In this document: one piece after another, positions 1 to 64,000 of the stretch
How positions within the stretch are numbered: the first letter of the stretch is position 1
Layout of the letters: every line of letters starts with the position of its first letter
Assembly (NCBI GenBank): GCA_965215235.1
Contig: OZ244053.1
Span: forward strand, 1,953,649 to 2,017,648
DNA from: Terriglobia bacterium
GTDB taxonomy: Bacteria > Acidobacteriota > Terriglobia > Versatilivoradales > Versatilivoraceae
Reading direction: 5' to 3'
DNA length: 64,000 bases
Made by a program: the position numbers and the translations under genes
The notes under the pieces: generated by a model
Told to the model about the DNA's origin: nothing
The model's input: the letters and a program-made list of their open reading frames with translations, nothing else
Databases searched by the model: none

Positions 1-1141
1 GCTCTCCCAAACAAACGTGCAGAACAAACACATGACCCGGCCTGAGCGCCTCGCGACTTCCAGCCAGCAGGAAGGGGCGTTCCGAATAGTCCAATCCTTG
101 ACCGTGACCGATCCGCCCGCCTTGAATTTCATACCCAAACCTTTCGGCGGCCCGATTGCCGACCTCGATCAGTTCGCCGATGGGGAGTCCCGGTCGGATG
201 ACCTTGAGCACCTCGTCCTGCACCTGCAAATTGGCTTCGACCATTTCTGCGGCGGCCTTGCCCAAAGTGGGTCCGATGGTCCCTGCGCGGTCACTTTGAA
301 TCCAATATCCTTTGTAAACCACATAGGCGTTGACGTTGATGTAATCGCCTCGGTTCAGCCGACAATCATGGCTCTTGACGGAAAGTTTGCCGGCCTTCAG
401 GTCGGTTCCCGGGGCCGTGTGCATGCAATGATAGACGAAGTCGGCGCCATGGCGCTTGGCCGCGGCGTCCATCTCGGCGGTAAGTTCATATCCCCACATC
501 TCCCGACGGAGAACCTCCACCATGCGCTGATAGCTGAGATCGGAAATCGCCGCCGACTTCTTCAGCAGACGGACCTCCTCCGGGGTTTTGAACTGACGAA
601 GCTCGGCCACGATGTCGGGCGCGTCCACAATGCCGCCCTCGAGGTTGGACTCCAGATCCCGGTAGACGGTGACCGGCATGGCCTCAATACCCGAGATGGC
701 GATGGGCCGACCAGCGACGCCGTTGGTCTTCAAGAGATGACTGATTTCAACTCCGAAACTGCGAGCCCCGCGGCTGGCCGCTTCTCCCCCGACACCGGGG
801 TCGAAGGCCCTGGAGATGGCCCGCGGGTCGGGAGAACTCACCAGCCGCACCTCACCGATCCAGGATACCTCCTCGATCTGGTCCAGCATGTATTCCACTC
901 CAGCCACCAGCAAAGCTGCGTCTCCCCGGCTGGGGACCAGAACCATGGCGTCGGTGATGCGATCCAGGTTGGACCAGTTGGTAAGATAACCCACGTGGCC
1001 GGTTTGATTCCACTGGTGAATCTTGGGAGCCGAGTAGACCACCACAGCGGAGAGGTTGCGGTCTCTGGCAAACTTGCGAACGTTTTCAATCCGCTGGTCG
1101 AATTCTGACCGGGGAATTTCATGTTCCTCTTTATTCCACAT
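1..1141 (-). CDS. M24-family metallopeptidase (Xaa-Pro aminopeptidase / creatinase-like), partial; its 3' end runs off the window start
   Basis: Minus-strand translation from the ATG at 1139-1141 (MWNKEEHEIPRSEFDQRIENVRKFARDRNLSAVVVYSAPK...) stays open to position 1. It contains pita-bread fold metal-ligand motifs (...GGRIGHGQGLDYSE...). It is absent from the ORF track because there is no in-window stop. The + ORF 17..1108 is its antisense shadow. Confidence 0.75.
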   Translation of the reverse strand, partial: MWNKEEHEIPRSEFDQRIENVRKFARDRNLSAVVVYSAPKIHQWNQTGHVGYLTNWSNLDRITDAMVLVPSRGDAALLVAGVEYMLDQIEEVSWIGEVRLVSSPDPRAISRAFDPGVGGEAASRGARSFGVEISHLLKTNGVAGRPIAISGIEAMPVTVYRDLESNLEGGIVDAPDIVAELRQFKTPEEVRLLKKSAAISDLSYQRMVEVLRREMWGYELTAEMDAAAKRHGADFVYHCMHTAPGTDLKAGKLSVKSHDCRLNRGDYINVNAYVVYKGYWIQSDRAGTIGPTLGKAAAEMVEANLQVQDEVLKVIRPGLPIGELIEVGNRAAERFGYEIQGGRIGHGQGLDYSERPFLLAGSREALRPGHVFVLHVCLGE

Positions 1142-1475
1142 CGCTCCTCCCTGGCCGACGAGGGTGGGGGTATCCGAAGGCCTGAGCGTTATTACGCCGT
1201 TGAAGCCGTTTGGCCTCCGGGACAGCCATCCCATCGCAGCCCAGTCAAAGGTGGATATTATTACAGACCGTGAGACCTCTCAACCCGGAGAGGTGTTGGA
1301 TTCTGGTCAGAGGGGATTTTAATCGACGCCAAAAGCGGGGACCGAAGCCGGGCGCATTGCATTCGTCTTCGACCTCCGCCTCGAACTCTCTCGGCTCCGA
1401 GTTATGCAGGTCGGCCAACGAATACGATTTCCGAGGCTTCGTCAAACCCTATTGCCAGGAGAACTCCAGATAAAC

Positions 1476-1510
1476 AAGAAGGGGTCTGAAAGATTCAGAC
1501 CCCTTCTTTG
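1476..1510 (-). terminator. Rho-independent terminator-like hairpin downstream of hsp20
   Basis: Perfect 14-bp stem AAGAAGGGGTCTGA, loop aagat, then TCAGACCCCTTCTT, followed on the minus strand by GTTTAT. It lies 30 bp past the hsp20 stop. Confidence 0.55.
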
Positions 1511-1539
1511 CAACGGTTCTCCCTGCGGGACCGGCAGGC

Positions 1540-1986
1540 TCAGGCCAGAGATTTGACCGCTATCCTCTTCGGCAGGGCAGCCTCAGCGACCGGAGCCGTG
1601 ATCTCCAGGACCCCTTGATTGAAAGAGGCTTCGATCTTTTCCAGGTCCGTACCCTCCGGCAGGAGCAGGGTTTGCTCATACCTGCCGTAGGAGAAGCCCT
1701 TCACGTGCCAGTTATCCTGCTTGACGTCGGTCGGGGCCTTCCGCTCCACCTGGACAGTCAGCCTCCCATCAACGATTGAAAGATCCACGTCTTCGGGATC
1801 CACACCCGGCAAGGCCAACCGGTAGACAGTCCGCCCCTTTCTTTCAAAGGCCTCGATCTCAGGGCGGAATGTCCTGCTCTGCGGAAAAAGCCAGACACCC
1901 GGGCTCCAGGCATCGTTAAAGAAACGGTCGAACTGCCGATCAAAAGAGGGAAAGTCGTTAAACAGTCTTCTTGAAAGTGCTAACAT
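1540..1986 (-). CDS. Hsp20/alpha-crystallin family small heat-shock protein
   Basis: The alpha-crystallin domain is recognisable (...YRLALPGVDPEDVDLSIVDGRLTVQVERK...GVLEITAPVAE). Start chosen at the ATG at 1986, which has an AGGAGG RBS. The ORF track extends it to 2043. Confidence 0.85.
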   Translation of the reverse strand: MLALSRRLFNDFPSFDRQFDRFFNDAWSPGVWLFPQSRTFRPEIEAFERKGRTVYRLALPGVDPEDVDLSIVDGRLTVQVERKAPTDVKQDNWHVKGFSYGRYEQTLLLPEGTDLEKIEASFNQGVLEITAPVAEAALPKRIAVKSLA

Positions 1987-2231
1987 TTGGGGACCTCCTG
2001 GTCTTGGGTTTTCAAAAGTGTTGTCCTGGATCCAACGTCTCAACTTCGTTCGACAGAATATTTAATACCCAAGCACCGGCATGTCAAAGAACCTGATGAA
2101 TTCATCGACAGATTCTCATCTTCTTGTCGGGGTCCATGACCCGTAATAGAAACATCTCACTTAGAATTAACTGTTTATGAGCCAATTGTTTTAGGATCCA
2201 AAAAAGTTCCAATGGAACAGGGAGGAGTCCA

Positions 2232-3494
2232 ATGGTGAGGAGAATGCTTCCAGTCTTAGTCATTACCTTGGTTTTCCTGCAGGGGTCAGAGGCCGGCAAC
2301 TGGCCGCAATGGAGGGGCCCCACACTCGACGGCATCAGCCCGGAAAAGGCGTTGCCCGTTTCCTGGGACAGGCAGAAGAACATCACCTGGGAGCTGCCGT
2401 TGCCCAGCTTCAGCGGTTCCACCCCCATAGTCTGGGGCGACTCCATCTTTCTCAATGTTGCTGACGGGACGGATCTCTACTTGTGGTGCGTGGGCCGCGA
2501 GAAGGGTGTCTTGAAGTGGAAGCGGCGCCTGGGCCGGGGAAACGTCAAAATGCGAAAGCAAAACATGTCGTCTCCCTCCCCTGTCACCGATGGCCGATCG
2601 GTCTATGTCATGACCGGAACCGGCATCCTCAAAGGATTTACCCTCAGCGGCCAACTGTTGTGGACGCGCGACATCCAGAACGACTACGGAAAGTTCGGAC
2701 TGAACTGGGGCTATGCTTCCTCTCCGCTTCTCCACCAGGACGACCTCTTTATCCAGGTTCTCCACGGGATGAAAACCGATGATCCCTCCTATATCCTGCG
2801 AGTCAATGGCAAGACCGGCAAGACCCTCTGGAAAGTGGAGCGCCCCACGGCCGCCATCCGGGAATCCCCGGATTCCTACACCACGCCGACCCTGGCGCAC
2901 ACGGAACGGGGTGTGGAGCTTGTGATCACCGGCGGCGACTGCGCCACAGGTCATGACCTGGCCAGCGGTCGCGAGCTATGGCGAGTGAATGGGTTCAATC
3001 CCACCAACAACCCCTACTTTCGGGTGGTTGCTTCTCCGGTGGTAGCGGACGGCCTGATCTACGCGCCCACTCGGGTGAAGCCGTTGATGGCCATTCGACC
3101 GGGCGGTCGCGGGGATGTGAGCCAAACCCATCGCGTCTGGTCGTTTGAAAACGGCCCGGACGTCTCCACTCCGGTGGTCGATGGCGCTTTCTTCTATTCG
3201 GTCAGCGACAAGGGGGTGATGTGGTGCCTGGACGCCAAGAGCGGAAAGGTGATTTGGGGAGGACAACGACTTGAACCCGGGATCTACAGTTCCTCACCGG
3301 TATTGGCCGACGGTAAGATCTACGTGAGCAACGAGGATGGACTGACCACCGTCGTCAAGGCCGGGCCCCGTTTCCAGATCCTGGCCGAGAATCCCTTGAA
3401 CGATTATTGCCTCAGTTCCCCGGCGATTTCCGACGGACAGATCTTCATCAGGACGGCGGAACGTCTGTTTTGCATTGGCCAACGTCGGCAATGA
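2232..3494 (+). CDS. Secreted PQQ-like beta-propeller repeat protein (BamB-like fold)
   Basis: Signal peptide MVRRMLPVLVITLVFLQGSEA. Repeated WxxGxxxDG / SSPVVADG / SSPAISDG propeller blades. GGAGGAG RBS upstream of the ATG at 2232. Confidence 0.75.
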   Translation: MVRRMLPVLVITLVFLQGSEAGNWPQWRGPTLDGISPEKALPVSWDRQKNITWELPLPSFSGSTPIVWGDSIFLNVADGTDLYLWCVGREKGVLKWKRRLGRGNVKMRKQNMSSPSPVTDGRSVYVMTGTGILKGFTLSGQLLWTRDIQNDYGKFGLNWGYASSPLLHQDDLFIQVLHGMKTDDPSYILRVNGKTGKTLWKVERPTAAIRESPDSYTTPTLAHTERGVELVITGGDCATGHDLASGRELWRVNGFNPTNNPYFRVVASPVVADGLIYAPTRVKPLMAIRPGGRGDVSQTHRVWSFENGPDVSTPVVDGAFFYSVSDKGVMWCLDAKSGKVIWGGQRLEPGIYSSSPVLADGKIYVSNEDGLTTVVKAGPRFQILAENPLNDYCLSSPAISDGQIFIRTAERLFCIGQRRQ

Positions 3495-3566
3495 GGGTCA
3501 CGCCGGTGAGAGCGAGAAGGGTCCCCGGCAACGAGCCGGACCAGCGCTTGCCGGCGAGAGTTCCCA

Positions 3567-4472
3567 TTATTGCCAGCGCTTGGCATGAGCCACGAAGTCG
3601 AAGTCCAGATACTCTTTCCAGCGATCCATCAATCGGAGCGTGCACTTCCCCGGCTTTCCCTCTCCGATGGACTGGCGGTTGAAGCGGGTGACCGGCATCA
3701 TGCACAGAGAGGTGGCGGTCATGAATGCTTCATCTGCCGTGGCTGCGTGGTAGGGTTGGAGATCCGCCTCTCTTACCGTCATTCCCAGTCCCCGGGCCAG
3801 CTCAATGGTGGTCAGTCGACTCACTCCCTGCAGGATGTTGCGCTCGGTGGGAGTCAACAACTCTCCCCGATGAACCACGAAAAAATTCCAGCCGGTACCC
3901 TCGGCCAAATTCCCCTGGTGGTCCAGCATCAGGGGCAGAGCTTCAGGATCGACCAGCCGGGCCTCGGCATCGGCCAGTGAAAAGTGCAGGCGGCTCCGAT
4001 ACTTGATCTTGGGATCTACCGTCAGGGGATGCATGTGCCGCGTCGCCGGCGTCACCACATGCAACCCCTTGTCATAGTAGGCCGCCTTCTGTCTCAGTCC
4101 GGGAGCCATGGGGTAGAAATACATCACAAAGGTTGACTCGGTGGGCGGCAACACCAGTCCCATTCGACCTCGACTCACCAGGTGTCCTACCCCACCTTCG
4201 TCACCCTCTTCCAAGGTCGGCAGGTTGTCCTCCAAAAATTCCTGAGTCACCTGGTCCAACTCTTCCGGAGTCAAGCCGAGGTTCAGTCTGGCTCCTTTGA
4301 CGGAGCGAAGCAAACGATCCCGGTGGTCCGGCCAACGAAACAACTTGTGATGGAAGGTCCGGGCTGTTTCAAGAACGGCATCTCCAATCAGAACGGCACT
4401 GTCGAAAATCGAAATCCTGGCTTCCTCTTCCGGAAACTTTTCTCCATTGATATAGACCTGCCTCTGCTTCAT
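3567..4472 (-). CDS. Class IV aminotransferase (branched-chain amino acid or D-amino acid aminotransferase family)
   Basis: MKQRQVYINGEKFPEEEARISIFDSAVLIGDAVLETARTF... is a typical fold-type IV PLP enzyme N-terminus. GGGAGGG RBS before the ATG at 4472. The ORF-track extension up to 4664 is probably not translated. Confidence 0.8.
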   Translation of the reverse strand: MKQRQVYINGEKFPEEEARISIFDSAVLIGDAVLETARTFHHKLFRWPDHRDRLLRSVKGARLNLGLTPEELDQVTQEFLEDNLPTLEEGDEGGVGHLVSRGRMGLVLPPTESTFVMYFYPMAPGLRQKAAYYDKGLHVVTPATRHMHPLTVDPKIKYRSRLHFSLADAEARLVDPEALPLMLDHQGNLAEGTGWNFFVVHRGELLTPTERNILQGVSRLTTIELARGLGMTVREADLQPYHAATADEAFMTATSLCMMPVTRFNRQSIGEGKPGKCTLRLMDRWKEYLDFDFVAHAKRWQ

Positions 4473-4719
4473 CTTACCCTCCCATGGTTGCTCCTGGATT
4501 GAGCCAGCGAACTGGATGAATGGCGCCGCCAAAAGGAGCCGGCCGACGCCGATGAGCGCTTCGTTGACACCCCTGTCCCGGTTGACTCCGTTGACCCGGT
4601 CCAATAACATTCCGCCGTTGGCGGCAACAAGGCCAATAATACGATAGTCCTTGGGATGCTGCACGAAATCCTGGGTTGTCTTTGATCGAAACCATGGCTG
4701 CTTTCAGAGGCTTGGATCG

Positions 4720-5592
4720 TTGCGAATTCTATTGACCGGCTCCAGCGGGCGGGTCGGCCGAAATCTGTTGCTGGACGGACTGGCCAATCGTCACCAGGTC
4801 ACGGCCTTCGACTGGGTTCCACCCAAGACAAGGCTGAACAATGTCAACTACATCGCCGGAAGCATCCTGGATCGAAAAGATCTGTCCGATGCCATGGAGG
4901 GCGCTGAGGCCGTCATTCACCTGGCGGCGATCCCTTACGACATTCCCCCCTTGCACCAAGTGTTCCAAATTAACGTTCAAGGCGCCTACCACGCTCTTGA
5001 ATTGGCCGTTGAGCATGGGGTACGCCATTTTCTTCGCGCCTCCAGTCTGATGGTCTACGGCTTTGGCCGCAACGCCGAGGCTCGATACCTGCCGATAGAC
5101 GAGGAGCACCCTGCTTCCTCGCATGACACCTATGGGGTGGGAAAGCTGCTCACCGAATCCCTCTGCCGGGCGTTCACCGACAAGTTCGGTATTCGCACCC
5201 TCTGCTTTCGCCTCACTCACTTCACAGCCTTCTTTCGGCCCTATGGCGATCGTTTCCCCTATGACGACGACTCGGGAATCCAAGGTTTGCACGAGTACAT
5301 CGAATCCAGGGATCTTGTGGAACTGCTGGAATCGGCCCTGGTTTCAAAACAGATCCAGCACGACGTCTTTTTAGCATCGGGGCCGGATTCCGGTCACGTC
5401 CTGCCCACCGAAGAGGTGATCCGGAAGTATCATCCCAGGGCGGAATTGCGCTATAGCCGGCTGGAAGCAATCTCCCCATTCATTTCCATGGAGAAGAGTC
5501 GGCGGCTCCTGGGCTTCGCGCCCCGGAGTAGTTGGAGAGACTTCGGATTGACTGCCGAGGGACTGGTCAATCGCCCAACCCAGGCCGAGTGA
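4720..5592 (+). CDS. NAD-dependent epimerase/dehydratase (SDR family)
   Basis: Rossmann motif RILLTGSSGRVGRNLL and catalytic YxxxK (YGVGK). The start is uncertain: TTG at 4720 or further upstream in the ORF from 4651. Confidence 0.7.
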   Translation: MRILLTGSSGRVGRNLLLDGLANRHQVTAFDWVPPKTRLNNVNYIAGSILDRKDLSDAMEGAEAVIHLAAIPYDIPPLHQVFQINVQGAYHALELAVEHGVRHFLRASSLMVYGFGRNAEARYLPIDEEHPASSHDTYGVGKLLTESLCRAFTDKFGIRTLCFRLTHFTAFFRPYGDRFPYDDDSGIQGLHEYIESRDLVELLESALVSKQIQHDVFLASGPDSGHVLPTEEVIRKYHPRAELRYSRLEAISPFISMEKSRRLLGFAPRSSWRDFGLTAEGLVNRPTQAE

Positions 5593-5777
5593 GGGAGACA
5601 ACAGTCGTCTTTAGACCCGGAAAGCTCGATTGGGGGCTCATTGCCGACGGCCGCCTTGAAGACGGCGAAGAGTTCCAATACAATGAGGGAGTCAATCATT
5701 CAATCGGCGGTTTCTGTTCGCTCCCGTCCCAAGGCTCGGGGCCACTCCACCGCCGTCCCCGACTCGACCACTCAACC

Positions 5778-8006
5778 ATGAGCAAACTCCTGATTATCTC
5801 GAATCGGCTACCTGTCACGGTCAAGTCGGAGCGGGGCAAGATTAGCGTGACCGAGTCTATCGGGGGCTTGGCAACCGGACTGCACGGCCCCCACCAATCG
5901 GGGGAGTCGCTGTGGGTGGGTTGGCCCGGAGAGGTCTCGCGTTTGGACAGCCAGCGAGCCCACCTGGAGGAGAAACTATCGGACCTTCGGGCCGTTCCGG
6001 TCTACTTGACCCAGAGCGAGATCAACCGTTATTACGAGAGTTTCTCCAATGGCGTGCTCTGGCCGTTGTTCCACTATCAGACCGACCGACTTCAACAAGA
6101 TGCCTGGCGCCATTGGACAACCTACCTGAAAGTCAACCAGCGCTTTGCCGAAGTCGCAGCCGAGCACTACCGAACAGGTGACCTGGTGTGGGTTCACGAT
6201 TATCAGCTCACCCTCGTCCCCGCCATGCTCCGTCGTCTCCTCCCCGAGGCCAGAATCGGATTCTTTTTACATATCCCCTTCCCTTCTTCCGAAGTCTTCA
6301 GGATTCTCCCCTGGCGGGCCAAGATTCTGGAGGGAATTCTGGGGGCCGACTTGATTGGATTTCACACCTACTCCTACATGCGGCATTTCGTCCGGGCGCT
6401 ACTGCTGGTTCTGGGTGTGGAATCCGAAGGAGAGTTGCTGTCCTACGGAGATCGGAAAGTTCTCCTGGGCGTTTTCCCCATCGGGGTCGACGCCGCCGAG
6501 TTCGGGCGCCTGGCCAATGAAGAATCGGTACTGGCCAAGGTGGAGGCCATTCGAAAGGAATGCGGTGGGCGAAAACTGATCGTGGGCGTGGACCGCCTCG
6601 ACTACACCAAAGGACTGCCGCGCCGCATGTTGGCCATGGATCGACTGCTGGAGCGGGAGCCCTCATTGAGGGACAAGGTGCGCATGATTCAGATTGTGGT
6701 TCCTTCTCGAACCAAGGTCGACTCCTACGAGCAGTACCGCCGAAAACTGGATGAACTGGTGGGTCGGATCAACGGGGCTTACGCTACCGTGAATTCCGTG
6801 CCCATTCACTACCTCTATCGCTCGGTTCCTCAAGCCGAGTTGGTGGCGCTCTATCGCTCGGCAGACCTGATGCTGGTCACTCCCCTGCGCGACGGAATGA
6901 ACCTCGTGGCCAAGGAGTTTGTCGCCTCCCGTACCGATGAGGACGGCATTCTGATCCTGAGCGAGTTTGCCGGAGCAAGCGAAGAACTCCGAGAAGCAGT
7001 ATCCGTCAACCCTTACGATATCGACGGCGTAGCCACCATCCTCAAGAAAAATCTGATGCTCCCGGAGGAAGAACGCCGCGCCCGAATGCGGGTCTTGCGA
7101 AGTCGCGTATTGACCTATGACTCCTACTACTGGGCCGACAACTTTATCAAGGCCCTGCGCACGGCTCCCGGCGTCAAACCGGAACCCTTGCAGACGCTGT
7201 CGGCCACCGCAAAGATTCAGGGAATGCTGGAAAAGCTGAGCCGGGCCGATCATTTGCTGCTGCTGCTGGACTATGACGGAACGCTCGTACCTTTTGCCAG
7301 TTCGCCCCAATTGGCCGTCCCGGATCCGGAGTTGAAGAAACTGCTCAAGGCGTTGGCAGCGCGACCCGGCACCGCCGTTCACATCGTCAGTGGCCGTCCC
7401 ACCCAAGTCCTGGGGAGTTGGCTGGGTGGAATGCCCATCGGACTGCATGCAGAACATGGCTTCTGGTCTCGCCTGGGACCGGGACGGTCATGGCAGAGAA
7501 ACGGCCCGGTCGATTCCAAGTGGAAGGAAGTCATTCTGCCCATTCTGGAGCAGTTTGCGTCCTGGACGCCGGGGTCCCTGATCGAGCGGAAGAGCGCAGG
7601 TCTGGCCTGGCACTATCGCATGGCTGACCCCGAGTTTGGCAAAATTCATGCCCAGGATCTGCAATATCGCATCGAACGCAGTCTACAGGGTCTGCCTGCC
7701 GAGATGCTGGTGGGCCACAAAGTGATCGAGGTGCGGACCCGGGGTGTGCACAAGGGCATGATTGTGCCCCCTCTGGTGGAGGCGGGAGACGGTGATTGGA
7801 CCATCCTGGCCATGGGAGACGACCGGTCGGACGAGGAGTTATTCGCCGCACTTCCGCCTGAGAGCTTTGCCATCCACGTGGGTCCCGGTGAGAGCCGGGC
7901 GGACTATAGACTGGCCAATCCAACGGCAGCCCGCGCATTCCTCACCCAGATCCTTCAAACCAGAACCAAGCCCCGCAAAGAATACGTTTTCAGCGCCAAT
8001 GCTTAG
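5778..8006 (+). CDS. otsA: Bifunctional trehalose-6-phosphate synthase (GT20) / trehalose-6-phosphate phosphatase (HAD) fusion
   Basis: The N-terminal 480 aa match OtsA ([13 protein letters not shown]...LWPLFHY...). The C-terminal ~260 aa are an OtsB-type HAD phosphatase ([14 protein letters not shown]...[10 protein letters not shown]). ATG at 5778. Confidence 0.9.
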
Positions 8007-8136
8007 ACTTGATCGCTCTCTGCACCCGAGAGAGCATTTCGGGACCGCGATTGTCTCCCTCGTCCCCTGAAAAGCTGACTTGCTCCATGGCGGGCTGCTG
8101 CGAGACCCCAGCATGTATCCAAGCACTCGGTTGGCT

Positions 8137-8979
8137 CTACTGGGCTGACTGGAAAACATCCAACATGGGAACCGGCCCTCCACTGGTGACCACGGTCGGC
8201 ATCACTCCATTCCACTTTTCCACCGCAGCTCTCTGAACCTCGATTTGCCGCAATCGTATCAACTGGGGCGTCACCTGGGCTTTTTGGAGTTCCAGTCCCT
8301 TGGCTTCGGCTCGGGCCTGTTCGACTTGCTGTTTGGCTTCAAACTCCACCCGCCTGAGGGCGTTCTCAGCCTCCAGGGCTTGTTGGACCGCTGTCACCTT
8401 GGCCTCGATGGCCTGCTGAAAGGCCGTCGAGAACTGAAAGTCGGTGATCGAGAGTTGAACAACACTCATACCGCGAGGCTGTAATCTTTCACCCATCAGA
8501 CTCTGGAGGGCACTTTTTACGGCGGGCCTCTGCGTGATCAGCTCTTCAGCGTTGTAGTTGGCCGTTGTGGATTTCACCGCCTCCTGGATGTAAGGTTGAA
8601 TGACCCGGTTTTCATAATCTCTTCTCAGGGTGCGATAGATCTCTCCCACTGCGCCGGAGTTCAACTGGTAGTTCAATGTGACCTCAGTGGTAACCACCTG
8701 CAAGTCCTTGCTAGAAGAAGTAGCAGGAGCGGTGTATTTGTTAATCTGAGTGGACATCAAAACGACTTCTTCCATGAAAGGCACTTTGAAGTAGAGACCC
8801 TCCTCGTAGATTGTTCCGGTCACCGCCCCAAAACGCAACAAGACGCCTCTTTCCCCGGCGCCTACCGTCCCGAAGGCTCCCGACACTCCAATCAGGACGG
8901 CAATCACGATCACTCCAACTACGATCATCCTGCCCAAACCGGCCGGAAACCGAAACTCATCACTTGCGTATCTTGGCAT
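8137..8979 (-). CDS. SPFH/band-7 (prohibitin-like) membrane protein
   Basis: N-terminal TM segment (MIVVGVIVIAVLIGV), a band-7 core (GERGVLLRFGAVTG...), and a C-terminal coiled coil rich in A/E/Q. Confidence 0.8.
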   Translation of the reverse strand: MPRYASDEFRFPAGLGRMIVVGVIVIAVLIGVSGAFGTVGAGERGVLLRFGAVTGTIYEEGLYFKVPFMEEVVLMSTQINKYTAPATSSSKDLQVVTTEVTLNYQLNSGAVGEIYRTLRRDYENRVIQPYIQEAVKSTTANYNAEELITQRPAVKSALQSLMGERLQPRGMSVVQLSITDFQFSTAFQQAIEAKVTAVQQALEAENALRRVEFEAKQQVEQARAEAKGLELQKAQVTPQLIRLRQIEVQRAAVEKWNGVMPTVVTSGGPVPMLDVFQSAQ

Positions 8980-9345
8980 TGCTATCTCCTTTTCGTTCCA
9001 AGGTTGTTTCCTGCAAACTCACAAAGACATTCTACGCCACCAAGGGAAGAAGGTCATGTTTTTCGGAAGGAGCATCGGTCTGGAGGAACCGTTTTTGGAA
9101 AGGTGGCGCAAGATCGACCGTCCTCTTTTCCGTCGACCCGCCGAAAGAAACGGGGGGGGCTCAAGACCTTCATGTATAATCGGGGCCGGGCAGGATGATC
9201 CAGGCTTGCAGGAACAGCAGAACAAGCAAAGGACCCGGTCCCATCGAGTTGTGGCCTGAAAACCGCCATGCGAAACTGGTGACCCCAGACATCCCGAGCG
9301 AGCACTTACTTTTACTCTCATAACTCAGAAGCGGAGACCCAACCC

Positions 9346-10413
9346 ATGCCGACACTCAGTCCACAAGTTCTCAGAGAAATCGGATATGAGCTTTTTGAAA
9401 AGGCGGGCTGCCAAAAGGAAGATAGCCGAGCCGTCGTGGACCACATCGTGGAGTCGAACCTCTTCGGCCACGATTCCCACGGCGTCATGCGATACGCGGA
9501 GTATCTCCGCGCCCTCAGAGAAGGACGCTTTCAACCTCAAGCCACTCCCGAGGTGGTCACCGATCATCCCTGCACGGCAGTGGTCGACGCCAACGGCGCG
9601 CTGGGGCAGATCGGCGCCAATTTCGCCACGAGGTTGGCCGTCAAAAAGGCCCGAGTCCAGGGAGTAGCGACGGTTGCCCTGCGCAACACGAGCCACATTG
9701 GTCGAGTAGGGGCTTATCCTCTGCAGGCGGCCAGAGAGGGTTTGATCGGATTCATCCTCGTCAATGGGGGACGGCTGGGCTATCAGATCGCCCCTTTCGG
9801 CGGGATTGACGGACGGCTCAGCACCAATCCCCTGGCCTTCGCTGCACCGCGTCGCGAGGCGGATCCTATTCTCATAGACATGACGACTTCAATGGTGGCC
9901 GAGGGTAAGATACGAGTTGCCATGAATCAAGGTAAAAGCCTCCCTGAAGGATGGATTATCGACTCAGAGGGACGTCCCGCAACCGATCCACTCAAGTTCA
10001 AAAGCGATCCGCCGGGAGCCATTCTGCCGCTCGGAGGGCCGGCGGGCCACAAAGGCTACGGCCTCAGCATCATGGTGGAACTCATGGGCGGCGCTCTCAG
10101 CGGACAAGGGTGCGCAGCCGGGGAACGCCAGATGAGCAGCAACGGCGTTCTTTTGACCGTTTACCGCATTGAACATTTCTGCGACCTGAACCACTACTAC
10201 GATGAGGTGGAATCCTTGATCGCACACGTCAAGTCCAGCCGCTTGGCCGAGGGTTTCAAGGAAATCCTGGCTCCCGGCGAACCTGAGTTCCGCAGCGCTC
10301 GGCGAAGACAGGAAGAGGGCATCATTATCGATGACACCACTTGGTCAGCCATTCGACAAGAAGCGCAATGGTTGGGCGTCTCGTCGAAGGACTGGCCAGC
10401 CGCAGCCAGTTAA
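9346..10413 (+). CDS. Ldh_2 family malate/L-lactate-type dehydrogenase
   Basis: FGHDSHGVMRYAEY...HKGYGLSIMVELMGGALSG is a typical Ldh_2 (type 2 MDH / ureidoglycolate / sulfolactate dehydrogenase) signature. Confidence 0.8.
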   Translation: MPTLSPQVLREIGYELFEKAGCQKEDSRAVVDHIVESNLFGHDSHGVMRYAEYLRALREGRFQPQATPEVVTDHPCTAVVDANGALGQIGANFATRLAVKKARVQGVATVALRNTSHIGRVGAYPLQAAREGLIGFILVNGGRLGYQIAPFGGIDGRLSTNPLAFAAPRREADPILIDMTTSMVAEGKIRVAMNQGKSLPEGWIIDSEGRPATDPLKFKSDPPGAILPLGGPAGHKGYGLSIMVELMGGALSGQGCAAGERQMSSNGVLLTVYRIEHFCDLNHYYDEVESLIAHVKSSRLAEGFKEILAPGEPEFRSARRRQEEGIIIDDTTWSAIRQEAQWLGVSSKDWPAAAS

Positions 10414-11020
10414 GCCGAAGCCCCAACTCACCGCTTTGCTCCGGCCTTGTGATTCTGATCGAACCGGAGGGCCGATTCCCACTTTTTGTCGACGGCGCCG
10501 GGCCTTCTTCGGTCCGAAGAGTGACCGCAATCCGCCGTGGGAGCGGATTTCAAGGCGATTCTTGTTAGGTGCTTGGCAGACTAGGGCTGGCCGGGACTTC
10601 CTATTGTATCGTTGCGACGGCCATCGCCCTCCCAGGGTCGTAAAACGCGCTCAAATCCAGAGAATCAACAAGGGCCACTGACGTGATGAGCCAGACCCGG
10701 ACTCATCGTGTGCGTGAATCACATTCGAACGGACCGTGCCATTCGCTCTTACCATATACGCCGCGAAGCTTATATCGGCAGCCGCACCGTCGGTCTGACC
10801 ATAATATGCCTGGAGCGGCGTCCTTCGCACAGGCCAAGCCGTCTCGAATTGCAGGGAGGAAAGGTCAAGCTTGGCGGATCGTGTGGCGAAACCACGCATT
10901 TCCATGCCGGCAACTTCGTTGGACTCGTTGAAATCAAGGCCCCCCAGGCGAAACCTTTTCCGTCTCGTGGCTCGTCGAGTCGAAAGTGTAGCGCATCAGC
11001 TTCCTTATTTACATGTAGGG

Positions 11021-11136
11021 ACCTCTGCATAACCGTTATTCCGGCGAAAGCCGGAATCCAGGAACGGTGAGTTTTCAGTAGGATAGCAGCGATAGCGCAT
11101 TGCCAAATTTCGCCTCGCCCGAGGAGTTATGCAGAG
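11021..11136. repeat. MITE-like element A: a 15-16 bp terminal inverted repeat (GACCTCTGCATAAC) flanking ~90 bp
   Basis: Left end gGGACCTCTGCATAACcg at 11019-11036. Right end AGTTATGCAGAGGTCtc at ~11121-11137, its exact reverse complement. The interior contains the hairpin TTCCGGCGAAAGCCGGAA. The same TIR recurs at 54660/54896. Confidence 0.5.
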
Positions 11137-11384
11137 GTCTCATGCAGTTTCACAGCCTGTCCTCAGGTTACGGTCAAAGTTTCTGAAATGATACTTCCGA
11201 CACGCTTGGCAGCCTCGACTGGGTGGTCGTCGACGAGATGTGCGCAGCACGCCGTGGTTCGATGTTGGCGGTGACCGAACAGCTTTCCGACCAAGGGCAG
11301 GTTCTCGCCGGACATCACGGCATGGCTGGCCACGGTGCAGCCTATTCGTATCTACTAAAATCCATGCGATTCACTATCTAAGTG

Positions 11385-11413
11385 TTGACGCCTGTCGATT
11401 GTCACTGTACACT
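11385..11413 (+). promoter_or_regulatory. Sigma70-like promoter candidate for higBA (TTGACG-N17-TACACT)
   Basis: TTGACG at 11385-11390, a 17-nt spacer, TACACT at 11408-11413, 6 nt before the higB GTG. This implies a leaderless or very short-leader transcript. Confidence 0.35.
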
Positions 11414-11419
11414 TGGAAA

Positions 11420-11698
11420 GTGATTAAATCGTTTCGTCATCCCGGCCTGAAACAGCTATATGAAGGTGAGCGATCTGCAAAGGTCTCGCAGAGCCATGTC
11501 GTGAAACTTAGGCGTATTCTGACCGCATTGGACCGAAGTAACGGTCCTGAAGGAATGGACCTTCCCGGCTTTCGATTGCATCCGCTCAAAGGCCGTATGA
11601 AAGGTCATCACGCGGTCTCCGTGTCGGGCAATTGGAGGGTGACATTTCGGTTCGAGAATGGGCACGCCGTAGATGCCAACTATCTGGACTATCATTAG
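11420..11698 (+). CDS. higB: HigB toxin (RelE/ParE superfamily, plasmid maintenance system killer family)
   Basis: VIKSFRHPGLKQLYEGERSAKVSQSHVVKLRRILTALDRSNGPEGMDLPGFRLHPLKGRMKGHHAVSVSGNWRVTFRFENGHAVDANYLDYH is a textbook HigB. GTG start at 11420. Confidence 0.8.
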   Translation: MIKSFRHPGLKQLYEGERSAKVSQSHVVKLRRILTALDRSNGPEGMDLPGFRLHPLKGRMKGHHAVSVSGNWRVTFRFENGHAVDANYLDYH

Positions 11699-11708
11699 GG
11701 GGGCCGAT

Positions 11709-11996
11709 ATGGTGATGAAAAATCCTGTGCATCCGGGCGCTATTGTGCGCGAAGACTGCCTGAAACCCTTGGGCTTGTCGATCTCCGAATGCGCAAAGAG
11801 ACTTGGCGTCGGGCGCCAAACGCTTTCCAACCTGGTGAATGAAAAGGCATCCGTTTCCATCGAAATGGCCTATCGGCTGTCGAAGGCGTTCGGCTCGACT
11901 CCCGAAACATGGCTTGGCATGCAGTTGGCGTTCGACCTTGCTCAATCGCGTGACCTAGAACGACAGATCAAGGTCAAACGCATCGTGGCTGCATAG
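11709..11996 (+). CDS. higA: HigA antitoxin (XRE-family HTH)
   Basis: MVMKNPVHPGAIVREDCLKPLGLSISECAKRLGVGRQTLSNLVNEKASVSIEMAYRLSKAFGSTPETWLGMQ carries the HigA HTH. GGGGGG RBS. It starts 11 nt after higB. Confidence 0.8.
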   Translation: MVMKNPVHPGAIVREDCLKPLGLSISECAKRLGVGRQTLSNLVNEKASVSIEMAYRLSKAFGSTPETWLGMQLAFDLAQSRDLERQIKVKRIVAA

Positions 11997-12103
11997 CACT
12001 CCCCACTTCAGAAAGACCAGGCTACGGCCGGGGGCCGGAACGTCGGACCATTCCCGCGCAAGGTACGGATGCCCTTTACCAAACTGATTCAACCATAACC
12101 TTC

Positions 12104-12409
12104 TCAAGAGGAATCTGGCCTCAGAGATCGTTCAACGTAATGGCGTTCATTGACGGCCGGACAGTGATTGATGAAGTAGGGAACGTTCTGCGCGCCCTGG
12201 GATTCAAGCACATCCATCTGAACCAGCGCTTCTTTCAAGTCTTCCGGGTCTGGTATGACCAGAATCAGAACGAAATCGACATATGGCGCAATCCATTTAT
12301 CAAGCTCTAGGCGGTTATCGGTGCTATCAATAGTGCACCGGCCGTCAGTGTTGACAGTCACGTTGACAAGCGTCTGTAGTTTTTCCGGTTCCCGTGCGTC
12401 GTAATACAT
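12104..12409 (-). CDS. Hypothetical 101-aa protein (no recognisable family)
   Basis: ATG-initiated ORF in the lower-GC patch next to higBA (MYYDAREPEKLQTLVNVTVNTDGRCTIDSTDNRLELDKW...). Codon usage is poorer than in neighbouring genes. Confidence 0.35.
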   Translation of the reverse strand: MYYDAREPEKLQTLVNVTVNTDGRCTIDSTDNRLELDKWIAPYVDFVLILVIPDPEDLKEALVQMDVLESQGAQNVPYFINHCPAVNERHYVERSLRPDSS

Positions 12410-12446
12410 GTAAGGCCGCCGTTCACTTTAAACGGGGGACGCGGAT

Positions 12447-12475
12447 TTGAGCGCCGGAAACCTTTCCGGTATACT
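12447..12475 (+). promoter_or_regulatory. Near-consensus sigma70 promoter upstream of nifS/iscS, with a palindromic spacer
   Basis: TTGAGC at 12447-12452, a 17-nt spacer, TATACT at 12470-12475. The spacer is a perfect inverted repeat, CCGGAAA cc TTTCCGG, a possible operator. It lies 78 bp upstream of the ATG at 12553. Confidence 0.4.
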
Positions 12476-12552
12476 ACGATTCATTGAGAGAAGACTCTCG
12501 AAGCGGCAACCGTCACCAATAGACGGGGACGGCCGAGGGTCGAGTCGAGGCC

Positions 12553-13731
12553 ATGCGCCGTATTTACCTGGATAACAATGCGACCACCCGGGTAGCCCCG
12601 GAAGTGCTGCAAGCCATGTTGCCTTATTATGGAGAATCCTTTGGCAATCCCTCCAGCGTTCACGGGTACGGACAGGAAGCTAAAGCGGCCCTGGATCTGG
12701 CCCGACAACAGGTGGCTTCCTTGTTGAACTCGGAGCCCAACGAAATCGTGTTCACCGCCGGTGGAACCGAAAGTGACAATCTTGCCATTCGCGGGATCAT
12801 CGAGGCGGCTCCAGGAACAGACAAGCACGTGGTGACCTCGCAAATCGAACACCACGCGGTGCTGCATACCTGTCAGCGTCTGGAGAAGCTCGGAGTTCGG
12901 GTCACCTATCTCCCCGTCAATCGAGAAGGATTGGTGGATCCGGAGGAAGCCGCCAAAGCCATTCAGGACAACACCCGGCTGATTTCCATCATGCATGCCA
13001 ACAACGAGATTGGCACGTTGCAGCCGATGCGCGAAATCGGCGACATCGCCAGGGATCGGGGCGTTTATTTCCATGTGGATGCCGTGCAGTCTGCGGGAAA
13101 AGTCCCCCTGCATCCCGCTGAGTTTGGAGCCGATCTTCTCTCCATCAGCGCCCACAAGTTTCACGGGCCCAAGGGAGTTGGGGCCCTCTATGTGAAAAAG
13201 GGAACGCGCCTGCGGCCCATGATCTATGGAGGAGGCCACGAAAGAAACCGCAGGGCGGGAACAGAAAATGTGCCTCAAATTGTCGGCCTGGGCTGTGCTG
13301 CAGAATTGGCGATGGAGGCCATGGAGAAAGAAGGCCCACGCATTCAGCGATTGAGGGATGGGTTCGAGAAGGAAGTGCGACAGCGTATTCCGGATACCTC
13401 GGTGAACGGCTATGCCGAGTCGAGACTACCCAATACCTCCAATATTCGCTTTGCCGGAGCCGAGTCAGAGGGATTGATCATCAATCTGGATCTGGACGGA
13501 GTCGCTTGTTCAACGGGGTCGGCTTGCTCCTCCGGGGCTATCGAGCCTTCCCATGTATTGACAGCGCTGGGCCTGTCCCCCGAGGAGGCTTTCGAGTGCA
13601 TCCGCTTCAGCTTTTCCAAAGACACGAGTCACGATGACCTGGCTCAGGTGCTGGACCTGCTACCCGACCTGGTCGCACGACAACGGGAGATGTCATCTCC
13701 TGGAAAACATGCCTACTCCATGATCTCCTGA
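12553..13731 (+). CDS. Cysteine desulfurase (NifS/IscS class V aminotransferase)
   Basis: MRRIYLDNNATTRVAPEVLQAMLPYYGESFGNPSSVHGYG...SAHKFHGPKGVGALYV...CSTGSACSSG has the PLP-lysine and active-site Cys loop. Confidence 0.9.
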   Translation: MRRIYLDNNATTRVAPEVLQAMLPYYGESFGNPSSVHGYGQEAKAALDLARQQVASLLNSEPNEIVFTAGGTESDNLAIRGIIEAAPGTDKHVVTSQIEHHAVLHTCQRLEKLGVRVTYLPVNREGLVDPEEAAKAIQDNTRLISIMHANNEIGTLQPMREIGDIARDRGVYFHVDAVQSAGKVPLHPAEFGADLLSISAHKFHGPKGVGALYVKKGTRLRPMIYGGGHERNRRAGTENVPQIVGLGCAAELAMEAMEKEGPRIQRLRDGFEKEVRQRIPDTSVNGYAESRLPNTSNIRFAGAESEGLIINLDLDGVACSTGSACSSGAIEPSHVLTALGLSPEEAFECIRFSFSKDTSHDDLAQVLDLLPDLVARQREMSSPGKHAYSMIS

Positions 13732-13855
13732 ATCATTGAAGTCTGAATCCTGACTCCTGGCGAGAGCCAGACGGGTCCGGACAACCCTTACCCAAACGCT
13801 GCAACGGTCGAGGGGACTTCAATCGCGCTATGCGCAATCGTGAGCGAGACCACCA

Positions 13856-15031
13856 ATGTCAGAGAAAATCGTCATTGCGATGAGTGGCGGCGTAGACAGT
13901 TCAACCGCTGCGGCCTTGCTGAGGGATCAGGGGTACGATGTTGTCGGACTCTCCATGCAGCTATGGGACTACACCCGCAAGGAAACCAGCGACGATGATG
14001 CCTGGGAACTGAAGAAGTCCGGAACGTGCTGCTCTCTCGACGACATCTATGATGCTCGTCGGGTCGCCCGCTTTCTCAACATTCCCTTCTACGTGGTGAA
14101 TTTCGAGCAGGCTTTTGAAAAGGAAGTGGTGCGTCCCTTCGTCGAGAGCTACCTCGGCGGCGAGACTCCCATTCCTTGTACTCGCTGCAACACCCTCATG
14201 AAGTTCGACCGCCTGCTGGCGCGGGCAACTCAGATCGGAGCCAGCCGGATCGCCACGGGCCACTATGCCCGCATTCGTCACAACTCACAGACCGGCCGTT
14301 ACGAGCTCCTGCGCGCTATCGACAAGTCCAAGGACCAGTCCTTCTTCTTGTTTGACTTGACTCAGGCCCAACTGAGTCGAATGCACTTTCCCCTGGGTGA
14401 ATTCACCAAAGCCGAGGTGCGCCGGATGGCCGAAACCTATCGTCTACCCATCTCCGCCAAACCGGACAGCCAGGAGATTTGCTTTATCCCCAGCAAAGAC
14501 ACCGGACGTTTTGTGGAGAGATATTCGGCAAGCCAACAGGAAGAGGCCGAAGGAAAAAACAGTCCGGATAAGGATTCAACAACAGGCCGAGCCAAACCGG
14601 GTCCCGGGGGGGCCGGGCCAATCGTGAACCAGCAGGGAAAGGTGTTGGGAGAACACCAGGGAATCCATCATTTCACGGTGGGTCAGAGGAAAGGGCTGGG
14701 GGTGTCTGCCGGAGAGCGTCTCTATGTCATCGAGACCGACCCTCACGACCGCCGGGTGGTCGTGGGTCGTGACCGTGATCTGCTCCGGTCCAGCTTGATC
14801 GCCAACCGGGTGAATTGGATCTCCATCGAGAAAGGGGCAAAACCGATGCGAGTTCGGGCCCAGATTCGCAACCGGCACGAGGCCGCCGATGCAACGCTGT
14901 TGGCCCAAGACCCGGGCTCGGTTGTGGTTCGCTTCGATGAGCCTCAGCGTGCCGTCACTCCCGGGCAAGCCGTGGTTTTCTACCGGGATGACTTGGTGGT
15001 GGGTGGAGGCTGGATTCAAGAAGGCCGGTAG
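13856..15031 (+). CDS. mnmA: tRNA-specific 2-thiouridylase MnmA
   Basis: MSEKIVIAMSGGVDSSTAAALL (PP-loop), CCSLDDIYDARRVA, and the C-terminal tRNA-binding barrel. It sits directly downstream of the cysteine desulfurase gene, a classic pairing. Confidence 0.9.
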   Translation: MSEKIVIAMSGGVDSSTAAALLRDQGYDVVGLSMQLWDYTRKETSDDDAWELKKSGTCCSLDDIYDARRVARFLNIPFYVVNFEQAFEKEVVRPFVESYLGGETPIPCTRCNTLMKFDRLLARATQIGASRIATGHYARIRHNSQTGRYELLRAIDKSKDQSFFLFDLTQAQLSRMHFPLGEFTKAEVRRMAETYRLPISAKPDSQEICFIPSKDTGRFVERYSASQQEEAEGKNSPDKDSTTGRAKPGPGGAGPIVNQQGKVLGEHQGIHHFTVGQRKGLGVSAGERLYVIETDPHDRRVVVGRDRDLLRSSLIANRVNWISIEKGAKPMRVRAQIRNRHEAADATLLAQDPGSVVVRFDEPQRAVTPGQAVVFYRDDLVVGGGWIQEGR

Positions 15032-15120
15032 TCAAAAGCCTGTATGAGGACCAGAACCGATGGAGACAGCGGCCTCTTGAAACGACCACGGACGTTCTTG
15101 CGTTTGCAGAGCCGCGCCCT

Positions 15121-16149
15121 ATGAAGACGGGAATTCTCTGGGACGATCTCTTCTTGCAACACGACACCGGGCCCGCACACCCGGAATGCAAAGAGCGGTT
15201 GCTTGCCATCCGGCAGGGGTTGGAGTCCTACCCTCATCTCAAAGATCTCAAGAACCTTGGTTTCAGACCGGCCACCGAGCGGGAGCTCGGTCTGGTCCAC
15301 CCTGCCGCCTACATTCGGACCATCCAGCAAACCTCTGCCAAGCCCTTCTCACAACTCGATCCGGACACGGTGGTCTGCGAAACCAGTTATGAAGTGGCCA
15401 TCCACGCGGTCGGTGGAATCCTTCAAATGATCGAGTCCCTCCTGTCGGGCGGAATCGACAATGGCTTCGCCTTCGTCAGGCCCCCAGGGCACCACGCGGA
15501 ACCCAATCGGGCCATGGGATTCTGTCTCTTCAGCAACCTGGCCCTGGGCGCAGCTCATGCTTTAAAGCATTTTGGGTTGAAACGAATCCTCATCGTTGAC
15601 TTCGACGTTCATCACGGCAACGGCACTCAAAAGACGTTCTATGATCGGGAGGACGTCTTATTCATCTCGACCCATCAGTTCCCTCTTTTTCCGGGGACAG
15701 GTGATTTCCCTGAAACCGGCAGCTCCTCCGGAAAGGGCTTCACCCTCAATTTTCCTCTACCCGCCGGGACCGAAGATTCAACCTATCGACACCTCTTCAA
15801 GGAAATTGTCCTTCCCGTGGCTGAGGCCTACCGACCTCAATTGATCCTGGTGTCAGCCGGTTTCGATGCTTATATCGAAGACCCTTTGGCTGGGATGCGG
15901 GTCACTCCGGCCGGATTTGCGTCCATCGCTCATCACCTCAAAACCCTGGCGGACCAGGTATGCCGGGGCAAGATGATCCTTGTCCTGGAAGGCGGCTATC
16001 ACCTTCAGGGCCTGCAAGAAAGTGTGCTGCGAGTGCTGGACGAGCTCTGCGGACATCCGGGTTCGCTTCAACCACCAGATCCTACTGACCTGTTCGAGGC
16101 TGTTCGCGCCAGAGCCAGGACACAGTTCGGCTCCTATTGGAAGTTCTAA
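15121..16149 (+). CDS. Histone deacetylase family protein (AcuC/HDAC-like amidohydrolase)
   Basis: VDFDVHHGNGTQ, FVRPPGHHAE and GGYHLQ motifs of the arginase/deacetylase fold. Confidence 0.85.
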   Translation: MKTGILWDDLFLQHDTGPAHPECKERLLAIRQGLESYPHLKDLKNLGFRPATERELGLVHPAAYIRTIQQTSAKPFSQLDPDTVVCETSYEVAIHAVGGILQMIESLLSGGIDNGFAFVRPPGHHAEPNRAMGFCLFSNLALGAAHALKHFGLKRILIVDFDVHHGNGTQKTFYDREDVLFISTHQFPLFPGTGDFPETGSSSGKGFTLNFPLPAGTEDSTYRHLFKEIVLPVAEAYRPQLILVSAGFDAYIEDPLAGMRVTPAGFASIAHHLKTLADQVCRGKMILVLEGGYHLQGLQESVLRVLDELCGHPGSLQPPDPTDLFEAVRARARTQFGSYWKF

Positions 16150-16324
16150 CCGATCCGCCGAGCATTAGGGTCAAGGCCGCGGGGCAAACGAGGATCTTGT
16201 GGTCGACGATCTCGCCTGGATTGGTGGGCCGTTCTCAAGAAAATCTTACCTGGAATGAGAACTTTGTTGTCAAGAATCAGAAAATTGCCATTATAATCTC
16301 AAGAAGAGACTCCAGACCGGGACG

Positions 16325-17092
16325 GTGGTCAATAGGGTGAGATACTTATTCATCAGTCTAATCTCCGTCGCTCTTCTTCACCAACCAGCGATTGGGAAAA
16401 AAGATCAGTCGCAACTGGATGATCCTGCTCGCAGGGAGCTGGTTCGGACACTCTCCAGCGAATATGCCACCCTTAAAGTTCCCCTCCCCATTAACAGCAA
16501 GGGACTGACGATTGACGACGCTGGTGAGTTCGATTGGGAGAAGCACGAAGTGTCCCTGCTTCGCAGCGGCCAGTTCATCACGGCCGGCATCCGGGTCCAG
16601 ATCACCAAGGTAAGCTTCGACAAAAAGAAATTGCGTTTCGAGCTCAACGGCGGTGGAAAGAAAAAGAAGCGTATCCTGGAGCGAATCTACGCCGGGACCG
16701 GCCGCGCAGTGACGACTCTCGCCAAACCTTCAGATCCCTCCAATCCCAAGGGCTCTTTCCTCACCATCAAGTTCGACAAATTCGTTCCCGACCTGACTCC
16801 GGAGGAAGTCAAATCCATTGTCTCTTCGGTTCTGGACTTTAGTAGACAGAGCTCGACCAAGAGCTTCATCGAAACCCTGCCGGAAGAATTCAAGGAAGCC
16901 ATCAGAAAGAAACGGGCGGCTGTCGGCATGGACAAAGACACGGTTCTGGCCTCCATGGGCCAACCCCTTCGGAGGGTTTGGGAAACCAAAGGAGAAGTCC
17001 GTGTCGAAGAGTGGATTTATGGGGAGAGGCCCTACAAAGTCATCTTCGTGGAGTTTCACGAGGGAATCGTGGTCAGCATCAAGGAGTACTGA
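16325..17092 (+). CDS. Hypothetical secreted protein
   Basis: GTG-initiated ORF with an N-terminal signal-like segment (YLFISLISVALLHQPAIG) and a Lys-rich low-complexity stretch. No family recognised. Confidence 0.5.
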   Translation: MVNRVRYLFISLISVALLHQPAIGKKDQSQLDDPARRELVRTLSSEYATLKVPLPINSKGLTIDDAGEFDWEKHEVSLLRSGQFITAGIRVQITKVSFDKKKLRFELNGGGKKKKRILERIYAGTGRAVTTLAKPSDPSNPKGSFLTIKFDKFVPDLTPEEVKSIVSSVLDFSRQSSTKSFIETLPEEFKEAIRKKRAAVGMDKDTVLASMGQPLRRVWETKGEVRVEEWIYGERPYKVIFVEFHEGIVVSIKEY

Positions 17093-17124
17093 GCCCGCTT
17101 CCCTTTTCCTTTCATCGTCTCCCA

Positions 17125-17586
17125 TCAGAATTTCTTGATCTGCCTGAGCGCTTCGTACACCACGATGGCCACGGAGTTGCCCAGGTTGTGGCTCCGCGGC
17201 TTGTTGCCCCACATCGGTATCCTGAGGGATTGTTGCGGCTGTTTCTCGATTAAATCCCGCGGCAATCCTCTGGTCTCACTTCCAAACACCAAATAGTCTC
17301 CCCAGCGGTAATTCGCCTCCGTGTAGAGCCTTCTGGCTTTAGCGGAGACATAATAAAACCTGGCATCGGGCGCCGCTTCCTGCAACTGCCCCAGAGAGGA
17401 ATGGCGAGTCACCTTCAGTAACGACCAGTAATCCAAACCGGCTCGTCTTAAGTGAGCGTCCGAGATCGAGAAGCCCAAGGGTCCAACCAGATGCAGCTGG
17501 CATTCAGTGAGAACACAGAGCCGCCCTATGTTCCCTGTGTTCTGAGGAATTTCCGGCTCCACCAGGACTACATGCATTTGCCGCAA
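17125..17586 (-). CDS. trmL: tRNA (cytidine/uridine-2'-O-)-methyltransferase TrmL (SpoU/TrmH family)
   Basis: MHVVLVEPEIPQNTGNIGRLC...LVFGSETRGLP...SLRIPM... is the TrmL signature. Confidence 0.85.
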   Translation of the reverse strand: MRQMHVVLVEPEIPQNTGNIGRLCVLTECQLHLVGPLGFSISDAHLRRAGLDYWSLLKVTRHSSLGQLQEAAPDARFYYVSAKARRLYTEANYRWGDYLVFGSETRGLPRDLIEKQPQQSLRIPMWGNKPRSHNLGNSVAIVVYEALRQIKKF

Positions 17587-17619
17587 CCGTCGGCCGGCGG
17601 GGTGGAAGCTCTCTAGAGC

Positions 17620-19852
17620 CTAGGGAACTCGGAGCATGGTCTTTCCAAGGCTCACGTTACCCGCGGCGTCGTAGACACGCAAAGCCACCACGTGCTCGCC
17701 ATTCTTGAGAGGCTCGGTGGTGACTTGAAACTCTTCCGACTTCGAATCGATAATGCCATCGCTCGAGAAGATGGCTTTCCATTCACCCCCATCCGTTGAG
17801 AAGTCGGCCTTGCGAAGACTGGACACCGTGTCCGTCACTCGGAACTGTAGCGCTGCCGTTGCCCCGTGGACCTCGCTGGACAAAACTTCGACCACCGGTG
17901 GTGTGTTGTCAATGATGAAGGGAGCACTGATCAACTCCCCGGACTTGGCGCTGGAGGACGGGTTGGAAGGTGAATCACTGGCCAGAATTTTAATCAGATA
18001 AGACCCATCGGGAAGGCCTCCGGATTGCAAAGTGAAGTTAAGGCGCGGATGATCCCGCACCAGTGGCTTCCAGTTCGACTCGCTCTCTCCCCGATAATCA
18101 ATAGAGAAGGCTAATTCATCGCCGTTGGGATCTTCGGCCTTCCAAGTAAAGGACTGCGATCCCTTTTGGAAGGCGCGACGTGAGCGATTGGAAGCGCCGG
18201 GGCGCTTGGGGATGGCCTTGGCCGCTCCAGAGATTTCTGCAGCTTCCCGGTCGGCAGGAGAGACCTGGGATGGATTGGAGGAAAAATCGGCACCCCGCAG
18301 AAAGGCCACTCCCTGAGGCAGAATCTTGATGGACTTGACCTCTGGAGCCAGGTTCTGCTGGAGATAGGGAATGACCACTCGACTCAGTTGAGGGGAGACT
18401 TGTGTGGTGGTCTCCAACACCACTTTGTACTGGATATACCGGGCTCCGGGACTGTCGATTTTTTCCCCTCCCGATCGAGTGTAAGCCTTTGACCAATCGC
18501 TCCAGGTTCGGTCGGGCCGTTGAGTATTGCCACTGCGAGTATAGAGTTTCAGGCTGGCGCCCTTGGGAACTTTCGCCTGCCAACTCACACGGCCCCCAGC
18601 GAGAGACAACTTTCGAGTCTCTAACCTCAGACTCGAAGCTACCGCGACGATTGAGCTGGTTCTTGAGCCGATAGATCCTGGCAAGATTGCTGGTGCAGGC
18701 TACCAGCCCGTTATCGGCTGGAATCAAGCGGGTGGTCTGTTCTTCAGTGGTCTCGATCAGAAGGGTCAATTCTCCCTTGCTGTTGAGGGAATAAATCTTG
18801 CCTTTGTCTCCGCTGGAGAAAATGACGTCCCCCCCGTTATCAACGTGCAGCCCGTAAGCAATCTCTCTGTTCGAAGACCAAAGCGTTTCCACCGAGCGGT
18901 CCTGACGAATCCGGTGCAAGCGACTTTTCAATTTACCGAGGATCGGCGGAACGGAGCTTGGAACCGGCGGGTGGGAACGGGGTTTGACGGCAGTTTCTCT
19001 CTGTCTTACCCTGGATAATGACAAACCCGCCGAAACGGCGTCCGGCGGGGGCAAGGCGGCGGCCGTCTCCTCAACATCGGGCGCCATGCGTCCGGCCTCC
19101 CCGTTGACCGCAATGAAGTAGATCTCTCCCTCAGCGTTGACCTGGATATCGTGAACCTCATTCATTCCGGTGTCGAACAGCACGAAGGCTTTGCCGTCAG
19201 GGGCAATCCGGTAGACGTAGCCTCTGGGGTCGCTGCCCGCCACCAAGTGATTTTGTGAATCGACAGCCAGGCAAATCACGTTGGTCTGCCCCGTATCGTA
19301 GAGTTCTTCCCCTTCACCCTGCTGGCTGACCTTGTAGATCTTTCCCTTGCCTCCGGTAGCCACGTAAAGGACTCCGTCGGGGCCGAAAACCAGGTCCCAA
19401 ATAAATTTATCTACCGGATCAAAAAAAACCGAGACCTTCCCCGCGGGCGACACTTTATAAACCTTGCCGTTGGGAGAGGTGGCCGCATACAGGTTCTGTT
19501 GGCCGTCGAGCGCCAGCGCTAGCACATCCAACTCTGTCGCGTCGAAAAAGAGTGAGGACTTGCCGGAGTCGTCAACTCTAAAAACCTTGCCGTCGTGCCC
19601 TGTAGCCACGTAAAGGTTGCGGTTACCATCAAAGACCGCAGACCAGATGAGAGCTTGATCCGAATCCAGGACCGAGTCAAATTGGCGGGCCAGAGCCAGA
19701 GTGCCATCCTCCCGAAGGGAGAGTCCCCGAAGATTCCCTTTGGAAAAATCGCTGAAGGAGGAGGTCGTCCAAAACTCCGGGCTGACGGCCAGCATTTTCA
19801 AGCAGAGCAGCGGCATGACCCACAGGTAAGCCATCAAGGTTTTCCGTATCAT
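17620..19852 (-). CDS. Secreted beta-propeller (YVTN/NHL-like) protein with a C-terminal beta-sandwich region; the reading frame is interrupted at a C5 run near 18593-18597
   Basis: The two minus ORFs 18116..19912 and 17620..18684 together form one protein. It has a signal peptide (MIRKTLMAYLWVMPLLCLKMLAVS) and repeated NLYVATGHDGKVFRV / LYVATGGKGKIYKV blades. After the frame change it continues as ...RVSWQAKVPKGASLKLYTRSG.... Both pieces look genuinely coding. Confidence 0.6.
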
Positions 19853-19974
19853 TCCGACTCCGTCTTCGCTCTGCGGGAAACTAAAGAATTTTCTGGAAAC
19901 AGTAAGAGGCAATCCAAGGAAACGCCACCGCTGGATTGCTCACCTGAATGCTGCGCCATGGGAATGCCCTTCAC

Positions 19975-21894
19975 TCAATCGATCACCTTGAGCGTCAGGC
20001 TGCGCCGGCCCCGGATCACAAAGGATGTAGAAGGTAACTCATATTCGAACAGGTTCGAGGAACGCATCAACGTCAGGCTGCTACTTGAGCTTCTGGCCGA
20101 GGTCAGCACCTTACGAAACGACGGGGGAAGACTCGAAAATTCCTCTCCGTGAAGCACCACAGACGGTTCCGGTCGTTGCAAGCGGACGTAGACTCGATCA
20201 TTCTTGCGAAGGTTGTTGATGGCTCGGATCAACTGGTCGAGGTCACGGGGAACAAAAGTCCGCCGCAGCAAGTGATTCTCAAAGGAGGTCAAGGTCGAAC
20301 CGTCGGCGACCGTGACCAGCAACCTCCCACCAGAAATATCCTCGGGTACCCGGAGCGGAATTTTCTCCACGAATTCCTGGCCGTTGGGGGTCCGCAGCAC
20401 GGCCGACAGGATCAGGGTCTCACCGGGTCTGACGGCTTCCCGATCGGGCCAGACTCGATCCAGCCGGCTGGTTCTCTTTTCATCGATAGAGGTAATGTCG
20501 ACCGTGATCTCCTGGATGTCGACGCCGTCGAAACCGCTACCCAAGATGTAGCTGAGAGGCCGTACCACTGCCAGAGATGCAAACATCTGGGAGTTGGCCT
20601 CTCCGGAAAAGAGATTTTCGATTCTGACGTCCGGCCGATCCTTGATACTGATCCTGCCCTGAACCTGAAGGGTAGATTCTCCCAAGGCCCGCTCCTGGGA
20701 AATAATGGTGCTGAAAATAGTGAAATTGGTCAGAAAGGGGGTCAGGAGGCGATCGTTGACCAGCTCGAATCTGAACGTCCGAGAGGTATTCCGACTCGAA
20801 TTGAGGTTGATGACGAGCGGTATCAGCTTGGGCGCCACGCCAATGGTTCCATACAAGCCCCGCGACCGGTCTTGAGTGATCGACCCCACCAAGTCGGTGG
20901 GCACAGCGATCTTGAAGGAACTGTTGAGGTTGGGTAACAGCGATACCACTTCAGCCTTGGAGAGAGGAAGATCGACGGGTCCCAACGAAAACCAGGGATG
21001 TCCAAAGGCATAGATCTTGTCTCCCTCGCGATGGGTCACCGTGCCGGAAGCGCTGGCCCCAAATCCCAGATCGCCTCGCATCAATTGGACGGCTATCGAC
21101 GATCCCGGGACAATATCGGATCCGTCAACCAGTTCGGCGCCCGCCGCTCCTGAACCCACTCCTCCACCTTGCAATACCGTCATCCCGTAAGGCTTCAGCG
21201 CAGTTCCCAGGAAGTCGGCGGCCTCGGCCGTTACCCCCGACAGGATCAGCGGCGTGTCGAGGTAGCGGAATAACCGGCCACTCAGAGGCTTCAGGGATGC
21301 AACTCCCGCAGCCATCGATTCCGAGACGGTAAAGACAGGAGAAGCCCTGGAATTCCAACCGGGAAGGTCCATGGGACCGCCAACTCCAAGCGTTCGGTAA
21401 GGGGCTACCGAGGAAACCTCAACCACGATGGGGTCGCCTCGCACCGGCTCATCCGACTGCTCGAAGATGCTGACCAGTTGCTCGATGGGTGTGACTCCCG
21501 CGATAGCTTCTTTGGAGAAGGGAAAGGAAAAAGACACGGCCCCGATCATCTGGCCGTCCACGTAAATGGGGCTTCCGCTCATACCGCCCATCACGCCGGT
21601 TTTTTCCAGAGGTCCCCCGGAAAGCCGCGCCAGAATGACGTCCTGCCGAGGAGCGATGTTCTTCAAGACTCCCAGGACTTCGGCTTCGAACTCTTCAACC
21701 TCCCCGCCTCGAAAGACGGTTTTGCCAATCCCTTTCATGCCCGGCCTCACCTGATCCAGCGGCAAGAAGTTGCGCGCATCCTCGGCAACCTCTCCCTGCA
21801 ATGAGACGACGAACAGCGCCATCAGAATCACGCCCGAAAGGCCTTTCCAAAACCACGGCTGGGGGACGACCGATTTGAAGTCAATCATCTTCAT
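19975..21894 (-). CDS. SpoIVB-type peptidase S55 family protein (secreted)
   Basis: A signal peptide followed by KGIGKTVFRGGEVEEFEAEVLGVLKNI, which matches the N-terminal motif of S55 (SpoIVB) peptidases known from non-sporulating Acidobacteria and others. A 639-aa clean ORF. Confidence 0.65.
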   Translation of the reverse strand: MKMIDFKSVVPQPWFWKGLSGVILMALFVVSLQGEVAEDARNFLPLDQVRPGMKGIGKTVFRGGEVEEFEAEVLGVLKNIAPRQDVILARLSGGPLEKTGVMGGMSGSPIYVDGQMIGAVSFSFPFSKEAIAGVTPIEQLVSIFEQSDEPVRGDPIVVEVSSVAPYRTLGVGGPMDLPGWNSRASPVFTVSESMAAGVASLKPLSGRLFRYLDTPLILSGVTAEAADFLGTALKPYGMTVLQGGGVGSGAAGAELVDGSDIVPGSSIAVQLMRGDLGFGASASGTVTHREGDKIYAFGHPWFSLGPVDLPLSKAEVVSLLPNLNSSFKIAVPTDLVGSITQDRSRGLYGTIGVAPKLIPLVINLNSSRNTSRTFRFELVNDRLLTPFLTNFTIFSTIISQERALGESTLQVQGRISIKDRPDVRIENLFSGEANSQMFASLAVVRPLSYILGSGFDGVDIQEITVDITSIDEKRTSRLDRVWPDREAVRPGETLILSAVLRTPNGQEFVEKIPLRVPEDISGGRLLVTVADGSTLTSFENHLLRRTFVPRDLDQLIRAINNLRKNDRVYVRLQRPEPSVVLHGEEFSSLPPSFRKVLTSARSSSSSLTLMRSSNLFEYELPSTSFVIRGRRSLTLKVID

Positions 21895-22216
21895 GCTTTT
21901 CCCGGAAACCCTGCATCCCTGCCACCGGAGCCCGATTGGATGGGCCGGCCGGTTGATTCATTGCCAACTTCAACCCAAGTTTGAAATTATAGCAGAATCG
22001 CTCCGCGGCCGAGGTGACAACCGGAGGCTGCGTGTCTGACTCCGTGCAGGGTTTCTTTGGACAAGTCCCGGCCATTGGGTCAGTGATAGAATGTCGCGAG
22101 TTCTGGCCTTGCGCGCCGGTCGGGAGCTTCGGGCAGCCGTTCACCTCCGATCTCGACCAGCTCAGTCCTGGCCATGGCCCGAAGCTGCGATGCCAGAGCA
22201 CTTCCAATCAGGTTCC

Positions 22217-22813
22217 ATGACAACCACTATTCCAATGACGGGCTTTGCCTTGGCGGGAGGCAAAAGCACCCGAATGGGCCAGGATAAAGGACTTATCGAG
22301 ATTGGGGGACAGCCGCTGATTCAATTGGCGGTGAACCTTCTGAAGGGTTTGACCGATCAAGTCTTTATCCTCGGACCCTCCGAGCGATATGGATTCCTGG
22401 GCGTGCCCGTGTTGCCGGACAAAGTCTCCTCTCAAGGTCCCCTCAGCGCCATTTACACGGCGCTGGACAGTTCCAGGACGGCCCTCAATCTTTTTCTGGC
22501 TTGTGACATGCCCTTGATGCAACTTCGCTTTCTGAAGCTTCTGGTGGAGCGAGCCCGCCAGGTCGATGCGGTCCTGATGCGCTTCGAGGACGGCAGCCTG
22601 GAGCCCTTGTGCGCCATCTATGGTCGCTCCTGCCTTGCAGCAGTCCGAGCCAATTTTGAAAAGCAGCGGTTCAAGCTCTCCGACCTGCTGGCCGAACTAA
22701 CGGTGGCCTACATTACGGAGACGGATCTCCGTCATCTGGGACTGGACAGAAGGATCTTCACCAACCTGAACACTCCGACGGACTTGAAACAACTGGAGCT
22801 GGCTTCTCGCTAA
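22217..22813 (+). CDS. mobA: Molybdenum cofactor guanylyltransferase MobA
   Basis: MTTTIPMTGFALAGGKSTRMGQDKGLIEIGGQPLIQ...LACDMPLM... MobA NTP-transferase motifs. ATG at 22217. Confidence 0.8.
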   Translation: MTTTIPMTGFALAGGKSTRMGQDKGLIEIGGQPLIQLAVNLLKGLTDQVFILGPSERYGFLGVPVLPDKVSSQGPLSAIYTALDSSRTALNLFLACDMPLMQLRFLKLLVERARQVDAVLMRFEDGSLEPLCAIYGRSCLAAVRANFEKQRFKLSDLLAELTVAYITETDLRHLGLDRRIFTNLNTPTDLKQLELASR

Positions 22814-22904
22814 CGCCTCGGGAGCGCGGGCATCCTGCCTGAATTTTTCCTGGAAGTCTCCGTGAAATTCCCGGGAACGCAGGGGGCTCTCCCGCCTGTC
22901 GAGA

Positions 22905-23340
22905 GCAGCCTGAAAAAAAAGAAAGAGAAGTTCCCATTGCCGAGTACGAGGTTAAAGCCTCCATCCGGACCTCGAATCTCTGGCTCAAGAAGAACAGAGG
23001 CTCCGCTGGCTCCGCGAGATCGTCGTCCGGCTGCCCGAGGTCTATCGCCAAGTCCTGGAACTGCGCTACGGCCGGGACCTTTCTCCCGACAAGACCGCCG
23101 CACAACTCCACATCTCCCGCACGAACGTCAACACCCGCCTGAACCGCGCCGCCGCCCTGGTGAGGCGACGTCTGGAAGCCCACCTTCAACGAAAACACTT
23201 CGTCCCCAAGGCAAAGGGAAGCCTCTCATAGAGCAGGCTGAGGACGGGTCCCGCAGCGGACCGGGAGCAGCCTGAAAAAAAGTTGTGACCGCGAGCCGTT
23301 TCAAGACTCTATATAGGTAGAGGGTGATGCATTCCTCATC
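22905..23340. repeat. Direct repeat copy 1 (~93% identical to 24575-25010): 3' third of the ECF sigma gene, its downstream spacer and the leader of the next gene
   Basis: Base-by-base alignment: aaagagaagttcccattgccgagtac...ctatataggtagagggtgatgcattcctcatcgcaaccgtag versus the same string at 24575-25010. The left junction gagcagcctgaaaaaaaa|gaaagagaag re-uses a cctgAAAAAAA motif that also follows each copy. Confidence 0.7.
22956..23232 (+). pseudogene. Orphan 3' fragment of an ECF sigma factor gene (region 4 only, no start codon)
   Basis: In-frame translation SLAQEEQRLRWLREIVVRLPEVYRQVLELRYGRDLSPDKTAAQLHISRTNVNTRLNRAAALVRRRLEAHLQ is a sigma-70 region 4. A TAA at 22953-22955 precedes it and there is no region 2. 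Confidence 0.6.
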
Positions 23341-23504
23341 GCAACCGTAGCGTGTCTGGCTGTGTGGACCAGGAATACGTTTTCCAGCAGGGTTCTCTTG
23401 GGAGAAATTTGGGAGTATCATCACAACGATGGCAGGGAAAAATACGGACCACCTCAAAAGCTGAAAGTTCGGTAGTTCCCGCTCAGTGAAAGGGGCAAGG
23501 GATC

Positions 23505-24137
23505 ATGAGAATAAGACCAACTTTTCCATGGATTTGTCTTGGGCTTGGCTTGGCGGCATTCGGCGCCGCCTATGAGGTATTGGGACAAGAACCGAATCGA
23601 GATGCCCAGGCTGAAGAAGCCCTGAAGGGTCTCATTCACCAGTTGCCCCATGCCGGACATCCAGACGATTTCCTTTTCCAGCTTTTGGGTAAAATGCGTT
23701 ATGCAAGTGGAAAGGGCGCTTCTGTTTGCATGTTCGTCCGCAAACAATCCTACCTGGAAATGACAAGCCTGCTCGACCGTCAAGGCGTCGTTACGGAACG
23801 TGGGTGGGGCGACATATCGTTCGAGGCCAAGCCGGGGTGGAAAGTCAGCCAGGCCAGAGTATCGGGAACCATGTCCCGAATAGACTCCCGGACCATGGGG
23901 ACGAATGAGGGTAAAGCCACTACGGCGCTCATCAAGGACAGGTTTTCAGAAGGCCAAAAAGCCTATCCGCACGCATACAACGGACTCGTAGGCGCCGGCA
24001 AGATAGAAGTCGATTGCCAGGCGATGTCTCCGGAGATGGTCAAGAAGCATGGTCCTGCTCCGCGTACGTACCGATGGTACTGGTCGTTGTTCCGGCGCAC
24101 GGATCCCAACAGCCCAAACCCCTCCGCGAAGCAATAG
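23505..24137 (+). CDS. Hypothetical secreted protein (cargo 1 downstream of the sigma fragment)
   Basis: Signal peptide MRIRPTFPWICLGLGLAAFGAAYEVLGQEP, homologous to the N-terminus of the ankyrin protein at 25023. The rest has no recognisable family. Confidence 0.5.
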   Translation: MRIRPTFPWICLGLGLAAFGAAYEVLGQEPNRDAQAEEALKGLIHQLPHAGHPDDFLFQLLGKMRYASGKGASVCMFVRKQSYLEMTSLLDRQGVVTERGWGDISFEAKPGWKVSQARVSGTMSRIDSRTMGTNEGKATTALIKDRFSEGQKAYPHAYNGLVGAGKIEVDCQAMSPEMVKKHGPAPRTYRWYWSLFRRTDPNSPNPSAKQ

Positions 24138-24255
24138 CGCCAGGATTTGAACGGGTTTCAAGCCGTTTGGCTTCAGGGGCGCGAAGGCGGTTGAAGTCGG
24201 CAAAGGTGACAGACTGATAGGGTGATCGCAAATCCATGGAGGTCCCGGGATCAAA

Positions 24256-24887
24256 ATGTGTCCTCGAAAATCACGCAAATCGTCTGAATGTTTTCCCATC
24301 CTCCGTGACTCCGGGCTCGAACGAGCCGCCGTACCCTGTCCCCTCCTGGAAGGGAAAGAGGAAGCCTGGGTCGCCTGTTGCTCCAAGCGCTTCTTCCCTC
24401 TGGCCCGGCGCATCGCCGGGGAGGACGACCTGGCCCAAGAAGTCCTTCAGGAAAGTTGGGCCAAGATCCTGAAGGCCATCCATGCCTATCGCGGCGGTTC
24501 CCCCGCCTGCGCCTGGGTGCACGCCATTGTCTCCCACAGCGCCATAAAAGCCGGCAAAGCGCGCTCCAAAGCCAGAGAAAGAGAAGTTCCCATTGCCGAG
24601 TACAAGGTCAAAGCCCTCCATCCGGCCCCGAATCTCTGGCTCAAGAAGAACAGAGGCTCCGCTGGCTCCGCGAAATCGTCGTCCGGCTGCCCGAGATCTA
24701 CCGCCAAGTCCTGGAACTGCGCTACGGCCGGGACCTTTCTCCCGACGAGACCGCCGAACAACTTCACATCTCCCGCACGAACGTCAACACCCGCCTGCAC
24801 CGCGCCGCCACCCTGGTGAGGCGCCATCTGGAAGCCCGCCTTCAACGAAAACACTTCGTCCCAAAGACAAAGGGAAGCCTCCCATAG
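24256..24887 (+). CDS. ECF (sigma-70 family) RNA polymerase sigma factor; region 2 and region 4 are in different frames, needing a -1 shift near 24612-24630
   Basis: Frame 1 carries region 2 (...DDLAQEVLQESWAKILKAIHAYRGG...). Frame 0 carries region 4 (ESLAQEEQRLRWLREIVVRLPEIYRQVLELRYGRDLSPDETAEQLHISRTNVNTRLHRAATLVRR). The join lies in aaagCCCtccatccgGCCCCgaat. Confidence 0.7.
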
Positions 24888-25010
24888 AGCAGGCTGAGGA
24901 CGGCTCTCGCAGTGAATCGGGAGTCTCCCGAAAAAAAGTTGTGACCGAGAGCCGTTTCGAGAGTCTATATAGGTAGAGGGCGATGAATTCCTCATCGCAA
25001 TCGTGAAGAA
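24575..25010. repeat. Direct repeat copy 2 (partner of 22905-23340)
   Basis: See copy 1. Copy 2 is embedded in the full-length sigma gene and lacks ~150 bp that copy 1 has before its downstream gene. Confidence 0.7.
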
Positions 25011-25022
25011 AGGAGAAAGACG

Positions 25023-25388
25023 ATGAAAAGGAATCTGGGTTTTCCACTTTTCTGCCTGGTGTTCGGGCTGGTGGTGTTTGGTGTGTCCTATACACTGCTG
25101 GGCCAAGGTCCGGGTAGTGGACCCGGAGACTTGACCGGCAATGAGGAAGTGGGGCCGGTGGCTGTTGTGAGTGAATTGTTTGAAGTGATTGAGGGTGGGG
25201 ACGTTGCAGCTTTGGAAGACTTGTTGCGGAGTGGTGCTGATCCGAATGAGGCAAATGATTACGGGCATACTGCCTTGCATTGGGCTATTGCGACGGATTC
25301 TCCTGTCGTCTACGGTCAGGTTAGCGCACTTCTAAATGCTGGGGCGAATCCAAACTTGGCAGACAAAAAGGGACTGACACCCCTGTAA
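25023..25388 (+). CDS. Secreted ankyrin-repeat protein, apparently truncated after ~1.5 repeats (cargo 2)
   Basis: Signal peptide MKRNLGFPLFCLVFGLVVFGVSYTLLGQGP, then DYGHTALHWAIATDSPVVYGQVSALLNAGANPNLADKKGLTPL followed by a stop. A complete ANK protein would continue. GC content falls right after this point. Confidence 0.55.
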   Translation: MKRNLGFPLFCLVFGLVVFGVSYTLLGQGPGSGPGDLTGNEEVGPVAVVSELFEVIEGGDVAALEDLLRSGADPNEANDYGHTALHWAIATDSPVVYGQVSALLNAGANPNLADKKGLTPL

Positions 25389-25399
25389 TTGATGTAACC

Positions 25400-25804
25400 A
25401 TGAAAAAGAAGCGGAAAAACCCGTGGCTTGAACCGTGGATTGAATGGAAACCCAGATGGTGCCCCATATTGTACGTGGCAGGCATCTTGTTCGGTTTATT
25501 CTTCATTGTCGCCAAGAGATCCCCCTTTGAGGTGCTTTTTCCGCGTCTTTGGAAGAATCTGCTGATTGCTATTGCTGATGCTCATGCTGATGATCACTGG
25601 CTGGTTCTCTGGGTGGACTATTGGGGTTCCCAGTGGTACCACATTCCGTTGCTTGCTTCGGTGATTGGGACCTTGGGCAGGTGGCTGTTTAAATGGCGCC
25701 ACGCTGATGATTGGCGGCTGTGTGTGGGTGAGGTGCTGATGTATTCTGTCGGTCTCTTCGCTGTCACATATTTGGTTCAAGTGTTGGTCAAGTGGCTTTA
25801 TTAA
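25400..25804 (+). CDS. Hypothetical small membrane protein (3 predicted TM helices) in a ~50% GC insert
   Basis: MKKKRKNPWLEPWIEWKPRWCPILYVAGILFGLFFIVAK... with hydrophobic helices. Starts 12 nt after the ankyrin stop. Lower GC than the flanks. Confidence 0.4.
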   Translation: MKKKRKNPWLEPWIEWKPRWCPILYVAGILFGLFFIVAKRSPFEVLFPRLWKNLLIAIADAHADDHWLVLWVDYWGSQWYHIPLLASVIGTLGRWLFKWRHADDWRLCVGEVLMYSVGLFAVTYLVQVLVKWLY

Positions 25805-25985
25805 GGCGTACAGTAACGGTATTCCCCTGACAGCGCCCTTCCCATGCCTTCCCCTTCTATCTCTCACTTTGGAGTCGGACCTGAGTTCGGGGGAAGGTCA
25901 GACTTTCCATGATATGAGTCCGTCAAAGAAGGGCCCCCCCAGGAAAAGAGGCGAAGCGGCAACGTCAAAGCCCCGGTTTCCGCCC

Positions 25986-27626
25986 TCATTCGAGCCTTTG
26001 AGTCACCCTTAGAATGCGCCGGGATTGGAACTCGCTCGTCTTTCCAACCTCGGTTCGAGTGAAAAAAGCCGCCGGCTCGAACTCGGGAGAAGTGATGAAG
26101 AAGGCTTCAACGCCTGGCGGATAACTCATGTCACCTTCCGAGTAAACGATTCGGGCTTCGCTGTTCAAGTAGAAACCCAAGCCATAGGCCACGTTGCGTG
26201 AGATTCCATAAACGAACAGCGGCTGACCGACAAACCCTTCCTGCTGAAGAAAGGCTGCCAACCGACGGGACGACTGAGAGGAGTCCACCTGTGGAAAAAC
26301 GTCGCGGGTCACCAGGACAATCGAAAGCCCGACGGCCAACAAGTAGCAAGCCACCGACCACCGCCGCTGGTTGCGCCAGTAGAACAGCAAGGCCGCCACA
26401 CCCGCGCCCACAAAGAGCCCCGTGGCTTGCGGGAGGAAGGATGGCGTTGGCAGGTTCAGTTGATCGGCTGCGACAGGCAGAGCGAGGCCCAGCAGCAACA
26501 CGCTCAGAGCCTGATAGAAGAAGATATCTTCGAACCAGCGTCGCCTGTCCTCCTCTTGCTCTCGCTTGAGCCAGAGTTGAACCTGGCGGGCGATGAGCAA
26601 GGCTATGGCCGGGGCCGCCGGCAACAAGTAACCGGGCAACTTCGACCGGGAGAGAGAAAAAAAGACCAGCGGCGTCAGGAACCACAGCCAGAGATAGAGG
26701 TCTTGAGCGAAGGCTCTGGAGCGCCACCGGTCCCTGGCTCGAAACAGTGCTCGGCCAGCCGGAAGCAGTTGCAAGCTCCAAGGATAGAAGCCAATCAAGG
26801 CCACTGCCGGAAAAAACCACAAAGGTTGGGCATGTTCATAGCGATCGGTGAAGAACCTTTCAAGGTTGTGCCCCAATAGGAATTCCTCAACGAACAACCA
26901 GCCATTGACCCGGTAGCACAGCCCGTACCAGGGCAAAACGACCAGCAGCAGCGCCAGCACGCCGGTAAAGGGCCTGAGCTTGGACAGGAGATGGAGTCGC
27001 CCCGTGAGTCCCAGAAAGATAGCCAGACTGGCGATTGGCAGGATCACACCGACCGGCCCTTTAGCCAGCGTTGCCACTCCCAGGAAAGCATAGAAGGCCA
27101 TCAGCAGCCCCAGGCTGGGCCGACGAGCGGCTGAATCCCCCCAGAGCCCGCCTTTACCAAATAAAACAAAGAATAAACTGGTCCATGCCACTGTCAGAGC
27201 ACCGGAAAGCAGCATATCCGTGGAAGCGGCCCTCGCCAGCGGAAAATAGAGCAGTGAAGCAGACAGGATGAGGCAGGCCAGCAACCCCTCCCGGGGCTCA
27301 CCCCGCTGCTTGCCGAGAAAATAGACACAAAACACTCCCAGGACAGCAGCTACAGCCGAAGGCAGTCGAGCGGCAAACTCGTTGATCCCAAAAAGAAGAT
27401 AGGCCACCGCGGTCAGCCAGTAATAAAGGATTGGCTTCTCCAGCCACGGCTCTCCGAAGTAGCGAGGCGTCACGTAGTCGCCCGAGACCAACATCTCTCT
27501 TGCTATTTGGGCATAGCGAGGCTCATCCGGTCCCACCAATCCCAGATCGCCCAGAGCGAAGAAGAACTGAAGCCAGACAAACGGAAGAATCAGAAGCAGA
27601 TGACTGGGTTGGATTGGCCTGGGCAC
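25986..27626 (-). CDS. ArnT/PMT-family (GT83/GT39-like) membrane glycosyltransferase
   Basis: ...LGLVGPDEPRYAQIAREMLVSGDYVTPRYFGEPWLEKPILYYWLTAV... carries the DE-x-RYA motif and ~12 TM helices. The start is uncertain (GTG about 27626). The ORF-track extension to 27746 overlaps the upstream small ORF. Confidence 0.8.
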   Translation of the reverse strand: MPRPIQPSHLLLILPFVWLQFFFALGDLGLVGPDEPRYAQIAREMLVSGDYVTPRYFGEPWLEKPILYYWLTAVAYLLFGINEFAARLPSAVAAVLGVFCVYFLGKQRGEPREGLLACLILSASLLYFPLARAASTDMLLSGALTVAWTSLFFVLFGKGGLWGDSAARRPSLGLLMAFYAFLGVATLAKGPVGVILPIASLAIFLGLTGRLHLLSKLRPFTGVLALLLVVLPWYGLCYRVNGWLFVEEFLLGHNLERFFTDRYEHAQPLWFFPAVALIGFYPWSLQLLPAGRALFRARDRWRSRAFAQDLYLWLWFLTPLVFFSLSRSKLPGYLLPAAPAIALLIARQVQLWLKREQEEDRRRWFEDIFFYQALSVLLLGLALPVAADQLNLPTPSFLPQATGLFVGAGVAALLFYWRNQRRWSVACYLLAVGLSIVLVTRDVFPQVDSSQSSRRLAAFLQQEGFVGQPLFVYGISRNVAYGLGFYLNSEARIVYSEGDMSYPPGVEAFFITSPEFEPAAFFTRTEVGKTSEFQSRRILRVTQRLE

Positions 27627-27663
27627 GGTGATTCGGGAAGGACGATGCTGGCTGGACGTTCGG

Positions 27664-27852
27664 TTAGTAATAGTCCGAACAAGACATGTAGTACCCGCAC
27701 TTGGGACAGCGGAGCTTGCAGTGGTCGGGCTGCAACTCGAGACCACATTGAGGGCAGAACAGGCAAAGGGCCTTTTTCTCGGTCCGAGAGGCTTGAATAC
27801 GTTCCCCGGACGGTCTGGCCTTGTGAGGGTTTGTGGAAGAGAAGGAATTCAA
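27664..27852 (-). CDS. Possible small zinc-ribbon protein
   Basis: A 62-aa ORF with CPQCG-x13-CPKCG (two CxxC pairs) between trxA and the arnT-like gene. TTG start and no clear SD. Confidence 0.3.
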   Translation of the reverse strand: MNSFSSTNPHKARPSGERIQASRTEKKALCLFCPQCGLELQPDHCKLRCPKCGYYMSCSDYY

Positions 27853-27934
27853 AGAAGTGACTGCCGACGGCAGGGGGGCTATGACTGGTGTCCCGCTCCT
27901 GCCTTTACCGGCTTCTGTCCGTTTACACTTGAAC

Positions 27935-28264
27935 TTACTGAACGTGCGGATCGATCATTTTTTGAAATTCCTGCTTTGGCACGGCGCCCAGCAGATTGCC
28001 GACCACCTCGCCGTCCTTGAGAAGCAAGATCGTAGGGATGCTACGAATGCCGTACCTGGAGGCGACCATCGGGTTGTTGTCGGTATTGAGCTTACCCACC
28101 TTCACCTTCCCGGCGTAGACGCCGGCCAACTCCTCGATGATAGGACCCACCATGCGACAGGGCCCGCACCAGGGAGCCCAGAAATCCACCAGAACCGGCC
28201 TGTCGGCTCTCAATGCCTCCGCGTCGAAATTCGTATCCGTAAATTCCACTATGTTTCCGTTCAT
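27935..28264 (-). CDS. trxA: Thioredoxin
   Basis: VLVDFWAPWCGPCRMVGPIIEELA has the WCGPC active site. 109 aa. Confidence 0.9.
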   Translation of the reverse strand: MNGNIVEFTDTNFDAEALRADRPVLVDFWAPWCGPCRMVGPIIEELAGVYAGKVKVGKLNTDNNPMVASRYGIRSIPTILLLKDGEVVGNLLGAVPKQEFQKMIDPHVQ

Positions 28265-28385
28265 TGTTCTCGTTGCTCCTCCCTGAAATCACTTGATCAA
28301 AGCACCTTAGTCTTGCCCCTTGCCCCCACACTTGTCAAGATTTTAATGGTGCCGGCAGCCCTACCTGCCTCCTCCCACTTTCAGG

Positions 28386-29552
28386 CTAGCCGGGGCGTGG
28401 CGAATGCTCCTCCCTCAGGGCCTGAACGATCCGGGAGGCCGCGGCGGTCAGAGGATAGCGATCGGCATGGCTCAGCAAAATCCAGCGCGCTCCCTGGATC
28501 GAGAGAGTCGACGGAAGTGGAGCCATGAGCCGGGCCTGGTACACTTTCAAAGTAATTCTCCGATTGGTGACGGCATGCTTGATGGTGGTCAGCGGGTCGC
28601 CCAGCCGAATGGTCAAGTCGAGTTCGCTCTCGACATGCTTCACCAGGGAGCCGGCACGGTCGGCCCCGGTGAATTCTCCTCCAGGAAACTCCCACATGTC
28701 CCGGAGCAACCGGGAGTCGGATCGTCGCCGGATCAGAAATCGACCCCGATGCCAAATCACAGCCGCCGCTTGCCGGCTCAGGCGGATTTCGGGCGGCTTG
28801 CCTTTTTCCGGCAGCTGCTCTTCAACGCCGCCTTTTCGAGCTTCGCAATGGGACAACCAAGGGCAGAGCAGACAGCGAGGCTTGCGCGGCAAACAGACCG
28901 TAGCGCCCAACTCCATGAGCGCCTGGTTGAAGTCCCCGGGTCTCTGGCTGGGAAGAAGCTGCTGCCCGGCAGCGGCCAGGGTCCCCTGCAAAGGAGACTT
29001 GCCGGGGTCACCCCTCAAGCAGAAAAGCCGACTCAGAACGCGGACGACATTGCCATCCAAGGCGGCGCGCGGTTCGTCAAAGGCAATGCTGAGGATGGCT
29101 GCCGCCGTGTAGCGGCCGATACCCGGCAGCCTCAGGGCTTCCCGATAGTCTTTCGGGAACCTTCCTCCATGATTCTTGACCAGCAGCCGAGCCGCCTTCT
29201 GGAGATTTTTGGCCCGAGAGTAGTAACCCAGTCCGGCCCAGGTTCTCAGCAAGTGCTGGGTGTCGGCGCGGGCCAGATCAACAAGGGTCGGGTAAGCCTC
29301 CATGAATCGGAGAAAATAGGGGATGACGGTTTGAACCTGGGTTTGCTGCAGCATCACTTCAGATACCCAGACGGGGTAAAAATCGCGCGATTGGCGCCAG
29401 GGAAGGTTCCGATGATGGCGCTGATACCAATCGTTCAGCTTCCTTTGCAAACACCTTTTCCGGGCTGGGGGGAGAGAGACCTTGTCGGTCGTGACCGGCT
29501 TCGCCATGCCGGGAGGATCTTCCATCGTTTCTCGGCTGTCAAGGTCTTCCAT
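28386..29552 (-). CDS. mutY: A/G-specific adenine DNA glycosylase MutY
   Basis: HhH-GPD domain (LPGIGRYTAAAIL), a [4Fe-4S] loop (CLPRKPRCLLCPWLSHCEA) and a C-terminal NUDIX-like domain. The start is chosen at the internal ATG to avoid overlapping the divergent lpxD. It could be 29507-29552. Confidence 0.85.
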   Translation of the reverse strand: MEDLDSRETMEDPPGMAKPVTTDKVSLPPARKRCLQRKLNDWYQRHHRNLPWRQSRDFYPVWVSEVMLQQTQVQTVIPYFLRFMEAYPTLVDLARADTQHLLRTWAGLGYYSRAKNLQKAARLLVKNHGGRFPKDYREALRLPGIGRYTAAAILSIAFDEPRAALDGNVVRVLSRLFCLRGDPGKSPLQGTLAAAGQQLLPSQRPGDFNQALMELGATVCLPRKPRCLLCPWLSHCEARKGGVEEQLPEKGKPPEIRLSRQAAAVIWHRGRFLIRRRSDSRLLRDMWEFPGGEFTGADRAGSLVKHVESELDLTIRLGDPLTTIKHAVTNRRITLKVYQARLMAPLPSTLSIQGARWILLSHADRYPLTAAASRIVQALREEHSPRPG

Positions 29553-29634
29553 GACAAACTTGCGACGTCCCGAAGCGGATCCAGCGTGACATTTCCATGG
29601 ACAGACTTCCGGAAAGTTGCTAGATAGAGTGACC

Positions 29635-30690
29635 ATGAGTGCATCCATAGCCGAAATCGCGCGGTTTCTGGATCTTCCCTACCACGGTGACGGTTCCCGG
29701 CAGCTTCGGCGGATTTCCAACTGGGACGAAGCTGATAAAGGGTCGTTAATTTACTGCGAGGGTTCGACCCAGGGCAGCCAGTTACCCGAGGACCTACCGG
29801 CAGGCTGCATCATCACCTCCGCCGAGATTCAGAGGTGCTCCTGGAATACCATCGTTTCCGATCACCCCAAGCTGGATTTTGCCCGAGCGGCGCAGCTTCT
29901 CCACCCCCGTCCAACCGGCCAGGGAGTGCACGACCCTTCTGCAGTGGTTTCCCCCAAGGCGATCATTGGAAAGAACGTGGACCTGGGTCCTCAAGCGGTG
30001 GTTGGAGCCGGCACCCGGATCGGTGATGGATGTGTTGTGCACGCAGGTGTCGTGGTGGGAGAAGATTGCCGCATTGGTAGTGGCTGTATGCTCCATCCTC
30101 GAGTCGTTCTCTACCCAGGGGTTGAACTGGGCCATCGGGTGGTGCTCCACGCAGGCGTCGTGCTGGGCGCCGATGGTTTTGGTTACGTCTTCGATGGGAC
30201 CTCCCACGTCAAGTTTCCACAAGCAGGTACCCTCGTGGTCGAAGACGATGTGGAAATTGGGGCCAACACCACCGTGGACCGTGGTTCTCTGGGAACCACT
30301 CGAATCGGCAGAGGAAGCAAAATCGACAATCTGGTCCAAATTGCCCACAATACCCAAATCGGCTCGGCGGTCATCATAGCCTCTCAGACGGGCATTTCGG
30401 GCAGCGCCGTCATCGAAGACCAGGTGGTTATCGCCGGTCAAGCCGGATTCGGTGACCACATTCGTGTCAAAAGGGGCGCCGTCATCGGAGGACAAGCCGG
30501 GGTTCTGCCCGGCAAGGTCTTGCGCGGCAACGAGGTCTACTGGGGAACGCCCGCCCGCCCCCTGCGAGAGTTCAAGCGTATCTTGGCCCACCTCTCCCGC
30601 CTTCCCCAGATGCGTTCAGAGCTGGAGCGGTTGAAGAAGCAACTCGATCAAATCCAACAGGAAATCAACGGTCCCAAGTCCCGGAAGTGA
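29635..30690 (+). CDS. lpxD: UDP-3-O-acylglucosamine N-acyltransferase LpxD
   Basis: N-terminal LpxD domain, then left-handed beta-helix hexapeptide repeats ([31 protein letters not shown]...) and a C-terminal helix. Confidence 0.85.
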
Positions 30691-30740
30691 AGCAACTGCG
30701 CGGCGCCGATGACCTCCGGCAAACCGATGAAGAAAAAAGA

Positions 30741-31094
30741 ATGAATTCGCTCCGCTTTTCTCAAATCGTGGATGAAGTTCTGGAAAGCTTACCTGAGTTG
30801 TTTAAGACCCACCTGAAAAATCTTGCCATCATCGTCCAGGATTACCCCGAGCGAGACCTGGAGCGGCAATTCTCGGGGCGACTTCTGGGCCTGTTTCGGG
30901 GTATTCCAAAGACACGTCAGTCCGTCTTCTCCACTGCCGGTTTGCCGCAGCAGGTTTTTCTCTACCAGAAGAACATAGAGGCGGTTTGTGCCGGCGAAAC
31001 CGAACTCCGCCGCCAGATCGAAATCACCTTAAAACACGAAATCGGACATTACTTTGGACTTTCCGAGGAAGATTTGCGATCCCTCGGTTATTAG
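30741..31094 (+). CDS. Zincin-like metallopeptidase family protein (HExxH)
   Basis: ~117 aa with TLKHEIGHYFGLSEEDL, characteristic of the small zincin-like / DUF1025 family. Confidence 0.6.
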   Translation: MNSLRFSQIVDEVLESLPELFKTHLKNLAIIVQDYPERDLERQFSGRLLGLFRGIPKTRQSVFSTAGLPQQVFLYQKNIEAVCAGETELRRQIEITLKHEIGHYFGLSEEDLRSLGY

Positions 31095-31097
31095 GTC

Positions 31098-31814
31098 ATG
31101 GAGTCATGCCAGCAATCTGAAATGCCCTTCCAGTCCTGGTTCAATCCGTTGAGAATCCCCGAGCCGGAAGTCATGGACGGCGAAGATGAAGTCGAGGCTT
31201 ACAGTTCTTCAGCCTCTCAAGCCTATCTGGACCGGATTGACCAGACCTTTGTGGAGCAGGTCTTGAGCCTGGGCGTTCTCCAGGGAAATGCTCTGGATAT
31301 CGGCAGCGGACCCGGTCTCATCCCCATCAAACTGGCCGCCAAAGCCACTGGGCTCTGTATAACCGGTATCGACCTCTCAGTCGCCATGCTGCAGAGAGCC
31401 CGAAGGTCGGCGGAACAAGTGGGAGTGGCTGACCGGGTTTGCTTCCGGCGGGGAGACGCCAAGTCCCTTCCCTTTTCCGAGCAGAGCTTCGATCTGGTCC
31501 TTTGCAATTCCCTACTGCACCATAGTCCCGACCCTCTGGTCCTGCTCAATGAGATCTCTCGGGTAAGCAAGCCCGAAGGAGCTCTGCTGATTCGGGACCT
31601 GAGAAGACCGTCTCGCCTTGAGTTTCCTCTCCATGCCTTCTGGTTCGGGCGTCACTATTCCGGGTTGATGAGGCAGCTCTACCTCGCCTCCTTGCACGCC
31701 TCATACACCCGAGTTGAGCTCGAGGATTTGTTGCTCCACTCGGATTTGGCAGACGCGCAGGTGTTTCAGATGGGTCGGACCCACATCGGCATCCAGCGGG
31801 CTATGAGAGCTTGA
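31098..31814 (+). CDS. Class I SAM-dependent methyltransferase
   Basis: Motif I LDIGSGPGLIP and post-I/II motifs (DLVLCNSLLHH). Confidence 0.75.
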   Translation: MESCQQSEMPFQSWFNPLRIPEPEVMDGEDEVEAYSSSASQAYLDRIDQTFVEQVLSLGVLQGNALDIGSGPGLIPIKLAAKATGLCITGIDLSVAMLQRARRSAEQVGVADRVCFRRGDAKSLPFSEQSFDLVLCNSLLHHSPDPLVLLNEISRVSKPEGALLIRDLRRPSRLEFPLHAFWFGRHYSGLMRQLYLASLHASYTRVELEDLLLHSDLADAQVFQMGRTHIGIQRAMRA

Positions 31815-32204
31815 GAGGCCAACCCGAGTACCCATCCATTCGGACGGGCCCCCTGCACTCACCGAAAGATCACATTGAAATGGCATGACGAACCCTGCCC
31901 GCCATCGAAGGGTTCATAAGGTCACCTTGTGGATTCTTGATCCAGGCACTTTGGGGCGCCCCAGGTCACTCCCAACCCGAGCCCTATGCGCCCCGATCAT
32001 TGAAGTAGTGAAAGATCGCATCGACTTCCTGGAAAACGTCCCCATTTCAGTGAATTCCGCTCTTCGGTGTTGATTCGTGGGCTCCAAAGTCAGGACTACC
32101 TTGAGCATTGGTTATGCCTGTTCCGTTCGCCCATCCTCACGCTGCTTCGTCGAGCGAGGATCGAGAAGTGTGGGATGCAAATGCCGAAGCAGGATGAAAC
32201 CGCG

Positions 32205-33200
32205 CTAGACAACTCCAGCCGCACGGAGTTGCCGATGGATCTGGTGCGCCTTTGAGTTCTGCGATTGCAGATAGAACCAGGCAGGAAATCGCGCCCGAGA
32301 GAGCGCGTAGCCGAAACTTTCACAAAAAACCTTCAGATAGGGCCTGTTTTTAAGAGCTCCTTCCATGACCGCCCTGATGCCCTGATCCAGTTTGTCAATA
32401 CCGGTACTGATACCTTTGTGGGGCTTGGCCAACCTGGGATCAAAAATCAATTCCACCCACCGCGTCATCTCATTCGACAAAACGTCCAGTGTCAGATCCT
32501 GCGGCACCAGATAAGCCTTGCGCTGTTGAATGTTGTTGAAAAAATCACGAAACGTTGTTCCTTGAGCCAGGGTATAAGCCTTGCCCACGTCTCCCATATG
32601 AGTGTCCGTGGTGGCTACCACGCCTTTGCCAAATTTCTCGGCAAGGACCATCGCCAAGGCATTCCTTTGCTGCACGCGGTGCATGTTGTATTCGACCACG
32701 GGGAATTGTTCAATCAGCCATGGAATGGCGGAATAGTTGGGTTCCTCGTGAGGTTCAAACCAGAAGGGATGATTATAGACATGGGGAAGATCGTTGGATC
32801 GCAAATAGGACAGAAAAGACTCCACGCAAGCCTCGTCTTGAGCGATCCGCTCCAGTTCGTGGAAATGTCTCCGATTCAGAAGGTAAACGTTTACGTGGAT
32901 GGTATGCCTGACCTGAGGGTCCTTGATCTTGATCTCGACTCCCGGCACCAGATCTTCCCGGTCCCACCCGATCAGGCCATAGGCATCCATCGTGTCGTAG
33001 TCCGTGAAGGTGACAAAGCGCATTCCAAGTCTCCTGGCTTTTTGGTAGAGGGCCTCGGGATGAAGCCAGGGTGCTTTGACGACGTCGTGGGAGCAGTTTG
33101 TATGGACATGAAGATCAGCAGATCCCCAGCCGCGTTCAGTGAATTGACGTGCTTCAGCAGTTGAGCAGATGTTTCCAACCGGGTGTTTTTTGCGCCTCAT
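32205..33200 (-). CDS. PHP-domain (polymerase/histidinol-phosphatase-like) metal-dependent phosphoesterase
   Basis: ADLHVHTNCSHD...HPF... His-rich PHP motifs. GGGAGG RBS before the ATG at 33200. Its start overlaps the upstream GT4 stop (ATGA). Confidence 0.7.
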   Translation of the reverse strand: MRRKKHPVGNICSTAEARQFTERGWGSADLHVHTNCSHDVVKAPWLHPEALYQKARRLGMRFVTFTDYDTMDAYGLIGWDREDLVPGVEIKIKDPQVRHTIHVNVYLLNRRHFHELERIAQDEACVESFLSYLRSNDLPHVYNHPFWFEPHEEPNYSAIPWLIEQFPVVEYNMHRVQQRNALAMVLAEKFGKGVVATTDTHMGDVGKAYTLAQGTTFRDFFNNIQQRKAYLVPQDLTLDVLSNEMTRWVELIFDPRLAKPHKGISTGIDKLDQGIRAVMEGALKNRPYLKVFCESFGYALSRARFPAWFYLQSQNSKAHQIHRQLRAAGVV

Positions 33201-34412
33201 TGTACCTCCCTCGTTTGCATTTTTGTGAGACCCACCTGTTGCTGAGATTGAGTGGACCGACTGCAACGGACCATTTCCTGATAATCCGCAAACAACCTTT
33301 TGAATACCGCCTGCCAAGTCCGGCTGACCGCCGCTTTTCTTGCCTTGTCAGCCATGATGCGACGATCTTCCGGGTGCGACACCAGCCAGTCCAACCGTTG
33401 TGCAAACTCACCGGGGATCCGCGTGATGAAACCATTCTCTCCTTCGAGCACCAACTCTTTGGGTCCCATCTGATTGGTGACGATGGCGGGCAGGCCCGAT
33501 GCCATCGCTTCCAGAACCACATTGCCGAAAGTGTCCGCTGTCGAAGGAAAAACAAAGACATCGGCCGACGCGTACGCCTCAGCCAAGACCCGCCCGGTGA
33601 GGAACCCTTCAAACCGGGCATTCCTCAAAGCCGCCTGCATCCGCTTGCGGTAAGGTCCATCACCCACCACCTTGAGTTGCACGTCGGTGCGCTCACGGAA
33701 AAGTTCAACCAACCGGTCGAGATTCTTTTGAGACTCGGCCCACATACAGTGCGGTCGGGATCCTGGATGGAACCCGGTACTTCGGATGAAACTTCTCGGC
33801 GTCCACGCCTCTCGAGAACAATTCTACTTCCCGGACCAGTCTCTTTTGCAACTCCACCCGAGTACATTCCGAAGAAGCCAGTAACCATTGGCATTTGCCG
33901 TAGAACCACTTCAGAAACCTCCAAATGACCGTTTGGCAACGAGCTCTCAGCCACCGTTGGGGCAGGCCCAGTTTCCCCAAGAAGCATTCTACACGAGGGC
34001 GCGCAAACTCAGGCAGCGCGGTATGGTGGCAGCCGACCACAGGTACAGGTAGCTTTAGGCGGGCGGCCGCAGCCAGGACATTGAGCCCCATGGAACCCGG
34101 AGTAGCGGCTTGAATCAGATCATAGTCTCCCCGTTGACACTGCCGGAGGATGTCCAGCCGGACGGGAAGCAGGTCGAATTCCATACCGGTGTAGTAACGA
34201 ATTGGAACATGCGGCTCGAATCGGAGTATCCTGACCGATCCTGTTTCTTCAACCTCGAATCGGCCATCTCCGTAAGTGTAGATGTCCAAAGAGAAACTGG
34301 AGTCCCGGCAGTATGCCGCCAGGTAATGGTAGGTGTTGGAGACCCTATTGATCTGGTCGAACGAATCGGTGAACACGGCAATTTTCATGGATTCCTCCCA
34401 AGGACTTGCCAC
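33197..34412 (-). CDS. GT4-family glycosyltransferase; frame interrupted at a T4/A4 run (~33712-33717)
   Basis: ORF 33705..34412 is the GT4 N-domain. ORF 33197..33745 is the Glycos_transf_1 C-domain (...FVFPSTADTFGNVVLEAMASGLPAIV...). Reading ...ALYVGRVSKE / KNLDRLVELF... across the join needs one extra A in tcAAAAgaatc. Confidence 0.75.
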
Positions 34413-34927
34413 TCATGTCATCGAAATCCTTCCGCAGATTCCAATTGGTCGTTGTTTCAGATTCCAGAGATTGAGTGTTCCGCAACATACAACCCTGTAT
34501 ATAGACATAGGCTGTAAACTCCTGGTTAAGTCTTGATTAAGTTGGTGTGTATTCTTCAGAGGGCAATCCGACGAGTGTGGCGGCCGGCGGGCAAACCGGC
34601 CAAGCTGCCTGCGCCCGGCCTTCGGCGGGGGTGAGAACACGTAGTACCGGCTGCAAGACAGCCTACGACTTGACTCGGGCGATGGAGCAGGCCGGCCGGG
34701 TCAAGGTCGACCGGCTGTCGCCGGTGGCGTGGAACACCGCTTGGGGATAAGGCCAAGCTATCTGCCTCATTCAAAACCATTTGCCTGGTTGGTTTGGATG
34801 AGTGTCTCCCTATACCCCTTCCGAACGTCATGACGGCACGAGGTGTTCAATTTTAATTGTCACTGTTCGATTAGATGGCTATAATAACAAAAATGGCATA
34901 AATATACTTTATGTCAAAATAAAGATT

Positions 34928-35209
34928 ATGGAGTCAAAACACAGACAGCGCTTCAGGGTAATCATGACGGAGAACGGCAGAATGGTGGTTCCTGCCCCCC
35001 TGCGCAACCTGCTTGGCGTTGAGGGTAAGCGTGCGGAGATTTTCTTCCATGTTCAGGGCCGCGAGATCACACTCACCACCAAGATGCAGGCGCTCAGACG
35101 GGCTCAGGAACGGCTCGTCGGGATCGCACCAACAGGAACGAAGCTCGTATCGGAAGAACTTATAGAGGATCGCCTGGCAGAGGCTCGCAAGGAATCCGAC
35201 GATGAGTAA
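34928..35209 (+). CDS. vapB: VapB-type antitoxin (AbrB/SpoVT/MazE fold)
   Basis: MESKHRQRFRVIMTENGRMVVPAPLRNLLGVEGKRAEIFFHVQGREITL is a swapped-hairpin DNA-binding domain. Its stop overlaps the vapC start by 8 nt. Confidence 0.75.
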   Translation: MESKHRQRFRVIMTENGRMVVPAPLRNLLGVEGKRAEIFFHVQGREITLTTKMQALRRAQERLVGIAPTGTKLVSEELIEDRLAEARKESDDE

Positions 35210-35591
35210 AACCATCCTTGACGCATCGGCCATCCTGGCTGTGCTGTTCCGAGAGCCCGGCGCCGAGGTGATCGAGGCCCATTATGAAGAAGCAATTATT
35301 TCGTCAGTGAATCTCTCCGAGGTTGCCGCGAAATTGTCTGACTGCGGTATGACGAGTGTCGAGGTTCAGGAGCTACTCTCGGGGCTCGGTCTAGAGGTTC
35401 GCGCGTTTGACGAGTCATTGGCCTTCGCGGCTGGCGCTCTGCGGGAAGCTACCCGATCGAGTGGCCTGTCCCTTGGTGATCGGGCTTGTCTCGCACTCGG
35501 CATTGCTGAAGCGATTCCTGCTGTCACTGTGGACAGGAACTGGGCTGATATCTCCGAAAAAATCGGTGTCGAGGTCGTGGTCGCGAGATAA
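35202..35591 (+). CDS. vapC: VapC PIN-domain toxin
   Basis: MSKTILDASAILAVLFREPGAE...VNLSEVAAKL...DRACLALG... carries the PIN acidic residues (D6, E, D). Confidence 0.8.
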   Translation: MSKTILDASAILAVLFREPGAEVIEAHYEEAIISSVNLSEVAAKLSDCGMTSVEVQELLSGLGLEVRAFDESLAFAAGALREATRSSGLSLGDRACLALGIAEAIPAVTVDRNWADISEKIGVEVVVAR

Positions 35592-35948
35592 GGCAGGCCG
35601 CGGTCAACACTTGGAGCGTCGCCCAGTTCAACGTCGTGTCGGCCCCCGCTCTTTGTGCTCTTCGCAGTCCAGATCACCAACCTGAGGCGGACCACCGAGG
35701 CTGTTTCCAGTGGAGAGCCGTGATGGCAGTGGTTCACCATTCTGACCGCGCCTTGGCGCCATCCCTGCAGCGGAAATAGTTGGCGTCAATCAAACAACGG
35801 GCGTGGCATGCCAAAGCATGGGCTGCTTTCTTGCTTCCACCTCTTGACAAGCACTTGCAAAGTACTTACAGAGGTAGGAAGTAGCCAGCCCACCACCCGG
35901 TTCCCCACCATAATGCCGGATTGTGACGCGACTTTCTTTGTGCACATT

Positions 35949-38306
35949 TCAGGGAAATTGAGAGGCTGACACCCGATAAGTGATGGAATCAGATAATCCG
36001 AGGTCGTCAACAACTACCAAACGATGCCTGCCCGGTTGCAGCGAGATAAACAGCCGTTCGTGTGCATCGGGAGCCCCTATGAGCAAGCCATTCTGATACC
36101 AGTACAGCTTTTCCGAGTGGGGACCGACCTGTGCGATCAATGGAATTTTTTGATATTCGGTGGGGGCGTCGGGGCGGACCAGATAGGGAGTCTCCGGCTG
36201 AGGAGACACGATCTTGGGCCGTTCCCGGGATGGGATGCTTACGCAGTCCTTGTTCAGCGGAGGGCTTTCCGGTACAGCTCGATTCTCGGCTCGCCACCAG
36301 GCCAGCAACTCTGCGGGATAGACTGTCAGCAAGCGCTGGTGGTAAGGTCGTCCCGTCAGACAATCGCCCGTCAACATATGGCCCGTGTCAGAGTCCACAA
36401 AGACCTGCTGGTGGTAGCGACACTGGATCAATTTGGATCGTCCGGGGAGATAGCTCGCAGAGATCCTCTCCGCACAAAACGGGCCCGGCAACTGATGACT
36501 CACGGAGCAAAGATGCAGATCTTTGATTTTCAGACCTCTATGTCGGCCAAAGTGCGCCCCCTCCGGCTCCAGCGCGCGAAACAAATCGAAAAGCAGAGGT
36601 CCGGCATGCTCAGCCCCTGAAATCCCCTTTACCCCCTTGCCATCAAAATTGCCGACCCAGACTCCAATGGTCAGGCGATCGGAAAAACCAACGGCCCAAG
36701 CATCTCGATGCCCATAAGACGTACCCGTTTTCCAAGCAACGGCCGGTACGCCGCGGGCCAGGTCCCACGCCCTCGGCAAGTCCGGCCGGCTCACTTCGGT
36801 CAGGATCCGGCTGACAAGATAGGCCGATTCCTTGGAGAACAGACTTCTTTCAATCCCATCGGCCTCAGCCAGAATTCGCACGGGACGGTGAATCCCACCC
36901 TCGCGCAAACTCGCATAGAGATTGGTCAATTCCAGAAGACTGACCTCGCAGCTTCCCAGGACAAGGGACAACCCATAGTCGGCACTGGGGCGATCCAGAG
37001 TGGAGAGGCCTCCCTGTTTGAGCAACCGAAAAAAATGGTTCAGCCCCATTCTCGCCAGGAGGCGGACGGCTGGAGCATTCAAGGAATCGATCAGGGCTTC
37101 CGCGACGGTGACCCGTCCTCGGTACTCGCCATCGTAGTTTTCCGCCACGTATCCCGAAAAATCGGTTGGAATGTCCAGCAGGTAGGATTCCGGTAGGATT
37201 CGACCCTCGTCCAGGGCCAAGGCATAGAGAAACGGCTTGAGCGTAGAGCCCGGAGACCGTCTCGCGATCGCTCCGTTCACTTGCCCCTGATACTGGTTTT
37301 CAAAAAACCCCGCGGAACCCACCATGACCCTCAGCGCTCTGGTTTCATTCTCAATAACCACCACGGAAGCGTTTTCAATCCCCTGCCTCCTCAAGCCGAG
37401 AATCCGTGAAGCCACTTGCCGTTCCGCGATCTTCTGGAATCTCCAGTCCAGAGTGGTCGAAAAGTTGGACCTGCCCTGTAGCCGATTGACGGCATACTCG
37501 GTGAAGTGCGGTGCGTGAAAAGGAAGTTTCTCAATTTGAGTGGGAACCGGCTGACGCAAAGCATCAGCGATCGCTTTTGGGGTGAATGTTCCCCGCGCTT
37601 CAAGCTGACGAAGAACAACGTTCCGGACCCGAAGGGCGACCGAGGGGTTGCGAGCAGGGTCGTATCTGCTGGGAGAGCGAGGAACAACCGTCAGGAGCGC
37701 GGCTTCTCCCGGGGAAAGTCGGTCAGGACTCTTACCGAAGTAGAAGAAGGCGCCAGCGCCGATTCCCTGTCGATTGCTCCCGAGGGGGACCAGATTCAAG
37801 TAAAGTTCCAATAGGTCCTCTTTGCTGAAGTACCACTCCAGTTGCAGCGCCCGGAACGCCTCTTGCAGCTTCGAACTTAGCGTTCTGGATTTCGGCTCTG
37901 CCAAGCGCGCGATCTGCATGGGGATGGTGGAAGCACCGGACACGATTCGACCACTTCTCCAATTGGTCCAAGCTGCCCTCAGAACGGACAATGGGTTGAT
38001 GCCGATATGCCAATAGAACCAGCGGTCCTCAGAGGTAACGATAGCCTCGGTGAGTTCAGGCGCTACCTCACTTAAAACAACCGGGTAGCGCCACTTTTCA
38101 TCCGAAGCGAGAAAGGTTCTCAAAAGTTTTCCGTCCCGATCCCGTACTATCACCGATGACGGACCTTTCAACTGATGAAACGGAAACGGAAAGACGCAAT
38201 CCAAGAAAAGGAGGACGGCGAAAGCCGCCAGGGGACCGAGGAGCCAGAGAGTTGCTCTTGGCCACCGCAATTTTGCCTTTGTCAGTAATCGCTGGATTGC
38301 TCTCAC
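35949..38306 (-). CDS. pbpC: Penicillin-binding protein 1C (PbpC; transglycosylase + transpeptidase + C-terminal PbpC domain)
   Basis: GT51 motifs (EDRWFYWHIGINP, RLAEPKSRTL), a transpeptidase STLK, and a C-terminal beta-sandwich. Its start overlaps the A2M stop by 4 nt. Confidence 0.9.
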   Translation of the reverse strand: MRAIQRLLTKAKLRWPRATLWLLGPLAAFAVLLFLDCVFPFPFHQLKGPSSVIVRDRDGKLLRTFLASDEKWRYPVVLSEVAPELTEAIVTSEDRWFYWHIGINPLSVLRAAWTNWRSGRIVSGASTIPMQIARLAEPKSRTLSSKLQEAFRALQLEWYFSKEDLLELYLNLVPLGSNRQGIGAGAFFYFGKSPDRLSPGEAALLTVVPRSPSRYDPARNPSVALRVRNVVLRQLEARGTFTPKAIADALRQPVPTQIEKLPFHAPHFTEYAVNRLQGRSNFSTTLDWRFQKIAERQVASRILGLRRQGIENASVVVIENETRALRVMVGSAGFFENQYQGQVNGAIARRSPGSTLKPFLYALALDEGRILPESYLLDIPTDFSGYVAENYDGEYRGRVTVAEALIDSLNAPAVRLLARMGLNHFFRLLKQGGLSTLDRPSADYGLSLVLGSCEVSLLELTNLYASLREGGIHRPVRILAEADGIERSLFSKESAYLVSRILTEVSRPDLPRAWDLARGVPAVAWKTGTSYGHRDAWAVGFSDRLTIGVWVGNFDGKGVKGISGAEHAGPLLFDLFRALEPEGAHFGRHRGLKIKDLHLCSVSHQLPGPFCAERISASYLPGRSKLIQCRYHQQVFVDSDTGHMLTGDCLTGRPYHQRLLTVYPAELLAWWRAENRAVPESPPLNKDCVSIPSRERPKIVSPQPETPYLVRPDAPTEYQKIPLIAQVGPHSEKLYWYQNGLLIGAPDAHERLFISLQPGRHRLVVVDDLGLSDSITYRVSASQFP

Positions 38307-41300
38307 CGTGGAACCTCAACACCAAGGGTCCCTCGTTCCCCCGTTGCACGTATGGTCTGGTTGTACATGGCTTCGGCTTGAACGGGCGGAAATCGAAAAG
38401 TTCCCGGAGTCACGGCACGGAGCACCGAGTAGATCGTCTGCCACCGGTTTGATGGGAGGTCTATGAAAACCAAGACCCGATCATCGCGAAGATCCAAATG
38501 GGCAAGGCTCAGCTTGGCGCCCGTCATCCAAGGAAGCTTTTCCGTAGTCTGGAGTCGGGGATTCTCCACCTCCAATCCGGAGGGGAGCAGACTCTGAACG
38601 ACAACATTTTCCAGTTTGCCTTGAAGGCTTCTCACTTGCGTACGGACTATGATCAAATCACTCTGCTGCACGGTACTCAGTTCCAGAGGGCTGCCGTCGC
38701 GAGAATGAAATGCCCGTTTGATCTCCAATCCCTGGTTTTGAGGGGTGAATGAGGTGTCCGTAGGCGTACCGCGAACCGATAGAAAGTAGAAGGCCGATCC
38801 GGGCTGGTAGCCTTCATCCATTTCGATACGGATCGGTGTGCCGACGGGCAGGCCAGAAAAGATCTTGGACTCTTTCGCGAAAATACCGATTTGACGCTCC
38901 TCTGCGAATACTCGACCCGAATAGGGGCGACTTTCTTCTTGCCGGCGAAAAAACTGTCCCAGCGCCAGGAAGGCAAAACCACTCTCTTGCGTACTCCACC
39001 CGCCGCTCGTCTCAGCATCCCGTGAAAGGCGTTCAACCAGACGAGGGATTCTTGAATCCTGTGGTGACGCATCCAGGAACGCCAACAACAAGAGAGCCCG
39101 GTTACGTATGGTGGAGTTCAGATTCCTGCCTGTCTGACGATCGATCCTCTGGACATCCTCCAGTCCTTGCACCATTTCATCCAAGACCTCCCGGTTTCCA
39201 ACGGCCGCATAGGCCGCCCCCAGCAAGGCTCGGGACTCGGGTTTCAGTCTGGAGCCATGACGTTTACGGACAAAATCCATCGTCCCCAGGTCAGCCTCTC
39301 CCGACCGGGCCAACACGTAAAGAGCGTAGACCGTTCGCTGGAGTTCGCCTGAACCGTAGGAACCTCGGGCCTTCAGGTCTCCGGCCAGAAACTTGAGCGC
39401 CCCATCATAGAGAAAGTTCTCAACAAAATGTCCGGCTCGACGAGCCTCCACCAGAAAGTGGGTGGCGTAGATACTGCCCCATGGGTAAACCGTGTTGGAA
39501 CCCGGCCACAAAACGAATCCCCCCTGGTGAAGCTGCATGCCGGCGATACGCCGAATACCGGCCCGAATCAGTTCACTGTGGTCGCTTTCCTCAAAGAGTT
39601 CCGGGTCTAGCTCTTTGGCCAAGTCGCTGAAATAGATCAGAGGAAAAACGCGAGAGGTCACCTGCTCCAGGCAGCCATAGGGATAGCGGAGTAGCTGGCG
39701 AAGTTGGCCCGAAAACTGGATTAGTGGCAGGGGGCTGATCTGCAGCCTGCGTCTGACGGAACTCTGGCGGAACGTTGCAGTATCCTCGGGTGGCAGGATA
39801 GTGGTCACCTCCGTGACGCCACCCGTTCGCTCCAGGGTTCGGGCTGGAAGATCGGATCGTACCTGCAAGGTATAGGAGGTTGCTGCCGTCTCCCCGTTCC
39901 CGGAGACTTCCAGACTCAGGTGAATATCTCCGGTGTGATCGCCGCTTTTCAGGCTGAAGTAGATGGTTTGTTCCGAGTTATTGGCGATTGTCAGGCTTTG
40001 AGTAGACTCTCCCGTCTGCGAAACGGGACCCTCTGCCCGAAGGGATAGTCGAAAATTCCCTTCCCTCCCGGTGTCGTTTCGAACGGTGACTGGAAGTTTC
40101 AGATCTTCCTCGAATGAAAGGAAGCGCGGAAAAGTTGGCAGGAGCACCAAAGGATTCCGAACCCGAGTGAAATGCTGAGTCGAGCCAAATCGATTCTTGG
40201 AATGAGCAACTGCCATGATCCGAAGCGCGCCTTGAAACTCAGGGACATCGAATTTGGCGACGGCTCTTCCACGAGAATCTGCGCGGATTATGCCTGACCA
40301 GAAAGTCACCGGCTTTGCTCGTCGAATCCCTTCCGTCCGAACAAACTGTGACAATCGATCCAGAACCGCGCCACCTCCTGCAGCAGACTCACCTTCACTG
40401 GGGCGACTCTCGGGCATGAGCAGCGTAAAGATGTCGTAGCTTTGAACCCCCAAGGCCAGCTTGCTGTAGAAAAAGCTGAATGGATCAGCAGTTTTCTGAT
40501 TGATGAGCTGCAAGATTCCTTCATCGACGGCAGCCACAGTGACCGTTGCACCGGGTCGGGTGCGGATTTCCACCTCGAGTGGGGAGTGGGATCTCATCTC
40601 ATCGGTGGCAACCACTTTGACCGGGAGGTGGTTCCGCTCAAGGTCGACGAAAAGGGGCACGGCTCCAAACGCTCGCCCCGGCTGTCCCGCGGGCAACTCC
40701 TGTGCCGAGCGGATCAATGTCGCGGTAATGTAGACGTTCGGCCGATAGTCGGGACGAATCGGGACGCTGATCTTGGCAGTGTTGCCTGGAAGGTTGAAAA
40801 CTCGTGAGTAATAGACTTGATCCCGTTCCACTGTGAGCCACAGCTTTCCAGGAAAAGGAGCTCTGACCTGCACCTGTGCGCTGGCGCCCAAGGGGTACTC
40901 TTTCTTGTCAAGATCCAGTTCGAGCCGGGTCGGATTCTTGATGGCCCAAGGCGAATAGCCCCATCCGCTGGCGTAAAAATCCACTTCAGAGGAAGCTCCC
41001 GTTTCGGAATCGGTCACGACAACGCGGTAGCTTCCGAATTCCGGCGGGATCAGGGTGAAACGTCCTCGGGAGTTGCCTGCAGCCAGATTCCGACTCTCGA
41101 CCAGCACCGGTTCAACCCTGGATTCATAGCGGTAGCTTCCGGAAGAGGTTTGACGCAAGACCGTGTGCCATCGGTCCCTAAAGAACTCCACCCGAAGGTT
41201 TCCGGCTGCCGCCAGACTCCCCTGCGGATTGACGGCCACATACTCCAAGCGAACCTGTCGGCCCGGCTCGGCGTGGGATTCCTCCATCTTCCGCAAACCC

Positions 41301-43825
41301 ACATAATAAGGATAGGGATGAATGCCGACCCGCTTGAGCGCTGTCACCCCTCGCCCGCCCTGTTCCTGGACTCGCGCCGTAATCACGGCTTCCAAGGAGG
41401 AGGGCACCCTGGGACCTGCAGGAAGACTGACAGTAAAAGCCCGTTTGCCGGAGTCATCCAAACGGTCTTTTTCGGTAAACACCTCACGAGCCTCCAACTT
41501 CCGGCTGGGGTTGTGAAAGACAAACTCCGGATGTGTCCGGGAAGCAAAGACGGTCGGACGTAACCATACACGGCTTTCGACCGCCAAGTCGCGGGCCGGC
41601 GCACCGAACAAATAAGACCCGGCAACTTCGCAAGACACTTCTTCGCCAACACTGTACTCCTCCTTCGCCGAGGAGACTTCGACCTTGATTCGATCAGGAA
41701 CAAACTCCTCGACCTGGAACCGATAGCTCCCGACCACATCTGCAGCGACCACCAACTCGAGCTTGTGATGACCGGTGCGGGCGTAGGCGGGAATGTCAAG
41801 ACTGAACTCGGCCAATCCGTCCCCGTCCGTCTCCAGTTTGGAAAGACTCCGCTCTCGTCCTTGCGGATCCCGATGGCGGATCAAGACCGGCATAGATAGC
41901 GGGACCCGCAGCCGTTTGTCGCGAACAATCGCGAGTCCTTTCAGGGTCTCGCCGGGGCGGTAAATGTCACGCTCTCCATACAAAAAGGCTTGATATCCCG
42001 CTTTCGAAACGGTCACGCCAGACACGTCCAATCCGGCGGTGCTGACGGTGTGACGATCAAGGAGCAAGAAGCTGTAGTCGCTTCCCCTATGCACGGTGAA
42101 CATGAAGGGTCGGTGTTTCTCCAGCGTTTCCTCCAGGTTCCCTGTCCTCCAGATGCCGTCGGTCCCGGTGTTTCCCGAGGCGATGACCTGCTGCTGGTCA
42201 CTGACGAGGTTGACCCGAGCCCGGGAAATGGGACTGAGTTTGGAGAATGAAGACACCCACACCAGAAATTCGTTACCGCTTTTCTTGGCCACGATTCCGA
42301 GGTCCGTGATCAAAAGCCATCGGTAGGAAGCGTAATAAGTGTTGGGCCGAACCAAGCCGATTCGATAGAGACCCGGATCTTCCTTCTTGACGTACTGATC
42401 GAGTTGTATCGGCGTGGAGATCAACTCGTTACGGCCGCCACCCAGGCGCAACGTCTCACGGGCAATCCGATCGCCGAGATGACGATCCATACTTCGTCGA
42501 TAACGTCCTCCATGGCGATACAGGTAGCTCTCAAAACTGAACAGGGCGAACAAGTTGTTGCGGTAGACGCGATCGATAGTCATAGCCACACGGTCCACGT
42601 TCGTGCTTTCGATCGCGACCGTTCGGTAACCGCTGGCGGAAAGAAACTCCCCCTGATGCTTGAAATCGACGTAGGGATCCAAGTCGGCAAACCGAAGCGT
42701 CTCTTTGCGGGAGTCCACCAGCACCGACTCATCGATCGCTGGCAAACCTTGACCCATAGTCACTTCGTAAGCCATGCCTGGCTGGAACTTTCCGCTCAGG
42801 GTCAGTTCATTGCGGGCCGCGGAAATGCGGTAGTCGACGTGCGGCTTCACTTGGAGGTATTGACGTGCGATGTCGGGATCGACCGGTGAGGAAAAGCGAA
42901 GACGAATGACAGAATCCTCGCGACCCGGAACAGCGGAAAAACCACGCACGGTGAGGTTCTCGTTCGAGCCAATAGGGACGGTCTTGATGAAATCCGAGGT
43001 CAGCCGAACGTTCCCTCGACTTGGACTCAACTCGGAGGATATGAACAACGTGACTTCGCGCTCCTTCTTCTGCTTGGCAAGAGGACTACTTCGAAACTCA
43101 ATGACCCGGTTCGGATAGGTCGTGTCGTAAGTGAGAGCGATGGGATCCCGTTCCCCTTTTAGTGGATCTGACAGACGCAAGTGCTTGGCCAACTCTTGTG
43201 GGGAGACCGCATAATTGAAGTTGACTCGTCCACGCAAGATGATGTGCTTGGAAGGATCCGTCAAGGGCTCTTCATAGGTCGACAGTCTCTGGACGCTGAA
43301 CTGATCTGTGACGATTGTGAAACGAGTGTCCCCTTTAAATACCTGGTTCGGGCTGATGATTCGAGTGGCTGAGAGCTCGATTTGGTATCGGGTCGCCATG
43401 GCAAAGCGACCGCTGGGCACGAAACGAAGGACATTCACCGCCTGCCATTGCCAGACTCCACGAAGTTCTGGCTCAATCAGAGCTGGATCACGGGCCAGGA
43501 TTTCTCCGACCCGCCCCTCTCCCAGTGAGCGGTCGAAAATAATGTCCAGCGCACGGAGTTGTCGCCGGTCCAAGACAACATCCAGAACCGATACCGGTTC
43601 TCCCTGAAGTTGGCTTTCATCCCAGGGGATCCATCTGGAAACATGCTCAGCAATCCATACACCGCTCAGGACCAACAACAGAAATGCCAGCACGACGATG
43701 GTGAGATTCTTCCGATCCCTCATCCATGAAAACCGGAACTGCGAAATCGGCAGTTCCCGGAGACGGCTGACAATGATGCTCTTCCGAGCCTTCAACCATG
43801 AAAACAGCGAGTGCAACTTCGACAT
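38303..43825 (-). CDS. Bacterial alpha-2-macroglobulin family protein (thioester-containing, ECAM/YfhM-like), 1840 aa
   Basis: N-terminal membrane anchor, many MG domains and an intact thioester motif YPYGCLEQ (codons at ~39662-39685, minus strand). Co-oriented and overlapping with pbpC. The alternative start at 43723 (MRDRKNL...) cannot be excluded. Confidence 0.9.
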   Translation of the reverse strand: MSKLHSLFSWLKARKSIIVSRLRELPISQFRFSWMRDRKNLTIVVLAFLLLVLSGVWIAEHVSRWIPWDESQLQGEPVSVLDVVLDRRQLRALDIIFDRSLGEGRVGEILARDPALIEPELRGVWQWQAVNVLRFVPSGRFAMATRYQIELSATRIISPNQVFKGDTRFTIVTDQFSVQRLSTYEEPLTDPSKHIILRGRVNFNYAVSPQELAKHLRLSDPLKGERDPIALTYDTTYPNRVIEFRSSPLAKQKKEREVTLFISSELSPSRGNVRLTSDFIKTVPIGSNENLTVRGFSAVPGREDSVIRLRFSSPVDPDIARQYLQVKPHVDYRISAARNELTLSGKFQPGMAYEVTMGQGLPAIDESVLVDSRKETLRFADLDPYVDFKHQGEFLSASGYRTVAIESTNVDRVAMTIDRVYRNNLFALFSFESYLYRHGGRYRRSMDRHLGDRIARETLRLGGGRNELISTPIQLDQYVKKEDPGLYRIGLVRPNTYYASYRWLLITDLGIVAKKSGNEFLVWVSSFSKLSPISRARVNLVSDQQQVIASGNTGTDGIWRTGNLEETLEKHRPFMFTVHRGSDYSFLLLDRHTVSTAGLDVSGVTVSKAGYQAFLYGERDIYRPGETLKGLAIVRDKRLRVPLSMPVLIRHRDPQGRERSLSKLETDGDGLAEFSLDIPAYARTGHHKLELVVAADVVGSYRFQVEEFVPDRIKVEVSSAKEEYSVGEEVSCEVAGSYLFGAPARDLAVESRVWLRPTVFASRTHPEFVFHNPSRKLEAREVFTEKDRLDDSGKRAFTVSLPAGPRVPSSLEAVITARVQEQGGRGVTALKRVGIHPYPYYVGLRKMEESHAEPGRQVRLEYVAVNPQGSLAAAGNLRVEFFRDRWHTVLRQTSSGSYRYESRVEPVLVESRNLAAGNSRGRFTLIPPEFGSYRVVVTDSETGASSEVDFYASGWGYSPWAIKNPTRLELDLDKKEYPLGASAQVQVRAPFPGKLWLTVERDQVYYSRVFNLPGNTAKISVPIRPDYRPNVYITATLIRSAQELPAGQPGRAFGAVPLFVDLERNHLPVKVVATDEMRSHSPLEVEIRTRPGATVTVAAVDEGILQLINQKTADPFSFFYSKLALGVQSYDIFTLLMPESRPSEGESAAGGGAVLDRLSQFVRTEGIRRAKPVTFWSGIIRADSRGRAVAKFDVPEFQGALRIMAVAHSKNRFGSTQHFTRVRNPLVLLPTFPRFLSFEEDLKLPVTVRNDTGREGNFRLSLRAEGPVSQTGESTQSLTIANNSEQTIYFSLKSGDHTGDIHLSLEVSGNGETAATSYTLQVRSDLPARTLERTGGVTEVTTILPPEDTATFRQSSVRRRLQISPLPLIQFSGQLRQLLRYPYGCLEQVTSRVFPLIYFSDLAKELDPELFEESDHSELIRAGIRRIAGMQLHQGGFVLWPGSNTVYPWGSIYATHFLVEARRAGHFVENFLYDGALKFLAGDLKARGSYGSGELQRTVYALYVLARSGEADLGTMDFVRKRHGSRLKPESRALLGAAYAAVGNREVLDEMVQGLEDVQRIDRQTGRNLNSTIRNRALLLLAFLDASPQDSRIPRLVERLSRDAETSGGWSTQESGFAFLALGQFFRRQEESRPYSGRVFAEERQIGIFAKESKIFSGLPVGTPIRIEMDEGYQPGSAFYFLSVRGTPTDTSFTPQNQGLEIKRAFHSRDGSPLELSTVQQSDLIIVRTQVRSLQGKLENVVVQSLLPSGLEVENPRLQTTEKLPWMTGAKLSLAHLDLRDDRVLVFIDLPSNRWQTIYSVLRAVTPGTFRFPPVQAEAMYNQTIRATGERGTLGVEVPR

Positions 43826-44254
43826 TTTGGATCCTCCCGGGCTGACTTGCCCCCCACCAACAGCGTCACCACGTCAGATCCTCGAATTCACCCTGGCGCC
43901 GTTTCGGGTTTCAGGTCAGATCTCCTCTCGTCCAGGCCAAGTTTCCAAAGAGTATTCTTGACAAGAAGCATAACTTAATCGCCGGTCGGATGGCTGGAGT
44001 ATTCCCATTTTTGCCTGGCGCCGGTTTGTCCACCACTGGGTCGCCCTCTCCCGTCGCAGCTTAACCGGGCTGACTACGACCGGGCGGAGCTCAGAGCACC
44101 GATCCCGGAGACAGTCGAGGACAAGGGGTGCAGCCGGCTCAAGACCAGGAGTTGGCGGACCTGAATCCCGGCGACTGCGACGCGATGATCCGGGTGCACA
44201 CCGCTTGACTAAGCGTACGCCAAGAGGTACGCCAGCTATTTCGAAGGTGGCCCC

Positions 44255-44497
44255 GTGACCACGCTGAACGCGACAGAAGCTCATTCCAAACTGTACAAAC
44301 TGATTGACGAGGCGGCCCAATCCCATGGTCGGGTTGTGATTACGGGAAGACGCGGCAACGCAGTCCTCATTGCCGAAGAAGACTGGAACGCAATCAATGA
44401 AACGCTATACCTGCTTTCGATTCCAAGAATGCGCAAGTCTATACGCGAAGGAATGGAATCCAGTCTCGAAAATTGCGAAAAGGAACTGGACTGGTGA
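44255..44497 (+). CDS. yefM: YefM/Phd-family antitoxin
   Basis: VTTLNATEAHSKLYKLIDEAAQSHGRVVITGRRGNAVLIAEEDWNAINETLYLLSIPRMRKSIREGMES... is the YefM fold. GTG start with a GAAGGTGG RBS. Confidence 0.8.
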   Translation: MTTLNATEAHSKLYKLIDEAAQSHGRVVITGRRGNAVLIAEEDWNAINETLYLLSIPRMRKSIREGMESSLENCEKELDW

Positions 44498-44758
44498 CGC
44501 GGGAGCGGTATTTCACCCGATAGGTAAGGAAAGACGCGAGAAAACTGGTTGTTTCCGGATTGAAGAAAACAGCTCACGAATGACTCGATATCATTCGAGA
44601 TAATCCATGTCAGAACCTACTACCTCATGAAGAACTGGTGGGCGATTTGGCCTGCGCATACTCCCGGCGAATCAACATACGACACCGCCTGGTTTACCAG
44701 GTTCTTGAAGGAGGAAAGACCGGTAAAGATCCTACGCCTGTGGACCCGTTACGAGTAG
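44494..44758 (+). pseudogene. yoeB: Decayed YoeB/Txe-family toxin gene (fragments in three frames)
   Basis: Directly after yefM, frame a reads ...FHPIGKERREKTGCFRIEEN.... Frame b reads ...YSRRINIRHRLVYQVLEGG (compare YoeB WSRRITEEHRLVY). Frame c ends ...VKILRLWTRYE* (compare IAACRYHY*). There is no intact N-terminus. Confidence 0.55.
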
Positions 44759-44810
44759 TTTCACTCGAGGTCCCGGGCGACATCGGTCAGGTCAGGTTGA
44801 AGCTCGGGAG

Positions 44811-45884
44811 TCATGACTTCGGAAGCCAACGTTGGAAATGCCTCAGCCAGTTGGCGTGGAAGATGTTGTCCAGGTCGCGCTCAGAATATCCCCTCTCTGC
44901 GAGGATGGGTTCCAGCTTCTGCAGATCCGCTATGGTGTGGAAGTCGGAAGGCATGTGGTTGAGTCCCCCGACGTCGCTTCCGATCGCAGCGTGGAAGCTG
45001 TTTCCCGCCAGTTGGCAGACATGATCGATGTGATCAGCGACCGCCGTGAGCTTCAGGTTCTCCGGAGAAGATTTCCCGTGGACCCATCCGGGAACCAACA
45101 TCCATGCATCCAGAACCAGGCCGATCACCGCGTTGCGACCGATCAACAACCGAATCTGCTCATCGGATAGCTGTCGATCTCCGGGCACCAGGTTTCGACA
45201 GTTGTTGTGACTGGCAATCATCGGACCGGCAAAGTGATCAAGGGCTCCGTAGAAGCTGTCCTCCGAGAGATGAGACACGTCCAGGGTCATGCCCACTTGA
45301 GCCAATTCCTGCAGCAACTCGATGCCTCGCGCAGTGAGCGGTCCCTCGACTCCCGTGCCCGCCGCATACCGGCCGTGACCGAAGTGGGTGAGCGAAACGC
45401 TGCGAAGGCCCTGCTCCCACCAGGACATGACCTGCTCGGGTCCCAGGATGGGGTCAGCACACTCCATGGACACGATGATCCCCACCGGTAACCCGAAACC
45501 CTCCTCCGCACCCCATAGCTGGCACAGCCTGTCCAGATCCTTTGCGCTGCGTACAATGCGCACTTCACCCAATTCCTCAAGCGCCCGGTAGTAGGCCAAC
45601 TGCCCTTGGGCACTAGCATAAGCCATGGCCTGCGTGGCGTAATCCAAATCGAGGCGACTGATGGGCCTCACTTTGCGGTTGACCCGAGCCGCCAGCGTTG
45701 ACTGGCACACGACTACCCGACCTTGCCTCATATCCGGCAGGCTGATGGCGCCCAAGCCCCGGTCCAACGCATCCGTCATACCCCGTTCGCGTTCGTTGAT
45801 GACGGTTGCCTGCTCGGTCAAATCCCGATTGTAGGCCAAAGCGAACAAGGCCAAGTCCACGTGCCCGTCAAAAATCAATCTCAT
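44811..45884 (-). CDS. Membrane dipeptidase (peptidase M19 / renal dipeptidase family)
   Basis: MRLIFDGHVDLALFA...DVSHLSEDSF...HFGHGRY... are the M19 zinc-ligand motifs. GGGGAGGAA RBS before the ATG at 45884. Confidence 0.85.
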   Translation of the reverse strand: MRLIFDGHVDLALFALAYNRDLTEQATVINERERGMTDALDRGLGAISLPDMRQGRVVVCQSTLAARVNRKVRPISRLDLDYATQAMAYASAQGQLAYYRALEELGEVRIVRSAKDLDRLCQLWGAEEGFGLPVGIIVSMECADPILGPEQVMSWWEQGLRSVSLTHFGHGRYAAGTGVEGPLTARGIELLQELAQVGMTLDVSHLSEDSFYGALDHFAGPMIASHNNCRNLVPGDRQLSDEQIRLLIGRNAVIGLVLDAWMLVPGWVHGKSSPENLKLTAVADHIDHVCQLAGNSFHAAIGSDVGGLNHMPSDFHTIADLQKLEPILAERGYSERDLDNIFHANWLRHFQRWLPKS

Positions 45885-46218
45885 CACGGAATTCCTCCCC
45901 TGCCAAAAGACGGTTACCCGCAACGGTCCTTTTTCCAGCGACGGAGGCTACCGGTCGGATGCCCTCGGAAAAAAAGGGGGGAGCGGATCAGTAAATGGAT
46001 AGTAGGCGTCTGCTATTCGATCCGCGGCTCTGCGGAACCGTACCGACAAGACAAGGGCAAAGTACTGGTATTCGCCATCCACCTCAAGCGGAGAGCCCAT
46101 CACCCATGGAAAAGTTATAGGGCCTCAAACAAAGGAAGGGGCGGCGCCAATTCTTTCGGCCGGCTGGCGCAAACGCTACTCGGCTTTCCTGGATTCCCGC
46201 CGGAGTTCCTGGGGGAAG

Positions 46219-47658
46219 CTATCGCCGAGGGGCCTGTCCTGTCACCTCACCATCGGCCGCGTTCTCCATGTACTCCTGCACTTCAGTTTGGGTTTCCTCC
46301 TCGGTGACGGCTTTAGCGCTGAGTGAAATCCTGCGATTGCCAAGGTCCATGCCCAACATCTTGACAACGATTGCCTCTCCCGGCTTGTAGTTTGACACAG
46401 AGGCCCTCCCGGGTATGTCCGGAAGTTCAGAAATGTGTACCAGTCCTTCTACCCCCTCAGCCAACTCGACAAACAATCCAAAATCGGCCGTACGGGTCAC
46501 TATGCCTTTAAGAATCGCATCGACTTCGGTGCTTCGGGCGAAGGCCTCCCAGGGATGCTCGGTAACCTGCTTCAGGCTCATCGACATCTTTCGATTGCCG
46601 GGGTCGAGCCTCGTCACCACGATTTCGATGACATCGTTAACCTTCAATACCTGGTCTGCGTGGGACAATCGCCGAGTCCATGAAATTTCCGAGATGGGCA
46701 ACAATCCCTGGATGCCAGACTCGAGTTCCACGAAAGCTCCAAAATGCTCCAGCTTTTTGACGGTTCCGGTGATCACGGCGCCCTCTGGGTAAAGCTCAGC
46801 GGCATTGAGCCACGGGTCGTCCTCGGCTTTGCGATACCCCAAAGAGATCCGGCACCGCTCGCGATCGTATTTAAGAACTGCCACCTCAATTTTGTCACCG
46901 ACCTTAAAAAGCTGTGAGGGATGTTTAATTCGTCTCCACGACATCTCGGAAATATGAAGCAGACCCTCGACGCCACCGATGTCCACAAAGACTCCGTACT
47001 CGAGAATCCTCCGGATCACCCCTGGCAAGCGCTGTCCGACGGCCAAAGTGGCCAATGTTTCCTTGCGTCTCTTTGCCCGGGCCTCATTGAGTAGCGCTCG
47101 TCGCGACAGAATCAACTTCCCATTGGGCAGGTCATGCTGCATGACCTTGAGTGTCAGGGTCTGACCCAAATAGGGCCTGAGATCCTCCACGTAGGATTCA
47201 TCGATTTGGGAGGCCGGGATAAAGCCCCGCATCCCAACGTCCGCCAGCAGACCGCCCTTGACGACCTCGACGACCTTTCCCTCGAGGTTCTTGCCACTGT
47301 CGATCGATTCCTGCAGCGCCGCGAGTTGCTTGGCGCGGAGAGCCTTGCGGAAGGAGACCCTGAGCTGGTTGTCGGAATCGGCCGAACCCTCTAACATGAC
47401 GGATATGGAATCGCCCATTCCAAACATCAGCTTTCCATCGGGACCCTTAATTTCATCTTTTTGCAGGGTGCCTTCTGACCGACCACCGGCATCCACCAAG
47501 ATTTCATTGTCGTAGATGCCCACGATCTTACCTTCTACGACCTGCCCCGGTTTCAGTTGTTGACGAGATTTTTCATACTTCGCGAACAGAGTGGCAAAAT
47601 CTTCCTCACTGCCGTTATGGGTTTCGTTATTTTCGTCCAATTGATCTTTGTTCTCCAT
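46219..47658 (-). CDS. rpsA: 30S ribosomal protein S1
   Basis: Repeated S1 domains (GQVVEGKIVGI..., GKVVEVVKGGLLADV..., GAVITGTVKKLEHFGAFVEL..., LKGIVTRTADFGLFVEL...). GGAG RBS before the ATG at 47658. Confidence 0.9.
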   Translation of the reverse strand: MENKDQLDENNETHNGSEEDFATLFAKYEKSRQQLKPGQVVEGKIVGIYDNEILVDAGGRSEGTLQKDEIKGPDGKLMFGMGDSISVMLEGSADSDNQLRVSFRKALRAKQLAALQESIDSGKNLEGKVVEVVKGGLLADVGMRGFIPASQIDESYVEDLRPYLGQTLTLKVMQHDLPNGKLILSRRALLNEARAKRRKETLATLAVGQRLPGVIRRILEYGVFVDIGGVEGLLHISEMSWRRIKHPSQLFKVGDKIEVAVLKYDRERCRISLGYRKAEDDPWLNAAELYPEGAVITGTVKKLEHFGAFVELESGIQGLLPISEISWTRRLSHADQVLKVNDVIEIVVTRLDPGNRKMSMSLKQVTEHPWEAFARSTEVDAILKGIVTRTADFGLFVELAEGVEGLVHISELPDIPGRASVSNYKPGEAIVVKMLGMDLGNRRISLSAKAVTEEETQTEVQEYMENAADGEVTGQAPRR

Positions 47659-47920
47659 GGAAACTCCGCCGAATTGAAACTTCAGAGGCAAATTATAGCA
47701 GATGCACAGTGCTTTACCAGTGCAATCGAAAAGAGCCTCCGCCGTCTGGAGTTGCAGCGTTGAAGGCAATTTCAGACACATAAGAGCTACGAGGACGGAT
47801 CGCTTGTGGCAGTGAGAGGCCCAGACTCAAGGTAGGATCCAAGTGCGGAGCCTGGACAGATTGGGGGGAGCAAGGCTCGACAGACTTTCCAACCATCGCT
47901 CCCCCGGCAGGGATGAACGA

Positions 47921-48550
47921 CTACCCTGTTACGTACTTCTTGTAACGGCTCTCAATCCTTTCCCAGTGGAGTTTCGAAAGGAAGTTGTCTATATACTTGA
48001 CTCGTCCCGGCCCATCCTTGTGATAGTAGGCGTGCTCGAACACGTCACAGGAAATCAGAGGGATTCCTCCCCAGATCGCTCCGTACTGATGCTCGTCGAC
48101 CAGGACGTTGATCAGACGCTGCGAATAGAGGGCATCATAGACCAGCAATCCCCAGCCGCTGAGCTTCGCCGCGAAGGCAGACGCCTTAAAATCTGCCTTC
48201 CAGTTGTCGATCGAACCGAACTCGGCGGTCAGTGCTTTGGAAAGCTCGGGAGCCTGAGAGGCATCGCCGTCTCCACCCATGACTTCCCAGTACACATCAT
48301 GGAGTAGAGCTCCGGCGTGGTTCCAAGTGAAGCGGCGCTTCAGCTCTCCTACCTGGCTATAGTTCCCGTTCGCCTTGGCTCGGTCTGCGGATTCCAACTC
48401 CTTTTCAATGTTATTCAAAAAGGTAACATACCCTTTATGGTGGGTATTGTAATGCCAGTTTGTGGTTTCGGGTGAGACCACATCCTTCAACAACTCTTTG
48501 GCCTCATCATCAGAATAAGGCCTGGGATTAAACGTCCATTCGTAAGCCAT
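47921..48550 (-). CDS. Fe/Mn superoxide dismutase
   Basis: MAYEWTFNPRPYS...HHKGYVTFLNN...WNHAGALLHDVYWE...DVFEHAYY. AGGAGG RBS before the ATG at 48550. Confidence 0.9.
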   Translation of the reverse strand: MAYEWTFNPRPYSDDEAKELLKDVVSPETTNWHYNTHHKGYVTFLNNIEKELESADRAKANGNYSQVGELKRRFTWNHAGALLHDVYWEVMGGDGDASQAPELSKALTAEFGSIDNWKADFKASAFAAKLSGWGLLVYDALYSQRLINVLVDEHQYGAIWGGIPLISCDVFEHAYYHKDGPGRVKYIDNFLSKLHWERIESRYKKYVTG

Positions 48551-48716
48551 ACGGTTTCCTCCTTGCATAAAAAATCAGGGTTATACGGAGAATGCAGCCC
48601 TGACTGGATCTTTCAAAGCCCAGAGAATTGGCGCCAGCGATTCTCCACGAAAGTGTCGGGTAATCATAATGCGACCAGAATCGTCAGTCAACTATAGCCA
48701 GCTCGGGTCCAAACCT

Positions 48717-49715
48717 TCAGTAAGCCCAGCGAAGCAGAGCTGTGCCGACGGTGAAACCCGCGCCGACCGAGGCCAGGAGCACCACATCTCCCTTGACCAG
48801 CTTGTTGTCCGAAAGAGCATCTCTAATGGCCAAGGGAATGGTGGCCGCAGTGGTGTTACCATACTTCTGCAGGTTCAAGATCACCTGATCCTCATGCAAA
48901 CCGAGGCGTTCAGCTGTACCTCGAATAATACGGGCATTGGCTTGATGAGGAATGAGCAGTCGGAGATCCCGGGGTGACAGGTGGTTCTTCTCCAGGACGG
49001 TCCGGCTGGCCTCCTCCATTTTTCGGGTGGCAAACTTGAAAACAGGTTGACCCTCCTGTTTCACGTAGTGCAAGCGCTGTTTGACGGTCTCACAACTGGG
49101 CGGCATCAAACTACCGCCAGCCGGCATGCAGAGGCTGCTTCCCCCCGAACCATCGATCTCGTGATGGGCGTCAATAAAGGAATTCTCGGGCTGGGCCGCC
49201 GGCTCCAGTAGGATTGCTCCGGCTCCATCACCGAAGAGAACGCAAGTATTGCGATCCTGATAGTCAATGATCCGGGACATGGCATCGGCCCCCACCACGA
49301 CCACGCGGCGATGCATGTTGGAGGCGACAAAGGCTACACCTGCTGACAGCGCATAGACAAAACCACAACAGGCGGCTGACAGATCAAATCCCCAGGTCCG
49401 GGAAATTCCAAGCTTGTCTTGCACCAGGCAAGCGGTCGCCGGGAAGTGCATGTCCGGGGTCACGGTGGCGATAATCAGCACTTCGATCTCTTGGGGATCC
49501 ATCCCGGTCGAGTCGCAGAGGGACTTGACCGCCTCTACGGCCATGTCAGAAGTAGCTTTTCCCTGATCGAGAATATGGCGCTGGGCGATGCCGGTTCTCT
49601 GCAAGATCCATTCATCTGAGGTATGCACCATCTTCTCGAGGTCTTGATTGGTGAGACGCCCCTCGGGCACATGACAACCAACACCACTGATCTGAACAGG
49701 GCAAGCAGATCTCAT
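48717..49715 (-). CDS. fabH: 3-oxoacyl-ACP synthase III (FabH)
   Basis: Active-site Cys context (GFDLSAACCGFVYAL), His/Asn motifs (IPHQANARII) and the characteristic N-terminus. Confidence 0.9.
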   Translation of the reverse strand: MRSACPVQISGVGCHVPEGRLTNQDLEKMVHTSDEWILQRTGIAQRHILDQGKATSDMAVEAVKSLCDSTGMDPQEIEVLIIATVTPDMHFPATACLVQDKLGISRTWGFDLSAACCGFVYALSAGVAFVASNMHRRVVVVGADAMSRIIDYQDRNTCVLFGDGAGAILLEPAAQPENSFIDAHHEIDGSGGSSLCMPAGGSLMPPSCETVKQRLHYVKQEGQPVFKFATRKMEEASRTVLEKNHLSPRDLRLLIPHQANARIIRGTAERLGLHEDQVILNLQKYGNTTAATIPLAIRDALSDNKLVKGDVVLLASVGAGFTVGTALLRWAY

Positions 49716-50099
49716 TGAGCGGATCTCCTAAAGGTTTGGGGAATGGTTGACCCGGAAACGAGCCCACCCCCCATGCGGAGAGGACGGGCATGGGCGCCTA
49801 TCTTAGGCTAACCTACTGCAAATGTAAATGATCTGGAGATCCTGTGGATGACTCACTCTAATTGGCCTACCAAGTAAACAGGACCGCACCCGCTGGTAAT
49901 TCAAGACGAAAAACCGCCTCGGACAGTCTTTCACTCTTTGCCTGAAGTCTGACATCGAGTGTCCCTGACAAGGCATCGGCCCAGTTTGAATCATTGAATT
50001 CCAAGATCGATCTGATATTGCATTGACAGGAGACAAACGGGTGTGTTAACTCTGCTGAATCCGTTGAGGCTCGAGATTTGGAGGCAGCCAAGACCAAGA

Positions 50100-50468
50100 A
50101 TGGAAAGACTCTTCTCCGTCGCAGAGGCTAACGCGCTGCTCCCCCGGCTCAGGCAATTGTTGAGTCGAGTTCAGTCCGAGAAACAACGGTTAGTCGCCAT
50201 GAAACCAACCGTGGAAGGCGCTCAGGAGGGTCATATGCGTGACTGGGGAACACCTCAGGGTCCCGCCTACATCAGTATCCTGGAAAACTTTCAGGAGAGC
50301 CTCCGCAACATCGAGGAGTTAGGAGTCCTGGTCAAGGATTTCGATGCAGGGCCTCTGTGACTTTCCCCACAAACGCGATGGCCGCGTGGTTTATCTCTGC
50401 TGGAAACTCGACGAAGAAGAAATTGCCTGGTGGCATGACCTCAACGCCGGTTTCGCCGGCCGACAGCC
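50100..50468 (+). CDS. DUF2203-like small protein; frame interrupted at gggCCtctg (~50350)
   Basis: Frame 1 reads [18 protein letters not shown]...[13 protein letters not shown] +1 shift gives [40 protein letters not shown]. Removing one C restores a single ORF. Confidence 0.5.
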
Positions 50469-50491
50469 TCTTTGACCCCCATCCACCAAGA

Positions 50492-51409
50492 TCAAAGCGA
50501 TTCCATCGGCCCGAAGCCGACGAGTTCCTGTTCCAACTCCAGCTTTATCTGAAACTGCCTCAGAACCTCGGTCCGGGCCAACCGAATCAGACCCAGGACA
50601 TCGGCGGCCCTGGCGCCCCCTAGATTAATCACGATTCCGGCATGCTTGGGTGAGATCTGCGCCCGACCGAGAATTTTTCCTTTGAGACCTGCGTCCTCGA
50701 TGAGCCTCCCGGCGTAGTGCCCGGGAGGTCTTTTAAACACACTGCCGGCAGTGGGGTACTGCCACGGCTGGCGCTGTCTTCGCCGAGCCAGGATTTCCTC
50801 ACGGGTGATGAAAAGGGGTTCCTTGGAACCCGGGGGGAAACGAAAGGTCGCCCCGGTAATGTAAGTCTCCCGGATGCGAAGTGCCCGGCGGTAAGAGAAG
50901 TTCACTTCATCCTTCTGCAGAACCTTGAAGCGCCCCTGGCAATTCAGGCACTCAACGTTGACCAGGTGGTCGGAGATCTCCGCCCCGAAGGCGCCTGCGT
51001 TCATTCTCAGAGCACCCCCCAAGGATCCCGGAATACCCGAAAGACACTCCAAACCCGCCAATCCCCGCCTTAAGCAAGCTTTAACGAAGTCATCCAACAC
51101 CAAACCGGCGCCGGCGGTCACTATCCCATCCCGGAAGGACAGACCATTGAACCGGCTGAGATGAACGACTACGCCCGAAAAACCCTGATCGCTGACCAAC
51201 AGGTTGGCCCCACCTCCCAGTACAAAGCTGGGCAGCTTTTTTGCGACCAGGTAGGCATTCAGGTTGCGCAAGTCCTCCAGGTCCTCGGGGCAGACCAACA
51301 ACCGCGCTTCCCCGCCGATCCTGTAGGTGGTGCGTTCTTGCAGTGAGACCTTGGCTAAAACCTCTCCCCTCAGGAGTTGCCTCAGTTCCTCGTGGACACT
51401 TGCGCTCAC
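50492..51409 (-). CDS. murB: UDP-N-acetylenolpyruvoylglucosamine reductase MurB
   Basis: FAD-binding domain (RIGGEARLLV...GGGANLL) and the MurB C-terminal domain (GSVFKRP...AGRLIE). Confidence 0.9.
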   Translation of the reverse strand: MSASVHEELRQLLRGEVLAKVSLQERTTYRIGGEARLLVCPEDLEDLRNLNAYLVAKKLPSFVLGGGANLLVSDQGFSGVVVHLSRFNGLSFRDGIVTAGAGLVLDDFVKACLRRGLAGLECLSGIPGSLGGALRMNAGAFGAEISDHLVNVECLNCQGRFKVLQKDEVNFSYRRALRIRETYITGATFRFPPGSKEPLFITREEILARRRQRQPWQYPTAGSVFKRPPGHYAGRLIEDAGLKGKILGRAQISPKHAGIVINLGGARAADVLGLIRLARTEVLRQFQIKLELEQELVGFGPMESL

Positions 51410-51566
51410 TCGACTCTCTCCGATCCTGACCGCAAAAGAATCCCACCATCACAATGCTGCCATCAAAAATCCCACAATCAAAAATCAGCAATCCGCATTT
51501 GTCTTGGTAGCGCTGCAGGTGGCCCGCATCGTCTCTCTTCTGTTCACCGATCCCGCGAGCAAAGCT

Positions 51567-52700
51567 TCAGAACCCACCCCCTCTTCTTAGCCTCTCAAAC
51601 CGTTCAATTTCGCTCCGGGCGCGCTCCGGCTGGCCGTTTTCGCGGTAAAGCTGGCCTACCAGATAATAAGCATCGATAAACTCCGCATCCAGTTCAATGC
51701 ACTTCCGGACCGATGCGATTGCTTTTTCCGTTTCACCCAGACCGCGGTAGACTTTAGCCAAAGCATATTGCAGGTCGGGTGTGTCAGGTCTTTCCTTTTC
51801 GGCCTGCACGAGGTGACCCAAGGCCATCTTCAGCCGGCCGCTTTTTTCCAGAAGCTCACCCAGTTCCAGTCGGGCATACCAGTGATCAGGGTACTGCCTC
51901 ACTTCAGTCTCCAGCGCCTCGATGGCTTGCTGCACGGACCCAACGTCGAAGAGCATCACAGAAAGGTGGTAATGGATCCAGGAGTAACTGGGATCCTTTT
52001 GAGCGATGGCTCTGAACTGCTGGAGGGCCAAATCATGCCGGCTCTGCTCGTAGTAGGTTCTTCCGAGATGGAGTCGCGCCTCCAAGTGGTTGGGGTCGAG
52101 TTCTACGGCCCGCTTCAGAGTTTTCAGAGTCTCTTCCTCAGTTCCCACCACGGGCACGGGAAACATTCGCCAAAGCAAGAGCAGTTGCTCATCAGAGGAT
52201 CCAGGGGCCAGCCGTTCCTTCTTCTCTTGCACCAGCATGGCTCCCAGGCTGTATTGGAATTCGGCGTTGTTTGGATCCAAAGTAACTGCTTCGCGCAATT
52301 GAACTCTTGAATCATTGAACTGCTTAAGCTCCATCAGAACCAATCCGTAGAGGTGGCGGTAACTTGCCTGGTTGGGGCGTTCCTCCACGGCTTTCTGCGC
52401 TGCCAGCATGGCCAGCAGATATTCCTCATTGTCAAACTTCTTTCTTGCCTCCAGGTAGGAAGGAGAGTCGGAAGCATGGAGCGCGCCGGCTAGCCAAAAC
52501 AAGCTGCCAAAGGTCAGTCCAGCCCAAAAGAAGCGAGCCACGTCATTGCATCCGGTAAGCCGTTTGGAGAGCGGCGTGGATGTGAAACACAGCGTCAACA
52601 GACCCATGACGCCCGGTGGCCCCGACTTCCCTTGAGAGCGGAGCCCGGGGGTCTCTTCTGCGCTTTCCCATGGCGCCGAGCGGCGTATTCTGCCAATCAT
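51567..52700 (-). CDS. TPR-repeat protein (probably an N-terminal membrane anchor or lipoprotein)
   Basis: Multiple TPR units (AEFQYSLGAML, LEARLHLGRTYYEQ, YARLELGELLEKSG, IDAYYLVGQLYRENG). The start is probably the internal ATG at ~52607. Confidence 0.7.
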   Translation of the reverse strand: MIGRIRRSAPWESAEETPGLRSQGKSGPPGVMGLLTLCFTSTPLSKRLTGCNDVARFFWAGLTFGSLFWLAGALHASDSPSYLEARKKFDNEEYLLAMLAAQKAVEERPNQASYRHLYGLVLMELKQFNDSRVQLREAVTLDPNNAEFQYSLGAMLVQEKKERLAPGSSDEQLLLLWRMFPVPVVGTEEETLKTLKRAVELDPNHLEARLHLGRTYYEQSRHDLALQQFRAIAQKDPSYSWIHYHLSVMLFDVGSVQQAIEALETEVRQYPDHWYARLELGELLEKSGRLKMALGHLVQAEKERPDTPDLQYALAKVYRGLGETEKAIASVRKCIELDAEFIDAYYLVGQLYRENGQPERARSEIERFERLRRGGGF

Positions 52701-52730
52701 GCCATCCAGATCCTCTCAGCGGTGCTGCAC

Positions 52731-54447
52731 CTAATAGGGTTCGAGAGCACCATCCTCTTTCAGTCGATATCTTCGATTTACCGCCACATCTTCAAATCTC
52801 TGGAGTTTTCCATCGGTCCAACGAACGTTGAGGATATTGATCTTTTTGGCTGCCCCCAGACCAAAATGGAGCCTCAAATCGTGGGTAGACTGATAGCTCG
52901 AACCGCCCCTGACCTCCCGCACCAACCGGTTTCCCTCTATTTGGACCGTAGCCCGAACTCCAATCGCCCTGCGGTTGGTCCGTACTCCTTCCAAACGCAG
53001 ATTCAGCCAGTGGCCGGTCTCACTACCGACCTCGTTGCGCAGCAGCCAGGGTTTGCCATCCAGGTTGTTGACAGCTACGTCCATATCTCCATCATTGTCA
53101 AAGTCGGCATAGGCCACCCCCCGGCTGGACCGGGGTTTCACCCGATCGAGGCCAGCCGAAACCTCACGAAACCGCCCCTCACCCAGGTTCTGAAACATCT
53201 GGGCGTGCTGATAGTAGGTGGTGTTCAGACTGAACTGATCGATCTGGGGGAAAAGGTGGCCATTGGCCACGAAGAGATCTTCCCAGCCATCATTGTCAAA
53301 GTCTACAAACCCCACTCCCCAGCCCAGAAACTTCCAACTGGGGAAGGCAATTTTGGCCGAGTAGGTCACATCTCGGAAACTTCCGTCACCCAGGTTTCGA
53401 TAGAGCGTGTTGTATTCATCGGAAAAATTACTTAGAAAAAGATCCAGAAAGCCATCGTGATCATAGTCGCCGAATTCTACCCCCATGCTCCCCTGGGCAA
53501 CGCCGTCATCGCTATAAGCCGCCCCCGAATGGGCGCCGACCTCCTCGAAAGCTCCGTCTCCTTGATTGCGAAAGAGGAAATTGGGCGTCTGATCGTTGGC
53601 CACGTAAATATCCGAATCCCCATCATTATCATAGTCGCCCCAGACGACTCCCAACCCATAGCAGGGTGTGACCTTGGCAATCCCAGCTTTCTCACTCACA
53701 TCAGTGAACGTCCCATCTCCGTTATTGTGATAGAGGACATCCGAATCCGTCGCCAGCCCCAGGGGACCGCAATGCACGACCATGGTGCGATAGAGGCACT
53801 CCATGGGAGGAGGCTTGCGGTGATCGAACCGAACGGTGCTGGTTACGTAGAGGTCCAGCCAACCGTCATGGTCATAGTCTGCAAATGCCGCGCTCATATT
53901 CCAGCGCCTGTCGCCCACACCGGACCGCACGGTGACATCGGTGAAAGTACCGTCCCCGTTATTGCGGTAAAGCGTGTTGGAGCCATAGTTGCAAAGATAT
54001 AAATCATCCCAGCCGTCGTTGTTATAGTCGCCGACCGCAACACCCATACCCCAGCTCCGGTCGCCCACTCCCGCCTTCGCGGTCACGTCGGTAAAGGTGC
54101 CGTCGCCATTGTTACGATAGAGGGCATTAGATACACTGCTTTTGCCTTGCAGCAACTCCGGCCAGCGCCCGCCGTTGACCAAGTAGAGGTCAGGCCAATC
54201 GTCTCGGTTGTAGTCCAGCCATGCGATGCCGCTACCCATGGCCTCCAGAATGTAGCGCTTCTCTTTGCTGCCGCTAACGTGCCGGAAACGCAGACCGGCC
54301 CTCTCCGGCGACATTCACGAAAGTAACTCCCATCGAAGGCAAAGGCTGTGCCGTGCCAACCATCCGATGGTTTGTTTCTGGCCACGCCGACCCGAAAACG
54401 AACAAGAACCCCACTAAAAAGCCCACCACCGTCTTGTTGATCTGCAT
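52731..54447 (-). CDS. CRTAC1-family (ASPIC/UnbV, FG-GAP/VCBS repeat) secreted protein; frame interrupted at a G-run (~54296-54300)
   Basis: Repeated DYNNDGWDDLYL / NTLYRNNGDGTFTDVT modules and a C-terminal UnbV_ASPIC domain. The true N-terminus is a signal peptide (MQINKTVVGFLVGFLFVFGSAWP...VTFVNVAGE) in a different frame. Dropping one G in gagGGccgg joins them. Confidence 0.8.
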
Positions 54448-54659
54448 CAGGTTCGTTTGTTTGGTTGTGCCGGCGCCGAGACGCCCGCAATCATAATCAA
54501 GTCGACAAAAAGCAGTAGCCGGGCATGAGCACCAGCCAAGAGGTCACCCCTTCTTGCTGGGCGCTTCGCCAAAGAGGACACGTCAGATATCGTTCGTTAG
54601 AAGTGACTCGGAAAGGGCTTCAAGAATACTTAGGTTGTGTTGATATTTGTGATTCAAGA

Positions 54660-54896
54660 CACTTTGAGACCTCTGCATAACGCTACGTTTCGGGTCGATG
54701 GGTCATCAGAAGGATTTCAGACAGGTCTTCTGTCCCTTTTTCCCTGCTGTTTCGGTCATTTTTATCCTGTTCGAGGCCGATTTTCGCCCTTCAGGCACAG
54801 TTACCCCGAGCCATCTGGCTCGGCTACCCCACAACAGCGTTTGCAGGTGTGAAGGGACGTTCCCCAGCTGCCTTGGGTGGCAATTATGCAGAGGTC
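54660..54896. repeat. MITE-like element B with the same 15 bp TIR (GAGACCTCTGCATAA) as element A, ~205 bp interior
   Basis: Left end ttGAGACCTCTGCATAAcgc at 54658-54677. Right end caaTTATGCAGAGGTCTCac at 54877-54896. The interior differs from element A but is again hairpin-rich (CCCCGAGCCATCTGGCTCGG). Confidence 0.5.
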
Positions 54897-55375
54897 TCAC
54901 TTTATGACAAAATGGCCCCCCAACAGGTCATTCTGAGGAGCCCTTCGCCTTGGCTCAGGAACGAAGAATCTAAAGCCTACGCCTCAAACAACCTACCATT
55001 TTAGATGCTTCACTCCGCTTCGCTGCGTTCAGAATGACATAAGATGAAATGTCAACACTGCCTAATCTCCTACCCTTTTTTACTGACCTCAACCCAGCTT
55101 CTTGGGGATTTCCGGCCTTCTTTCCTGGGTTTTTGCGGAAGCCATTGTTAATCGCATGTGGAGCTATTTTTTAGCCGAGGGATTGTTGATCCCGTGGATG
55201 ACTTCGGAGCGTAGCCGAACCCTGTTTAGCCGAACCAACGTACCTTCGCCGTCGAGCCGCTAACCAATGACGTGGACAAGGCGCGCTGGTGGTATTGATG
55301 TACAATGACGGCGAGTACAGTTGCTGAGACGCCTTAGAGCCAAGCCATTCTCGTCCCTCAAGAGAGGAAAAGCAA

Positions 55376-57066
55376 TGCCAGAAACAATCGAAGCCAAAGA
55401 ACTGGAACTGAATGGCATTTTCAGCGATGCGTATCTTTTCAAGATACCTGAGTATCCGCGTCCATATGCTTGGGCAACTGAACAGGTTATGAATTATTGG
55501 ATGACCTAATCCATGCGATGGGCAAGGCCAAGAATATAAAGGAGATGCCACACTACTTCCTTGGAAGCATCGTCATTATCAGAGACTCTACCTCACTGTC
55601 GTACATAGTTGACGGACAACAGCGCATTACAACTCTCACTATATTCTGTTCTCTATATTCTGTATTCTGTTTTGTGCGTTGCGTGAACTTTCCAACGAGA
55701 GAGATCGGATCACGCTTGATAGGTATGTTCGTGAAAATAGCAATCCTTTCGCCGCTATAGAAGGGCGTTTTAGGCTCAGCGTTCGGGAGCGTGATAGAAG
55801 CTTCTTTCAAGGCAAAGTGCAGGAGATGGGTAAGTTGCCTGACTTTCTCAACCATCCTCCCGCGAACTTGCCTGACAGCCGGCAGCGGATGTTTGAAAAT
55901 GCCAAATGGCTATGGAAAAAATCTCTCGAAACTTGACGAAGAACAACGTAACAGACTTACGAGTTTTCTTGTTCAGCGTTGCTATCTTGTTGTCGTTCCA
56001 GCATCTGACCAGAGTTCCGCTTACCGCATTTTCGCTGTTATGAATGACAGGGGACTTGATTTGTCCCCTACAGACATTCTGAAAGCAGAGATAGTCGGAG
56101 CGATGGACGAGAGCATCCGCTCTCAATATACGGAAATAGGACAAGACATCGAGGAGAAGCTTGGACGCGATAATTTCAGGAACCTCTTTGCCCATATACG
56201 CATGATTTACATGAAAAACAAGATGGGCGTGGAACTCTACAAGAAGAGTTCAAAGAGGGGGTATTAAAGAAATAGAAGGGAAGGAGTTCATTGACGATGT
56301 TCTCATCCCTTTTTCCAATGCCTATAAATAGTAACCAGTACAGGTTACAAAAGCGTGGACGGCGGCGATAAAGTCAATCAGTACCTGGAACACTTGAGAA
56401 GGTTTGACAACTCTGATTGGATTCCACCTGCGATGGCGTTCTTCAATTGCAAGAAAATGACACGGATAAACTCTTCCGGTTTGTTCGTGATCTGAAACGA
56501 CTGGGCCTATGGAATGTTTATCAGGCGGGCGAATATTGACGACCGCATAAATCGGCATGCAGACGTCCTTCGCGCGATAGAGAAAGGCTGAGGAACTTTT
56601 TGGGGATACGGCGCCACTTCAGCTTTCGCCCCAGGAGAAAACGGAGATTCTGCAAAAATTGGAGGGCCCCATTTCGACGAGAGTAGCCAAGCCACTCCTG
56701 TTGCGACTCGACAGTCTATTGGCCGATGCTGGAGCGGCTCATGAGCATAAGATAATCACTGTTGAGCATGTGCGCCGGCGGAATCCAAAAGAGGATTTGG
56801 AATGGCTCATGGGGTTCCCTGATGAAGAAGAAAGAGCGCAATGGACACATAAATTTGCCAATCCTGTGTTGCTGTCCCGCTATAAGAATGCGAGTGCACA
56901 AAACTTCGACTTTGACCAAAAGAAGAAAAAATATTTCCAGGGAAAAAGTTCGCCTTTCGCCCTCACTTCGCGAGTATTGAATGAAGCGGAGTGGGATCCG
57001 AAAGTGCTGGAGCGACGACAGCGTGAGCTGATTGATGAATTGAAGAAAGAATGGCGTTTGGGCTGA
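55376..57066 (+). pseudogene. GmrSD-like type IV restriction endonuclease gene (DUF262 + DUF1524) broken into at least five frame segments
   Basis: Segments read, in order: MPETIEAKELELNGIFSDAYLFKIPEYPRPYAWATEQV; DDLIHAMG...YIVDGQQRITTLTIF (DGQQR motif); LRELSNERDRITLDRYV...; ...FAVMNDRGLDLSPTDILKAEI...; and ...TVEHVRRRNPKED...ANPVLLSRYKNASAQNFDF... (DUF1524 HNH-like). One join needs an extra T in aattaTTgg. The region is ~45% GC. Confidence 0.6.
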
Positions 57067-57130
57067 CTGCATCGCGACAGGAGCGGAGTGAAAGGTCTGC
57101 TCGGGCCGATGCCACCCCACTTCTCAGACC

Positions 57131-59972
57131 ATGGAAATTTTAACGTGGCTCGCTAGAAAGTGGCCCCATTGTCTCCTGCTGACGGCTCTTCGCCTCACGG
57201 CGTGGGGGCAGGAAGACCCGCGTCAAGTCGTGGCTCAAAACTTCGAAAAGGCTCTGGCAGCGCGAGAAGAGGGTGAGCTTGAAATCGCGGAGAGTTACTA
57301 TCGGCTCAACTTAGGTACTGCTCTCGATCAACTCGGCGACATTCACTTCCGTTTGGGCGAGTTCGAGGTGGCTGAGCGCGCTTACACGGAAGCGCTGCGA
57401 GAGGTTCCCTTTTTTGAACCGCTGCTGGTCGACCTTGGCTATACCCGACTTTTTCAAGGCCGCTACCGGGAAGGCGTCCATGCGGTGGAATCTTTGCTCG
57501 ATCTGGCCCCTTCTTCAGCCAATATCGCCAGTGAGTCTCAGGACTTGGGCAAACTGAAGGAAACCCTCCCTCTGGCTCCTCTCCAAGCTCCGGCCCGCCA
57601 TTTGTTGGCCAAGCTCTTCTTGATGACTCAACGGGACAAGGAAGCAACGATCGAGTTAGAAAAGGTTCGGACACTCGGTCCCGGCGATTCGGATGTCCTG
57701 CTCACCCTGGCAGCGGCCTATTTGAAGCAACAGCAAGAGGCCCCAGCTCGTGCGATTTTCGAAAAGATGCAGAGCTCCCTGGGAGATTCCTACCTGCTCA
57801 GGCGACGCATGGGACGAGCCTACCAAGAGGCCGGCTACTGGAAGGAGGCCGTGGAAGAACTCCAACGAGCGCGTCAGCTTGCCCCGAAGTTTGTGCCAAT
57901 CCATTATGATCTGGGGTTGACCTATCTGTTGCAAGGCGAGATCGAGGAAGGGGTGACTGCCCTCAGAGCAGCCCTGGAGTTAAATCCTCGGCAGGCCACC
58001 ATCTGCTTTCTCCTTGGTTTTTGCTATGAGATCTTGGGCGCCAGAGCCAAAGCCTTTCTATTCTTGAACAACGCCCTCGTCATTGATCCCGACCAACCAT
58101 TGGCTCATCTTTTCCTGGGTCAACTCCGCTACCAGTTGAGGGACTTCCAGAAGGCGACCCCACGGCTCAGGAGGGCCGTCTCGTTGCTGGGTCAGACTGA
58201 CGAATCAAGGTCCGACCCGGACCGTGCCGCTTTGCAACTGACGGCTGCAGCGCACTATCTCTACGGGCAGAGTCTGCTGATGAGTTCTCCCCGATCATCA
58301 AACGAAGGGGCGCGTCATCTGGACACTGCCAAAAGTTTGATGGGCAACTCCAAAGAAAAAATCTCTCGGGTTGAGGGAGTTTCTGTTCCAACAGCCACGC
58401 AGTTCGACTTGAAGACCCTTCGAAGAGTCATTCAGGAGACTCGTACCCCCTTGGTTCTCCATCGACGCCGTCTCAGCCGGGAAGAGAGTGGGAGAGCCAA
58501 GAGACTGAGCAATGCCTACCGTAGTCTGACGTCTCGGGCCTATCGGTCTCTGGCTCTCGTCAACCTGAGGCGAGGAGATTTTCCAGCTGCGGGCCGGCAA
58601 TTCGAACTGGCCATCGCCTGGGATAATTCCCTGCCCGACCTCGAGCAGCATTTGGCCAGGACCCGTCTGATGGCATCCGAGAAACGGGGCGCTAAAGCCT
58701 TCGTCTTCTTTCTGGTCTCTGCCGCTCAATCCCAGGCCGGCTTGCAACGAGCCCGCTCCGCCTATCTCAACGGCGAGTACCTTTTGGCAGAAGAGATGCT
58801 TAAACGATCGGTTGCCTCCCAACCTGCGGACGTCCAGGCTCGCAGTCTCCTGGGCACCGTTTTGGCTGGGCAGCATCGGTTTGAGGAAGCTGAGAACGCC
58901 CTGACCGAGTGCCTCAAATTGGACCCGCAACACGCAGAGTCTTATTTGAATCTGTCAACCGTTTATCTGAGTCAAGGTCGCTTCGAAGAGGCCCTCGAAA
59001 TACTTCACAAGGGACGAAAAGCTCTGCCGCTGCCGGGAGAGCATCGGCTTTCACTGCGCCTAGCCAGGCTCTTTGGCAAGCTGAGACGCTCCAAGGAGGT
59101 GCTCGAATACCTCGCGCAGGTCCCAACGCAAGGGGCGCCCCGCAGCTACTTCGAGATCTTGGCTGACTTGCACGCCTCTTCCGGCCGTTACGCCAACGCT
59201 GCCGAGAGCTACCTTCAATACCTGCGAGGGCATCCGCAATCCGCCACTACGCTATACCAGCTTTCCAGGCTCGCCCGCCGGCAACGCAAAACCACCGAGG
59301 CCTTGCAATTTGCCACTCGGGCCAGAAAACTGGCTCCATATTCTCTCCAAATACTCTTTGAAACTGCTTTTGCCAGTCTGGGTCGGGGGCTTTCAGACCC
59401 AGCCATTTTGGTGCTGAAGCGTCTACGACTCATGGAGCCTGATAATCCCGAGTACTTATTCTTTCTCGGTCAGGCCCCTCAGCCGGCGTCGTGACAGCGA
59501 TGAGCTCAAGGAGGCGATTAAATGTTACCAGCGTTTCGTCGAGCTGAAACCACGCTCCTCCCAAGGACACGGCTTCTTGGGCTACTGCGCCTTTTTAACC
59601 AAGGATTATGGATTGGCGCAGAAGCACTTGGCCCTGAGTTTGAAACTGGATGCCGATCAGACCGCCCCCTACTTCTATCAGGGAATGATTGCTTACGAGC
59701 TGGGAGAAGACGCCAAAGCCCGCAAGTTGTTCCATCGGGTTTTGGAGAAACAGCCCAATCACGGGATGGCTCGACTGGGAATGGGGAGACTCCTTCTGAG
59801 AAGCCGCGAGTACAGCAGGGCTTTAGCTGAGCTTGAAACGGCAGCCGCTTTGCTCCCGAATCGTTCTGAAATCTACTATCAGCTCAGCTTGACTTACCGG
59901 CAACTGGGAGAGATGGAGAAGTTCCGCCAAGCGCTGCGACGCTATGAGGAATTGAAGCGTCAAGGTAGTTGA
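57131..59972 (+). CDS. Large TPR-repeat protein (~946 aa); frame interrupted at a C4 run (~59475)
   Basis: ORF 57131..59494 is all TPR. The frame-0 continuation ...DSDELKEAIKCYQRFVELKPRSSQGHGFLGYCAFLTKDYGLAQKHLALSL... through 59972 is also TPR. Removing one C in caggCCCCtcag joins them (LGQALSRRRDSDEL). Confidence 0.7.
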
Positions 59973-60017
59973 AGCGTCGGTCTGGGATTTGCCCATTCGA
60001 ATCAAGCTGGAGAGGCT

Positions 60018-61709
60018 TTGCTCAAAAAAGTCATCGCAACCCATCTGATTCTTCTTGTCTGTGTTGCTCTATCCGAAAGTAGCGGCGCCTCGAATCAAAC
60101 CATTCAATTCACCGACATCACCGAAGCTGCCGGCATCGTCTTTGTTCGTCCATCAGCCCCTGAGAAAAAGTATGTGGTGGAATCCATCAGTGCGGGGGCA
60201 GCCCTCTTTGATTTCGACAACGATGGACTGCTGGACATTTACCTCGTCAACGCTTTGACCGTGGAAAATCCTGGGGAATCTTTTCCCAGCGCACTTTATC
60301 GCAATCGGGGAGACGGGACTTTCAAGGAAGTCGCCGCCGAGGCTGGCGTCGCCCATCCCGGATGGGGAATGGGAGCCGCCGTGGCTGATGTTAACAACGA
60401 CGGTTGGCTCGATCTCTATGTGACTTGCTTTGGCCCCAATAGACTCTACCTCAACAGAGGCGACGGCACTTTCCGCGACGAAACCCGTAAGGCCAAAGTC
60501 GGCGACCCCGGCTGTGGTCAGGGAGCAGCCTTTGGCGACTACGACAACGATGGAGACGTCGATCTCTACGTTGCCAACTATGTGGAATTCGACCTCAACA
60601 AGTTACCTGAGTTTGGCAAGGGCCATTTCTGTCATTACCGGGGGGTTCCCGTGCAATGCGGTCCTCGTGGTTTGCCCGGGGGAGAGGACGTGCTGTATCG
60701 CAACCAGGGTGACGGTACATTTGTCGATGTGACCCGGACAGCCAAAGTGCTGGAGAGAGACCGACTCTATGGCATGGGCGTCATCTGGGCAGACCTCGAC
60801 AAAGACGGGCGGCTGGACCTCTACGTCGCTAACGATACCCAAGCCAATTACCTTTACAGGAACTTGGGTGACGGGACCTTTAGGGAGGTGGGTCTTGAGT
60901 CGGGAGTGGCTGTCGCCCAAGACGGCAGTCCGCAGGGATCCATGGGAGTCGCTATCGGCGATTATAACCGCGATGGTTGGTCCGATATTTTTGTCACCAA
61001 TTATGCTGATCAGTATCATTCCCTCTACCGCCAAGATCGAGCCTTCTTTTTCAGCGACGTCTCTTTTGGCTCTCGAGTTGCGGCCAGTAGTTTTCCCTTC
61101 GTCGGCTGGGGGGCAGGCTTCGTCGACTTTGACAACGATGGATGGCCCGACCTGATGGCTGTCAACAGTCACGTCTACCCTCAGATCGAACAGCCACCAG
61201 TCAGCGTCCCCTATCGGCAAAGATGTCTGCTGTATCGAAACAATGGAAACGGCACTTTCGCTGAGGTAACGGCCCAGTTCGGCGACCCCTTAATGAAAAA
61301 GCAAACCAGCCGCGGAGCGGCCTTTGGTGACATCGACAACGACGGGGATGTGGATGTCCTTATCAACAATCTGGACGGAGGACCGATGCTCATTCGCAAT
61401 GACGTCGGCGACAGGTCTCACTGGTTGCTTGTCAGAACCGAAGGGACCCAGAGCAACCGGGCCGGCATCGGAGCTCGGGTCAAGGTGGTCACGACCGAAG
61501 GTTCCCAGGAGCAGGAGGTGCGTTCCGGGAGCAGCTATTTGTCACAGAACGATCTTCGACTCCACTTTGGTCTGGGGAAAGAGACCCAAATCAAAGAAAT
61601 GGAAGTCCGCTGGCCCAGCGGAGTCATTGATCACCTGGAAGACGTTCACGCCGATCAGATTCTCACCATTCGAGAGGGCGATCATCCTGCCAGCCAAAAA
61701 CTCGAATAG
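60018..61709 (+). CDS. CRTAC1-family (ASPIC/UnbV, FG-GAP/VCBS repeat) secreted protein, paralogue of 52731..54447
   Basis: Signal peptide, then FDFDNDGLLDIYLVN / ALYRNRGDGTFKEVAAEAGV / DYDNDGDVDLYVANY modules and a C-terminal UnbV_ASPIC domain (...EMEVRWPSGVIDHLEDV...). Confidence 0.8.
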   Translation: MLKKVIATHLILLVCVALSESSGASNQTIQFTDITEAAGIVFVRPSAPEKKYVVESISAGAALFDFDNDGLLDIYLVNALTVENPGESFPSALYRNRGDGTFKEVAAEAGVAHPGWGMGAAVADVNNDGWLDLYVTCFGPNRLYLNRGDGTFRDETRKAKVGDPGCGQGAAFGDYDNDGDVDLYVANYVEFDLNKLPEFGKGHFCHYRGVPVQCGPRGLPGGEDVLYRNQGDGTFVDVTRTAKVLERDRLYGMGVIWADLDKDGRLDLYVANDTQANYLYRNLGDGTFREVGLESGVAVAQDGSPQGSMGVAIGDYNRDGWSDIFVTNYADQYHSLYRQDRAFFFSDVSFGSRVAASSFPFVGWGAGFVDFDNDGWPDLMAVNSHVYPQIEQPPVSVPYRQRCLLYRNNGNGTFAEVTAQFGDPLMKKQTSRGAAFGDIDNDGDVDVLINNLDGGPMLIRNDVGDRSHWLLVRTEGTQSNRAGIGARVKVVTTEGSQEQEVRSGSSYLSQNDLRLHFGLGKETQIKEMEVRWPSGVIDHLEDVHADQILTIREGDHPASQKLE

Positions 61710-61758
61710 CTCTCGGACTCATTGATCGGATTGAGGTTGCTGCAAGGAGGGACGATTT

Positions 61759-63575
61759 ATGGGTAAGAAAGATTTCTTCTTGATCCTTTCGGTCTTTGTC
61801 GGTTGTGGCTTCTTGCTCTCGCCCCCCCTCTTCAGCGGGGAGATCAACACCTGTCCGCTGCCTCGATTCCAACAAGTCCCAATTCTGCAGACTTGCTTTC
61901 CAGACGTCGCTTCTGAGCCACTTTTCAAAGCCATCCAACGAGTACGGTCCCGTCGATTGATGGCGGTGGGAGGCCGCTCGAGTCAAAAAAGACAAGATCA
62001 CCTGGCAACTGGAGGAATTAAAGGACAAAGGCGTCGCAGGAACCTGGCACTACCCCAGGTGGTTGTATCACGAACCCCTGAGCTCGGATCCCCCTTATTG
62101 ATCCGAGGAGCGGTGGCCCCTCATGCGATTCGCCATGGAGGAGCACAGAAGGCTGGGGCTGGTGCACTGGTTTTCCGATTGGACCTCCCATTAATTTCAC
62201 CAGAATCGAGTGTGGCGGGAGCGAACCAAAAACCCGGAGTTGAGGGGGCGGCGGCTGGCCATCCATCAGCGAGTCTCGCGGGAAGCGGGTTCCATTCGCA
62301 TCGCTATCCCTGCCGAGGAGCAGGTCCTCGACGCTGCCGCCTACAGGGTGGTTGACAATCGCCTGGACTACGACTCTCGCCGACCGCTCGGCGACAAGAT
62401 TCGAGACCAACAACTGGTCTGGGCGGCTCCGGGAGCAGGTTGGATCCTTACCGTGATTACCAGTCAACCTTACGATTTGGATTACCTCAGCCGACGAGTG
62501 GTCGATCGTTGGAACGAGGTCTTCCTGGGCGAGTATGAAGAACGTTTCTCCGAGTTTTTCGGCAAGGCTCCGGACGCCTACAGGCCGGACGAGCTGTGGC
62601 TTCTCCTGGGAAACGCTCTTTATTCCAAATTCCAAGGCTCTGGTCGAAAGGGTCAAGTCGTCCAGGGGATACGATCTCTCCACCTGCCTGATCGGTCTAT
62701 TTCACGACATCGGACCCAAGACCGATCAGATTCGCTGCGATTACTATGGCGCGATGTCGGAGATGTTGGAGCACAATTTTTACCAGCCCACCTCACAATG
62801 GCTGGAGAGCCGAGGCTTGCAATACACCACCATTGCCACCTGGGGACGACTGGATCCTTTGGAACATACCTACCACTATGGGGACTATTTCCGCTAACTC
62901 CGGTGGTTTCACGTGACCGGTAACGAGGACCCCTATCGCACGCCGGTCGGGGAGAGGCGTTTGATTGACAGCAAGATCTCCAGCTCCATTGCCCATCTCT
63001 ATGGGTACCAGAGAGGGGCGATGTGCGCATTCTGGAGGTCGGGTTGGGGGGCACCCAAGAGGAAAATCTTGCCTGGACCAACGAGAACTGCGCCTACGGA
63101 ATCAATCTCTACAACCGTCACGGTGGACTCTATACCCTGATGAGAGGCTGGTATGAATGGGCGCCCCCGGCCGTCAATTATTTCCAGCCCTATTGGAAAT
63201 ATTGGAAATCCTTCACCGATTACGTCAAACGCCTGAGTTACATCCTGAGCCAAGGCAAACACCGGGCCGACGTTGCACTTCTCTATCCGCTGACGACCAT
63301 GCACGCCAATTGGGTAGCCGGTAGACTCTCAGGGGCCCGTTGACCCATGATGACCTCTGGCCGGCCTTTGAGCCGGCAGACAATCAATCTGCCCAATCCT
63401 TGATGAGATTGGCCAAGACCATCTATCACCACGGGATCGATCTGGATTTCATCAATCACCTCGGGAGTGCAGCCCTTCCGAGGAGGGAACTCAGGATAAG
63501 TCTTAATCAGGAGGAGGCGATTCAAGGCCCCCCCCTCCGGGGAATTGGCGGCAAAGGCTACCTCAGTCTGTAGCC
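61759..63575 (+). pseudogene. Fragmented gene for a large lipoprotein-signal-bearing protein (unknown family, possibly a glycoside-hydrolase-like enzyme); coding signal hops between frames at least 5 times
   Basis: Lipoprotein-like leader MGKKDFFLILSVFVGCGFLL. Then plausible coding pieces in different frames: RVKKDKITWQLEELKDKGVAGTWHYPRWLYHEP; ...IRIAIPAEEQVLDAAAYRVVDNRLDYDSRRPLGDKIRDQQLVWAAPGAGW...; ...ERVKSSRGYDLSTCLIGLFHDIGPKTDQIRCDYYGAMSEML...; and ...AWTNENCAYGINLYNRHGGLYTLMRGWYEWAPPAVNYFQPYWKYW.... The family call is not secure. Confidence 0.4.
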
Positions 63576-63753
63576 GTGAATGTTAGCCCACGGTTAAGGG
63601 ATGGGAATCACCCCCAACCGCGAAGCAGCGGCAGCCTTTTTCTTGGAGCGGTTGAGCTTGGTCGGCGCTTCGAGGTGGGGTTGAGCGAGAAAACCAACAC
63701 CCTCGTTCGAAGGCAGGTCTCCTCGCGTTGAAATCGACTCTACACTTCCGGCG

Positions 63754-64000
63754 TCAGTTGGCCTCAATGCTCCCGGATAACATCTCGATCATACTCTTGG
63801 CTGACGGGGCGAAAGGCCCATCTGGATCGATTTTGAGATAGTTTTCAAAGGCGTCAACCGTTCCAGGAGCAGGAATTGTTTTTCCCTCCGGCGTGATCTC
63901 GGCCAAGCCCACCAAAGTGAGACCCAACTGATAGTGAGCGTTGGCATTCTTCGGGTCGGCCTCGATGGCTTTGCTAAAGGCTTTTGAGGCGCCGGCAGCA
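63754..64000 (-). CDS. C-terminal end of a TPR-like protein; the gene continues beyond the window
   Basis: Minus-strand translation AAGASKAFSKAIEADPKNANAHYQLGLTLVGLAEITPEGKTIPAPGTVDAFENYLKIDPDGPFAPSAKSMIEMLSGSIEAN* ends at the stop at 63754-63756. Not in the ORF track because it is open at the window edge. Confidence 0.45.
   Translation of the reverse strand, partial: AAGASKAFSKAIEADPKNANAHYQLGLTLVGLAEITPEGKTIPAPGTVDAFENYLKIDPDGPFAPSAKSMIEMLSGSIEAN

Follow-up and report, generated by a model that had tools for sequence, protein, structure and literature searches.

Two probable MITEs with the ends of an ISAba23-including IS5-family clade in accessory DNA of a Terriglobia bacterium

Two short stretches of a Terriglobia genome share their ends but not their interiors, and both lie close to toxin-antitoxin or restriction genes. 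What kind of element are they and, if they are mobile, which transposase would move them? The question is addressed here for the window, i.e. the whole stretch of 64,000 nucleotides that was analysed, whose two elements are called A and B. The original prediction, made from the letters alone, considered them to be members of a non-autonomous MITE family mobilised in trans and left their terminal repeat without a known IS family.

Structure and setting of the two elements

Four arms of the window match GAGACCTCTGCATAAC with at most one mismatch and form two inverted pairs, whose common consensus, G(A/G)GACCTCTGCATAA(C/T), is a 16-bp inverted repeat (Table 1). When up to three mismatches are allowed, six matches are found in the window, whereas dinucleotide shuffles predict 0.52, and not one shuffle out of 100 reaches six. 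The 15-16 bp inverted repeat bounding about 90 bp at A is therefore present as originally described, and so is a second element with the same termini and another interior; the elements had been placed correctly, with bounds that were a few bases off and that are now given by the arms. No alignment was obtained between the interiors of A and B, and neither of them matches the rest of the window or the other copies of the family described below. A third arm-like site, GAGACCTTTGCAGATC, resembles an ISAba23-type end. It was judged to be a chance match since it lies within the coding sequence of higB and has neither a partner arm nor a duplication.

Direct duplications of 5 bp directly abut base 1 of each arm, with four of five positions identical at A and all five at B; the "ta/ta" target duplication proposed earlier for A was wrong. 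Both elements lack a transposase gene and fall within the size range of MITEs (about 50-600 bp). Their arms carry 0-1 mismatch, and the target duplication has the same length at both. Single-strand folds of A and B close on the terminal stem (z = -5.6 and -4.0, respectively). Hence, the description of A as "hairpin-rich" mostly reflects pairing of the terminal repeats, to which one strong hairpin with a perfect 8-bp stem and a GAAA loop is added. Scans of the window with Rfam (gathering thresholds) and for tRNAs found nothing, and promoter- and terminator-like sites around A and B are not more numerous than in shuffles. One promoter-like site (TTGTCA and CATAAT with 16 nt between them, 10/12) lies at the right end and flank of B and reads into the element.

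Table 1. Positions of the features in the window and in the other loci (L numbers) mentioned in the text
Feature	Sequence	Positions	Strand	Remark
Variable slot between Ldh_2 and cysteine desulfurase/MnmA genes	window	10414-12552		
A, left TSD copy	window	11013-11017		ATGTA; register is that of the family-wide duplication
MITE A	window	11018-11141		124 bp, without coding capacity; bounds from the arms; interior 92 bp
A, left terminal inverted repeat	window	11018-11033	+	GGGACCTCTGCATAAC; 1 mismatch to consensus, at position 2
A, internal hairpin module	window	11038-11057		ATTCCGGC-GAAA-GCCGGAAT; from the fold
A, right terminal inverted repeat	window	11126-11141	-	GAGACCTCTGCATAAC, read on the minus strand
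A, right TSD copy	window	11142-11146		ATGCA; 4/5 identical to the left copy
Short ORF beside A	window	11163-11345	-	ends 22 bp from A
Fragment resembling HP1 integrase C-terminal domain	window	11166-11345	-	
Third arm-like site	window	11472-11487	-	rejected as a chance match
B, left TSD copy	window	54661-54665		ACTTT
MITE B	window	54666-54898		233 bp, without coding capacity; bounds from the arms; interior 201 bp
B, left terminal inverted repeat	window	54666-54681	+	GAGACCTCTGCATAAC; from the arm search
B, right terminal inverted repeat	window	54883-54898	-	GAGACCTCTGCATAAT, read on the minus strand
Promoter-like site, right end and flank of B	window	54883-54910	-	
B, right TSD copy	window	54899-54903		ACTTT; exact, 5/5
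GmrSD-type restriction gene	window	55321-57066	+	at least four frames
Slot in syntenic loci of relatives	L239	11072-12986		
Slot in syntenic loci of relatives	L240	11072-16230		
Slot in syntenic loci of relatives	L242	11069-11632		
47-bp element	L045	6980-7026		
47-bp element	L060	6629-6675		
47-bp element	L068	463-509		
139-bp elements	L008, L029, L055, L093			
157-bp elements	L010, L052			
180-bp elements	L021, L029, L067			
202-205-bp elements	L016, L038, L053, L059			
Hairpin module sites	L020	4115-4790		
Hairpin module sites	L074	4767-5050		
Hairpin module sites	L114	5834-6545		
Hairpin module site	L081	about 5812		
Internally deleted element	L131	495-987		493 bp
Full-length copy	L132	1099-2272		
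Full-length copy	L154	136-1320		
Full-length copy	L226	25-1214		
Full-length copy	L152	5-1288		

The neighbours are those announced by the original prediction. A lies beside genes for HigB (PF05015, 5e-18) and an HTH_3 antitoxin, and B about 420 bp upstream of the first fragment of a GmrSD-type restriction gene, whose PF03235 pieces, followed by PF07510, are spread over a 2-kb stretch. This splitting over frames, in a stretch of low GC, identifies the gene as a pseudogene within acquired DNA. The lower GC content reported around both elements is clear beside B (0.47 at 55001-57000, against about 0.56 overall), whereas it is only slight at A (0.53).

The slot that houses A is a variable hotspot in the lineage. 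In the syntenic loci of relatives (Ldh_2 90% and 84% identical), the order Ldh_2, slot, cysteine desulfurase, MnmA is kept. The cargo consists of HigBA and A in the window, of MazEF in one relative, of MazEF and McrBC in another and of a lone HigA-like HTH gene (91% DNA identity to higA of the window) in a third. The terminal sequence is absent from all these syntenic loci, in which positions 10424-11705 of the window have no homologous counterpart (84-90% for the relatives compared) and in which, as they carry different cargo, no empty site for A was found. Therefore, A lies within lineage-specific accessory DNA that offers no clean empty site. In-silico excision of A or B restores no gene, which indicates that both insertions are intergenic. 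A and B thus look like neutral passengers in accessory DNA. Since the target duplications are A/T-rich, the link with toxin-antitoxin and defence genes would be more simply explained by insertion into the A/T-rich intergenic DNA of accessory islands.

The short ORF that ends close to A is similar to the very C-terminal end of tyrosine recombinases (LFGHRQHRTTACCAHL), with C-C where these enzymes usually have R-Y. Its resemblance to the C-terminal domain of HP1 integrase is weak (E = 0.19), and no Pfam family was detected even at E = 10. It may be a decayed integrase that marks an old island boundary.

A widespread MITE family and its autonomous copies

Copies of the terminus are not restricted to the window. 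The 15-mer GAGACCTCTGCATAA was found in at least 114 stretches of genomes (one genome per species) and in at least 120 stretches of metagenomes, which together make more than 230 stretches of genome and metagenome contigs. In these, the 15-mer bounds at least 93 MITE-sized inverted pairs of 47-304 bp (<450 bp apart) from many phyla. Among the 93 pairs listed, 57 are flanked by an exact 5-bp TSD and 15 more by a duplication that matches at four of five positions, for 1 match out of 107 in a control register shifted by 20 bp. The subset listed from genome contigs gives the same picture: an exact 5-bp TSD, in the register seen in the window, flanks 39 of 58 inverted pairs (47-301 bp apart), whereas none of the 58 matches once the register is shifted or a window of 6 bp is used, and no more than 2-3 match with 3-4 bp. 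The duplications of the family are A/T-rich, A being favoured at position 1 and T at position 5, and conservation is limited to positions 1-16 of the arms. Such 5-bp duplications in a fixed register, next to conserved ends, are the signature of DDE transposition with 5-bp staggered cuts.

The 15-bp terminus bounds MITEs in Pseudomonadota, "Deltaproteobacteria", Chlamydiota, Verrucomicrobiota, Cyanobacteriota and, with the window, Acidobacteriota. Many copies are present in an Oceanospirillales MAG, a Nitrincola MAG and a Cyanobacteriota MAG, and other hosts of the 15-mer include Nitrosomonas, Marinicella, Arenicella, "Deltaproteobacteria", Chlamydiales and Opitutia. A scan of viral contigs returned three single matches, which is the chance level; one of them (L003) is accompanied by a partial transposase fragment. 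The match in a Nitrospiraceae locus (L017) was rejected as an isolated chance match unrelated to the window.

Interiors vary from one genome to the other, from 47-bp elements that are barely more than two ends up to modular forms of 139-209 bp. As the 47-bp form consists essentially of two ends, sequence comparison suggests that the 16-bp ends may be sufficient. The Oceanospirillales and Nitrincola MAGs display a size series of 47, 65, 139, 157, 162, 180 and about 204 bp, in which discrete internal modules are added onto a common core.

The hairpin of A, ATTCC(C/G)GC-GAAA/TTTC-GC(C/G)GGAAT, is found again in unrelated genomes, inside elements of the family or close to them. It lies inside the arms or within about 50 bp of them at three loci (L020, L074 and L081), and at a fourth, L114, it forms an array located 38-577 bp from the arms. 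In an Alphaproteobacteria MAG, tandem arrays of this hairpin enlarge elements to 744-1029 bp, the two longer arm pairs concerned being those of L020 (1029 bp) and L074 (744 bp). Its translation gives the familiar spurious peptides IPAFAGMT, RHSRESGNP and VIPAKAGIQ. The module may be a small repeat in its own right, carried by these MITEs or targeting them.

The at least 114 loci from genome contigs yielded no transposase, either within longer arm pairs, beside 70 unpaired arms or as a multi-copy ORF; the search returned housekeeping genes, MITE-sized shared DNA and the hairpin-module arrays of L020 and L074. Full-length elements, the search for which had been proposed as a check, were found in metagenome contigs. 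Among the metagenome matches listed, they consist of arm pairs 1171-1211 bp apart with a single ORF of about 335 aa inside, and four of them are flanked by exact 5-bp TSDs (AAGTT for L125, GCCAT for L138, CGACA for L150 and AATAT for L170). The ORF carries PF05598 (DUF772, 2e-20) and PF01609 (DDE_Tnp_1, 5e-22) and scores 218.9 bits against the curated model NF033581 of NCBIfam, "IS5 family transposase", for a cutoff of 140. Members of the IS5 family are expected to measure about 1-1.5 kb and to have repeats starting with GA or GG (ISfinder), in agreement with the single ORF, the size and the short GAGACC... termini of these copies. The canonical IS5 group is listed with a 4-bp duplication. The 5-bp duplication of the copies described here, as reported for ISAba23, thus seems to depart from the IS5 type element but not from the family.

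The autonomous copies therefore share both repeats and TSD length with A and B, and the MITE reading of the original prediction is borne out by them as well as by the 5-bp duplications found throughout the family, which counts, besides the two copies of the window, over 90 paired ones from other genomes and from metagenomes. Furthermore, the terminal repeat that had been left unassigned can be attributed to the IS5 family, and within it to the clade of ISAba23.

The transposases bounded by these ends range from 100% down to 29% identity to the protein of L187. Hence, a nearly invariant 15-bp terminus is common to IS5-type transposases whose subclades are only 28-45% identical to each other. 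At E <= 1e-30, the transposase family comprises 1412 database clusters labelled only "IS5 family transposase". Most of them come from contigs of about 1.2 kb, as expected of a repeat at which assemblies break. Searches with six divergent transposases of the clade gave no match, either in the 64 kb of the window or in the syntenic loci of relatives (105 kb).

One element (L131) has the ends of the family and keeps residues 1-28 and about 265-328 of the transposase. It is an internal-deletion derivative, intermediate between IS and MITE, and shows a route to short derivatives by internal deletion. A and B may have arisen in this way or from two ends that captured the intervening DNA by chance. 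Several full-length copies (L132, L154, L226 and L152) have no TSD and have flanks that are alike, with ...TACCT or ACCTT on one side and TTATA on the other. This suggests either that they sit in a common larger repeat or that chimeric assembly of a multi-copy element produced these short contigs.

Known relatives and alternative explanations

Among annotated plasmids, the best transposase match (WP_191603771.1, 70% identity) is found at six places of a Marinomonas algicola plasmid (NZ_CP061942.1), within an element of 1195 bp whose ends are GAGACCTCAGCATAA and which provides an example from a cultured bacterium. This element and the unnamed IS5-family elements of L125, L132, L154, L170 and L187, which are all bounded by GAGACCTCTGCATAA, have termini identical to those of A and B or one base off and share their 5-bp duplications. 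Unlike A and B, they encode a transposase; outside the 16-bp ends they do not resemble A or B, and none of them lies in the window. They are the likely parents or mobilisers of A and B.

The next named element among annotated plasmids is ISAba23, whose transposase is 37% identical to the L187-type protein. This Acinetobacter element is a 1249-bp member of the IS5 family whose inverted repeats have 16 bp and whose target duplication has 5 bp (PMC4110982). Its ends on pIP1858, GAAACCTTTGCACGAA and GAGACCTTTGCACGAA, match the repeat of the window at 12 of 16 positions, with CACGAA instead of CATAAC in the inner third. Like the clade that shares its ends with A and B, ISAba23 combines a single DDE ORF (DUF772 and DDE_Tnp_1 type), a length of about 1.2 kb, a 16-bp inverted repeat and a 5-bp TSD, but it is an autonomous IS whereas A and B carry no gene. 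As the ends are shared and the architecture is that of a named element, A and B can be said to use the end signature of an IS5-family clade.

IS5 of E. coli resembles the autonomous partners by its single ORF and by the Pfam and NCBIfam type of its transposase. Its 16-bp repeat, GGAAGGTGCGAATAAG, starts with G and ends with ...ATAA(G/C), as here, but it generates 4-bp duplications at YTAR targets whereas the duplications of this clade are 5 bp long. The closest published analogue in kind is MITEAba12, a MITE of about 113 bp from Acinetobacter whose identity to its proposed parent, ISAba12, is confined to 16-bp repeats (PMC6382973). Its mobilisation in trans was deduced from shared repeats and duplication length, with A/T-rich targets (PMC6382973), and the same logic is followed here. 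However, MITEAba12 differs by its termini (GGCTTTGTTGCACAAA), its 9-bp duplication, its single conserved interior and its narrow host range (Moraxellaceae), whereas the termini of the window bound many unrelated interiors across several phyla. In the incompletely covered literature, full-text search found no paper with the terminal sequence and nothing specific on IS5 MITEs with 5-bp duplications or on MITEs of this clade. Hence, the family was rightly called previously unrecognised as far as its terminal sequence in print is concerned, but both the kind of element and the parent IS family are known.

Other identities have to be weighed against that of IS5-family MITEs. The boxes of integron attC sites have the consensus RYYYAAC...GTTRRRY (R''/R'), from which each of the inner ends of the repeat, GCATAAC...GTTATGC, departs at one position. 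As higBA is moreover a typical cassette and as the weak HP1-like fragment beside A could be the remnant of a tyrosine recombinase, A and B might be attC sites or the remnants of a degraded chromosomal integron. However, the inverted repeat runs 9 bp outward of the putative core boxes, the integrase-like fragment matches no Pfam family, and there is neither a cassette array, the copies being 43 kb apart, nor an intI gene. Furthermore, site-specific recombination makes no direct duplications such as those flanking the elements, and the same ends bound DDE transposase genes. These duplications and the autonomous IS5 copies effectively refute the integron explanation, which we regard as extremely unlikely. 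The A/T-rich 5-bp target duplications are also of the type made by Tn3-family transposons, from which miniature elements (TIMEs) are derived. Nevertheless, the Tn3-family repeat has about 38 bp (GGGG...TAAG), whereas the conserved terminus has 15-16 bp and starts with GAGACC. Elements of 47 bp, reduced to little more than two termini, exist, and the transposase of the full-length partners is of the IS5 type and has about 335 aa, unlike the Tn3 TnpA of about 1000 aa. The identity of the autonomous copies refutes a Tn3-family origin, to which we attach practically no credence.

Could A and B be immobile palindromes of the host with a local function, such as operators, REP-like repeats or terminators? 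The strong stem predicted on the 16-bp arms and the position beside toxin-antitoxin and defence genes would be compatible with such a function, but spacings of 92 and 201 bp between the arms are far too long for an operator. In addition, promoter- and terminator-like sites stay at the shuffle level, the syntenic loci of relatives are devoid of the elements, and the same arms are found in many phyla with unrelated interiors and 5-bp duplications. A local function is thus very improbable. REP and BIME sequences, imperfect palindromes of 20-40 bp that depend on a RAYT (Y1) transposase and make no duplication, were rejected since the family has 47-304 bp, duplications and a DDE partner. Lastly, A and B could be true MITEs that arrived with acquired islands and are dead relics, never mobile in this genome and with no cognate transposase. 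Both copies lie in accessory DNA that is absent from relatives or low in GC, no transposase of the clade is encoded in the window or in the corresponding loci of relatives, and A shows decay of its duplication as well as a mismatch in one of its termini. By contrast, the exact duplication and nearly perfect termini of B suggest a recent insertion, and two unrelated interiors within 64 kb suggest that more copies exist genome-wide. We consider the relic explanation possible, although somewhat unlikely.

Proposed mobilisation and its meaning

Taken together, A and B are very probably MITEs that carry the ends of the IS5-family clade including ISAba23 and on which a transposase encoded elsewhere would act in trans. 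According to this proposal, a full-length copy of about 1.2 kb located elsewhere would encode the DDE transposase (DUF772 and DDE_Tnp_1, about 335 aa). This enzyme would bind the two 16-bp repeats and excise the element together with its unrelated, non-coding filler. The element would then enter an A/T-rich target that is cut with a stagger of 5 bp, and repair of this cut would give rise to the 5-bp duplication. The predicted empty site of B is GATTCAAGACACTTTATGACAAAATGG. By analogy with known IS5-family DDE transposases, the chemistry would be of the cut-and-paste type. We infer that the transposase acts in trans on both elements and that its source was once present in this lineage. The exact duplication and near-perfect ends of B suggest that its insertion is recent, whereas A, with one end mismatch and a duplication conserved at four of five positions, looks older.

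More tentatively, the terminus may mark an uncatalogued, pan-bacterial IS5 subgroup defined by 16-bp inverted repeats and a 5-bp TSD, whose members would cross-mobilise a common pool of MITEs that serve as vehicles for structured modules. This wider reading is speculative and we hold it to be rather doubtful. If it were true, the fixed end would allow the transposase of any member to cross-mobilise shared MITEs, and these would carry small modules such as the ATTCC(C/G)GC-GAAA-GC(C/G)GGAAT hairpin.

A and B are ordinary mobile DNA that opens no new mechanism, and that a single 15-bp end occurs in several phyla and with transposases that have diverged deeply is of modest interest for IS classification. 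The main benefit is for annotation: A, B and many similar copies of environmental genomes can receive the label of IS5-family (ISAba23-like) MITEs, which averts spurious calls of small ORFs such as those giving "MQRS..." or "...VIPAKAGIQ" peptides. Moreover, the 15-bp end is a simple search key for further copies. In this Terriglobia bacterium, A and B mark insertion-prone accessory DNA beside toxin-antitoxin and restriction genes.

Follow-up and report, generated by a model that had tools for sequence, protein, structure and literature searches.

The question raised by this 64-kb window (the whole stretch of 64,000 nucleotides that was analysed, from a Terriglobia bacterium) is whether the frameshifts that interrupt several of its genes are errors of the assembly or real lesions. 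An earlier note listed six genes, encoding a beta-propeller protein, an ECF sigma factor, a GT4 glycosyltransferase, a DUF2203 protein, a CRTAC1-family protein and a large TPR protein, as well-conserved genes each broken by one base in a short homopolymer, and regarded the breaks as probable assembly error. Each of these genes is indeed split between two frames at or near the places given there, as indicated by Pfam domains located in different frames, and frameshift-aware protein-to-DNA alignment with the best homologue finds one frame change per gene (6/6 genes). Other approaches did less well: Viterbi segmentation by codon usage found only four of the sites, with much of the sequence unassigned, and merging ORFs across one-base edits produced an overwhelming number of false positives from adjacent genes. 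The list of six turned out to be too short, as breaks are also present in rpsA, in genes of the GmrSD and GH106-like types and in an ECF remnant.

The lesions fall into more than one kind. In the propeller, DUF2203, CRTAC1, TPR and rpsA genes, in the GmrSD pseudogene and at one intergenic site, a single extra G or C is found in a short run adjoining GGCC. The genes, the lesions within them and the intergenic site are the following.

17620..19912, minus strand: beta-propeller/Ig-like protein gene, in which a single extra base splits the reading frame; the relatives' orthologue is intact (743 aa)
18591..18597: propeller lesion, GGCCCCC, with C5 against C4 in the relative (+1)
50100..50475, plus strand: DUF2203 gene, intact in four relatives (124 aa)
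50349..50353: DUF2203 lesion, GGGCC, with GGG against GG in the relatives (+1)
52731..54450, minus strand: CRTAC1-family (FG-GAP/ASPIC-UnbV) gene, with an intact orthologue (576 aa, 90.7% amino acid identity)
54297..54301: CRTAC1 lesion, GGCCC (GGGCC on the gene strand), one G/C more than in relative L008
57131..59972, plus strand: large TPR protein gene, with the last ~165 aa in the next frame
59473..59478: TPR lesion, GGCCCC, with C4 against C3 in relative L091 (+1)
46178-47781, minus strand: rpsA (ribosomal protein S1), broken at the 3' end and absent from the earlier list
46229..46234: rpsA lesion, GGGGCC, +1 against four relatives
9182..9187: intergenic lesion, GGGGCC, one G more than in the relative

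Each site carries exactly one extra G/C, in a context of the form G3+CC or GGC3+, and DNA alignments show that the extra base is missing in relatives (close relatives at ~77-90% nucleotide identity for the propeller, DUF2203, CRTAC1 and TPR genes). Intact orthologues measure 743, 124, 576 and 493 aa. The alignments read GCAGGGCC against GC-CGGCC in four relatives for DUF2203, GAGGGCCGG against GAGG-CCGG in the relative for CRTAC1, and CAGGCCCCTC against CAAGCCC-TC in the relative for TPR; in the propeller gene, the insertion is the only indel across 2.3 kb aligned to the relative. In rpsA, PRR followed by a stop replaces the last 17 aa, and the next frame still encodes the original tail. The comparison with orthologues that the earlier note proposed favours its view at the propeller, DUF2203, CRTAC1 and TPR sites, where the relatives are uninterrupted, and its description of a single base in a short homopolymer holds for these four genes, all of them with insertions. 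It does not hold for GT4, and is ambiguous for ECF.

The association with GGCC is far from a background property of the window. Only 9.8% of its 1,910 G/C runs of at least 3 bases form a GGCC junction, but all five insertions in conserved genes are located at such runs (5/5, p = 9e-6). Among 1-nt indels relative to the relatives, GGCC-junction runs account for 5 of the 24 in which the window has the extra base and for 0 of the 18 in which it lacks one. Altogether, there are 7 such +1 events among 175 G3+CC/GGC3+ runs and 444 GGCC sites, i.e. at ~1.6% of the GGCC sites. The process is blind to selection, with hits in conserved genes, in a pseudogene and between genes; it has hit 5 of 147 such sites within genes and 1 of 7 within old pseudogenes. 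This kind of lesion makes up 5/7 of the lesions in single-lesion genes against 1/12 in multi-lesion pseudogenes (Fisher p = 0.0095). The sequence displaced by the insertions retains the appearance of sequence under selection: dN/dS 3' of the break is 0.108 in the propeller gene (324 codons) and 0.118 in the CRTAC1 gene (519 codons), compared with 0.045-0.224 for 14 intact control genes. The GGCC-linked genes, with neither relaxed selection after the lesion nor multiple lesions, do not look like genuine pseudogenes, and their lesions appear either recent or not real.

The ECF and GT4 genes, by comparison, are located in islands that are absent from the nearest relatives, so that the description of all six genes as well-conserved fails locally for these two, and their lesions are of another kind.

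24256..24887, plus strand: ECF sigma factor, with region 2 and region 4 in different frames and one base missing
22920..23348, plus strand: orphan 3' half of an ECF sigma gene, a 430-bp direct repeat of 24576-25004 with 92% identity
33197..34412, minus strand: GT4 glycosyltransferase, split between the N- and C-terminal domains
33723..33731, minus strand: GT4 lesion, reading TC[AAAAG]AATCTC, where homologues require S-x-E-K-N-L

The missing base of the ECF gene can be placed no more precisely than 24613-24639, an interval in which GGCCCC occupies 24624-24629. Relative to the full copy, the orphan half has two 1-nt indels that are 10 nt apart; a single frameshift common to both copies was considered and rejected because the alignment better fits two separate 1-nt indels. 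For GT4, of which the annotation of the source genome includes only a 227-aa fragment, the earlier note placed the break in a T4/A4 run at 33712-33717; these positions read ACCGGT, and the T4 run is at 33726-33729. A 1-nt homopolymer change is ruled out by a two-residue excess in all homologues: every one of them contains GRVS-x-E-KNL, two residues longer than deletion of one A would yield. The sequence suggests that the GT4 gene has probably lost one AAAAG unit (5 nt) from an AAAAG-AAAAG tandem repeat.

Two further genes carry many lesions each.

55375..57064, plus strand: pseudogene of a GmrSD-type (DUF262/DUF1524) restriction enzyme, with nine frameshifts on which three homologues agree
61880..64000, plus strand: GH106-like glycosyl hydrolase pseudogene with stops and frameshifts, extending past the end of the window

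In the GmrSD gene (GC ~0.51), six frameshifts are missing bases and three are extra bases, one of these at GGGCC (56503-07), and there are no in-frame stops. The GH106-like gene has in-frame stops at 61958, 62099, 62192 and 62895, at conserved positions, and frameshifts near 62609 and 63057. By its four stops, the GH106-like gene is a genuine pseudogene, and the GmrSD gene, with nine frameshifts and no stops, partly resembles one. Assembly error is a supported reading for the four listed sites with an insertion and for rpsA, given the intact orthologues, the single base involved and the purifying selection downstream; as a blanket reading it fails, because the GH106-like, GmrSD and truncated ECF genes are true pseudogenes and the ECF and GT4 lesions differ in kind.

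These observations are best explained, with a probability of roughly 0.6 on the sequence evidence, by a motif-specific sequencing or consensus error that adds a base at GGCC, alongside ordinary decay of other genes. Two kinds of damage would then coexist in the window. Reads of this organism would probably be mis-called at GGCC, which is plausibly chemically modified (methylated or phosphorothioated), and at a few percent of these sites the surplus base would persist in the deposited consensus. Ordinary decay would affect mainly horizontally acquired or accessory DNA, i.e. the GH106-like gene, the GmrSD gene and the truncated ECF copy, and probably also accounts for the missing base in the ECF sigma gene and the loss of a repeat unit in GT4. 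Within the 64-kb window, no gene for a GGCC-modifying system was detected. Nor was a GGCC-specific excess of substitutions found: GGCC loss and gain relative to the relatives stand at 132:82, an asymmetry that other GC-only 4-mers equal. Exact look-ups of proteins from the window and of a paralogue on the same contig gave no record. A scan of genome contigs with the ECF paralogue was likewise empty, and one with the HDAC-like protein retrieved only relatives at no more than 49% identity. In JGI metagenomes, exact-pattern scans across the DUF2203 and CRTAC1 break sites gave no hit, and accordingly yielded no second assembly of this species.

Some observations count against an artefact, among them the differences in type and frequency from published GGCC errors that are described below. 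The contig names of the relatives follow the style of metaMDBG 0.3 (l/c/rc), an assembler mostly used on HiFi reads, and between paired strains of relatives not one indel occurs in 9.6-13.6 kb, coverages of 13-23x included; were the source assembly of this type, such GGCC errors would be unexpected. Boundaries of polishing windows (500 nt in metaMDBG) were also considered as an origin of the events and rejected given that the event spacings are not multiples of 500.

The explanation offered in the earlier note, that every frameshift stems from the generic homopolymer-length errors of a long-read assembly with low coverage or no polishing, now appears unlikely. All events are small indels, with a +1 in a mononucleotide run at 4 of the 6 listed sites and with intact orthologues, and occasional frameshifts do occur in the low-coverage sister contigs L091 (3x) and L009 (5x). 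However, 37 homopolymers of 6-8 bases, including C7 and A8 inside the propeller gene itself, lie in intact frames, whereas the runs that carry insertions originally had 2-4 bases and now have 3-5, and the GGCC flank is present every time (p ~1e-5). This flank specificity, together with the intact long runs, indicates that generic long-read homopolymer error is not the cause. Moreover, the lesion in GT4 does not consist of a homopolymer change, and the nonsense codons in the glycosyl hydrolase gene cannot be produced by indel errors. Restoration of the genes by programmed ribosomal frameshifting, transcriptional slippage or phase variation, for which nothing speaks beyond the short runs at the sites, is far less probable still and close to negligible. 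The earlier note already doubted programmed frameshifting, and rightly so: the orthologues are read in one frame, and no slippery heptamer is common to the sites. The target genes are unrelated, and runs of 3-5 bases are far below known slippage or contingency tracts, those of phase-variable genes being long simple-sequence tracts, usually of 7 or more.

About as doubtful as generic homopolymer error is the possibility that all the frameshifts are real and belong to a phase of gene decay, with the +1 events at GG|CC being recent mutations from a GGCC-specific lesion. True pseudogenes of differing ages are present within the same 64 kb, and their demonstrable presence raises the prior that some of the single-lesion cases are real; the sister assemblies look indel-clean, and the signature belongs to this genome and not to its relatives. 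In addition, restriction genes of the modification-dependent type have been lost or inactivated, with McrBC, which is present in three relatives, absent from the window and GmrSD shattered. Candidate lesions are blunt cuts by a restriction enzyme at GG^CC, rejoined after addition of one base, and strand breaks at phosphorothioated GpsGCC. The more specific proposal that the extra bases are scars of breakage at restricted or phosphorothioated GGCC, followed by error-prone end joining that adds one nucleotide, is slightly less likely again; if true, it would amount to a natural genome-wide signature of self-restriction or DNA-modification damage in an uncultured member of the Acidobacteriota that has lost modification-dependent restriction genes. 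Against real mutation, the downstream sequence is without any relaxation, ~3% of the available sites are hit whatever the target (conserved gene, pseudogene or spacer), and rpsA is among the affected genes. Extrapolation to 5.2 Mb would imply several hundred fresh knock-outs, essential genes included, a load that would require +1 events at GGCC to arise far more often than substitutions. To our knowledge, no natural mutational signature of +1 at GGCC has been described.

If the extra bases at GGCC indeed come from a motif-specific consensus error, at least five "pseudogenes", with the gene for ribosomal protein S1 among them, are probably to be treated as intact. Several others are truly dead, so that accepting all pseudogene calls in this region and dismissing them all would be equally wrong. 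An error that is tied to GGCC and independent of run length would slip past homopolymer-aware quality checks, and could point to a DNA modification that has gone unrecognised in the organism. Should the extra bases be real, they would represent an unusual motif-specific mutational signature.

Residual errors at GGCC sites have been reported in nanopore-only assemblies of Salmonella Kentucky, where they are linked to the dnd phosphorothioation system (bioRxiv 10.64898/2026.03.20.713089), and, as consensus errors, in those of P. aeruginosa PA068 and PA188 (PMC12345217). The published errors are mainly G-to-A substitutions (GACC), involve ~0.03-0.07% of GGCC sites and persist at higher depth (bioRxiv 10.64898/2026.03.20.713089; PMC12345217). 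The events in this window resemble them in being concentrated on GGCC, confined to a minority of sites, strain-specific and absent from relatives. They differ in being +1 insertions rather than the published G-to-A type, and the published frequency per GGCC site is ~25-50 times lower than that of the +1 events. With generic long-read homopolymer errors, they share a single-base change in the length of mononucleotide runs that results in apparently frameshifted genes, but they occur independently of run length, with the longest runs correct, and the flanking motif is strict. Finally, the GH106-like gene, the GmrSD gene and the ECF remnant resemble genuine bacterial pseudogenes in having multiple lesions and lost conserved residues, and are located in DNA of low GC content or beyond the regions common with relatives, whereas the five GGCC-linked cases combine a single lesion with normal downstream dN/dS and intact orthologues.

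All six genes that the earlier note had listed as interrupted (those for the propeller protein, ECF sigma factor, GT4, DUF2203, CRTAC1 and the large TPR protein) are indeed frame-split. Frameshift-aware protein-to-DNA alignment, run with our own frame-change-tolerant code and the best homologue of each gene as the query, identifies a single frame change in each of them. In Pfam searches, sigma-70 regions 2 and 4 of the ECF sigma factor lie in different frames, as do Glyco_transf_4 and Glycos_transf_1 of GT4; DUF2203 matches the first ORF at profile positions 1-82 and the second not at all; and TPR repeats occur on both sides of the break in the TPR protein. The further claim that each gene needs one homopolymer base added or removed holds for the propeller, DUF2203, CRTAC1 and TPR genes, where the window is one base longer than its relatives at the DNA level. 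Comparison with the relatives also reveals another +1 event, in rpsA.

Single-base insertions in the window relative to aligned contigs of relatives (DNA alignment)
18591-18597, propeller protein: GGGGG in the window (gene strand) against GGGG in a relative, the sole indel in 2.3 kb
50349-50353, DUF2203: GCAGGGCC in the window against GC-CGGCC in four relative contigs
54297-54301, CRTAC1: GAGGGCCGG in the window against GAGG-CCGG in a relative
59473-59478, TPR protein: CAGGCCCCTC in the window against CAAGCCC-TC in a relative
46229-46234, GGGGCC at the 3' end of rpsA (46178-47781, minus strand): CAGGCCCCTCGG in the window against CAGGCCCTCGGC in four relatives

The rpsA insertion replaces the last 17 amino acids of ribosomal protein S1, intact at 493 amino acids in relatives, with PRR-stop; the next frame still encodes the ancestral tail (LGDSFPQELR...KAE-stop). 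An intergenic GGGGCC (9182-9187) likewise has one G more than a relative.

The two remaining listed genes differ from this pattern. The ECF sigma gene is one base short, with the defect placed only within a range, 24613-24639, that includes a GGCCCC; the placement relies on an intact paralog, P0139, that this genome also encodes (78% identity, equal linker length). Where the earlier note had put the GT4 break the sequence reads ACCGGT, and the T4 run actually lies at 33726-33729. All GT4 homologues at 49% to 69% identity contain GRVS-x-E-KNL, which the window sequence TC[AAAAG]AATCTC cannot yield without a second AAAAG unit; removal of one A regains the frame at the cost of two conserved residues.

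The relatives are represented by ENA contigs L001-L009 and L091 (e.g., ctg836680_125x_c, ctg246091_45x_rc and ctg735522_8x_l), with l/c/rc labels in the style of metaMDBG 0.3, an assembler that performs racon-like consensus polishing in 500-nt windows and has been applied mainly to HiFi reads, nanopore data having also been tried in its paper. Across the portions of the window that they share, most are 83-90% identical to it at the nucleotide level; L009 and L091 are more distant (~72-81%). L001-L007 lack window positions 22852-25984, 31837-34871, 35589-44764 and everything past 51423, the last region being partially covered by L008 and L091. Pairwise comparison of strains among the relatives, at coverages from 13x to 125x, gives 70-200 substitutions and zero indels across 9.6-13.6 kb; thus, the assemblies of this project appear indel-clean. 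Two very low-coverage contigs have single-base frameshifts of their own away from GGCC, L091 (3x) at about position 58 (GAG-AAG; window 58886) and L009 (5x) at about 5800-5900 (AAGGAA). In L009 (1-9000 and 15757-18681) there are also dnd-associated DNA sulfur-modification genes, a split helicase, an SMC-like ATPase, a GT4 orthologue with an in-frame TAG, and a bAvd/reverse-transcriptase pair beside an FGE-sulfatase-fold gene, the pair resembling a diversity-generating retroelement. Annotated homologues indicate an affiliation with Acidobacteriota; in the GTDB representative collection, the conserved deacetylase-like protein has no match closer than 49% amino-acid identity. A 2.9-kb short-read (Logan) contig, which spans no frameshift site, encodes proteins 95-96% identical to the MnmA and deacetylase-like proteins of the window (13856-16149); being nearer than any long contig found, it points to a nearer relative in public short-read data.

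Other genes in the window carry multiple lesions. The GmrSD-type (DUF262/DUF1524) type IV restriction gene (55375-57064, plus strand, GC ~0.51) has nine frame changes, six missing and three extra bases, on which three homologues agree, and no in-frame stop; one extra base is at GGGCC, and the product has PR for the QR motif and EHVRRRNP for EHVLPQNP. A GH106-like glycosyl hydrolase pseudogene (~61880-64000, plus strand, continuing past the window end), colinear with the haloarchaeal Halomontanus rarus plasmid protein WP_276255871.1 (34% identity), contains several frameshifts and four in-frame stops (61958, 62099, 62192 and 62895) at well-aligned positions (e.g., TGA versus W in the homologue). 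The ECF remnant at 22920-23348, with which a 3.1-kb island missing from relatives (22852-25984) starts, duplicates the 3' portion of the ECF gene (24576-25004) with 92% identity and lacks the 5' half; a third copy, P0141, located outside the window, ends at the same residue (REVPIAE), a pattern suggestive of a breakpoint of recombination or integration within the gene. A 9-kb island, also missing from relatives, contains adjoining intact genes for a PBP1C-type penicillin-binding protein (785 aa) and a bacterial alpha-2-macroglobulin (1840 aa; 35949-43825, minus strand). A C6 run (10940-10945) coincides precisely with a frame change, versus a relative, in a weakly conserved 74-aa ORF that is possibly not a real gene.

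The common context of the single-lesion events in conserved genes is a G- or C-run abutting GGCC (G3+CC or GGC3+). Such junction runs comprise 187 of the 1,910 G/C runs of at least three bases in the window (9.8%) and account for all five insertions in conserved genes (p = 9e-6, to be discounted because the motif was picked post hoc, and still small after a hundred-fold penalty). Among 1-nt indels relative to the relatives, junction runs hold 5 of 24 where the window has an extra base and 0 of 18 where it lacks one. Insertion is independent of run length: reading frames are intact across 37 runs of six to eight bases, two of which, C7 and A8, fall within the propeller gene. Downstream of the break, dN/dS is 0.108 in the propeller gene (324 codons) and 0.118 in CRTAC1 (519 codons), compared with 0.045 to 0.224 in fourteen intact genes. 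Genes and old pseudogenes have similar rates of +1 per junction site (5/147 and 1/7), and GGCC-type events make up 1 of 12 lesions in old pseudogenes versus 5 of 7 in single-lesion genes (Fisher p = 0.0095). There is no GGCC-specific substitution excess relative to the relatives: 132 GGCC were lost and 82 gained, a ratio common to other GC-only 4-mers that reflects GC content (56.4% versus 57.9%).

The simplest reading of a motif-bound, genome-specific, selection-blind process with effectively no age is consensus error. That the extra bases are genuine mutations seems improbable: dead genes truly accumulate in this genome, as seen in the window, and, with the relatives' assemblies indel-clean, errors at GGCC would need a special cause if the source contig is of the same make; however, genuine insertions would demand that +1 events at GGCC greatly outpace substitutions and, by extrapolation to 5.2 Mb, would imply several hundred fresh knock-outs. 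The earlier observation is confirmed in part, and the attribution of all six breaks to probable assembly error rather than biology is partly supported: motif-specific consensus error is the best reading of the propeller, DUF2203, CRTAC1 and TPR lesions and of the one in rpsA, whereas biology is the better reading of the ECF and GT4 lesions and of the three multi-lesion genes, although the ECF site could fit either class.

Modification of GGCC is a possible cause. GGm5CC DNA is restricted by McrBC, as in the Mcr system of E. coli. In three relatives, the Ldh_2 and cysteine-desulfurase genes flank McrBC, which is missing from the window; at this locus (L001 2650-7232 versus window 10413-12553), these relatives encode a PemK toxin and McrC/McrB, in place of which the window has ~2 kb that includes a HigB-like toxin ORF (11192-11695). 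McrB is 79-81% identical among strains otherwise 99% identical. GmrSD, the only other modification-dependent nuclease in the window, is dead. Both observations fit modified GGCC circumstantially, neither being a test of it. In two studies of nanopore-only assemblies, residual errors were found "consistently at GGCC sites" (bioRxiv 10.64898/2026.03.20.713089; PMC12345217): the one on Salmonella Kentucky found them together with a dnd system, by which GGCC is phosphorothioated at GpsG (bioRxiv 10.64898/2026.03.20.713089), and the other, on a pair of P. aeruginosa isolates, counted 46 errors among 70,459 GGCC sites and 25 among 83,098 (PMC12345217). The published errors are mostly G-to-A substitutions and rarer, unlike the +1 events in the window, but they set a precedent for consensus errors that are organism-specific, bound to GGCC and confined to a minority of sites.

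Follow-up and report, generated by a model that had tools for sequence, protein, structure and literature searches.

A repeated sigma-factor 3′ tract and a conserved promoter-like element in front of two unrelated predicted exported-protein genes in a Terriglobia bacterium

In the 64-kb stretch of DNA analysed here, referred to as the window, a 429-bp repeat composed of the 3′ half of a sigma-factor gene, its UTR and the adjoining spacer is confirmed as real and above chance (Table 1). We favour, with moderate confidence, the view that two neighbouring and partly broken copies of a multi-copy module share this repeat as their 5′ portion. The repeat would best be read as the outcome of recombination or gene conversion between paralogous modules of sigma gene, putative promoter and exported-protein gene, together with an illegitimate join at an A-run. 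Such a module would consist of an ECF sigma gene, a short UTR, the element A7-GTTGTGACC-N4-GCCGTTTC... and the gene of a small exported protein. In the upstream copy, a dead sigma 3′ fragment is followed by an element that is still intact before the gene termed cargo 1, and the downstream copy comprises a full-length, frameshifted sigma gene and a 3′-truncated ankyrin gene, termed cargo 2.

Table 1. Features of the locus and its flanks, in window coordinates
Feature	Position	Strand	Basis or remark
mobA-like NTP-transferase gene, left flank	22091..22813	+	Pfam NTP_transf_3, 116 bits; syntenic with L009-L016
Lineage-specific insert, ~3.2 kb, between convergent mobA-like and PMT_2 genes	22814..25985	.	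tblastx synteny
Terminator-like hairpin and T-run after mobA	22826..22851	+	Consensus terminator scan
Left-junction motif CGAGAGCAGCCTGAAAAAAA	22900..22919	+	Copy of UTR 3′ hairpin arm and A-run at 23262-23281
Repeat copy 1	22920..23348	+	BLASTN, 92.1% over 430 columns vs 24576-25004
Dead sigma region-4 fragment (copy 1)	22956..23231	+	Translation; Sigma70_r4_2 44 bits (cut-off 25.7)
UTR hairpin of copy 1, then A7	23234..23274	+	MFE -23.8 kcal/mol, z -3.3
Promoter-like element, copy 1: A7-GTTGTGACC-N4-GCCGTTTC ... GGTAGAGGG	23275..23325	+	Core invariant elsewhere
Unique 156 nt between repeat and cargo 1, absent from copy 2	23349..23504	+	Alignment
Cargo 1, 210-aa predicted exported orphan	23505..24137	+	Leader aa 1-30, helices, beta-sandwich aa 76-199
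ECF sigma-factor gene, length complete, frame broken	24256..24887	+	Profile hits, frame analysis
Repeat copy 2	24576..25004	+	Sigma 3′ half, UTR, spacer; BLASTN
Promoter-like element, copy 2	24931..24981	+	Conserved core
Cargo 2, leader-bearing ankyrin-repeat protein, 121 aa, cut mid-repeat at 3′ end	25023..25388	+	Pfam Ank
ORF134, orphan small membrane protein, right part of insert	25400..25804	+	Two hydrophobic segments
PMT_2 glycosyltransferase gene, right flank	25986..27746	-	Pfam PMT_2, 56.6 bits; syntenic in L016, L013

The two copies of the repeat, arranged directly and 1656 bp apart, share 92.1% identity in BLASTN over 430 columns, with 32 mismatches and two single-base gaps (E 5e-178) and an ungapped core of 300 nt at 92%, which lies above the ~80% limit that the earlier note had set for its claim of a duplicated sigma-3′/UTR/spacer tract. 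The self-comparison suggested in that note yielded this as the single non-self match for 22800-25200 against the whole window, and BLASTN revealed no third copy of the repeat in the 64 kb. Although the repeat stands, its left edge had been placed too far out (22905-23340); the true edge is at 22920, and the 20 nt before it form a separate motif. Both copies contain Sigma70_r4_2, the stop codon, the UTR and the spacer, and the similar part of the 1656-bp period amounts to these 429 bp plus a 90-nt leader at 58%. The differences between the copies are distributed over the three codon positions as 6/3/5, with a dN/dS of 0.63, and each copy has its own 1-nt deletion; a DGR-type, adenine-specific mismatch pattern was dismissed on inspection of the sequences. 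Since region 4 of copy 1 is slightly closer to the paralog P0006 than that of copy 2 (83% and 79% amino acid identity, respectively), neither window copy need be the direct source of the other.

The sigma gene of the downstream copy is 632 nt long, and its repaired 210-aa product exceeds the cut-offs for Sigma70_r2 (26.7 bits, cut-off 24), Sigma70_r4_2 (51 bits, cut-off 25.7) and TIGR02937 (63.5 bits, cut-off 42.9). With regions 2 and 4 only and these family thresholds passed, the repaired protein agrees with an ECF sigma factor; its best NCBIfam subfamily matches are all below their own cut-offs, and a Cys-rich N-terminal part is conserved in its clade. The claim that this gene needs a -1 shift was borne out: regions 2 and 4 are in different frames, and comparison with copy 1 and P0006 reveals the loss of one base near 24623-24629, so that the uninterrupted frame of a functional sigma gene is lacking. 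The deposited annotation carries a 187-aa wrong-frame read-through product (P0004) which, as judged from the frames, is a frameshift artefact, and the frameshift taken alone could be a sequencing error instead of a real lesion. A programmed -1 ribosomal frameshift was rejected, as no slippery heptamer (X XXY YYZ) occurs at the site, which reads CCGGCCCCGAA, the reading frame of P0006 and P0008 runs through it undisturbed, and the indel in copy 1 is not the same. The upstream sigma fragment is a pseudogene, bounded by an in-frame TAA just 5′ of it (22953-22955) and a TAG stop (23229-23231), without a usable start codon and without an ORF of at least 50 aa in its frame. It is indeed truncated at its 5′ side, but it lacks the 5′ half of the gene (320 of 632 nt) and not the two thirds first proposed. 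An adjacent cognate anti-sigma factor is typical of ECF sigma factors, yet not universal. Neighbouring ORFs contain no anti-sigma domain in Pfam or NCBIfam, and an anti-sigma gene adjacent to sigma is absent from the seven loci examined (unannotated in L004, L006, L007, L041 and L042).

The module belongs to a family with several members in the same genome, whose other copies were compared with those of the window as proteins. Thus, the 5,235,193-bp contig that contains the window also encodes the sigma paralogs P0006 (78%), P0008 (64%) and P0042 (46%), and P0007 is a sigma 5′ fragment in which the first 114-115 residues are identical and the remainder, a tail with no match in the window, is unrelated. 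Two more leader-ankyrin proteins, P0058 (175 aa) and P0059 (202 aa), are encoded in this genome and share the leader of cargo 2, and the homology of cargo 2 to these paralogs ends at 25385 in all frames. The assignment of cargo 2 to the ankyrin-repeat proteins is upheld by scores above the Pfam thresholds (Ank_4 34.5, Ank 33.8 and Ank_2 32.1 bits), but the gene is truncated at its 3′ end, which had been overlooked. Among 1.84 billion representatives searched, the only relative of cargo 1 is the distant P0057 (E 9.6e-4). Its AF2 model (pLDDT 68, pTM 0.65), derived from an alignment of 2 sequences, gives only weak, generic matches to Ig/MSP-like beta-sandwiches in the PDB, and searches of PADLOC, PHROGs, NCBIfam and PDB sequences returned nothing specific for either cargo 1 or ORF134.

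The mature parts of the two cargo proteins are without similarity in BLASTP, and their 30-aa leaders are homologous, as had been proposed (14/30 identical, BLASTP E 3e-7). When the window is searched in six frames, each leader retrieves the other (E 9e-6) ahead of a next best match at 0.19, and the DNA identity of the two genes is 58% over the 90 nt of the leader and 23% over the next 90 nt. Both leaders present a single N-terminal hydrophobic segment, are basic at positions 2-4 and have GAA/GVS ahead of Y; from these features, a Sec-type signal peptide and an uncleaved signal anchor are equally possible.

The spacer between sigma and cargo genes holds a sharply conserved element. The 24 specified core positions of the element are invariant in both window copies and in the related loci L007 and L043, against only ~70-72% identity between the sigma coding DNA of L007 and that of the window. 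In L007 the order is IS4-like transposase ORF, sigma gene (~370 bp further downstream), spacer core and leader-ankyrin gene P0060, and in L043 the element lies 99 nt upstream of the gene for P0057, the sole cargo 1 homolog. The core therefore precedes both a sigma-adjacent leader-ankyrin gene and a cargo 1 homolog outside the window, which agrees with the idea of sigma-linked secreted cargo put forward in the earlier note. A variant of the element is found in L041 between the sigma gene of P0011 and three divergently transcribed genes for secreted proteins. The pattern A{5,}GTTGNGA occurs six times on both strands of 449 kb, twice in the window and once each in L001, L007, L043 and L044, the last two being one sequence recovered from two samples. 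Four of the six matches are located immediately 3′ of a sigma gene of the family of the window sigma, and the L043/L044 match stands at the start of its contig, with the cargo 1 homolog downstream. No further exact copies of the core were found in JGI metagenome contigs or viral contigs. The distance from the A-run to the ATG is 230 nt before cargo 1 versus 92-108 nt elsewhere.

This conserved cis element is probably the promoter of the sigma clade of the window, that is, a promoter of exported-protein genes that would most likely be read by this clade. By inspection only, the element fits an ECF-like layout, TGTGAC-N18-GTyTA, in which TGTGAC could act as a -35-like box and GTyTA, after an 18-nt spacer, as a -10-like box; a consensus scan of 22700-25900 detected no sigma-70 sites of the type TTGACA-N16-18-TATAAT. 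If the element is a promoter, cargo 1 and cargo 2 would both be members of the regulon. The element is absent upstream of the sigma gene of the window itself.

At the left edge of copy 1, the junction motif and the end of the UTR (23262-23281) are identical at 19 of 20 positions, a match that none of 500 shuffles equalled, and a 17-mer of the motif is exact (17/17) at both sites and nowhere else in the window. The junction thus re-uses a UTR motif ending in an A-run, as the earlier note had seen, which is consistent with an illegitimate join. Left of the junction, beyond these 20 nt of a "previous UTR", no homology is detectable, and since only 20 nt of UTR remain there, the join model has to assume either a further deletion or an insert whose start lay inside a UTR. 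A possible "GGSPAC" remnant of the 5′ part of sigma, upstream of copy 1 at 22878-22898, was discarded, 63 of 500 shuffles scoring equally. The hairpin and cctgA7 motif said to follow both copies is present at copy 1; at copy 2 the hairpin is weak and the motif reads CCCG-A7, not CCTG-A7, and the hairpin strength in copy 2 and in L007 is not better than that of shuffled sequences. An intrinsic terminator role of the hairpin and A7 was also rejected, given that A7 follows the hairpin on the + strand and on the - strand the T-run precedes it; the terminator scan made no call at the UTR hairpin of copy 1.

The locus lies between two genes that are adjacent in relatives. The gap between the mobA-like and PMT_2 genes is 3.2 kb in the window and, by tblastx synteny, ~250 bp in L016 (mobA ending near q2460 and PMT_2 starting near q2710) and ~50 bp in L013, two metagenomic loci whose flanking S55 protein is 75% and 67% identical to that of the window, respectively. 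The whole 3.2-kb block is therefore regarded as a lineage-specific insert, although its absence in relatives may reflect loss there and not gain in the window genome. Neither locus has the single sigma and cargo unit that the earlier note expected at orthologous positions, and L015, the closest relative, has other, unrelated DNA after mobA. The left border of the insert falls between the terminator-like hairpin after mobA and ~22900, and the true start of the mobA-like gene is probably near 22220. The borders show neither direct nor inverted repeats, and the ORFs of the insert contain no recombinase or integrase domain (Pfam, NCBIfam), so that an integron or integrative-element cassette was rejected. 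The insert has no match among plasmids, and Rfam gave one sub-threshold chance hit only. ORF134, whose DNA is lower in GC (48-51%), has no family matches and shows no relationship to the ORFs that follow the L007 ankyrin gene.

From these data, a sequence of events among paralogous modules can be proposed. Cargo-1-type and ankyrin-type modules would have existed separately beforehand, and the sigma-3′/UTR/element tract would then have been copied from one module copy to another by non-allelic recombination or gene conversion, giving rise to the 92% identity, while an earlier exchange reaching into the leader would have left the latter at 58%. The 5′ truncation of copy 1 could be due to an illegitimate join of the A-run that ends a module UTR to the purine-rich AGAAAGAGAAG inside the sigma gene. 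Since identity steps from 92% in the tract to 58% in the leader and to none in the mature part, more than one event or gene conversion is needed. We infer the donor, direction and timing of the copying, and both duplication and gene conversion are compatible with it.

A head-to-tail duplication in situ of one ancestral sigma and cargo unit at the hairpin/A7 motif, with later replacement of one cargo, would account for direct repeats 1656 bp apart, for a junction motif that re-uses the UTR end and for a homologous leader common to both downstream genes. We consider it unlikely, and the simple tandem duplication first proposed finds no support: only 429 bp of each 1656-bp period are similar, with identity passing through its three levels within one unit, and the truncated copy precedes the complete gene, whereas duplication of an internal-to-3′ segment would give the opposite order. 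Moreover, the loci of relatives have no sigma and cargo unit, and in another lineage a cargo-1-type gene is found independently with the same element. Less likely again is a broader reading of the exchange among modules, in which the sigma-3′/UTR/element/leader tract would be a portable "express-and-export" front end spread by recombination among unrelated ORFs.

It is very improbable that the locus works as a functional cassette switch, in which the partial sigma and its alternative cargo form a silent or orphan module exchanged by homologous recombination. A 429-bp homology tract with alternative downstream genes and a multi-copy family with several differently truncated members are what such a device would display, but the homology is one-sided, and a crossover joining the two direct repeats would remove cargo 1 together with the 5′ half of sigma, so that no sigma gene would be left. 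In addition, the fragment is upstream and not downstream of the full gene, the insert contains no recombinase, integrase or att-like repeats, and all the components are damaged; the cassette shuffling that the earlier note had envisaged fails, as a working switch, on geometry, one-sided homology and deletion outcome. Least probable of all is that the locus arose in assembly, through a mis-join or an expanded repeat, and that the frameshift is a homopolymer error: the junction is at an A8 run, the frameshift is in a C-run and related 2x-coverage long-read contigs such as L007 clearly hold frameshift errors, but the copies differ at 32 positions and 2 indels and are thus not one sequence assembled twice, the flanking genes align with relatives over ~14 kb as uninterrupted single HSPs in consistent frames, and P0004 and P0007 of the same genome represent several distinct fragments in the deposited assembly. 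Exchange among paralogous modules is retained as the favoured reading: the locus is ordinary gene-family turnover and not a special switching device, and it would represent a system that is decaying rather than acting as a switch.

Within the classification of ECF sigma factors (Casas-Pastor et al. 2021, PMC7826278), the window sigma resembles an ECF (group 4) sigma-70 in having only regions 2 and 4 in 210 aa, with a conserved bipartite motif nearby, and in adjoining genes that are probably under its control, as many ECFs do. However, the element is downstream of the sigma gene and faces the next gene instead of being upstream, and the clade differs in its lack of an adjacent anti-sigma, its Cys-rich N-terminal part and, in the window, a frameshifted gene. 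The start-less 3′ fragment and the relaxed substitution (dN/dS 0.63) are reminiscent of gene-fragment pseudogenes, and the sharp-edged, high-identity tract within divergent units and its microhomology/A-run junction of paralog homogenisation. Unlike common fragment pseudogenes, the tract keeps an intact cis element before a different, apparently intact gene, and the "dead" copy 1 may still matter as a promoter donor.

A further likeness, by analogy, is to the upstream-homology-box (UHB) ospE/ospF/elp (erp) gene family of Borrelia, reportedly described by Marconi and colleagues in 1996. UHB loci have a common, conserved upstream and leader-peptide region before mature proteins that differ or are unrelated, recombination builds mosaics, and the proteins are lipoproteins encoded on prophage plasmids. 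The window locus may be likened to them in its shared upstream region and leader with different mature parts; however, it has no sequence relationship to them, its shared tract includes part of a sigma gene, and only two to five members are visible. In orphan CDI/Rhs toxin modules and pilS silent cassettes, a silent module is exchanged with an expressed one. The window locus shares with them a conserved-gene fragment followed by an alternative downstream module, but its order and orientation are wrong for productive exchange and its homology is one-sided, and no toxin, immunity or pilin domains were found at the locus.

The locus illustrates the copying, recombination and decay of paralogous regulator-target modules, which is well-known biology, and it is a clear example of a promoter-plus-leader front end common to unrelated mature proteins, as far as the element may be taken as a promoter. 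For annotation, the 187-aa sigma product should be regarded as an artefact, the upstream fragment as a pseudogene and the ankyrin gene as truncated. If the improbable reading of a portable front end were true, new exported proteins would be tied to one ECF sigma regulon, the position of the front end upstream of the sigma gene, as in the window, would create a feed-forward or autoregulatory arrangement, and the locus would provide a bacterial counterpart to promoter-plus-signal-peptide shuffling, centred on a mobile ECF sigma module of marine Acidobacteriota. Most useful among the by-products is a conserved non-coding element tied to an uncharacterised, anti-sigma-less and Cys-rich ECF clade, which provides a testable candidate promoter and a candidate regulon of small exported ankyrin and beta-sandwich proteins.

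The duplicated sigma-linked tract lies in a 3.2-kb block (22814-25985) between the convergent mobA-like (22091-22813, +) and PMT_2 (25986-27746, -) genes which, judging from the comparison of loci, is a lineage-specific insert, since these genes are nearly adjacent in the relatives L016 and L013. Among 32 related metagenomic loci, fetched with the flanking S55-peptidase-like protein as query, L016 (75% identity) and L013 (67%) present the gene order S55, mobA-like, PMT_2, with convergent gaps of ~250 bp and ~50 bp, respectively. After the mobA-like gene, L016 has ~250 bp of AT-rich DNA (reverse complement, 2440-2710), L013 has almost nothing, and the DNA of L015, the closest relative, is GC-rich and unrelated (reverse complement, about 2460-2768); thus, the site is variable. 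This space, different in every relative examined, looks like an insertion hotspot; the insert has no flanking repeats and codes for no recombinase. The insert contains a sigma fragment, an orphan gene (cargo 1), the sigma gene, a truncated ankyrin gene (cargo 2), and ORF134, and the DNA after the ankyrin gene (25386-25985) is of lower GC content (48-51%).

Comparison of 22800-25200 with the whole 64-kb window by BLASTN yields a single non-self match and, hence, two copies and no further ones, aligned over 430 columns at 92.1% identity (E 5e-178; 32 mismatches, two gaps of one base each). The ungapped core detected by repeat search spans 300 nt (92%). Identity reaches 94.5% (241/255) in the region-4 coding part, 83% (44/53) from the stop codon to the A-run, and 91% (61/67) in the spacer. 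The repeat described in the earlier note is therefore borne out but not its exact edges, as copy 1 starts at 22920 and is preceded by a separate motif that matches the end of copy 1's UTR with a score reached by 0 of 500 shuffles, in agreement with the suggestion that the left junction re-uses a UTR-end motif. The sigma gene of copy 1 is missing its 5' half (320/632 nt) rather than the two thirds initially proposed.

Features of the insert and the left junction of copy 1 (window positions)
Feature	Coordinates	Remarks
Left-junction motif CGAGAGCAGCCTGAAAAAAA	22900-22919	20 nt; 19/20 match to 23262-23281
Copy 1	22920-23348	sigma 3' part, UTR, spacer
Cargo 1	23505-24137	210 aa, orphan
ECF sigma-factor gene	24256-24887	3' part lies in copy 2; domains in joined frames
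Copy 2	24576-25004	sigma 3' part, UTR, spacer
Cargo 2, ankyrin-repeat protein	25023-25388	121 aa
ORF134, orphan membrane protein	25400-25804	two hydrophobic segments

Its broken frame excepted, the sigma factor is by domain criteria a member of the ECF family, and the frame-joined 210-aa product passes Sigma70_r2 (26.7 bits), Sigma70_r4_2 (51 bits), and TIGR02937 (63.5 bits). The frame shift already noticed in this copy is confirmed, with regions 2 and 4 in different frames and P0004, the 187-aa product of the deposited annotation, in the wrong one. Relative to copy 1 and to the paralogs P0006 and P0008, which are in frame, copy 2 is one base short near 24623-24629 (CCGGACCTCGAA in copy 1 versus CCGGCCCCGAA in copy 2), where no slippery heptamer is found, and a different base is missing from copy 1 (GCCTCC versus GCCCTCC in copy 2). 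A homopolymer error is possible; nevertheless, the lesion is probably real, because ~14 kb of flanking genes are uninterrupted with respect to relatives. In copy 1, the region-4 frame contains a TAA at 22953-22955 and no start codon thereafter, and this copy is, as read from its frame, a dead sigma fragment. The dN/dS of 0.63 between the region-4 copies, with 6/3/5 differences at the codon positions, indicates relaxed constraint.

Cargo 1 has no relatives besides itself among 5.8 billion clustered proteins, and exhaustive HMMER against 1.84 billion representatives retrieves only P0057 (206 aa, E 9.6e-4), with 28% identity over 156 residues (pairwise E 2e-13). Its AF2 model (pLDDT 68) shows N-terminal helices followed by a beta-sandwich with generic Ig/MSP-like matches only. 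The homology of cargo 2 to longer paralogs ends exactly at its own stop codon, in mid-repeat, with no ankyrin homology beyond it in any frame and, thus, the gene is 3'-truncated; this cut adds a third rearrangement breakpoint to the insert. The claim of homologous leaders on unrelated mature parts is upheld, since 14/30 N-terminal residues are identical (BLASTP E 3e-7), DNA identity drops from 58% over 90 nt to 23% immediately past the leader, and an orphan domain follows in one case and ankyrin repeats in the other. Across all six frames of the window, the leaders match each other at E 9e-6, the next best being 0.19. The leader family includes two proteins of the same genome (P0058 and P0059) and one of another metagenome (P0060), in all of which ankyrin repeats follow the pattern M-K-x-x-R-x-x-L-x-F-P-x-L-C-L-x-F-G-L-x-V-F-x-V-S-(Y/C)-T-L-L-G-Q-x-(P/S)-G; in cargo 1, the leader has diverged further and precedes an unrelated mature domain. 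Both leaders display basic residues and then a single hydrophobic segment, which would fit a signal peptide or signal anchor. Approximately 156 nt unique to copy 1 (23349-23504), without Rfam match, separate cargo 1 from the conserved spacer element that begins with the A-run, and the element-to-ATG distance is 230 nt at cargo 1 versus 92-108 nt at the other three sites.

The 5,235,193-bp contig of the window also encodes the leader-ankyrin paralogs P0058 and P0059, the sigma paralogs P0006, P0008, and P0042 (78%, 64%, and 46% protein identity) and a second sigma fragment, P0007, identical to the window sigma over residues 1-114/115 and then continuing into an unrelated, AT-rich-looking tail (HMVEVRTYLKIIFHSIQFTKRM...). 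Since this break falls 22-40 nt past the left edge of copy 1, on its 3' side, both may reflect a recurrent breakpoint or the two sides of one rearrangement. The independent contig L007 (region 2040-4323) carries, in this order, a sigma gene of the same clade, the spacer, and the leader-ankyrin gene P0060, and an IS4-family transposase ORF (408 aa, DUF4372) lies ~370 bp upstream of the sigma gene. The L007 sigma gene is frameshifted, probably through errors of the 2x long-read contig, and P0060 is likewise short at its C-terminus. Sigma P0009 (55% identical) is encoded on the plasmid-like contig L004 (KELL22-1 scaffold_2513, 136-6478) together with ParA, ParG, RepA (RepA_C/DnaA_N), and MobC/NikA proteins. 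Tandem paralogous secreted proteins follow or flank sigma relatives in L006, L041, and L042; L041 (1-4678) holds three tandem exported-protein genes between two sigma paralogs, and L006 (6001-7846) a sigma gene and then two small proteins with near-identical leaders (MTRN(G/E)CLRRLAVLLLAAVLPATAG...). The window sigma (24256-24560), P0006, P0008, P0009, P0014, and P0042 share an N-terminal part rich in Cys, with the pattern C-PLL-(E/D)-G ... W-(V/I)-x-C-C-S-(K/R)-R-F-F-x-L-A ... G-G-(S/P)-P-A-C-(A/S)-W-V, and no anti-sigma gene adjoins the clade sigma genes at any of seven loci, which hints at redox- or metal-based self-regulation.

The element core, AAAAAAAGTTGTGACC-N4-GCCGTTTC, does not vary among the two window copies, L007, and L043/L044, with shared positions beyond it (T..TA, GGT(A/G)(G/A)AGG), and the sigma coding DNA of L007 and the window is just 70-72% identical. 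The regular expression A{5,}GTTGNGA has six matches in 449 kb (both strands), four of them directly 3' of a family sigma gene (twice in the window, in L007, and as A7-GTTGCGA in L001, a Bryobacterales MAG). The remaining two (L043, L044) represent one sequence from two samples, at a contig start and upstream of the cargo 1 homolog, where any preceding sigma gene would lie off the contig. In L043, whose first 22 nt resemble the L007 sigma UTR, the ATG of P0057, the cargo 1 homolog, follows the element at a distance of 99 nt and, thus, both cargo types are preceded by the same element in another lineage. L041 has a variant, A8-CTGTGAC-N6-CAGTTTGGAGACTCT, between the gene of sigma P0011 and three secreted-protein genes transcribed divergently from it, and the variant is oriented towards these three genes. 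The element has no sigma-70 promoter match and, by inspection, an ECF-like layout (TGTGAC, 18 nt, GTyTA(W), A-tract upstream); it is the putative promoter of the exported-protein genes, presumably read by this sigma clade. Upstream of the L007 sigma gene (3540-3600), AAAAATTGTAAG-N18-GTTACT has a similar layout and could be an autoregulatory promoter; the window sigma gene has no equivalent (24138-24255). The hairpin before the A-run is strong in copy 1 only (z -3.3) and not conserved, and was rejected as a terminator because A's, not T's, come after. Short-read (Logan) contigs break exactly at the A-run/GTTGTGACC element or immediately before it (L008 position 1, L043/L044 1-22), as expected if the upstream sigma-UTR sequence were also repeated in those genomes.

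These features fit a history in which paralogous modules of two cargo types already existed and underwent recombination or gene conversion with each other. The recent tract would comprise the sigma 3' part, UTR, and element, an older exchange would have extended into the leader, and an illegitimate join at the UTR A-run would have cut short the first sigma gene. Speculatively, element 1 might drive cargo 1 and, as the sigma gene 118 nt downstream lacks an element of its own, transcription might read through into it, although the sigma frameshift weakens this reading. The earlier description of the locus stands, but its one-step tandem duplication is contradicted by the extent of similarity (429/1656 bp), the identity steps (92%, 58%, none), the truncated copy upstream of the complete gene, and the absence of any sigma-plus-cargo unit, expected in relatives, at the orthologous L016 and L013 locus. 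A working cassette switch is implausible because homology is one-sided and a crossover of the two direct repeats would remove both cargo 1 and the 5' half of the sigma gene.

The repeat combines a gene-fragment pseudogene with a duplicated regulatory region, within a multigene family, and such features are of a known kind. The locus was also tested against CDI/Rhs orphan modules, pilS cassettes, and integron cassettes, none of which fits. [quoted passage not shown] Of most use among the side results is the conserved element, as a candidate promoter cognate to a Cys-rich ECF clade that is uncharacterised and has no visible anti-sigma partner, in apparently marine Acidobacteriota.

Follow-up and report, generated by a model that had tools for sequence, protein, structure and literature searches.

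A type I alpha-2-macroglobulin and PBP1C gene pair from an acidobacterium, with a hydrophobic helix and two additional Ig-like domains at the A2M N terminus

The closest known relatives of the locus studied here are the thioester-containing (type I) bacterial alpha-2-macroglobulins (A2Ms) ECAM/YfhM of Escherichia coli (structures 4ziq, 5a42, 4rtd, and 4zjg) and SaA2M of Salmonella (4u48 and 4u4j). Covalent trapping of proteases has been demonstrated for both ECAM and SaA2M, which use the same motifs as the protein described below (PMC4498604, PMC7864068). In ECAM, R923-L942 and F947-N963 make up the bait/BRD segments; the RDDR motif touches the thioester domain (TED) while the protein is native and the bait once this has been cut, and the Met and Tyr of the ExMY motif, together with two TED tyrosines, are the residues of the thioester pocket (PMC4498604). 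The E. coli yfhM and pbpC genes adjoin without a gap, and the role proposed for the A2M-PbpC pair, a protease trap combined with wall repair, is a literature hypothesis even for E. coli (PMC5764988, PMC4498604). Type II A2Ms, such as MagD of Pseudomonas and YfaS of E. coli, are encoded in a six-gene mag (magABCDEF-type) operon and are tethered via MagB (PMC5764988).

Here we describe an A2M-pbpC locus in a 64,000-nucleotide stretch of DNA from a Terriglobia bacterium; this whole stretch is called the window below. The locus is an unremarkable, undamaged example of the already known two-gene unit, and its A2M belongs to a subfamily with a hydrophobic N-terminal helix in place of a lipid anchor and with two more Ig-like domains. 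The features are collected in Table 1.

Table 1. Features of the A2M-pbpC locus, in window coordinates; residue numbers refer to the protein named in each row
Feature	Position	Strand	Residues	Basis or remark
pbpC (penicillin-binding protein 1C) CDS, GTG start, TM helix at residues 20-38	35949..38306	-	785 aa	
PbpC C-terminal BiPBP_C domain	35982..36227	-	694-775	Pfam PF06832, E 2e-15
PbpC transpeptidase domain	36714..37367	-	314-531	Pfam Transpeptidase, E 2e-19
PbpC GT51 transglycosylase domain	37602..38132	-	59-235	Pfam Transgly, E 4e-51
GTGA overlap, A2M stop TGA and pbpC start GTG	38303..38306	-		Read in the sequence
Type I (thioester) bacterial A2M CDS	38303..43825	-	1840 aa	ORF with ATG start; Pfam and PDB matches
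A2M EAMY (ExMY) motif, C-terminal MG domain	38363..38374	-	1818-1821	
A2M RDDR motif, C-terminal MG domain	38477..38488	-	1780-1783	Invariant in homologue alignment
A2M YPYGCLEQ, putative thioester Cys1385-Gln1388 with both TED tyrosines from its protecting pocket	39662..39685	-	1381-1388	
A2M bait-region equivalent, more variable core at 1137-1158	40322..40456	-	1124-1168	Alignment to ECAM
A2M counterparts of ECAM N-terminal MG0 and NIE	42311..42961	-	289-505	Foldseek, alignment
A2M extra Ig-like domain D2, apparent distant paralogue of the next MG0-type domain	42962..43306	-	174-288	AF2 model, hhalign
A2M extra Ig-like domain D1	43307..43603	-	75-173	Absent in ECAM and SaA2M
A2M uncharged hydrophobic segment without lipobox; signal-anchor or, less likely, Sec signal peptide	43649..43708	-	40-59	
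A2M predicted cytoplasmic tail, 10 K/R and 2 D/E	43709..43825	-	1-39	Charge count
Shine-Dalgarno-like GGGAGGA, 6 nt 5' of the A2M ATG	43832..43838	-		Read in the sequence

The A2M-PBP1C gene pair

The upstream gene encodes a full-length A2M homologue, as a first-pass annotation of this DNA had proposed. With HMMER, seven Pfam families matched above their gathering cut-offs (bMG3, MG2, bMG5, bMG6, A2M_BRD at 93 bits, A2M, and bMG10), and the scores of bMG2 and TED fell slightly under theirs (20.4 vs 22 bits for TED). A phmmer search against the PDB ranked SaA2M first by sequence among the solved structures (4u48, E 4e-104, aligned from query residue 307), followed by ECAM (4ziq/5a42/4rtd, ~1e-101), with query ranges of 256/307-1832; residues 610-748 also aligned with MG domains of human A2M and TEP1. 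Since seven Pfam domains are accompanied by PDB matches at E values of ~1e-101 to 1e-104, the similarity is homology and not chance. E. coli K-12 YfhM has 1653 residues and is only 24% identical; the difference of 187 residues agrees with the excess of ~200 first estimated. A protein identical to the window A2M (P0001) is present in NCBI/ENA, and relatives, found in Acidobacteriota, Thermodesulfobacteriota, Dadabacteria, and Desulfovibrionaceae, are already labelled "alpha-2-macroglobulin family protein" in their sources. The name YfaS attached to homologues by JGI is a generic COG name. The protein shares with the type II A2Ms MagD and YfaS the MG scaffold and the predicted periplasmic location, and MagD also has no lipobox. 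However, type II proteins have no CxEQ, whereas the window A2M has CLEQ and a pbpC partner, and no mag genes lie near the A2M-pbpC pair in the window; the CLEQ and the absence of mag genes rule out assignment to type II.

The downstream gene encodes a bifunctional peptidoglycan synthase of the PBP1C type. It scored 691.9 bits against the NCBIfam equivalog TIGR02073 (PBP_1c; cut-off 494.2) and shares 33.6% identity with E. coli PbpC in an alignment of 769 columns. GTG is its sole possible start, because the conserved N-terminal RLLTK, which E. coli PbpC also has, starts as early as residue 6. Every motif pattern that we checked was present, both in the GT51 domain (EDxxFxxHxG as EDRWFYWHIG at 93, GxSTxxMQ as GASTIPMQ at 124, and KxxE within SKLQE at 145) and in the transpeptidase domain (SxxK as STLK at 354, SxN as SLN at 408, and KTG at 526).

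The two reading frames share four bases, exactly the overlap originally reported, whereas the E. coli genes abut. The same 4-nt overlap is found in an 85%-identical syntenic contig (L082). As in E. coli, pbpC lies immediately downstream of the A2M gene and is predicted, here from its sequence, to be translationally coupled to it. The pairing had been called conserved, and this held among the relatives: a same-strand downstream pbpC was found in 56 of the 67 related loci with room for one, directly downstream in 48 and further downstream in eight, and was absent from the remaining 11. A few loci have genes of various kinds between the two, coding for a C39-like peptidase, DUF2887, and a methyltransferase. 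Since the Desulfovibrionaceae relatives have no adjacent pbpC, the partnership is not obligatory. One homologue of 2637 aa (P0045) was considered as an A2M-PbpC fusion and rejected, as its C-terminal 815 residues are out-of-frame Arg/Ala/Pro/Gly junk.

Around the operon lie genes for an M19 dipeptidase, rpsA, and toxin-antitoxin modules. A tblastn search of nine window genes against 80 related loci revealed no other conserved neighbour save for one weak rpsA match. Between 35400 and 44400, neither promoter-like sites (one vs 2.4 expected) nor terminator-like sites (eight vs 9.7 expected) exceeded chance. A hairpin at 43735-43757, just 5' of Met35 of the A2M, did not reach significance (z -1.2) and was discarded; L082 does not share its U-run. 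There were no Rfam matches across the whole window, and repeats around the operon were limited to short chance matches. Elsewhere in the window, an AT-skew peak at 26-28 kb coincides with a gene for a polytopic PMT_2 membrane glycosyltransferase.

Thioester site, switch residues, and bait

The first-pass annotation had described the YPYGCLEQ site as intact, and it is, within a conserved pocket context. CLEQ aligns with C1187-Q1190 of ECAM, and Y1381 is the counterpart of the 'lock' residue Tyr1175 of SaA2M. Across 14 homologues, Y1381, P1382, G1384, C1385, E1387, and Q1388 were invariant, and GCxEQ was present in all 74 related loci in which the thioester region was covered. Apart from C1385, the only cysteine in the protein is C732. 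The set of pocket and switch residues is complete (Y1381, Y1383, the EAMY tetrapeptide, and RDDR) and conserved in the homologues, with E1818, M1820, and Y1821 invariant among them. The bait-region equivalent was located by its alignment with ECAM R923-L942 and F947-N963. When we looked for hypervariability of this region in the homologue alignment, the signal was weak: its variability is only modestly over the average.

The window A2M thus retains the thioester, YPY, RDDR, and ExMY motifs of ECAM, and residues ~289-1832 carry the same MG0-NIE-MG-BRD-CUB-TED-CTMG scaffold, although several YfhM insertions are missing. With eukaryotic A2M, C3, and TEP proteins, it has in common the thioester domain, the MG ring, and, by homology, a bait-triggered conformational switch; unlike it, these proteins are secreted, often oligomeric, and contain CGEQ, with no N-terminal MG0/NIE and no membrane tether like the one predicted for the window A2M.

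N-terminal architecture

The alignment of the window A2M with YfhM starts at about residue 60 of YfhM. Ahead of the shared scaffold, YfhM has a LAGC lipobox, an Asp directly after it, and a linker of ~40 residues, whereas the window A2M starts with a basic tail of 39 residues that leads into a hydrophobic helix; the two extra Ig-like domains (D1-D2, residues 75-288) come next. SaA2M, a lipoprotein of 1644-1647 residues, likewise differs in having no D1-D2. AF2 models of the N-terminal part (pLDDT 86 and 95.5) predicted a helix followed by four beta-sandwich domains, and a Foldseek search of the PDB with the model returned 4zjg (ECAM MG0-NIE-MG1) as the best match (E 5e-10); a weak bMG2 Pfam match covers residues 388-500. 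By these models, the 187-residue excess is accounted for by two confidently predicted Ig-like domains that replace the YfhM linker. No Pfam family matched D1 or D2, even at E = 1. D2 is related to the following domain, D3, in hhalign (probability 87%, E 4e-6). D1-D2 are conserved to a degree similar to that of the remaining A2M, the entropy of D2 being 1.43 vs 1.16 overall. The module is carried by 214 clusters at 50% identity and, in full-length matches, almost always lies at about residues 40-290 of proteins of ~1800 residues; a few proteins of ~2500 residues have internal copies.

The N terminus had been described as a TM anchor rather than a classic lipobox, and our analysis agrees: there is no lipobox, and a TM anchor is the likelier form. 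Residues 40-59 (NLTIVVLAFLLLVLSGVWIA) form the hydrophobicity peak of the protein, with a mean Kyte-Doolittle value of 2.75 over 19 residues, and the charges follow the positive-inside pattern, with 10 basic residues ahead of the helix and a net acidic stretch past it. No cysteine occurs among residues 1-731, so a lipobox is impossible. In the tail, AF2 placed a low-confidence helix at residues 2-22 (pLDDT ~60); in P0002 and P0004-6, the closest homologues, the frame of the tail is kept and its sequence is poorly conserved. None of the 74 related loci with a rebuildable ORF has a lipobox, and all 60 assessable N termini consist of a basic tail and an uncharged segment of 17-23 residues. The non-lipoprotein N terminus and the extra length are fixed traits of the whole subfamily. 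Neither is special to this locus, because both are common among bacterial A2Ms generally, in which lipoboxes, plain signal peptides, and TM helices all occur at the N terminus.

Proposed mechanism, alternatives, and significance

We propose, with a probability of roughly 0.85, that the locus is a two-gene operon of a type I A2M and a bifunctional PBP1C that works as ECAM and SaA2M do, to which the mechanism is assigned by homology. The A2M would be exported with its N terminus left in the cytoplasm, and the uncleaved hydrophobic helix would tether it to the inner membrane, so that, as predicted for YfhM, the body of the protein would face the periplasm. D1-D2, as a rigid stalk, would stand where YfhM has its lipid anchor and a flexible linker, and the remaining domains would form a monomeric trap. 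A protease reaching the periplasm would cut the exposed bait (~1124-1168), and the cut bait would push the C-terminal MG domain, with its RDDR and ExMY motifs, off the thioester domain; the predicted Cys1385-Gln1388 thioester, once exposed, would form a covalent bond with a lysine of this protease. The GTGA overlap would couple translation of PBP1C to that of the A2M, and PBP1C, in the same membrane, would polymerise glycan and repair the wall.

Retention of the helix has a competitor, namely that the same protein from the same operon is made with a cleavable Sec signal peptide and that the mature A2M is soluble in the periplasm, like MagD before MagB binding. An h-region and a c-region could together make up the 20 uncharged residues, many other bacterial A2Ms have plain cleavable signal peptides, and one or more candidate sites by the (-3,-1) rule occur in 56 of the 60 family members; relatives in the Thermoanaerobaculia/Holophagales group even have a textbook site, SMSAYA↓FR, the classical A-Y-A↓F of Thermoanaerobaculia lying at the equivalent position. 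In the window A2M, however, the only candidate site, VLS↓GV, falls within the hydrophobic core, with VWIA after it, while a site before E60 would have Trp at -3. The 39-residue n-region would also be unusually long, and AF2 shows one continuous helix over residues 38-65. We consider a cleaved peptide possible but doubtful and a TM anchor likelier. A shorter n-region, like that of distant homologues, would result if translation began at Met35 (MRDRKNLTI...) and the 34-codon 'tail' were a 5' leader. Such a start finds a parallel in P0009, P0014, and P0018, distant homologues that begin only ~8 residues ahead of the D-x-K-N-L motif, and residues 1-34 are far less conserved than the remaining A2M. 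Yet the ATG of Met1, the earliest start codon within the ORF, is preceded by the strong GGGAGGA and Met35 by no Shine-Dalgarno-like sequence; in addition, the tail is in frame and recognisably similar in the four closest homologues, and the DNA similarity to L082, which starts at 43837, spans the tail region. Initiation at Met35 is thus improbable in our view.

The other alternative concerns what the pair does: the thioester protein may not be an anti-protease and may instead tag or tether another target, for example an envelope component in a complement-like manner, or regulate PBP1C, any trapping being incidental. No protease-defence phenotype for the A2M-PbpC pair is given in PMC5764988, PMC4498604, or PMC3328433, the subfamily occurs mostly in environmental Acidobacteriota and sulfate reducers rather than in host colonisers, and the bait is not hypervariable. 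Against this stand the covalent trapping of proteases by ECAM and SaA2M with the same motifs (PMC4498604, PMC7864068) and the conservation of every switch residue in the window A2M, and we give a non-defensive function quite a small chance. Still less probable, and offered as speculation, is the idea that the helix-anchored, D1-D2-extended proteins make up a branch of type I A2Ms with a function of its own, in which the stalk and basic tail serve beyond tethering. The stalk might then hold the trap close to the peptidoglycan or serve PBP1C as a docking site, and the tail might signal to the cytoplasm that the trap has fired; by gaining or losing a signal-peptidase site, subgroups might alternate between an anchored and a released form.

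Read as a probably helix-anchored trap encoded with PBP1C, the locus adds little to existing knowledge: it shows an undamaged A2M-PbpC pair that travels as a unit of two genes and has been conserved among Acidobacteriota from the environment and in related phyla. This environmental occurrence is awkward for the original view of bacterial A2Ms as tools for colonising hosts and is in keeping with a general self-defence of the periplasm. Only the architecture is a detail of practical use: where ECAM has its lipid anchor and a flexible linker, one subfamily has a predicted hydrophobic helix followed by two conserved Ig-like domains, an arrangement relevant to construct design and to profile models for bacterial A2Ms. 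The anchored and possibly cleaved natural variants may provide material for asking whether A2M function needs membrane tethering.

Identity and layout of the two genes

The large protein is a full-length bacterial alpha-2-macroglobulin (A2M). Seven Pfam A2M domains (bMG3, MG2, bMG5, bMG6, A2M_BRD, A2M, and bMG10) exceeded their gathering scores, and bMG2 and TED scored slightly under theirs. The top solved-structure match was Salmonella SaA2M (4u48, E 4e-104, query 307-1832), and the E. coli ECAM (YfhM) structures 4ziq, 5a42, and 4rtd matched at E about 1e-101 (query 256/292-1832). An identical protein (P0001) is already in NCBI/ENA. The downstream product passed the cut-off of the NCBIfam equivalog TIGR02073 (691.9 bits, cut-off 494.2) and is PBP1C, as the first-pass annotation had named it: it contains Transgly, Transpeptidase, and BiPBP_C domains, GT51 motifs (EDRWFYWHIG, GASTIPMQ, SKLQE), transpeptidase motifs (STLK, SLN, KTG), and a hydrophobic helix near the N-terminus (residues 20-38), and is 33.6% identical along its length to E. 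coli PbpC.

The proposed 4-nt overlap of the two ORFs was confirmed as a shared GTGA; in E. coli, yfhM and pbpC abut exactly. The A2M ATG is the earliest start codon available, with GGGAGGA 6 nt upstream, while GTG is the sole usable pbpC start because the N-terminal RLLTK common to E. coli PbpC starts at residue 6. The YPYGCLEQ site described as intact is present, in a stretch reading LLRYPYGCLEQVTS, and the excess over YfhM of E. coli K-12 (1653 aa), put at about 200 aa, measures 187 aa.

Features of the A2M-pbpC region (nt, window positions; aa, A2M residues)
Feature	Position	Strand	Remark
A2M ORF	38303-43825 nt	-	1840 aa, ATG start
pbpC ORF	35949-38306 nt	-	785 aa, GTG start
YPYGCLEQ thioester site	39662-39685 nt	-	within A2M ORF
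GTGA overlap	38303-38306 nt	-	four bases common to A2M and pbpC
yefM-like antitoxin	44255-44497 nt	+	intact; in about 880-nt insert
yoeB-like toxin	about 44500-44760 nt	+	degraded, two in-frame stops and a frameshift; follows yefM-like antitoxin
PHP-like ORF	32205-33317 nt	-	in about 4.1-kb insert
GT4 glycosyltransferase	33705-34412 nt	-	N-terminal fragment; in about 4.1-kb insert
vapB-like/PIN (vapC) pair	34802-35591 nt	+	in about 4.1-kb insert
PMT_2/ArnT-like gene	25986-27746 nt	-	polytopic membrane glycosyltransferase
D1	76-172 aa		beta-sandwich, AlphaFold2
D2	178-285 aa		beta-sandwich, AlphaFold2
D3	293-378 aa		beta-sandwich, AlphaFold2
D4	385-506 aa		beta-sandwich, AlphaFold2

Conservation of the pairing and its class

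Relatives at 44-86% identity, labelled at source as alpha-2-macroglobulin family protein, came from Acidobacteriota, Thermoanaerobaculia, Binatia, and 'Deltaproteobacteria', and genome matches added Holophagales, Thermodesulfobacteriota, Dadabacteria, Desulfovibrionaceae, and one Spirochaetia MAG. Judged by the nearest relatives, the window most probably comes from an Acidobacteriota member. The claim that the pairing is conserved held when the position of pbpC was scored in 80 related loci taken from reference genomes: it lay directly downstream of A2M on the same strand in 48 (gap -36 to +631 nt) and 1.5-6.7 kb further downstream, again on the same strand, in 8, while it was absent from 11 with at least 1.5 kb of sequence at hand and 13 contigs were too short to decide. 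In the longer-gap loci inspected (L001, L021), the genes in between were unrelated. The pbpC-less loci (L049, L050, L054, L055, L057-L059, L063, L073, L078, and L066) are mostly from Solidesulfovibrio and other Desulfovibrionaceae, whose homologues keep the thioester motif and the two extra Ig-like domains D1-D2, with no pbpC in 2-10 kb of downstream sequence; a GGDEF protein lies nearby in L055. None of the further window genes was conserved beside the pair in the related loci. The 2637-aa homologue P0045 resembled a fusion of A2M with PbpC but was dismissed as an artefact of gene calling or a frameshift, because roughly 815 residues at its C-terminal end are Arg/Ala/Pro/Gly-rich out-of-frame read-through.

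The syntenic contig L082 (85.5% DNA identity) has the gene order FabH-SOD-RpsA-M19 dipeptidase-A2M-PbpC and the same 4-nt overlap. Relative to L082, the window has an insertion of about 880 nt separating its M19 dipeptidase and A2M genes (43838-44810), and about 4.1 kb (31815-35950) separates pbpC from a methyltransferase gene, a gap of 109 nt in L082; toxin-antitoxin-bearing insertions thus lie on both sides of the pair. Promoter, terminator, Rfam, and repeat scans returned either nothing or no more than chance would give. A strong AT-skew peak (0.24) at 26-28 kb was rejected as a sequence anomaly, being a codon-composition effect of the PMT_2/ArnT-like gene.

In type I (thioester) bacterial A2Ms, the gene adjoins pbpC, and the two are proposed to function as a unit for periplasmic defence and repair (PMC5764988, PMC4498604, PMC3328433). 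At the sequence level, the window locus appears to fit this class in every respect bar the lipoprotein anchor, which is a trait of the two characterised enterobacterial A2Ms (ECAM and SaA2M) and not of the fold. Assignment to type II (MagD/YfaS) was ruled out by the presence of CLEQ and pbpC and by the absence of mag genes. The evidence supports a thioester A2M-PBP1C pair, as first read, and no sign of anything beyond the known pair was found on either strand.

Thioester pocket and putative bait region

In bacterial A2Ms, the thioester is shielded by two TED tyrosines together with one Tyr and one Met from the C-terminal MG domain (Fyfe et al., PMC4498604), and the conserved RDDR and ExMY motifs touch the TED in the native form but the cleaved bait once cleavage has occurred (PMC4498604). 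A family alignment including YfhM matched CLEQ 1385-1388 to ECAM C1187-Q1190, YPY 1381-1383 to Y1183-Y1185, and EAMY 1818-1821 to ESMY, and placed RDDR at residues 1780-1783; all four were invariant or nearly so across 14 homologues. Among the 74 readable related loci, residue x of GCxEQ was mostly L (58), with I (8), V (4), A (3), and T (1) making up the rest. In P0002, the closest homologue at 85% identity, the site reads YPHGCLEQ, with the second pocket tyrosine lost. In the bait comparison with ECAM suggested at first pass, segments R923-L942 and F947-N963 aligned to residues 1124-1168; within-family entropy there was only slightly above average (1.35 for 1137-1158 versus 1.16 overall). 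We treat the putative bait region as present by homology. ECAM is a monomer whose inhibition requires covalent linkage (PMC7864068), and the natural expectation by analogy is that the window A2M would likewise be monomeric and inhibit via covalent linkage.

N-terminus and the D1-D2 extension

The first-pass annotation favored a transmembrane anchor over a lipobox. The lipobox is indeed missing, since C732 and C1385 are the only cysteines, in contrast to YfhM, which has a lipobox start (MKKLRVAACMLMLALAGC-D); none of the 74 A2M ORFs that could be rebuilt from the 80 related loci has one either. Residues 1-39 hold 10 Lys/Arg against 2 Asp/Glu, residues 40-59 (NLTIVVLAFLLLVLSGVWIA) lack charge and form the hydrophobicity maximum of the whole protein, and the 21 residues after them have a net acidic character, a layout matching the pattern predicted for an N-in signal anchor. 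An uncharged run of 17-23 residues follows the basic segment in 60/60 assessable N-termini, the window's included. The sole (-3,-1) candidate cleavage site of the window protein, VLS↓GV, falls within the hydrophobic core, and the junction ahead of E60 has Trp at -3. Anchoring by a retained hydrophobic segment is the likelier state for this protein, rated with fair rather than full confidence. In Thermoanaerobaculia/Holophagales homologues, the segment ends in a classical signal-peptidase I site, SMSAYA↓FR (S-M/V-S-A/G-Y-A↓F-R/K in L003, L006-L012, L016-L020, L024, L031, L038, L039, L060, L062, L067, L069, L070, L072, L076, and L080). Since no textbook site was found among N-termini of the window's clade, the family may include both anchored and released forms.

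The added length lies behind this segment. A2M residue about 289 aligned with about residue 60 of YfhM, where the first MG-type domain of YfhM begins; window A2M residues 66-288 have no YfhM counterpart, and YfhM residues 22-60 are a low-complexity linker. AlphaFold2 models of the N-terminal part, built from a 44-sequence alignment (mean pLDDT 86.4 over residues 1-510, 95.5 over 66-290), gave a low-confidence helix (2-22), a long helix (38-65), and four beta-sandwiches. D1 and D2 matched no Pfam model. Profile-profile comparison related D2 to D3 (probability 87%, E 4e-6) and linked D1 weakly; from the D2-D3 relation, the extension looks like an ancient duplication of the first MG-type domain. 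Conservation of D1 and D2 is close to that of the remaining A2M sequence. An exhaustive search with D1-D2 returned 214 cluster representatives at E<=1e-3, and in full-length matches the module sits nearly always at residues about 40-290 of proteins of roughly 1800 aa. Seven proteins of about 1200-2600 aa (P0206, P0214, P0241, P0245, P0262, P0173, and P0183) carry 4-6 internal D1/D2-like copies (around residues 530-990) instead of one pair at the N-terminus.

Some of the more distant bacterial A2Ms begin with a lipobox, others with a plain signal peptide, and others with a long tail and a helix, and sizes of 1800-2000 aa are common; neither a non-lipoprotein N-terminus nor extra length is unusual in the wider family. 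Both flagged oddities are real yet subfamily-wide. We infer that D1-D2 form a rigid stalk in place of the flexible linker of lipoprotein forms.
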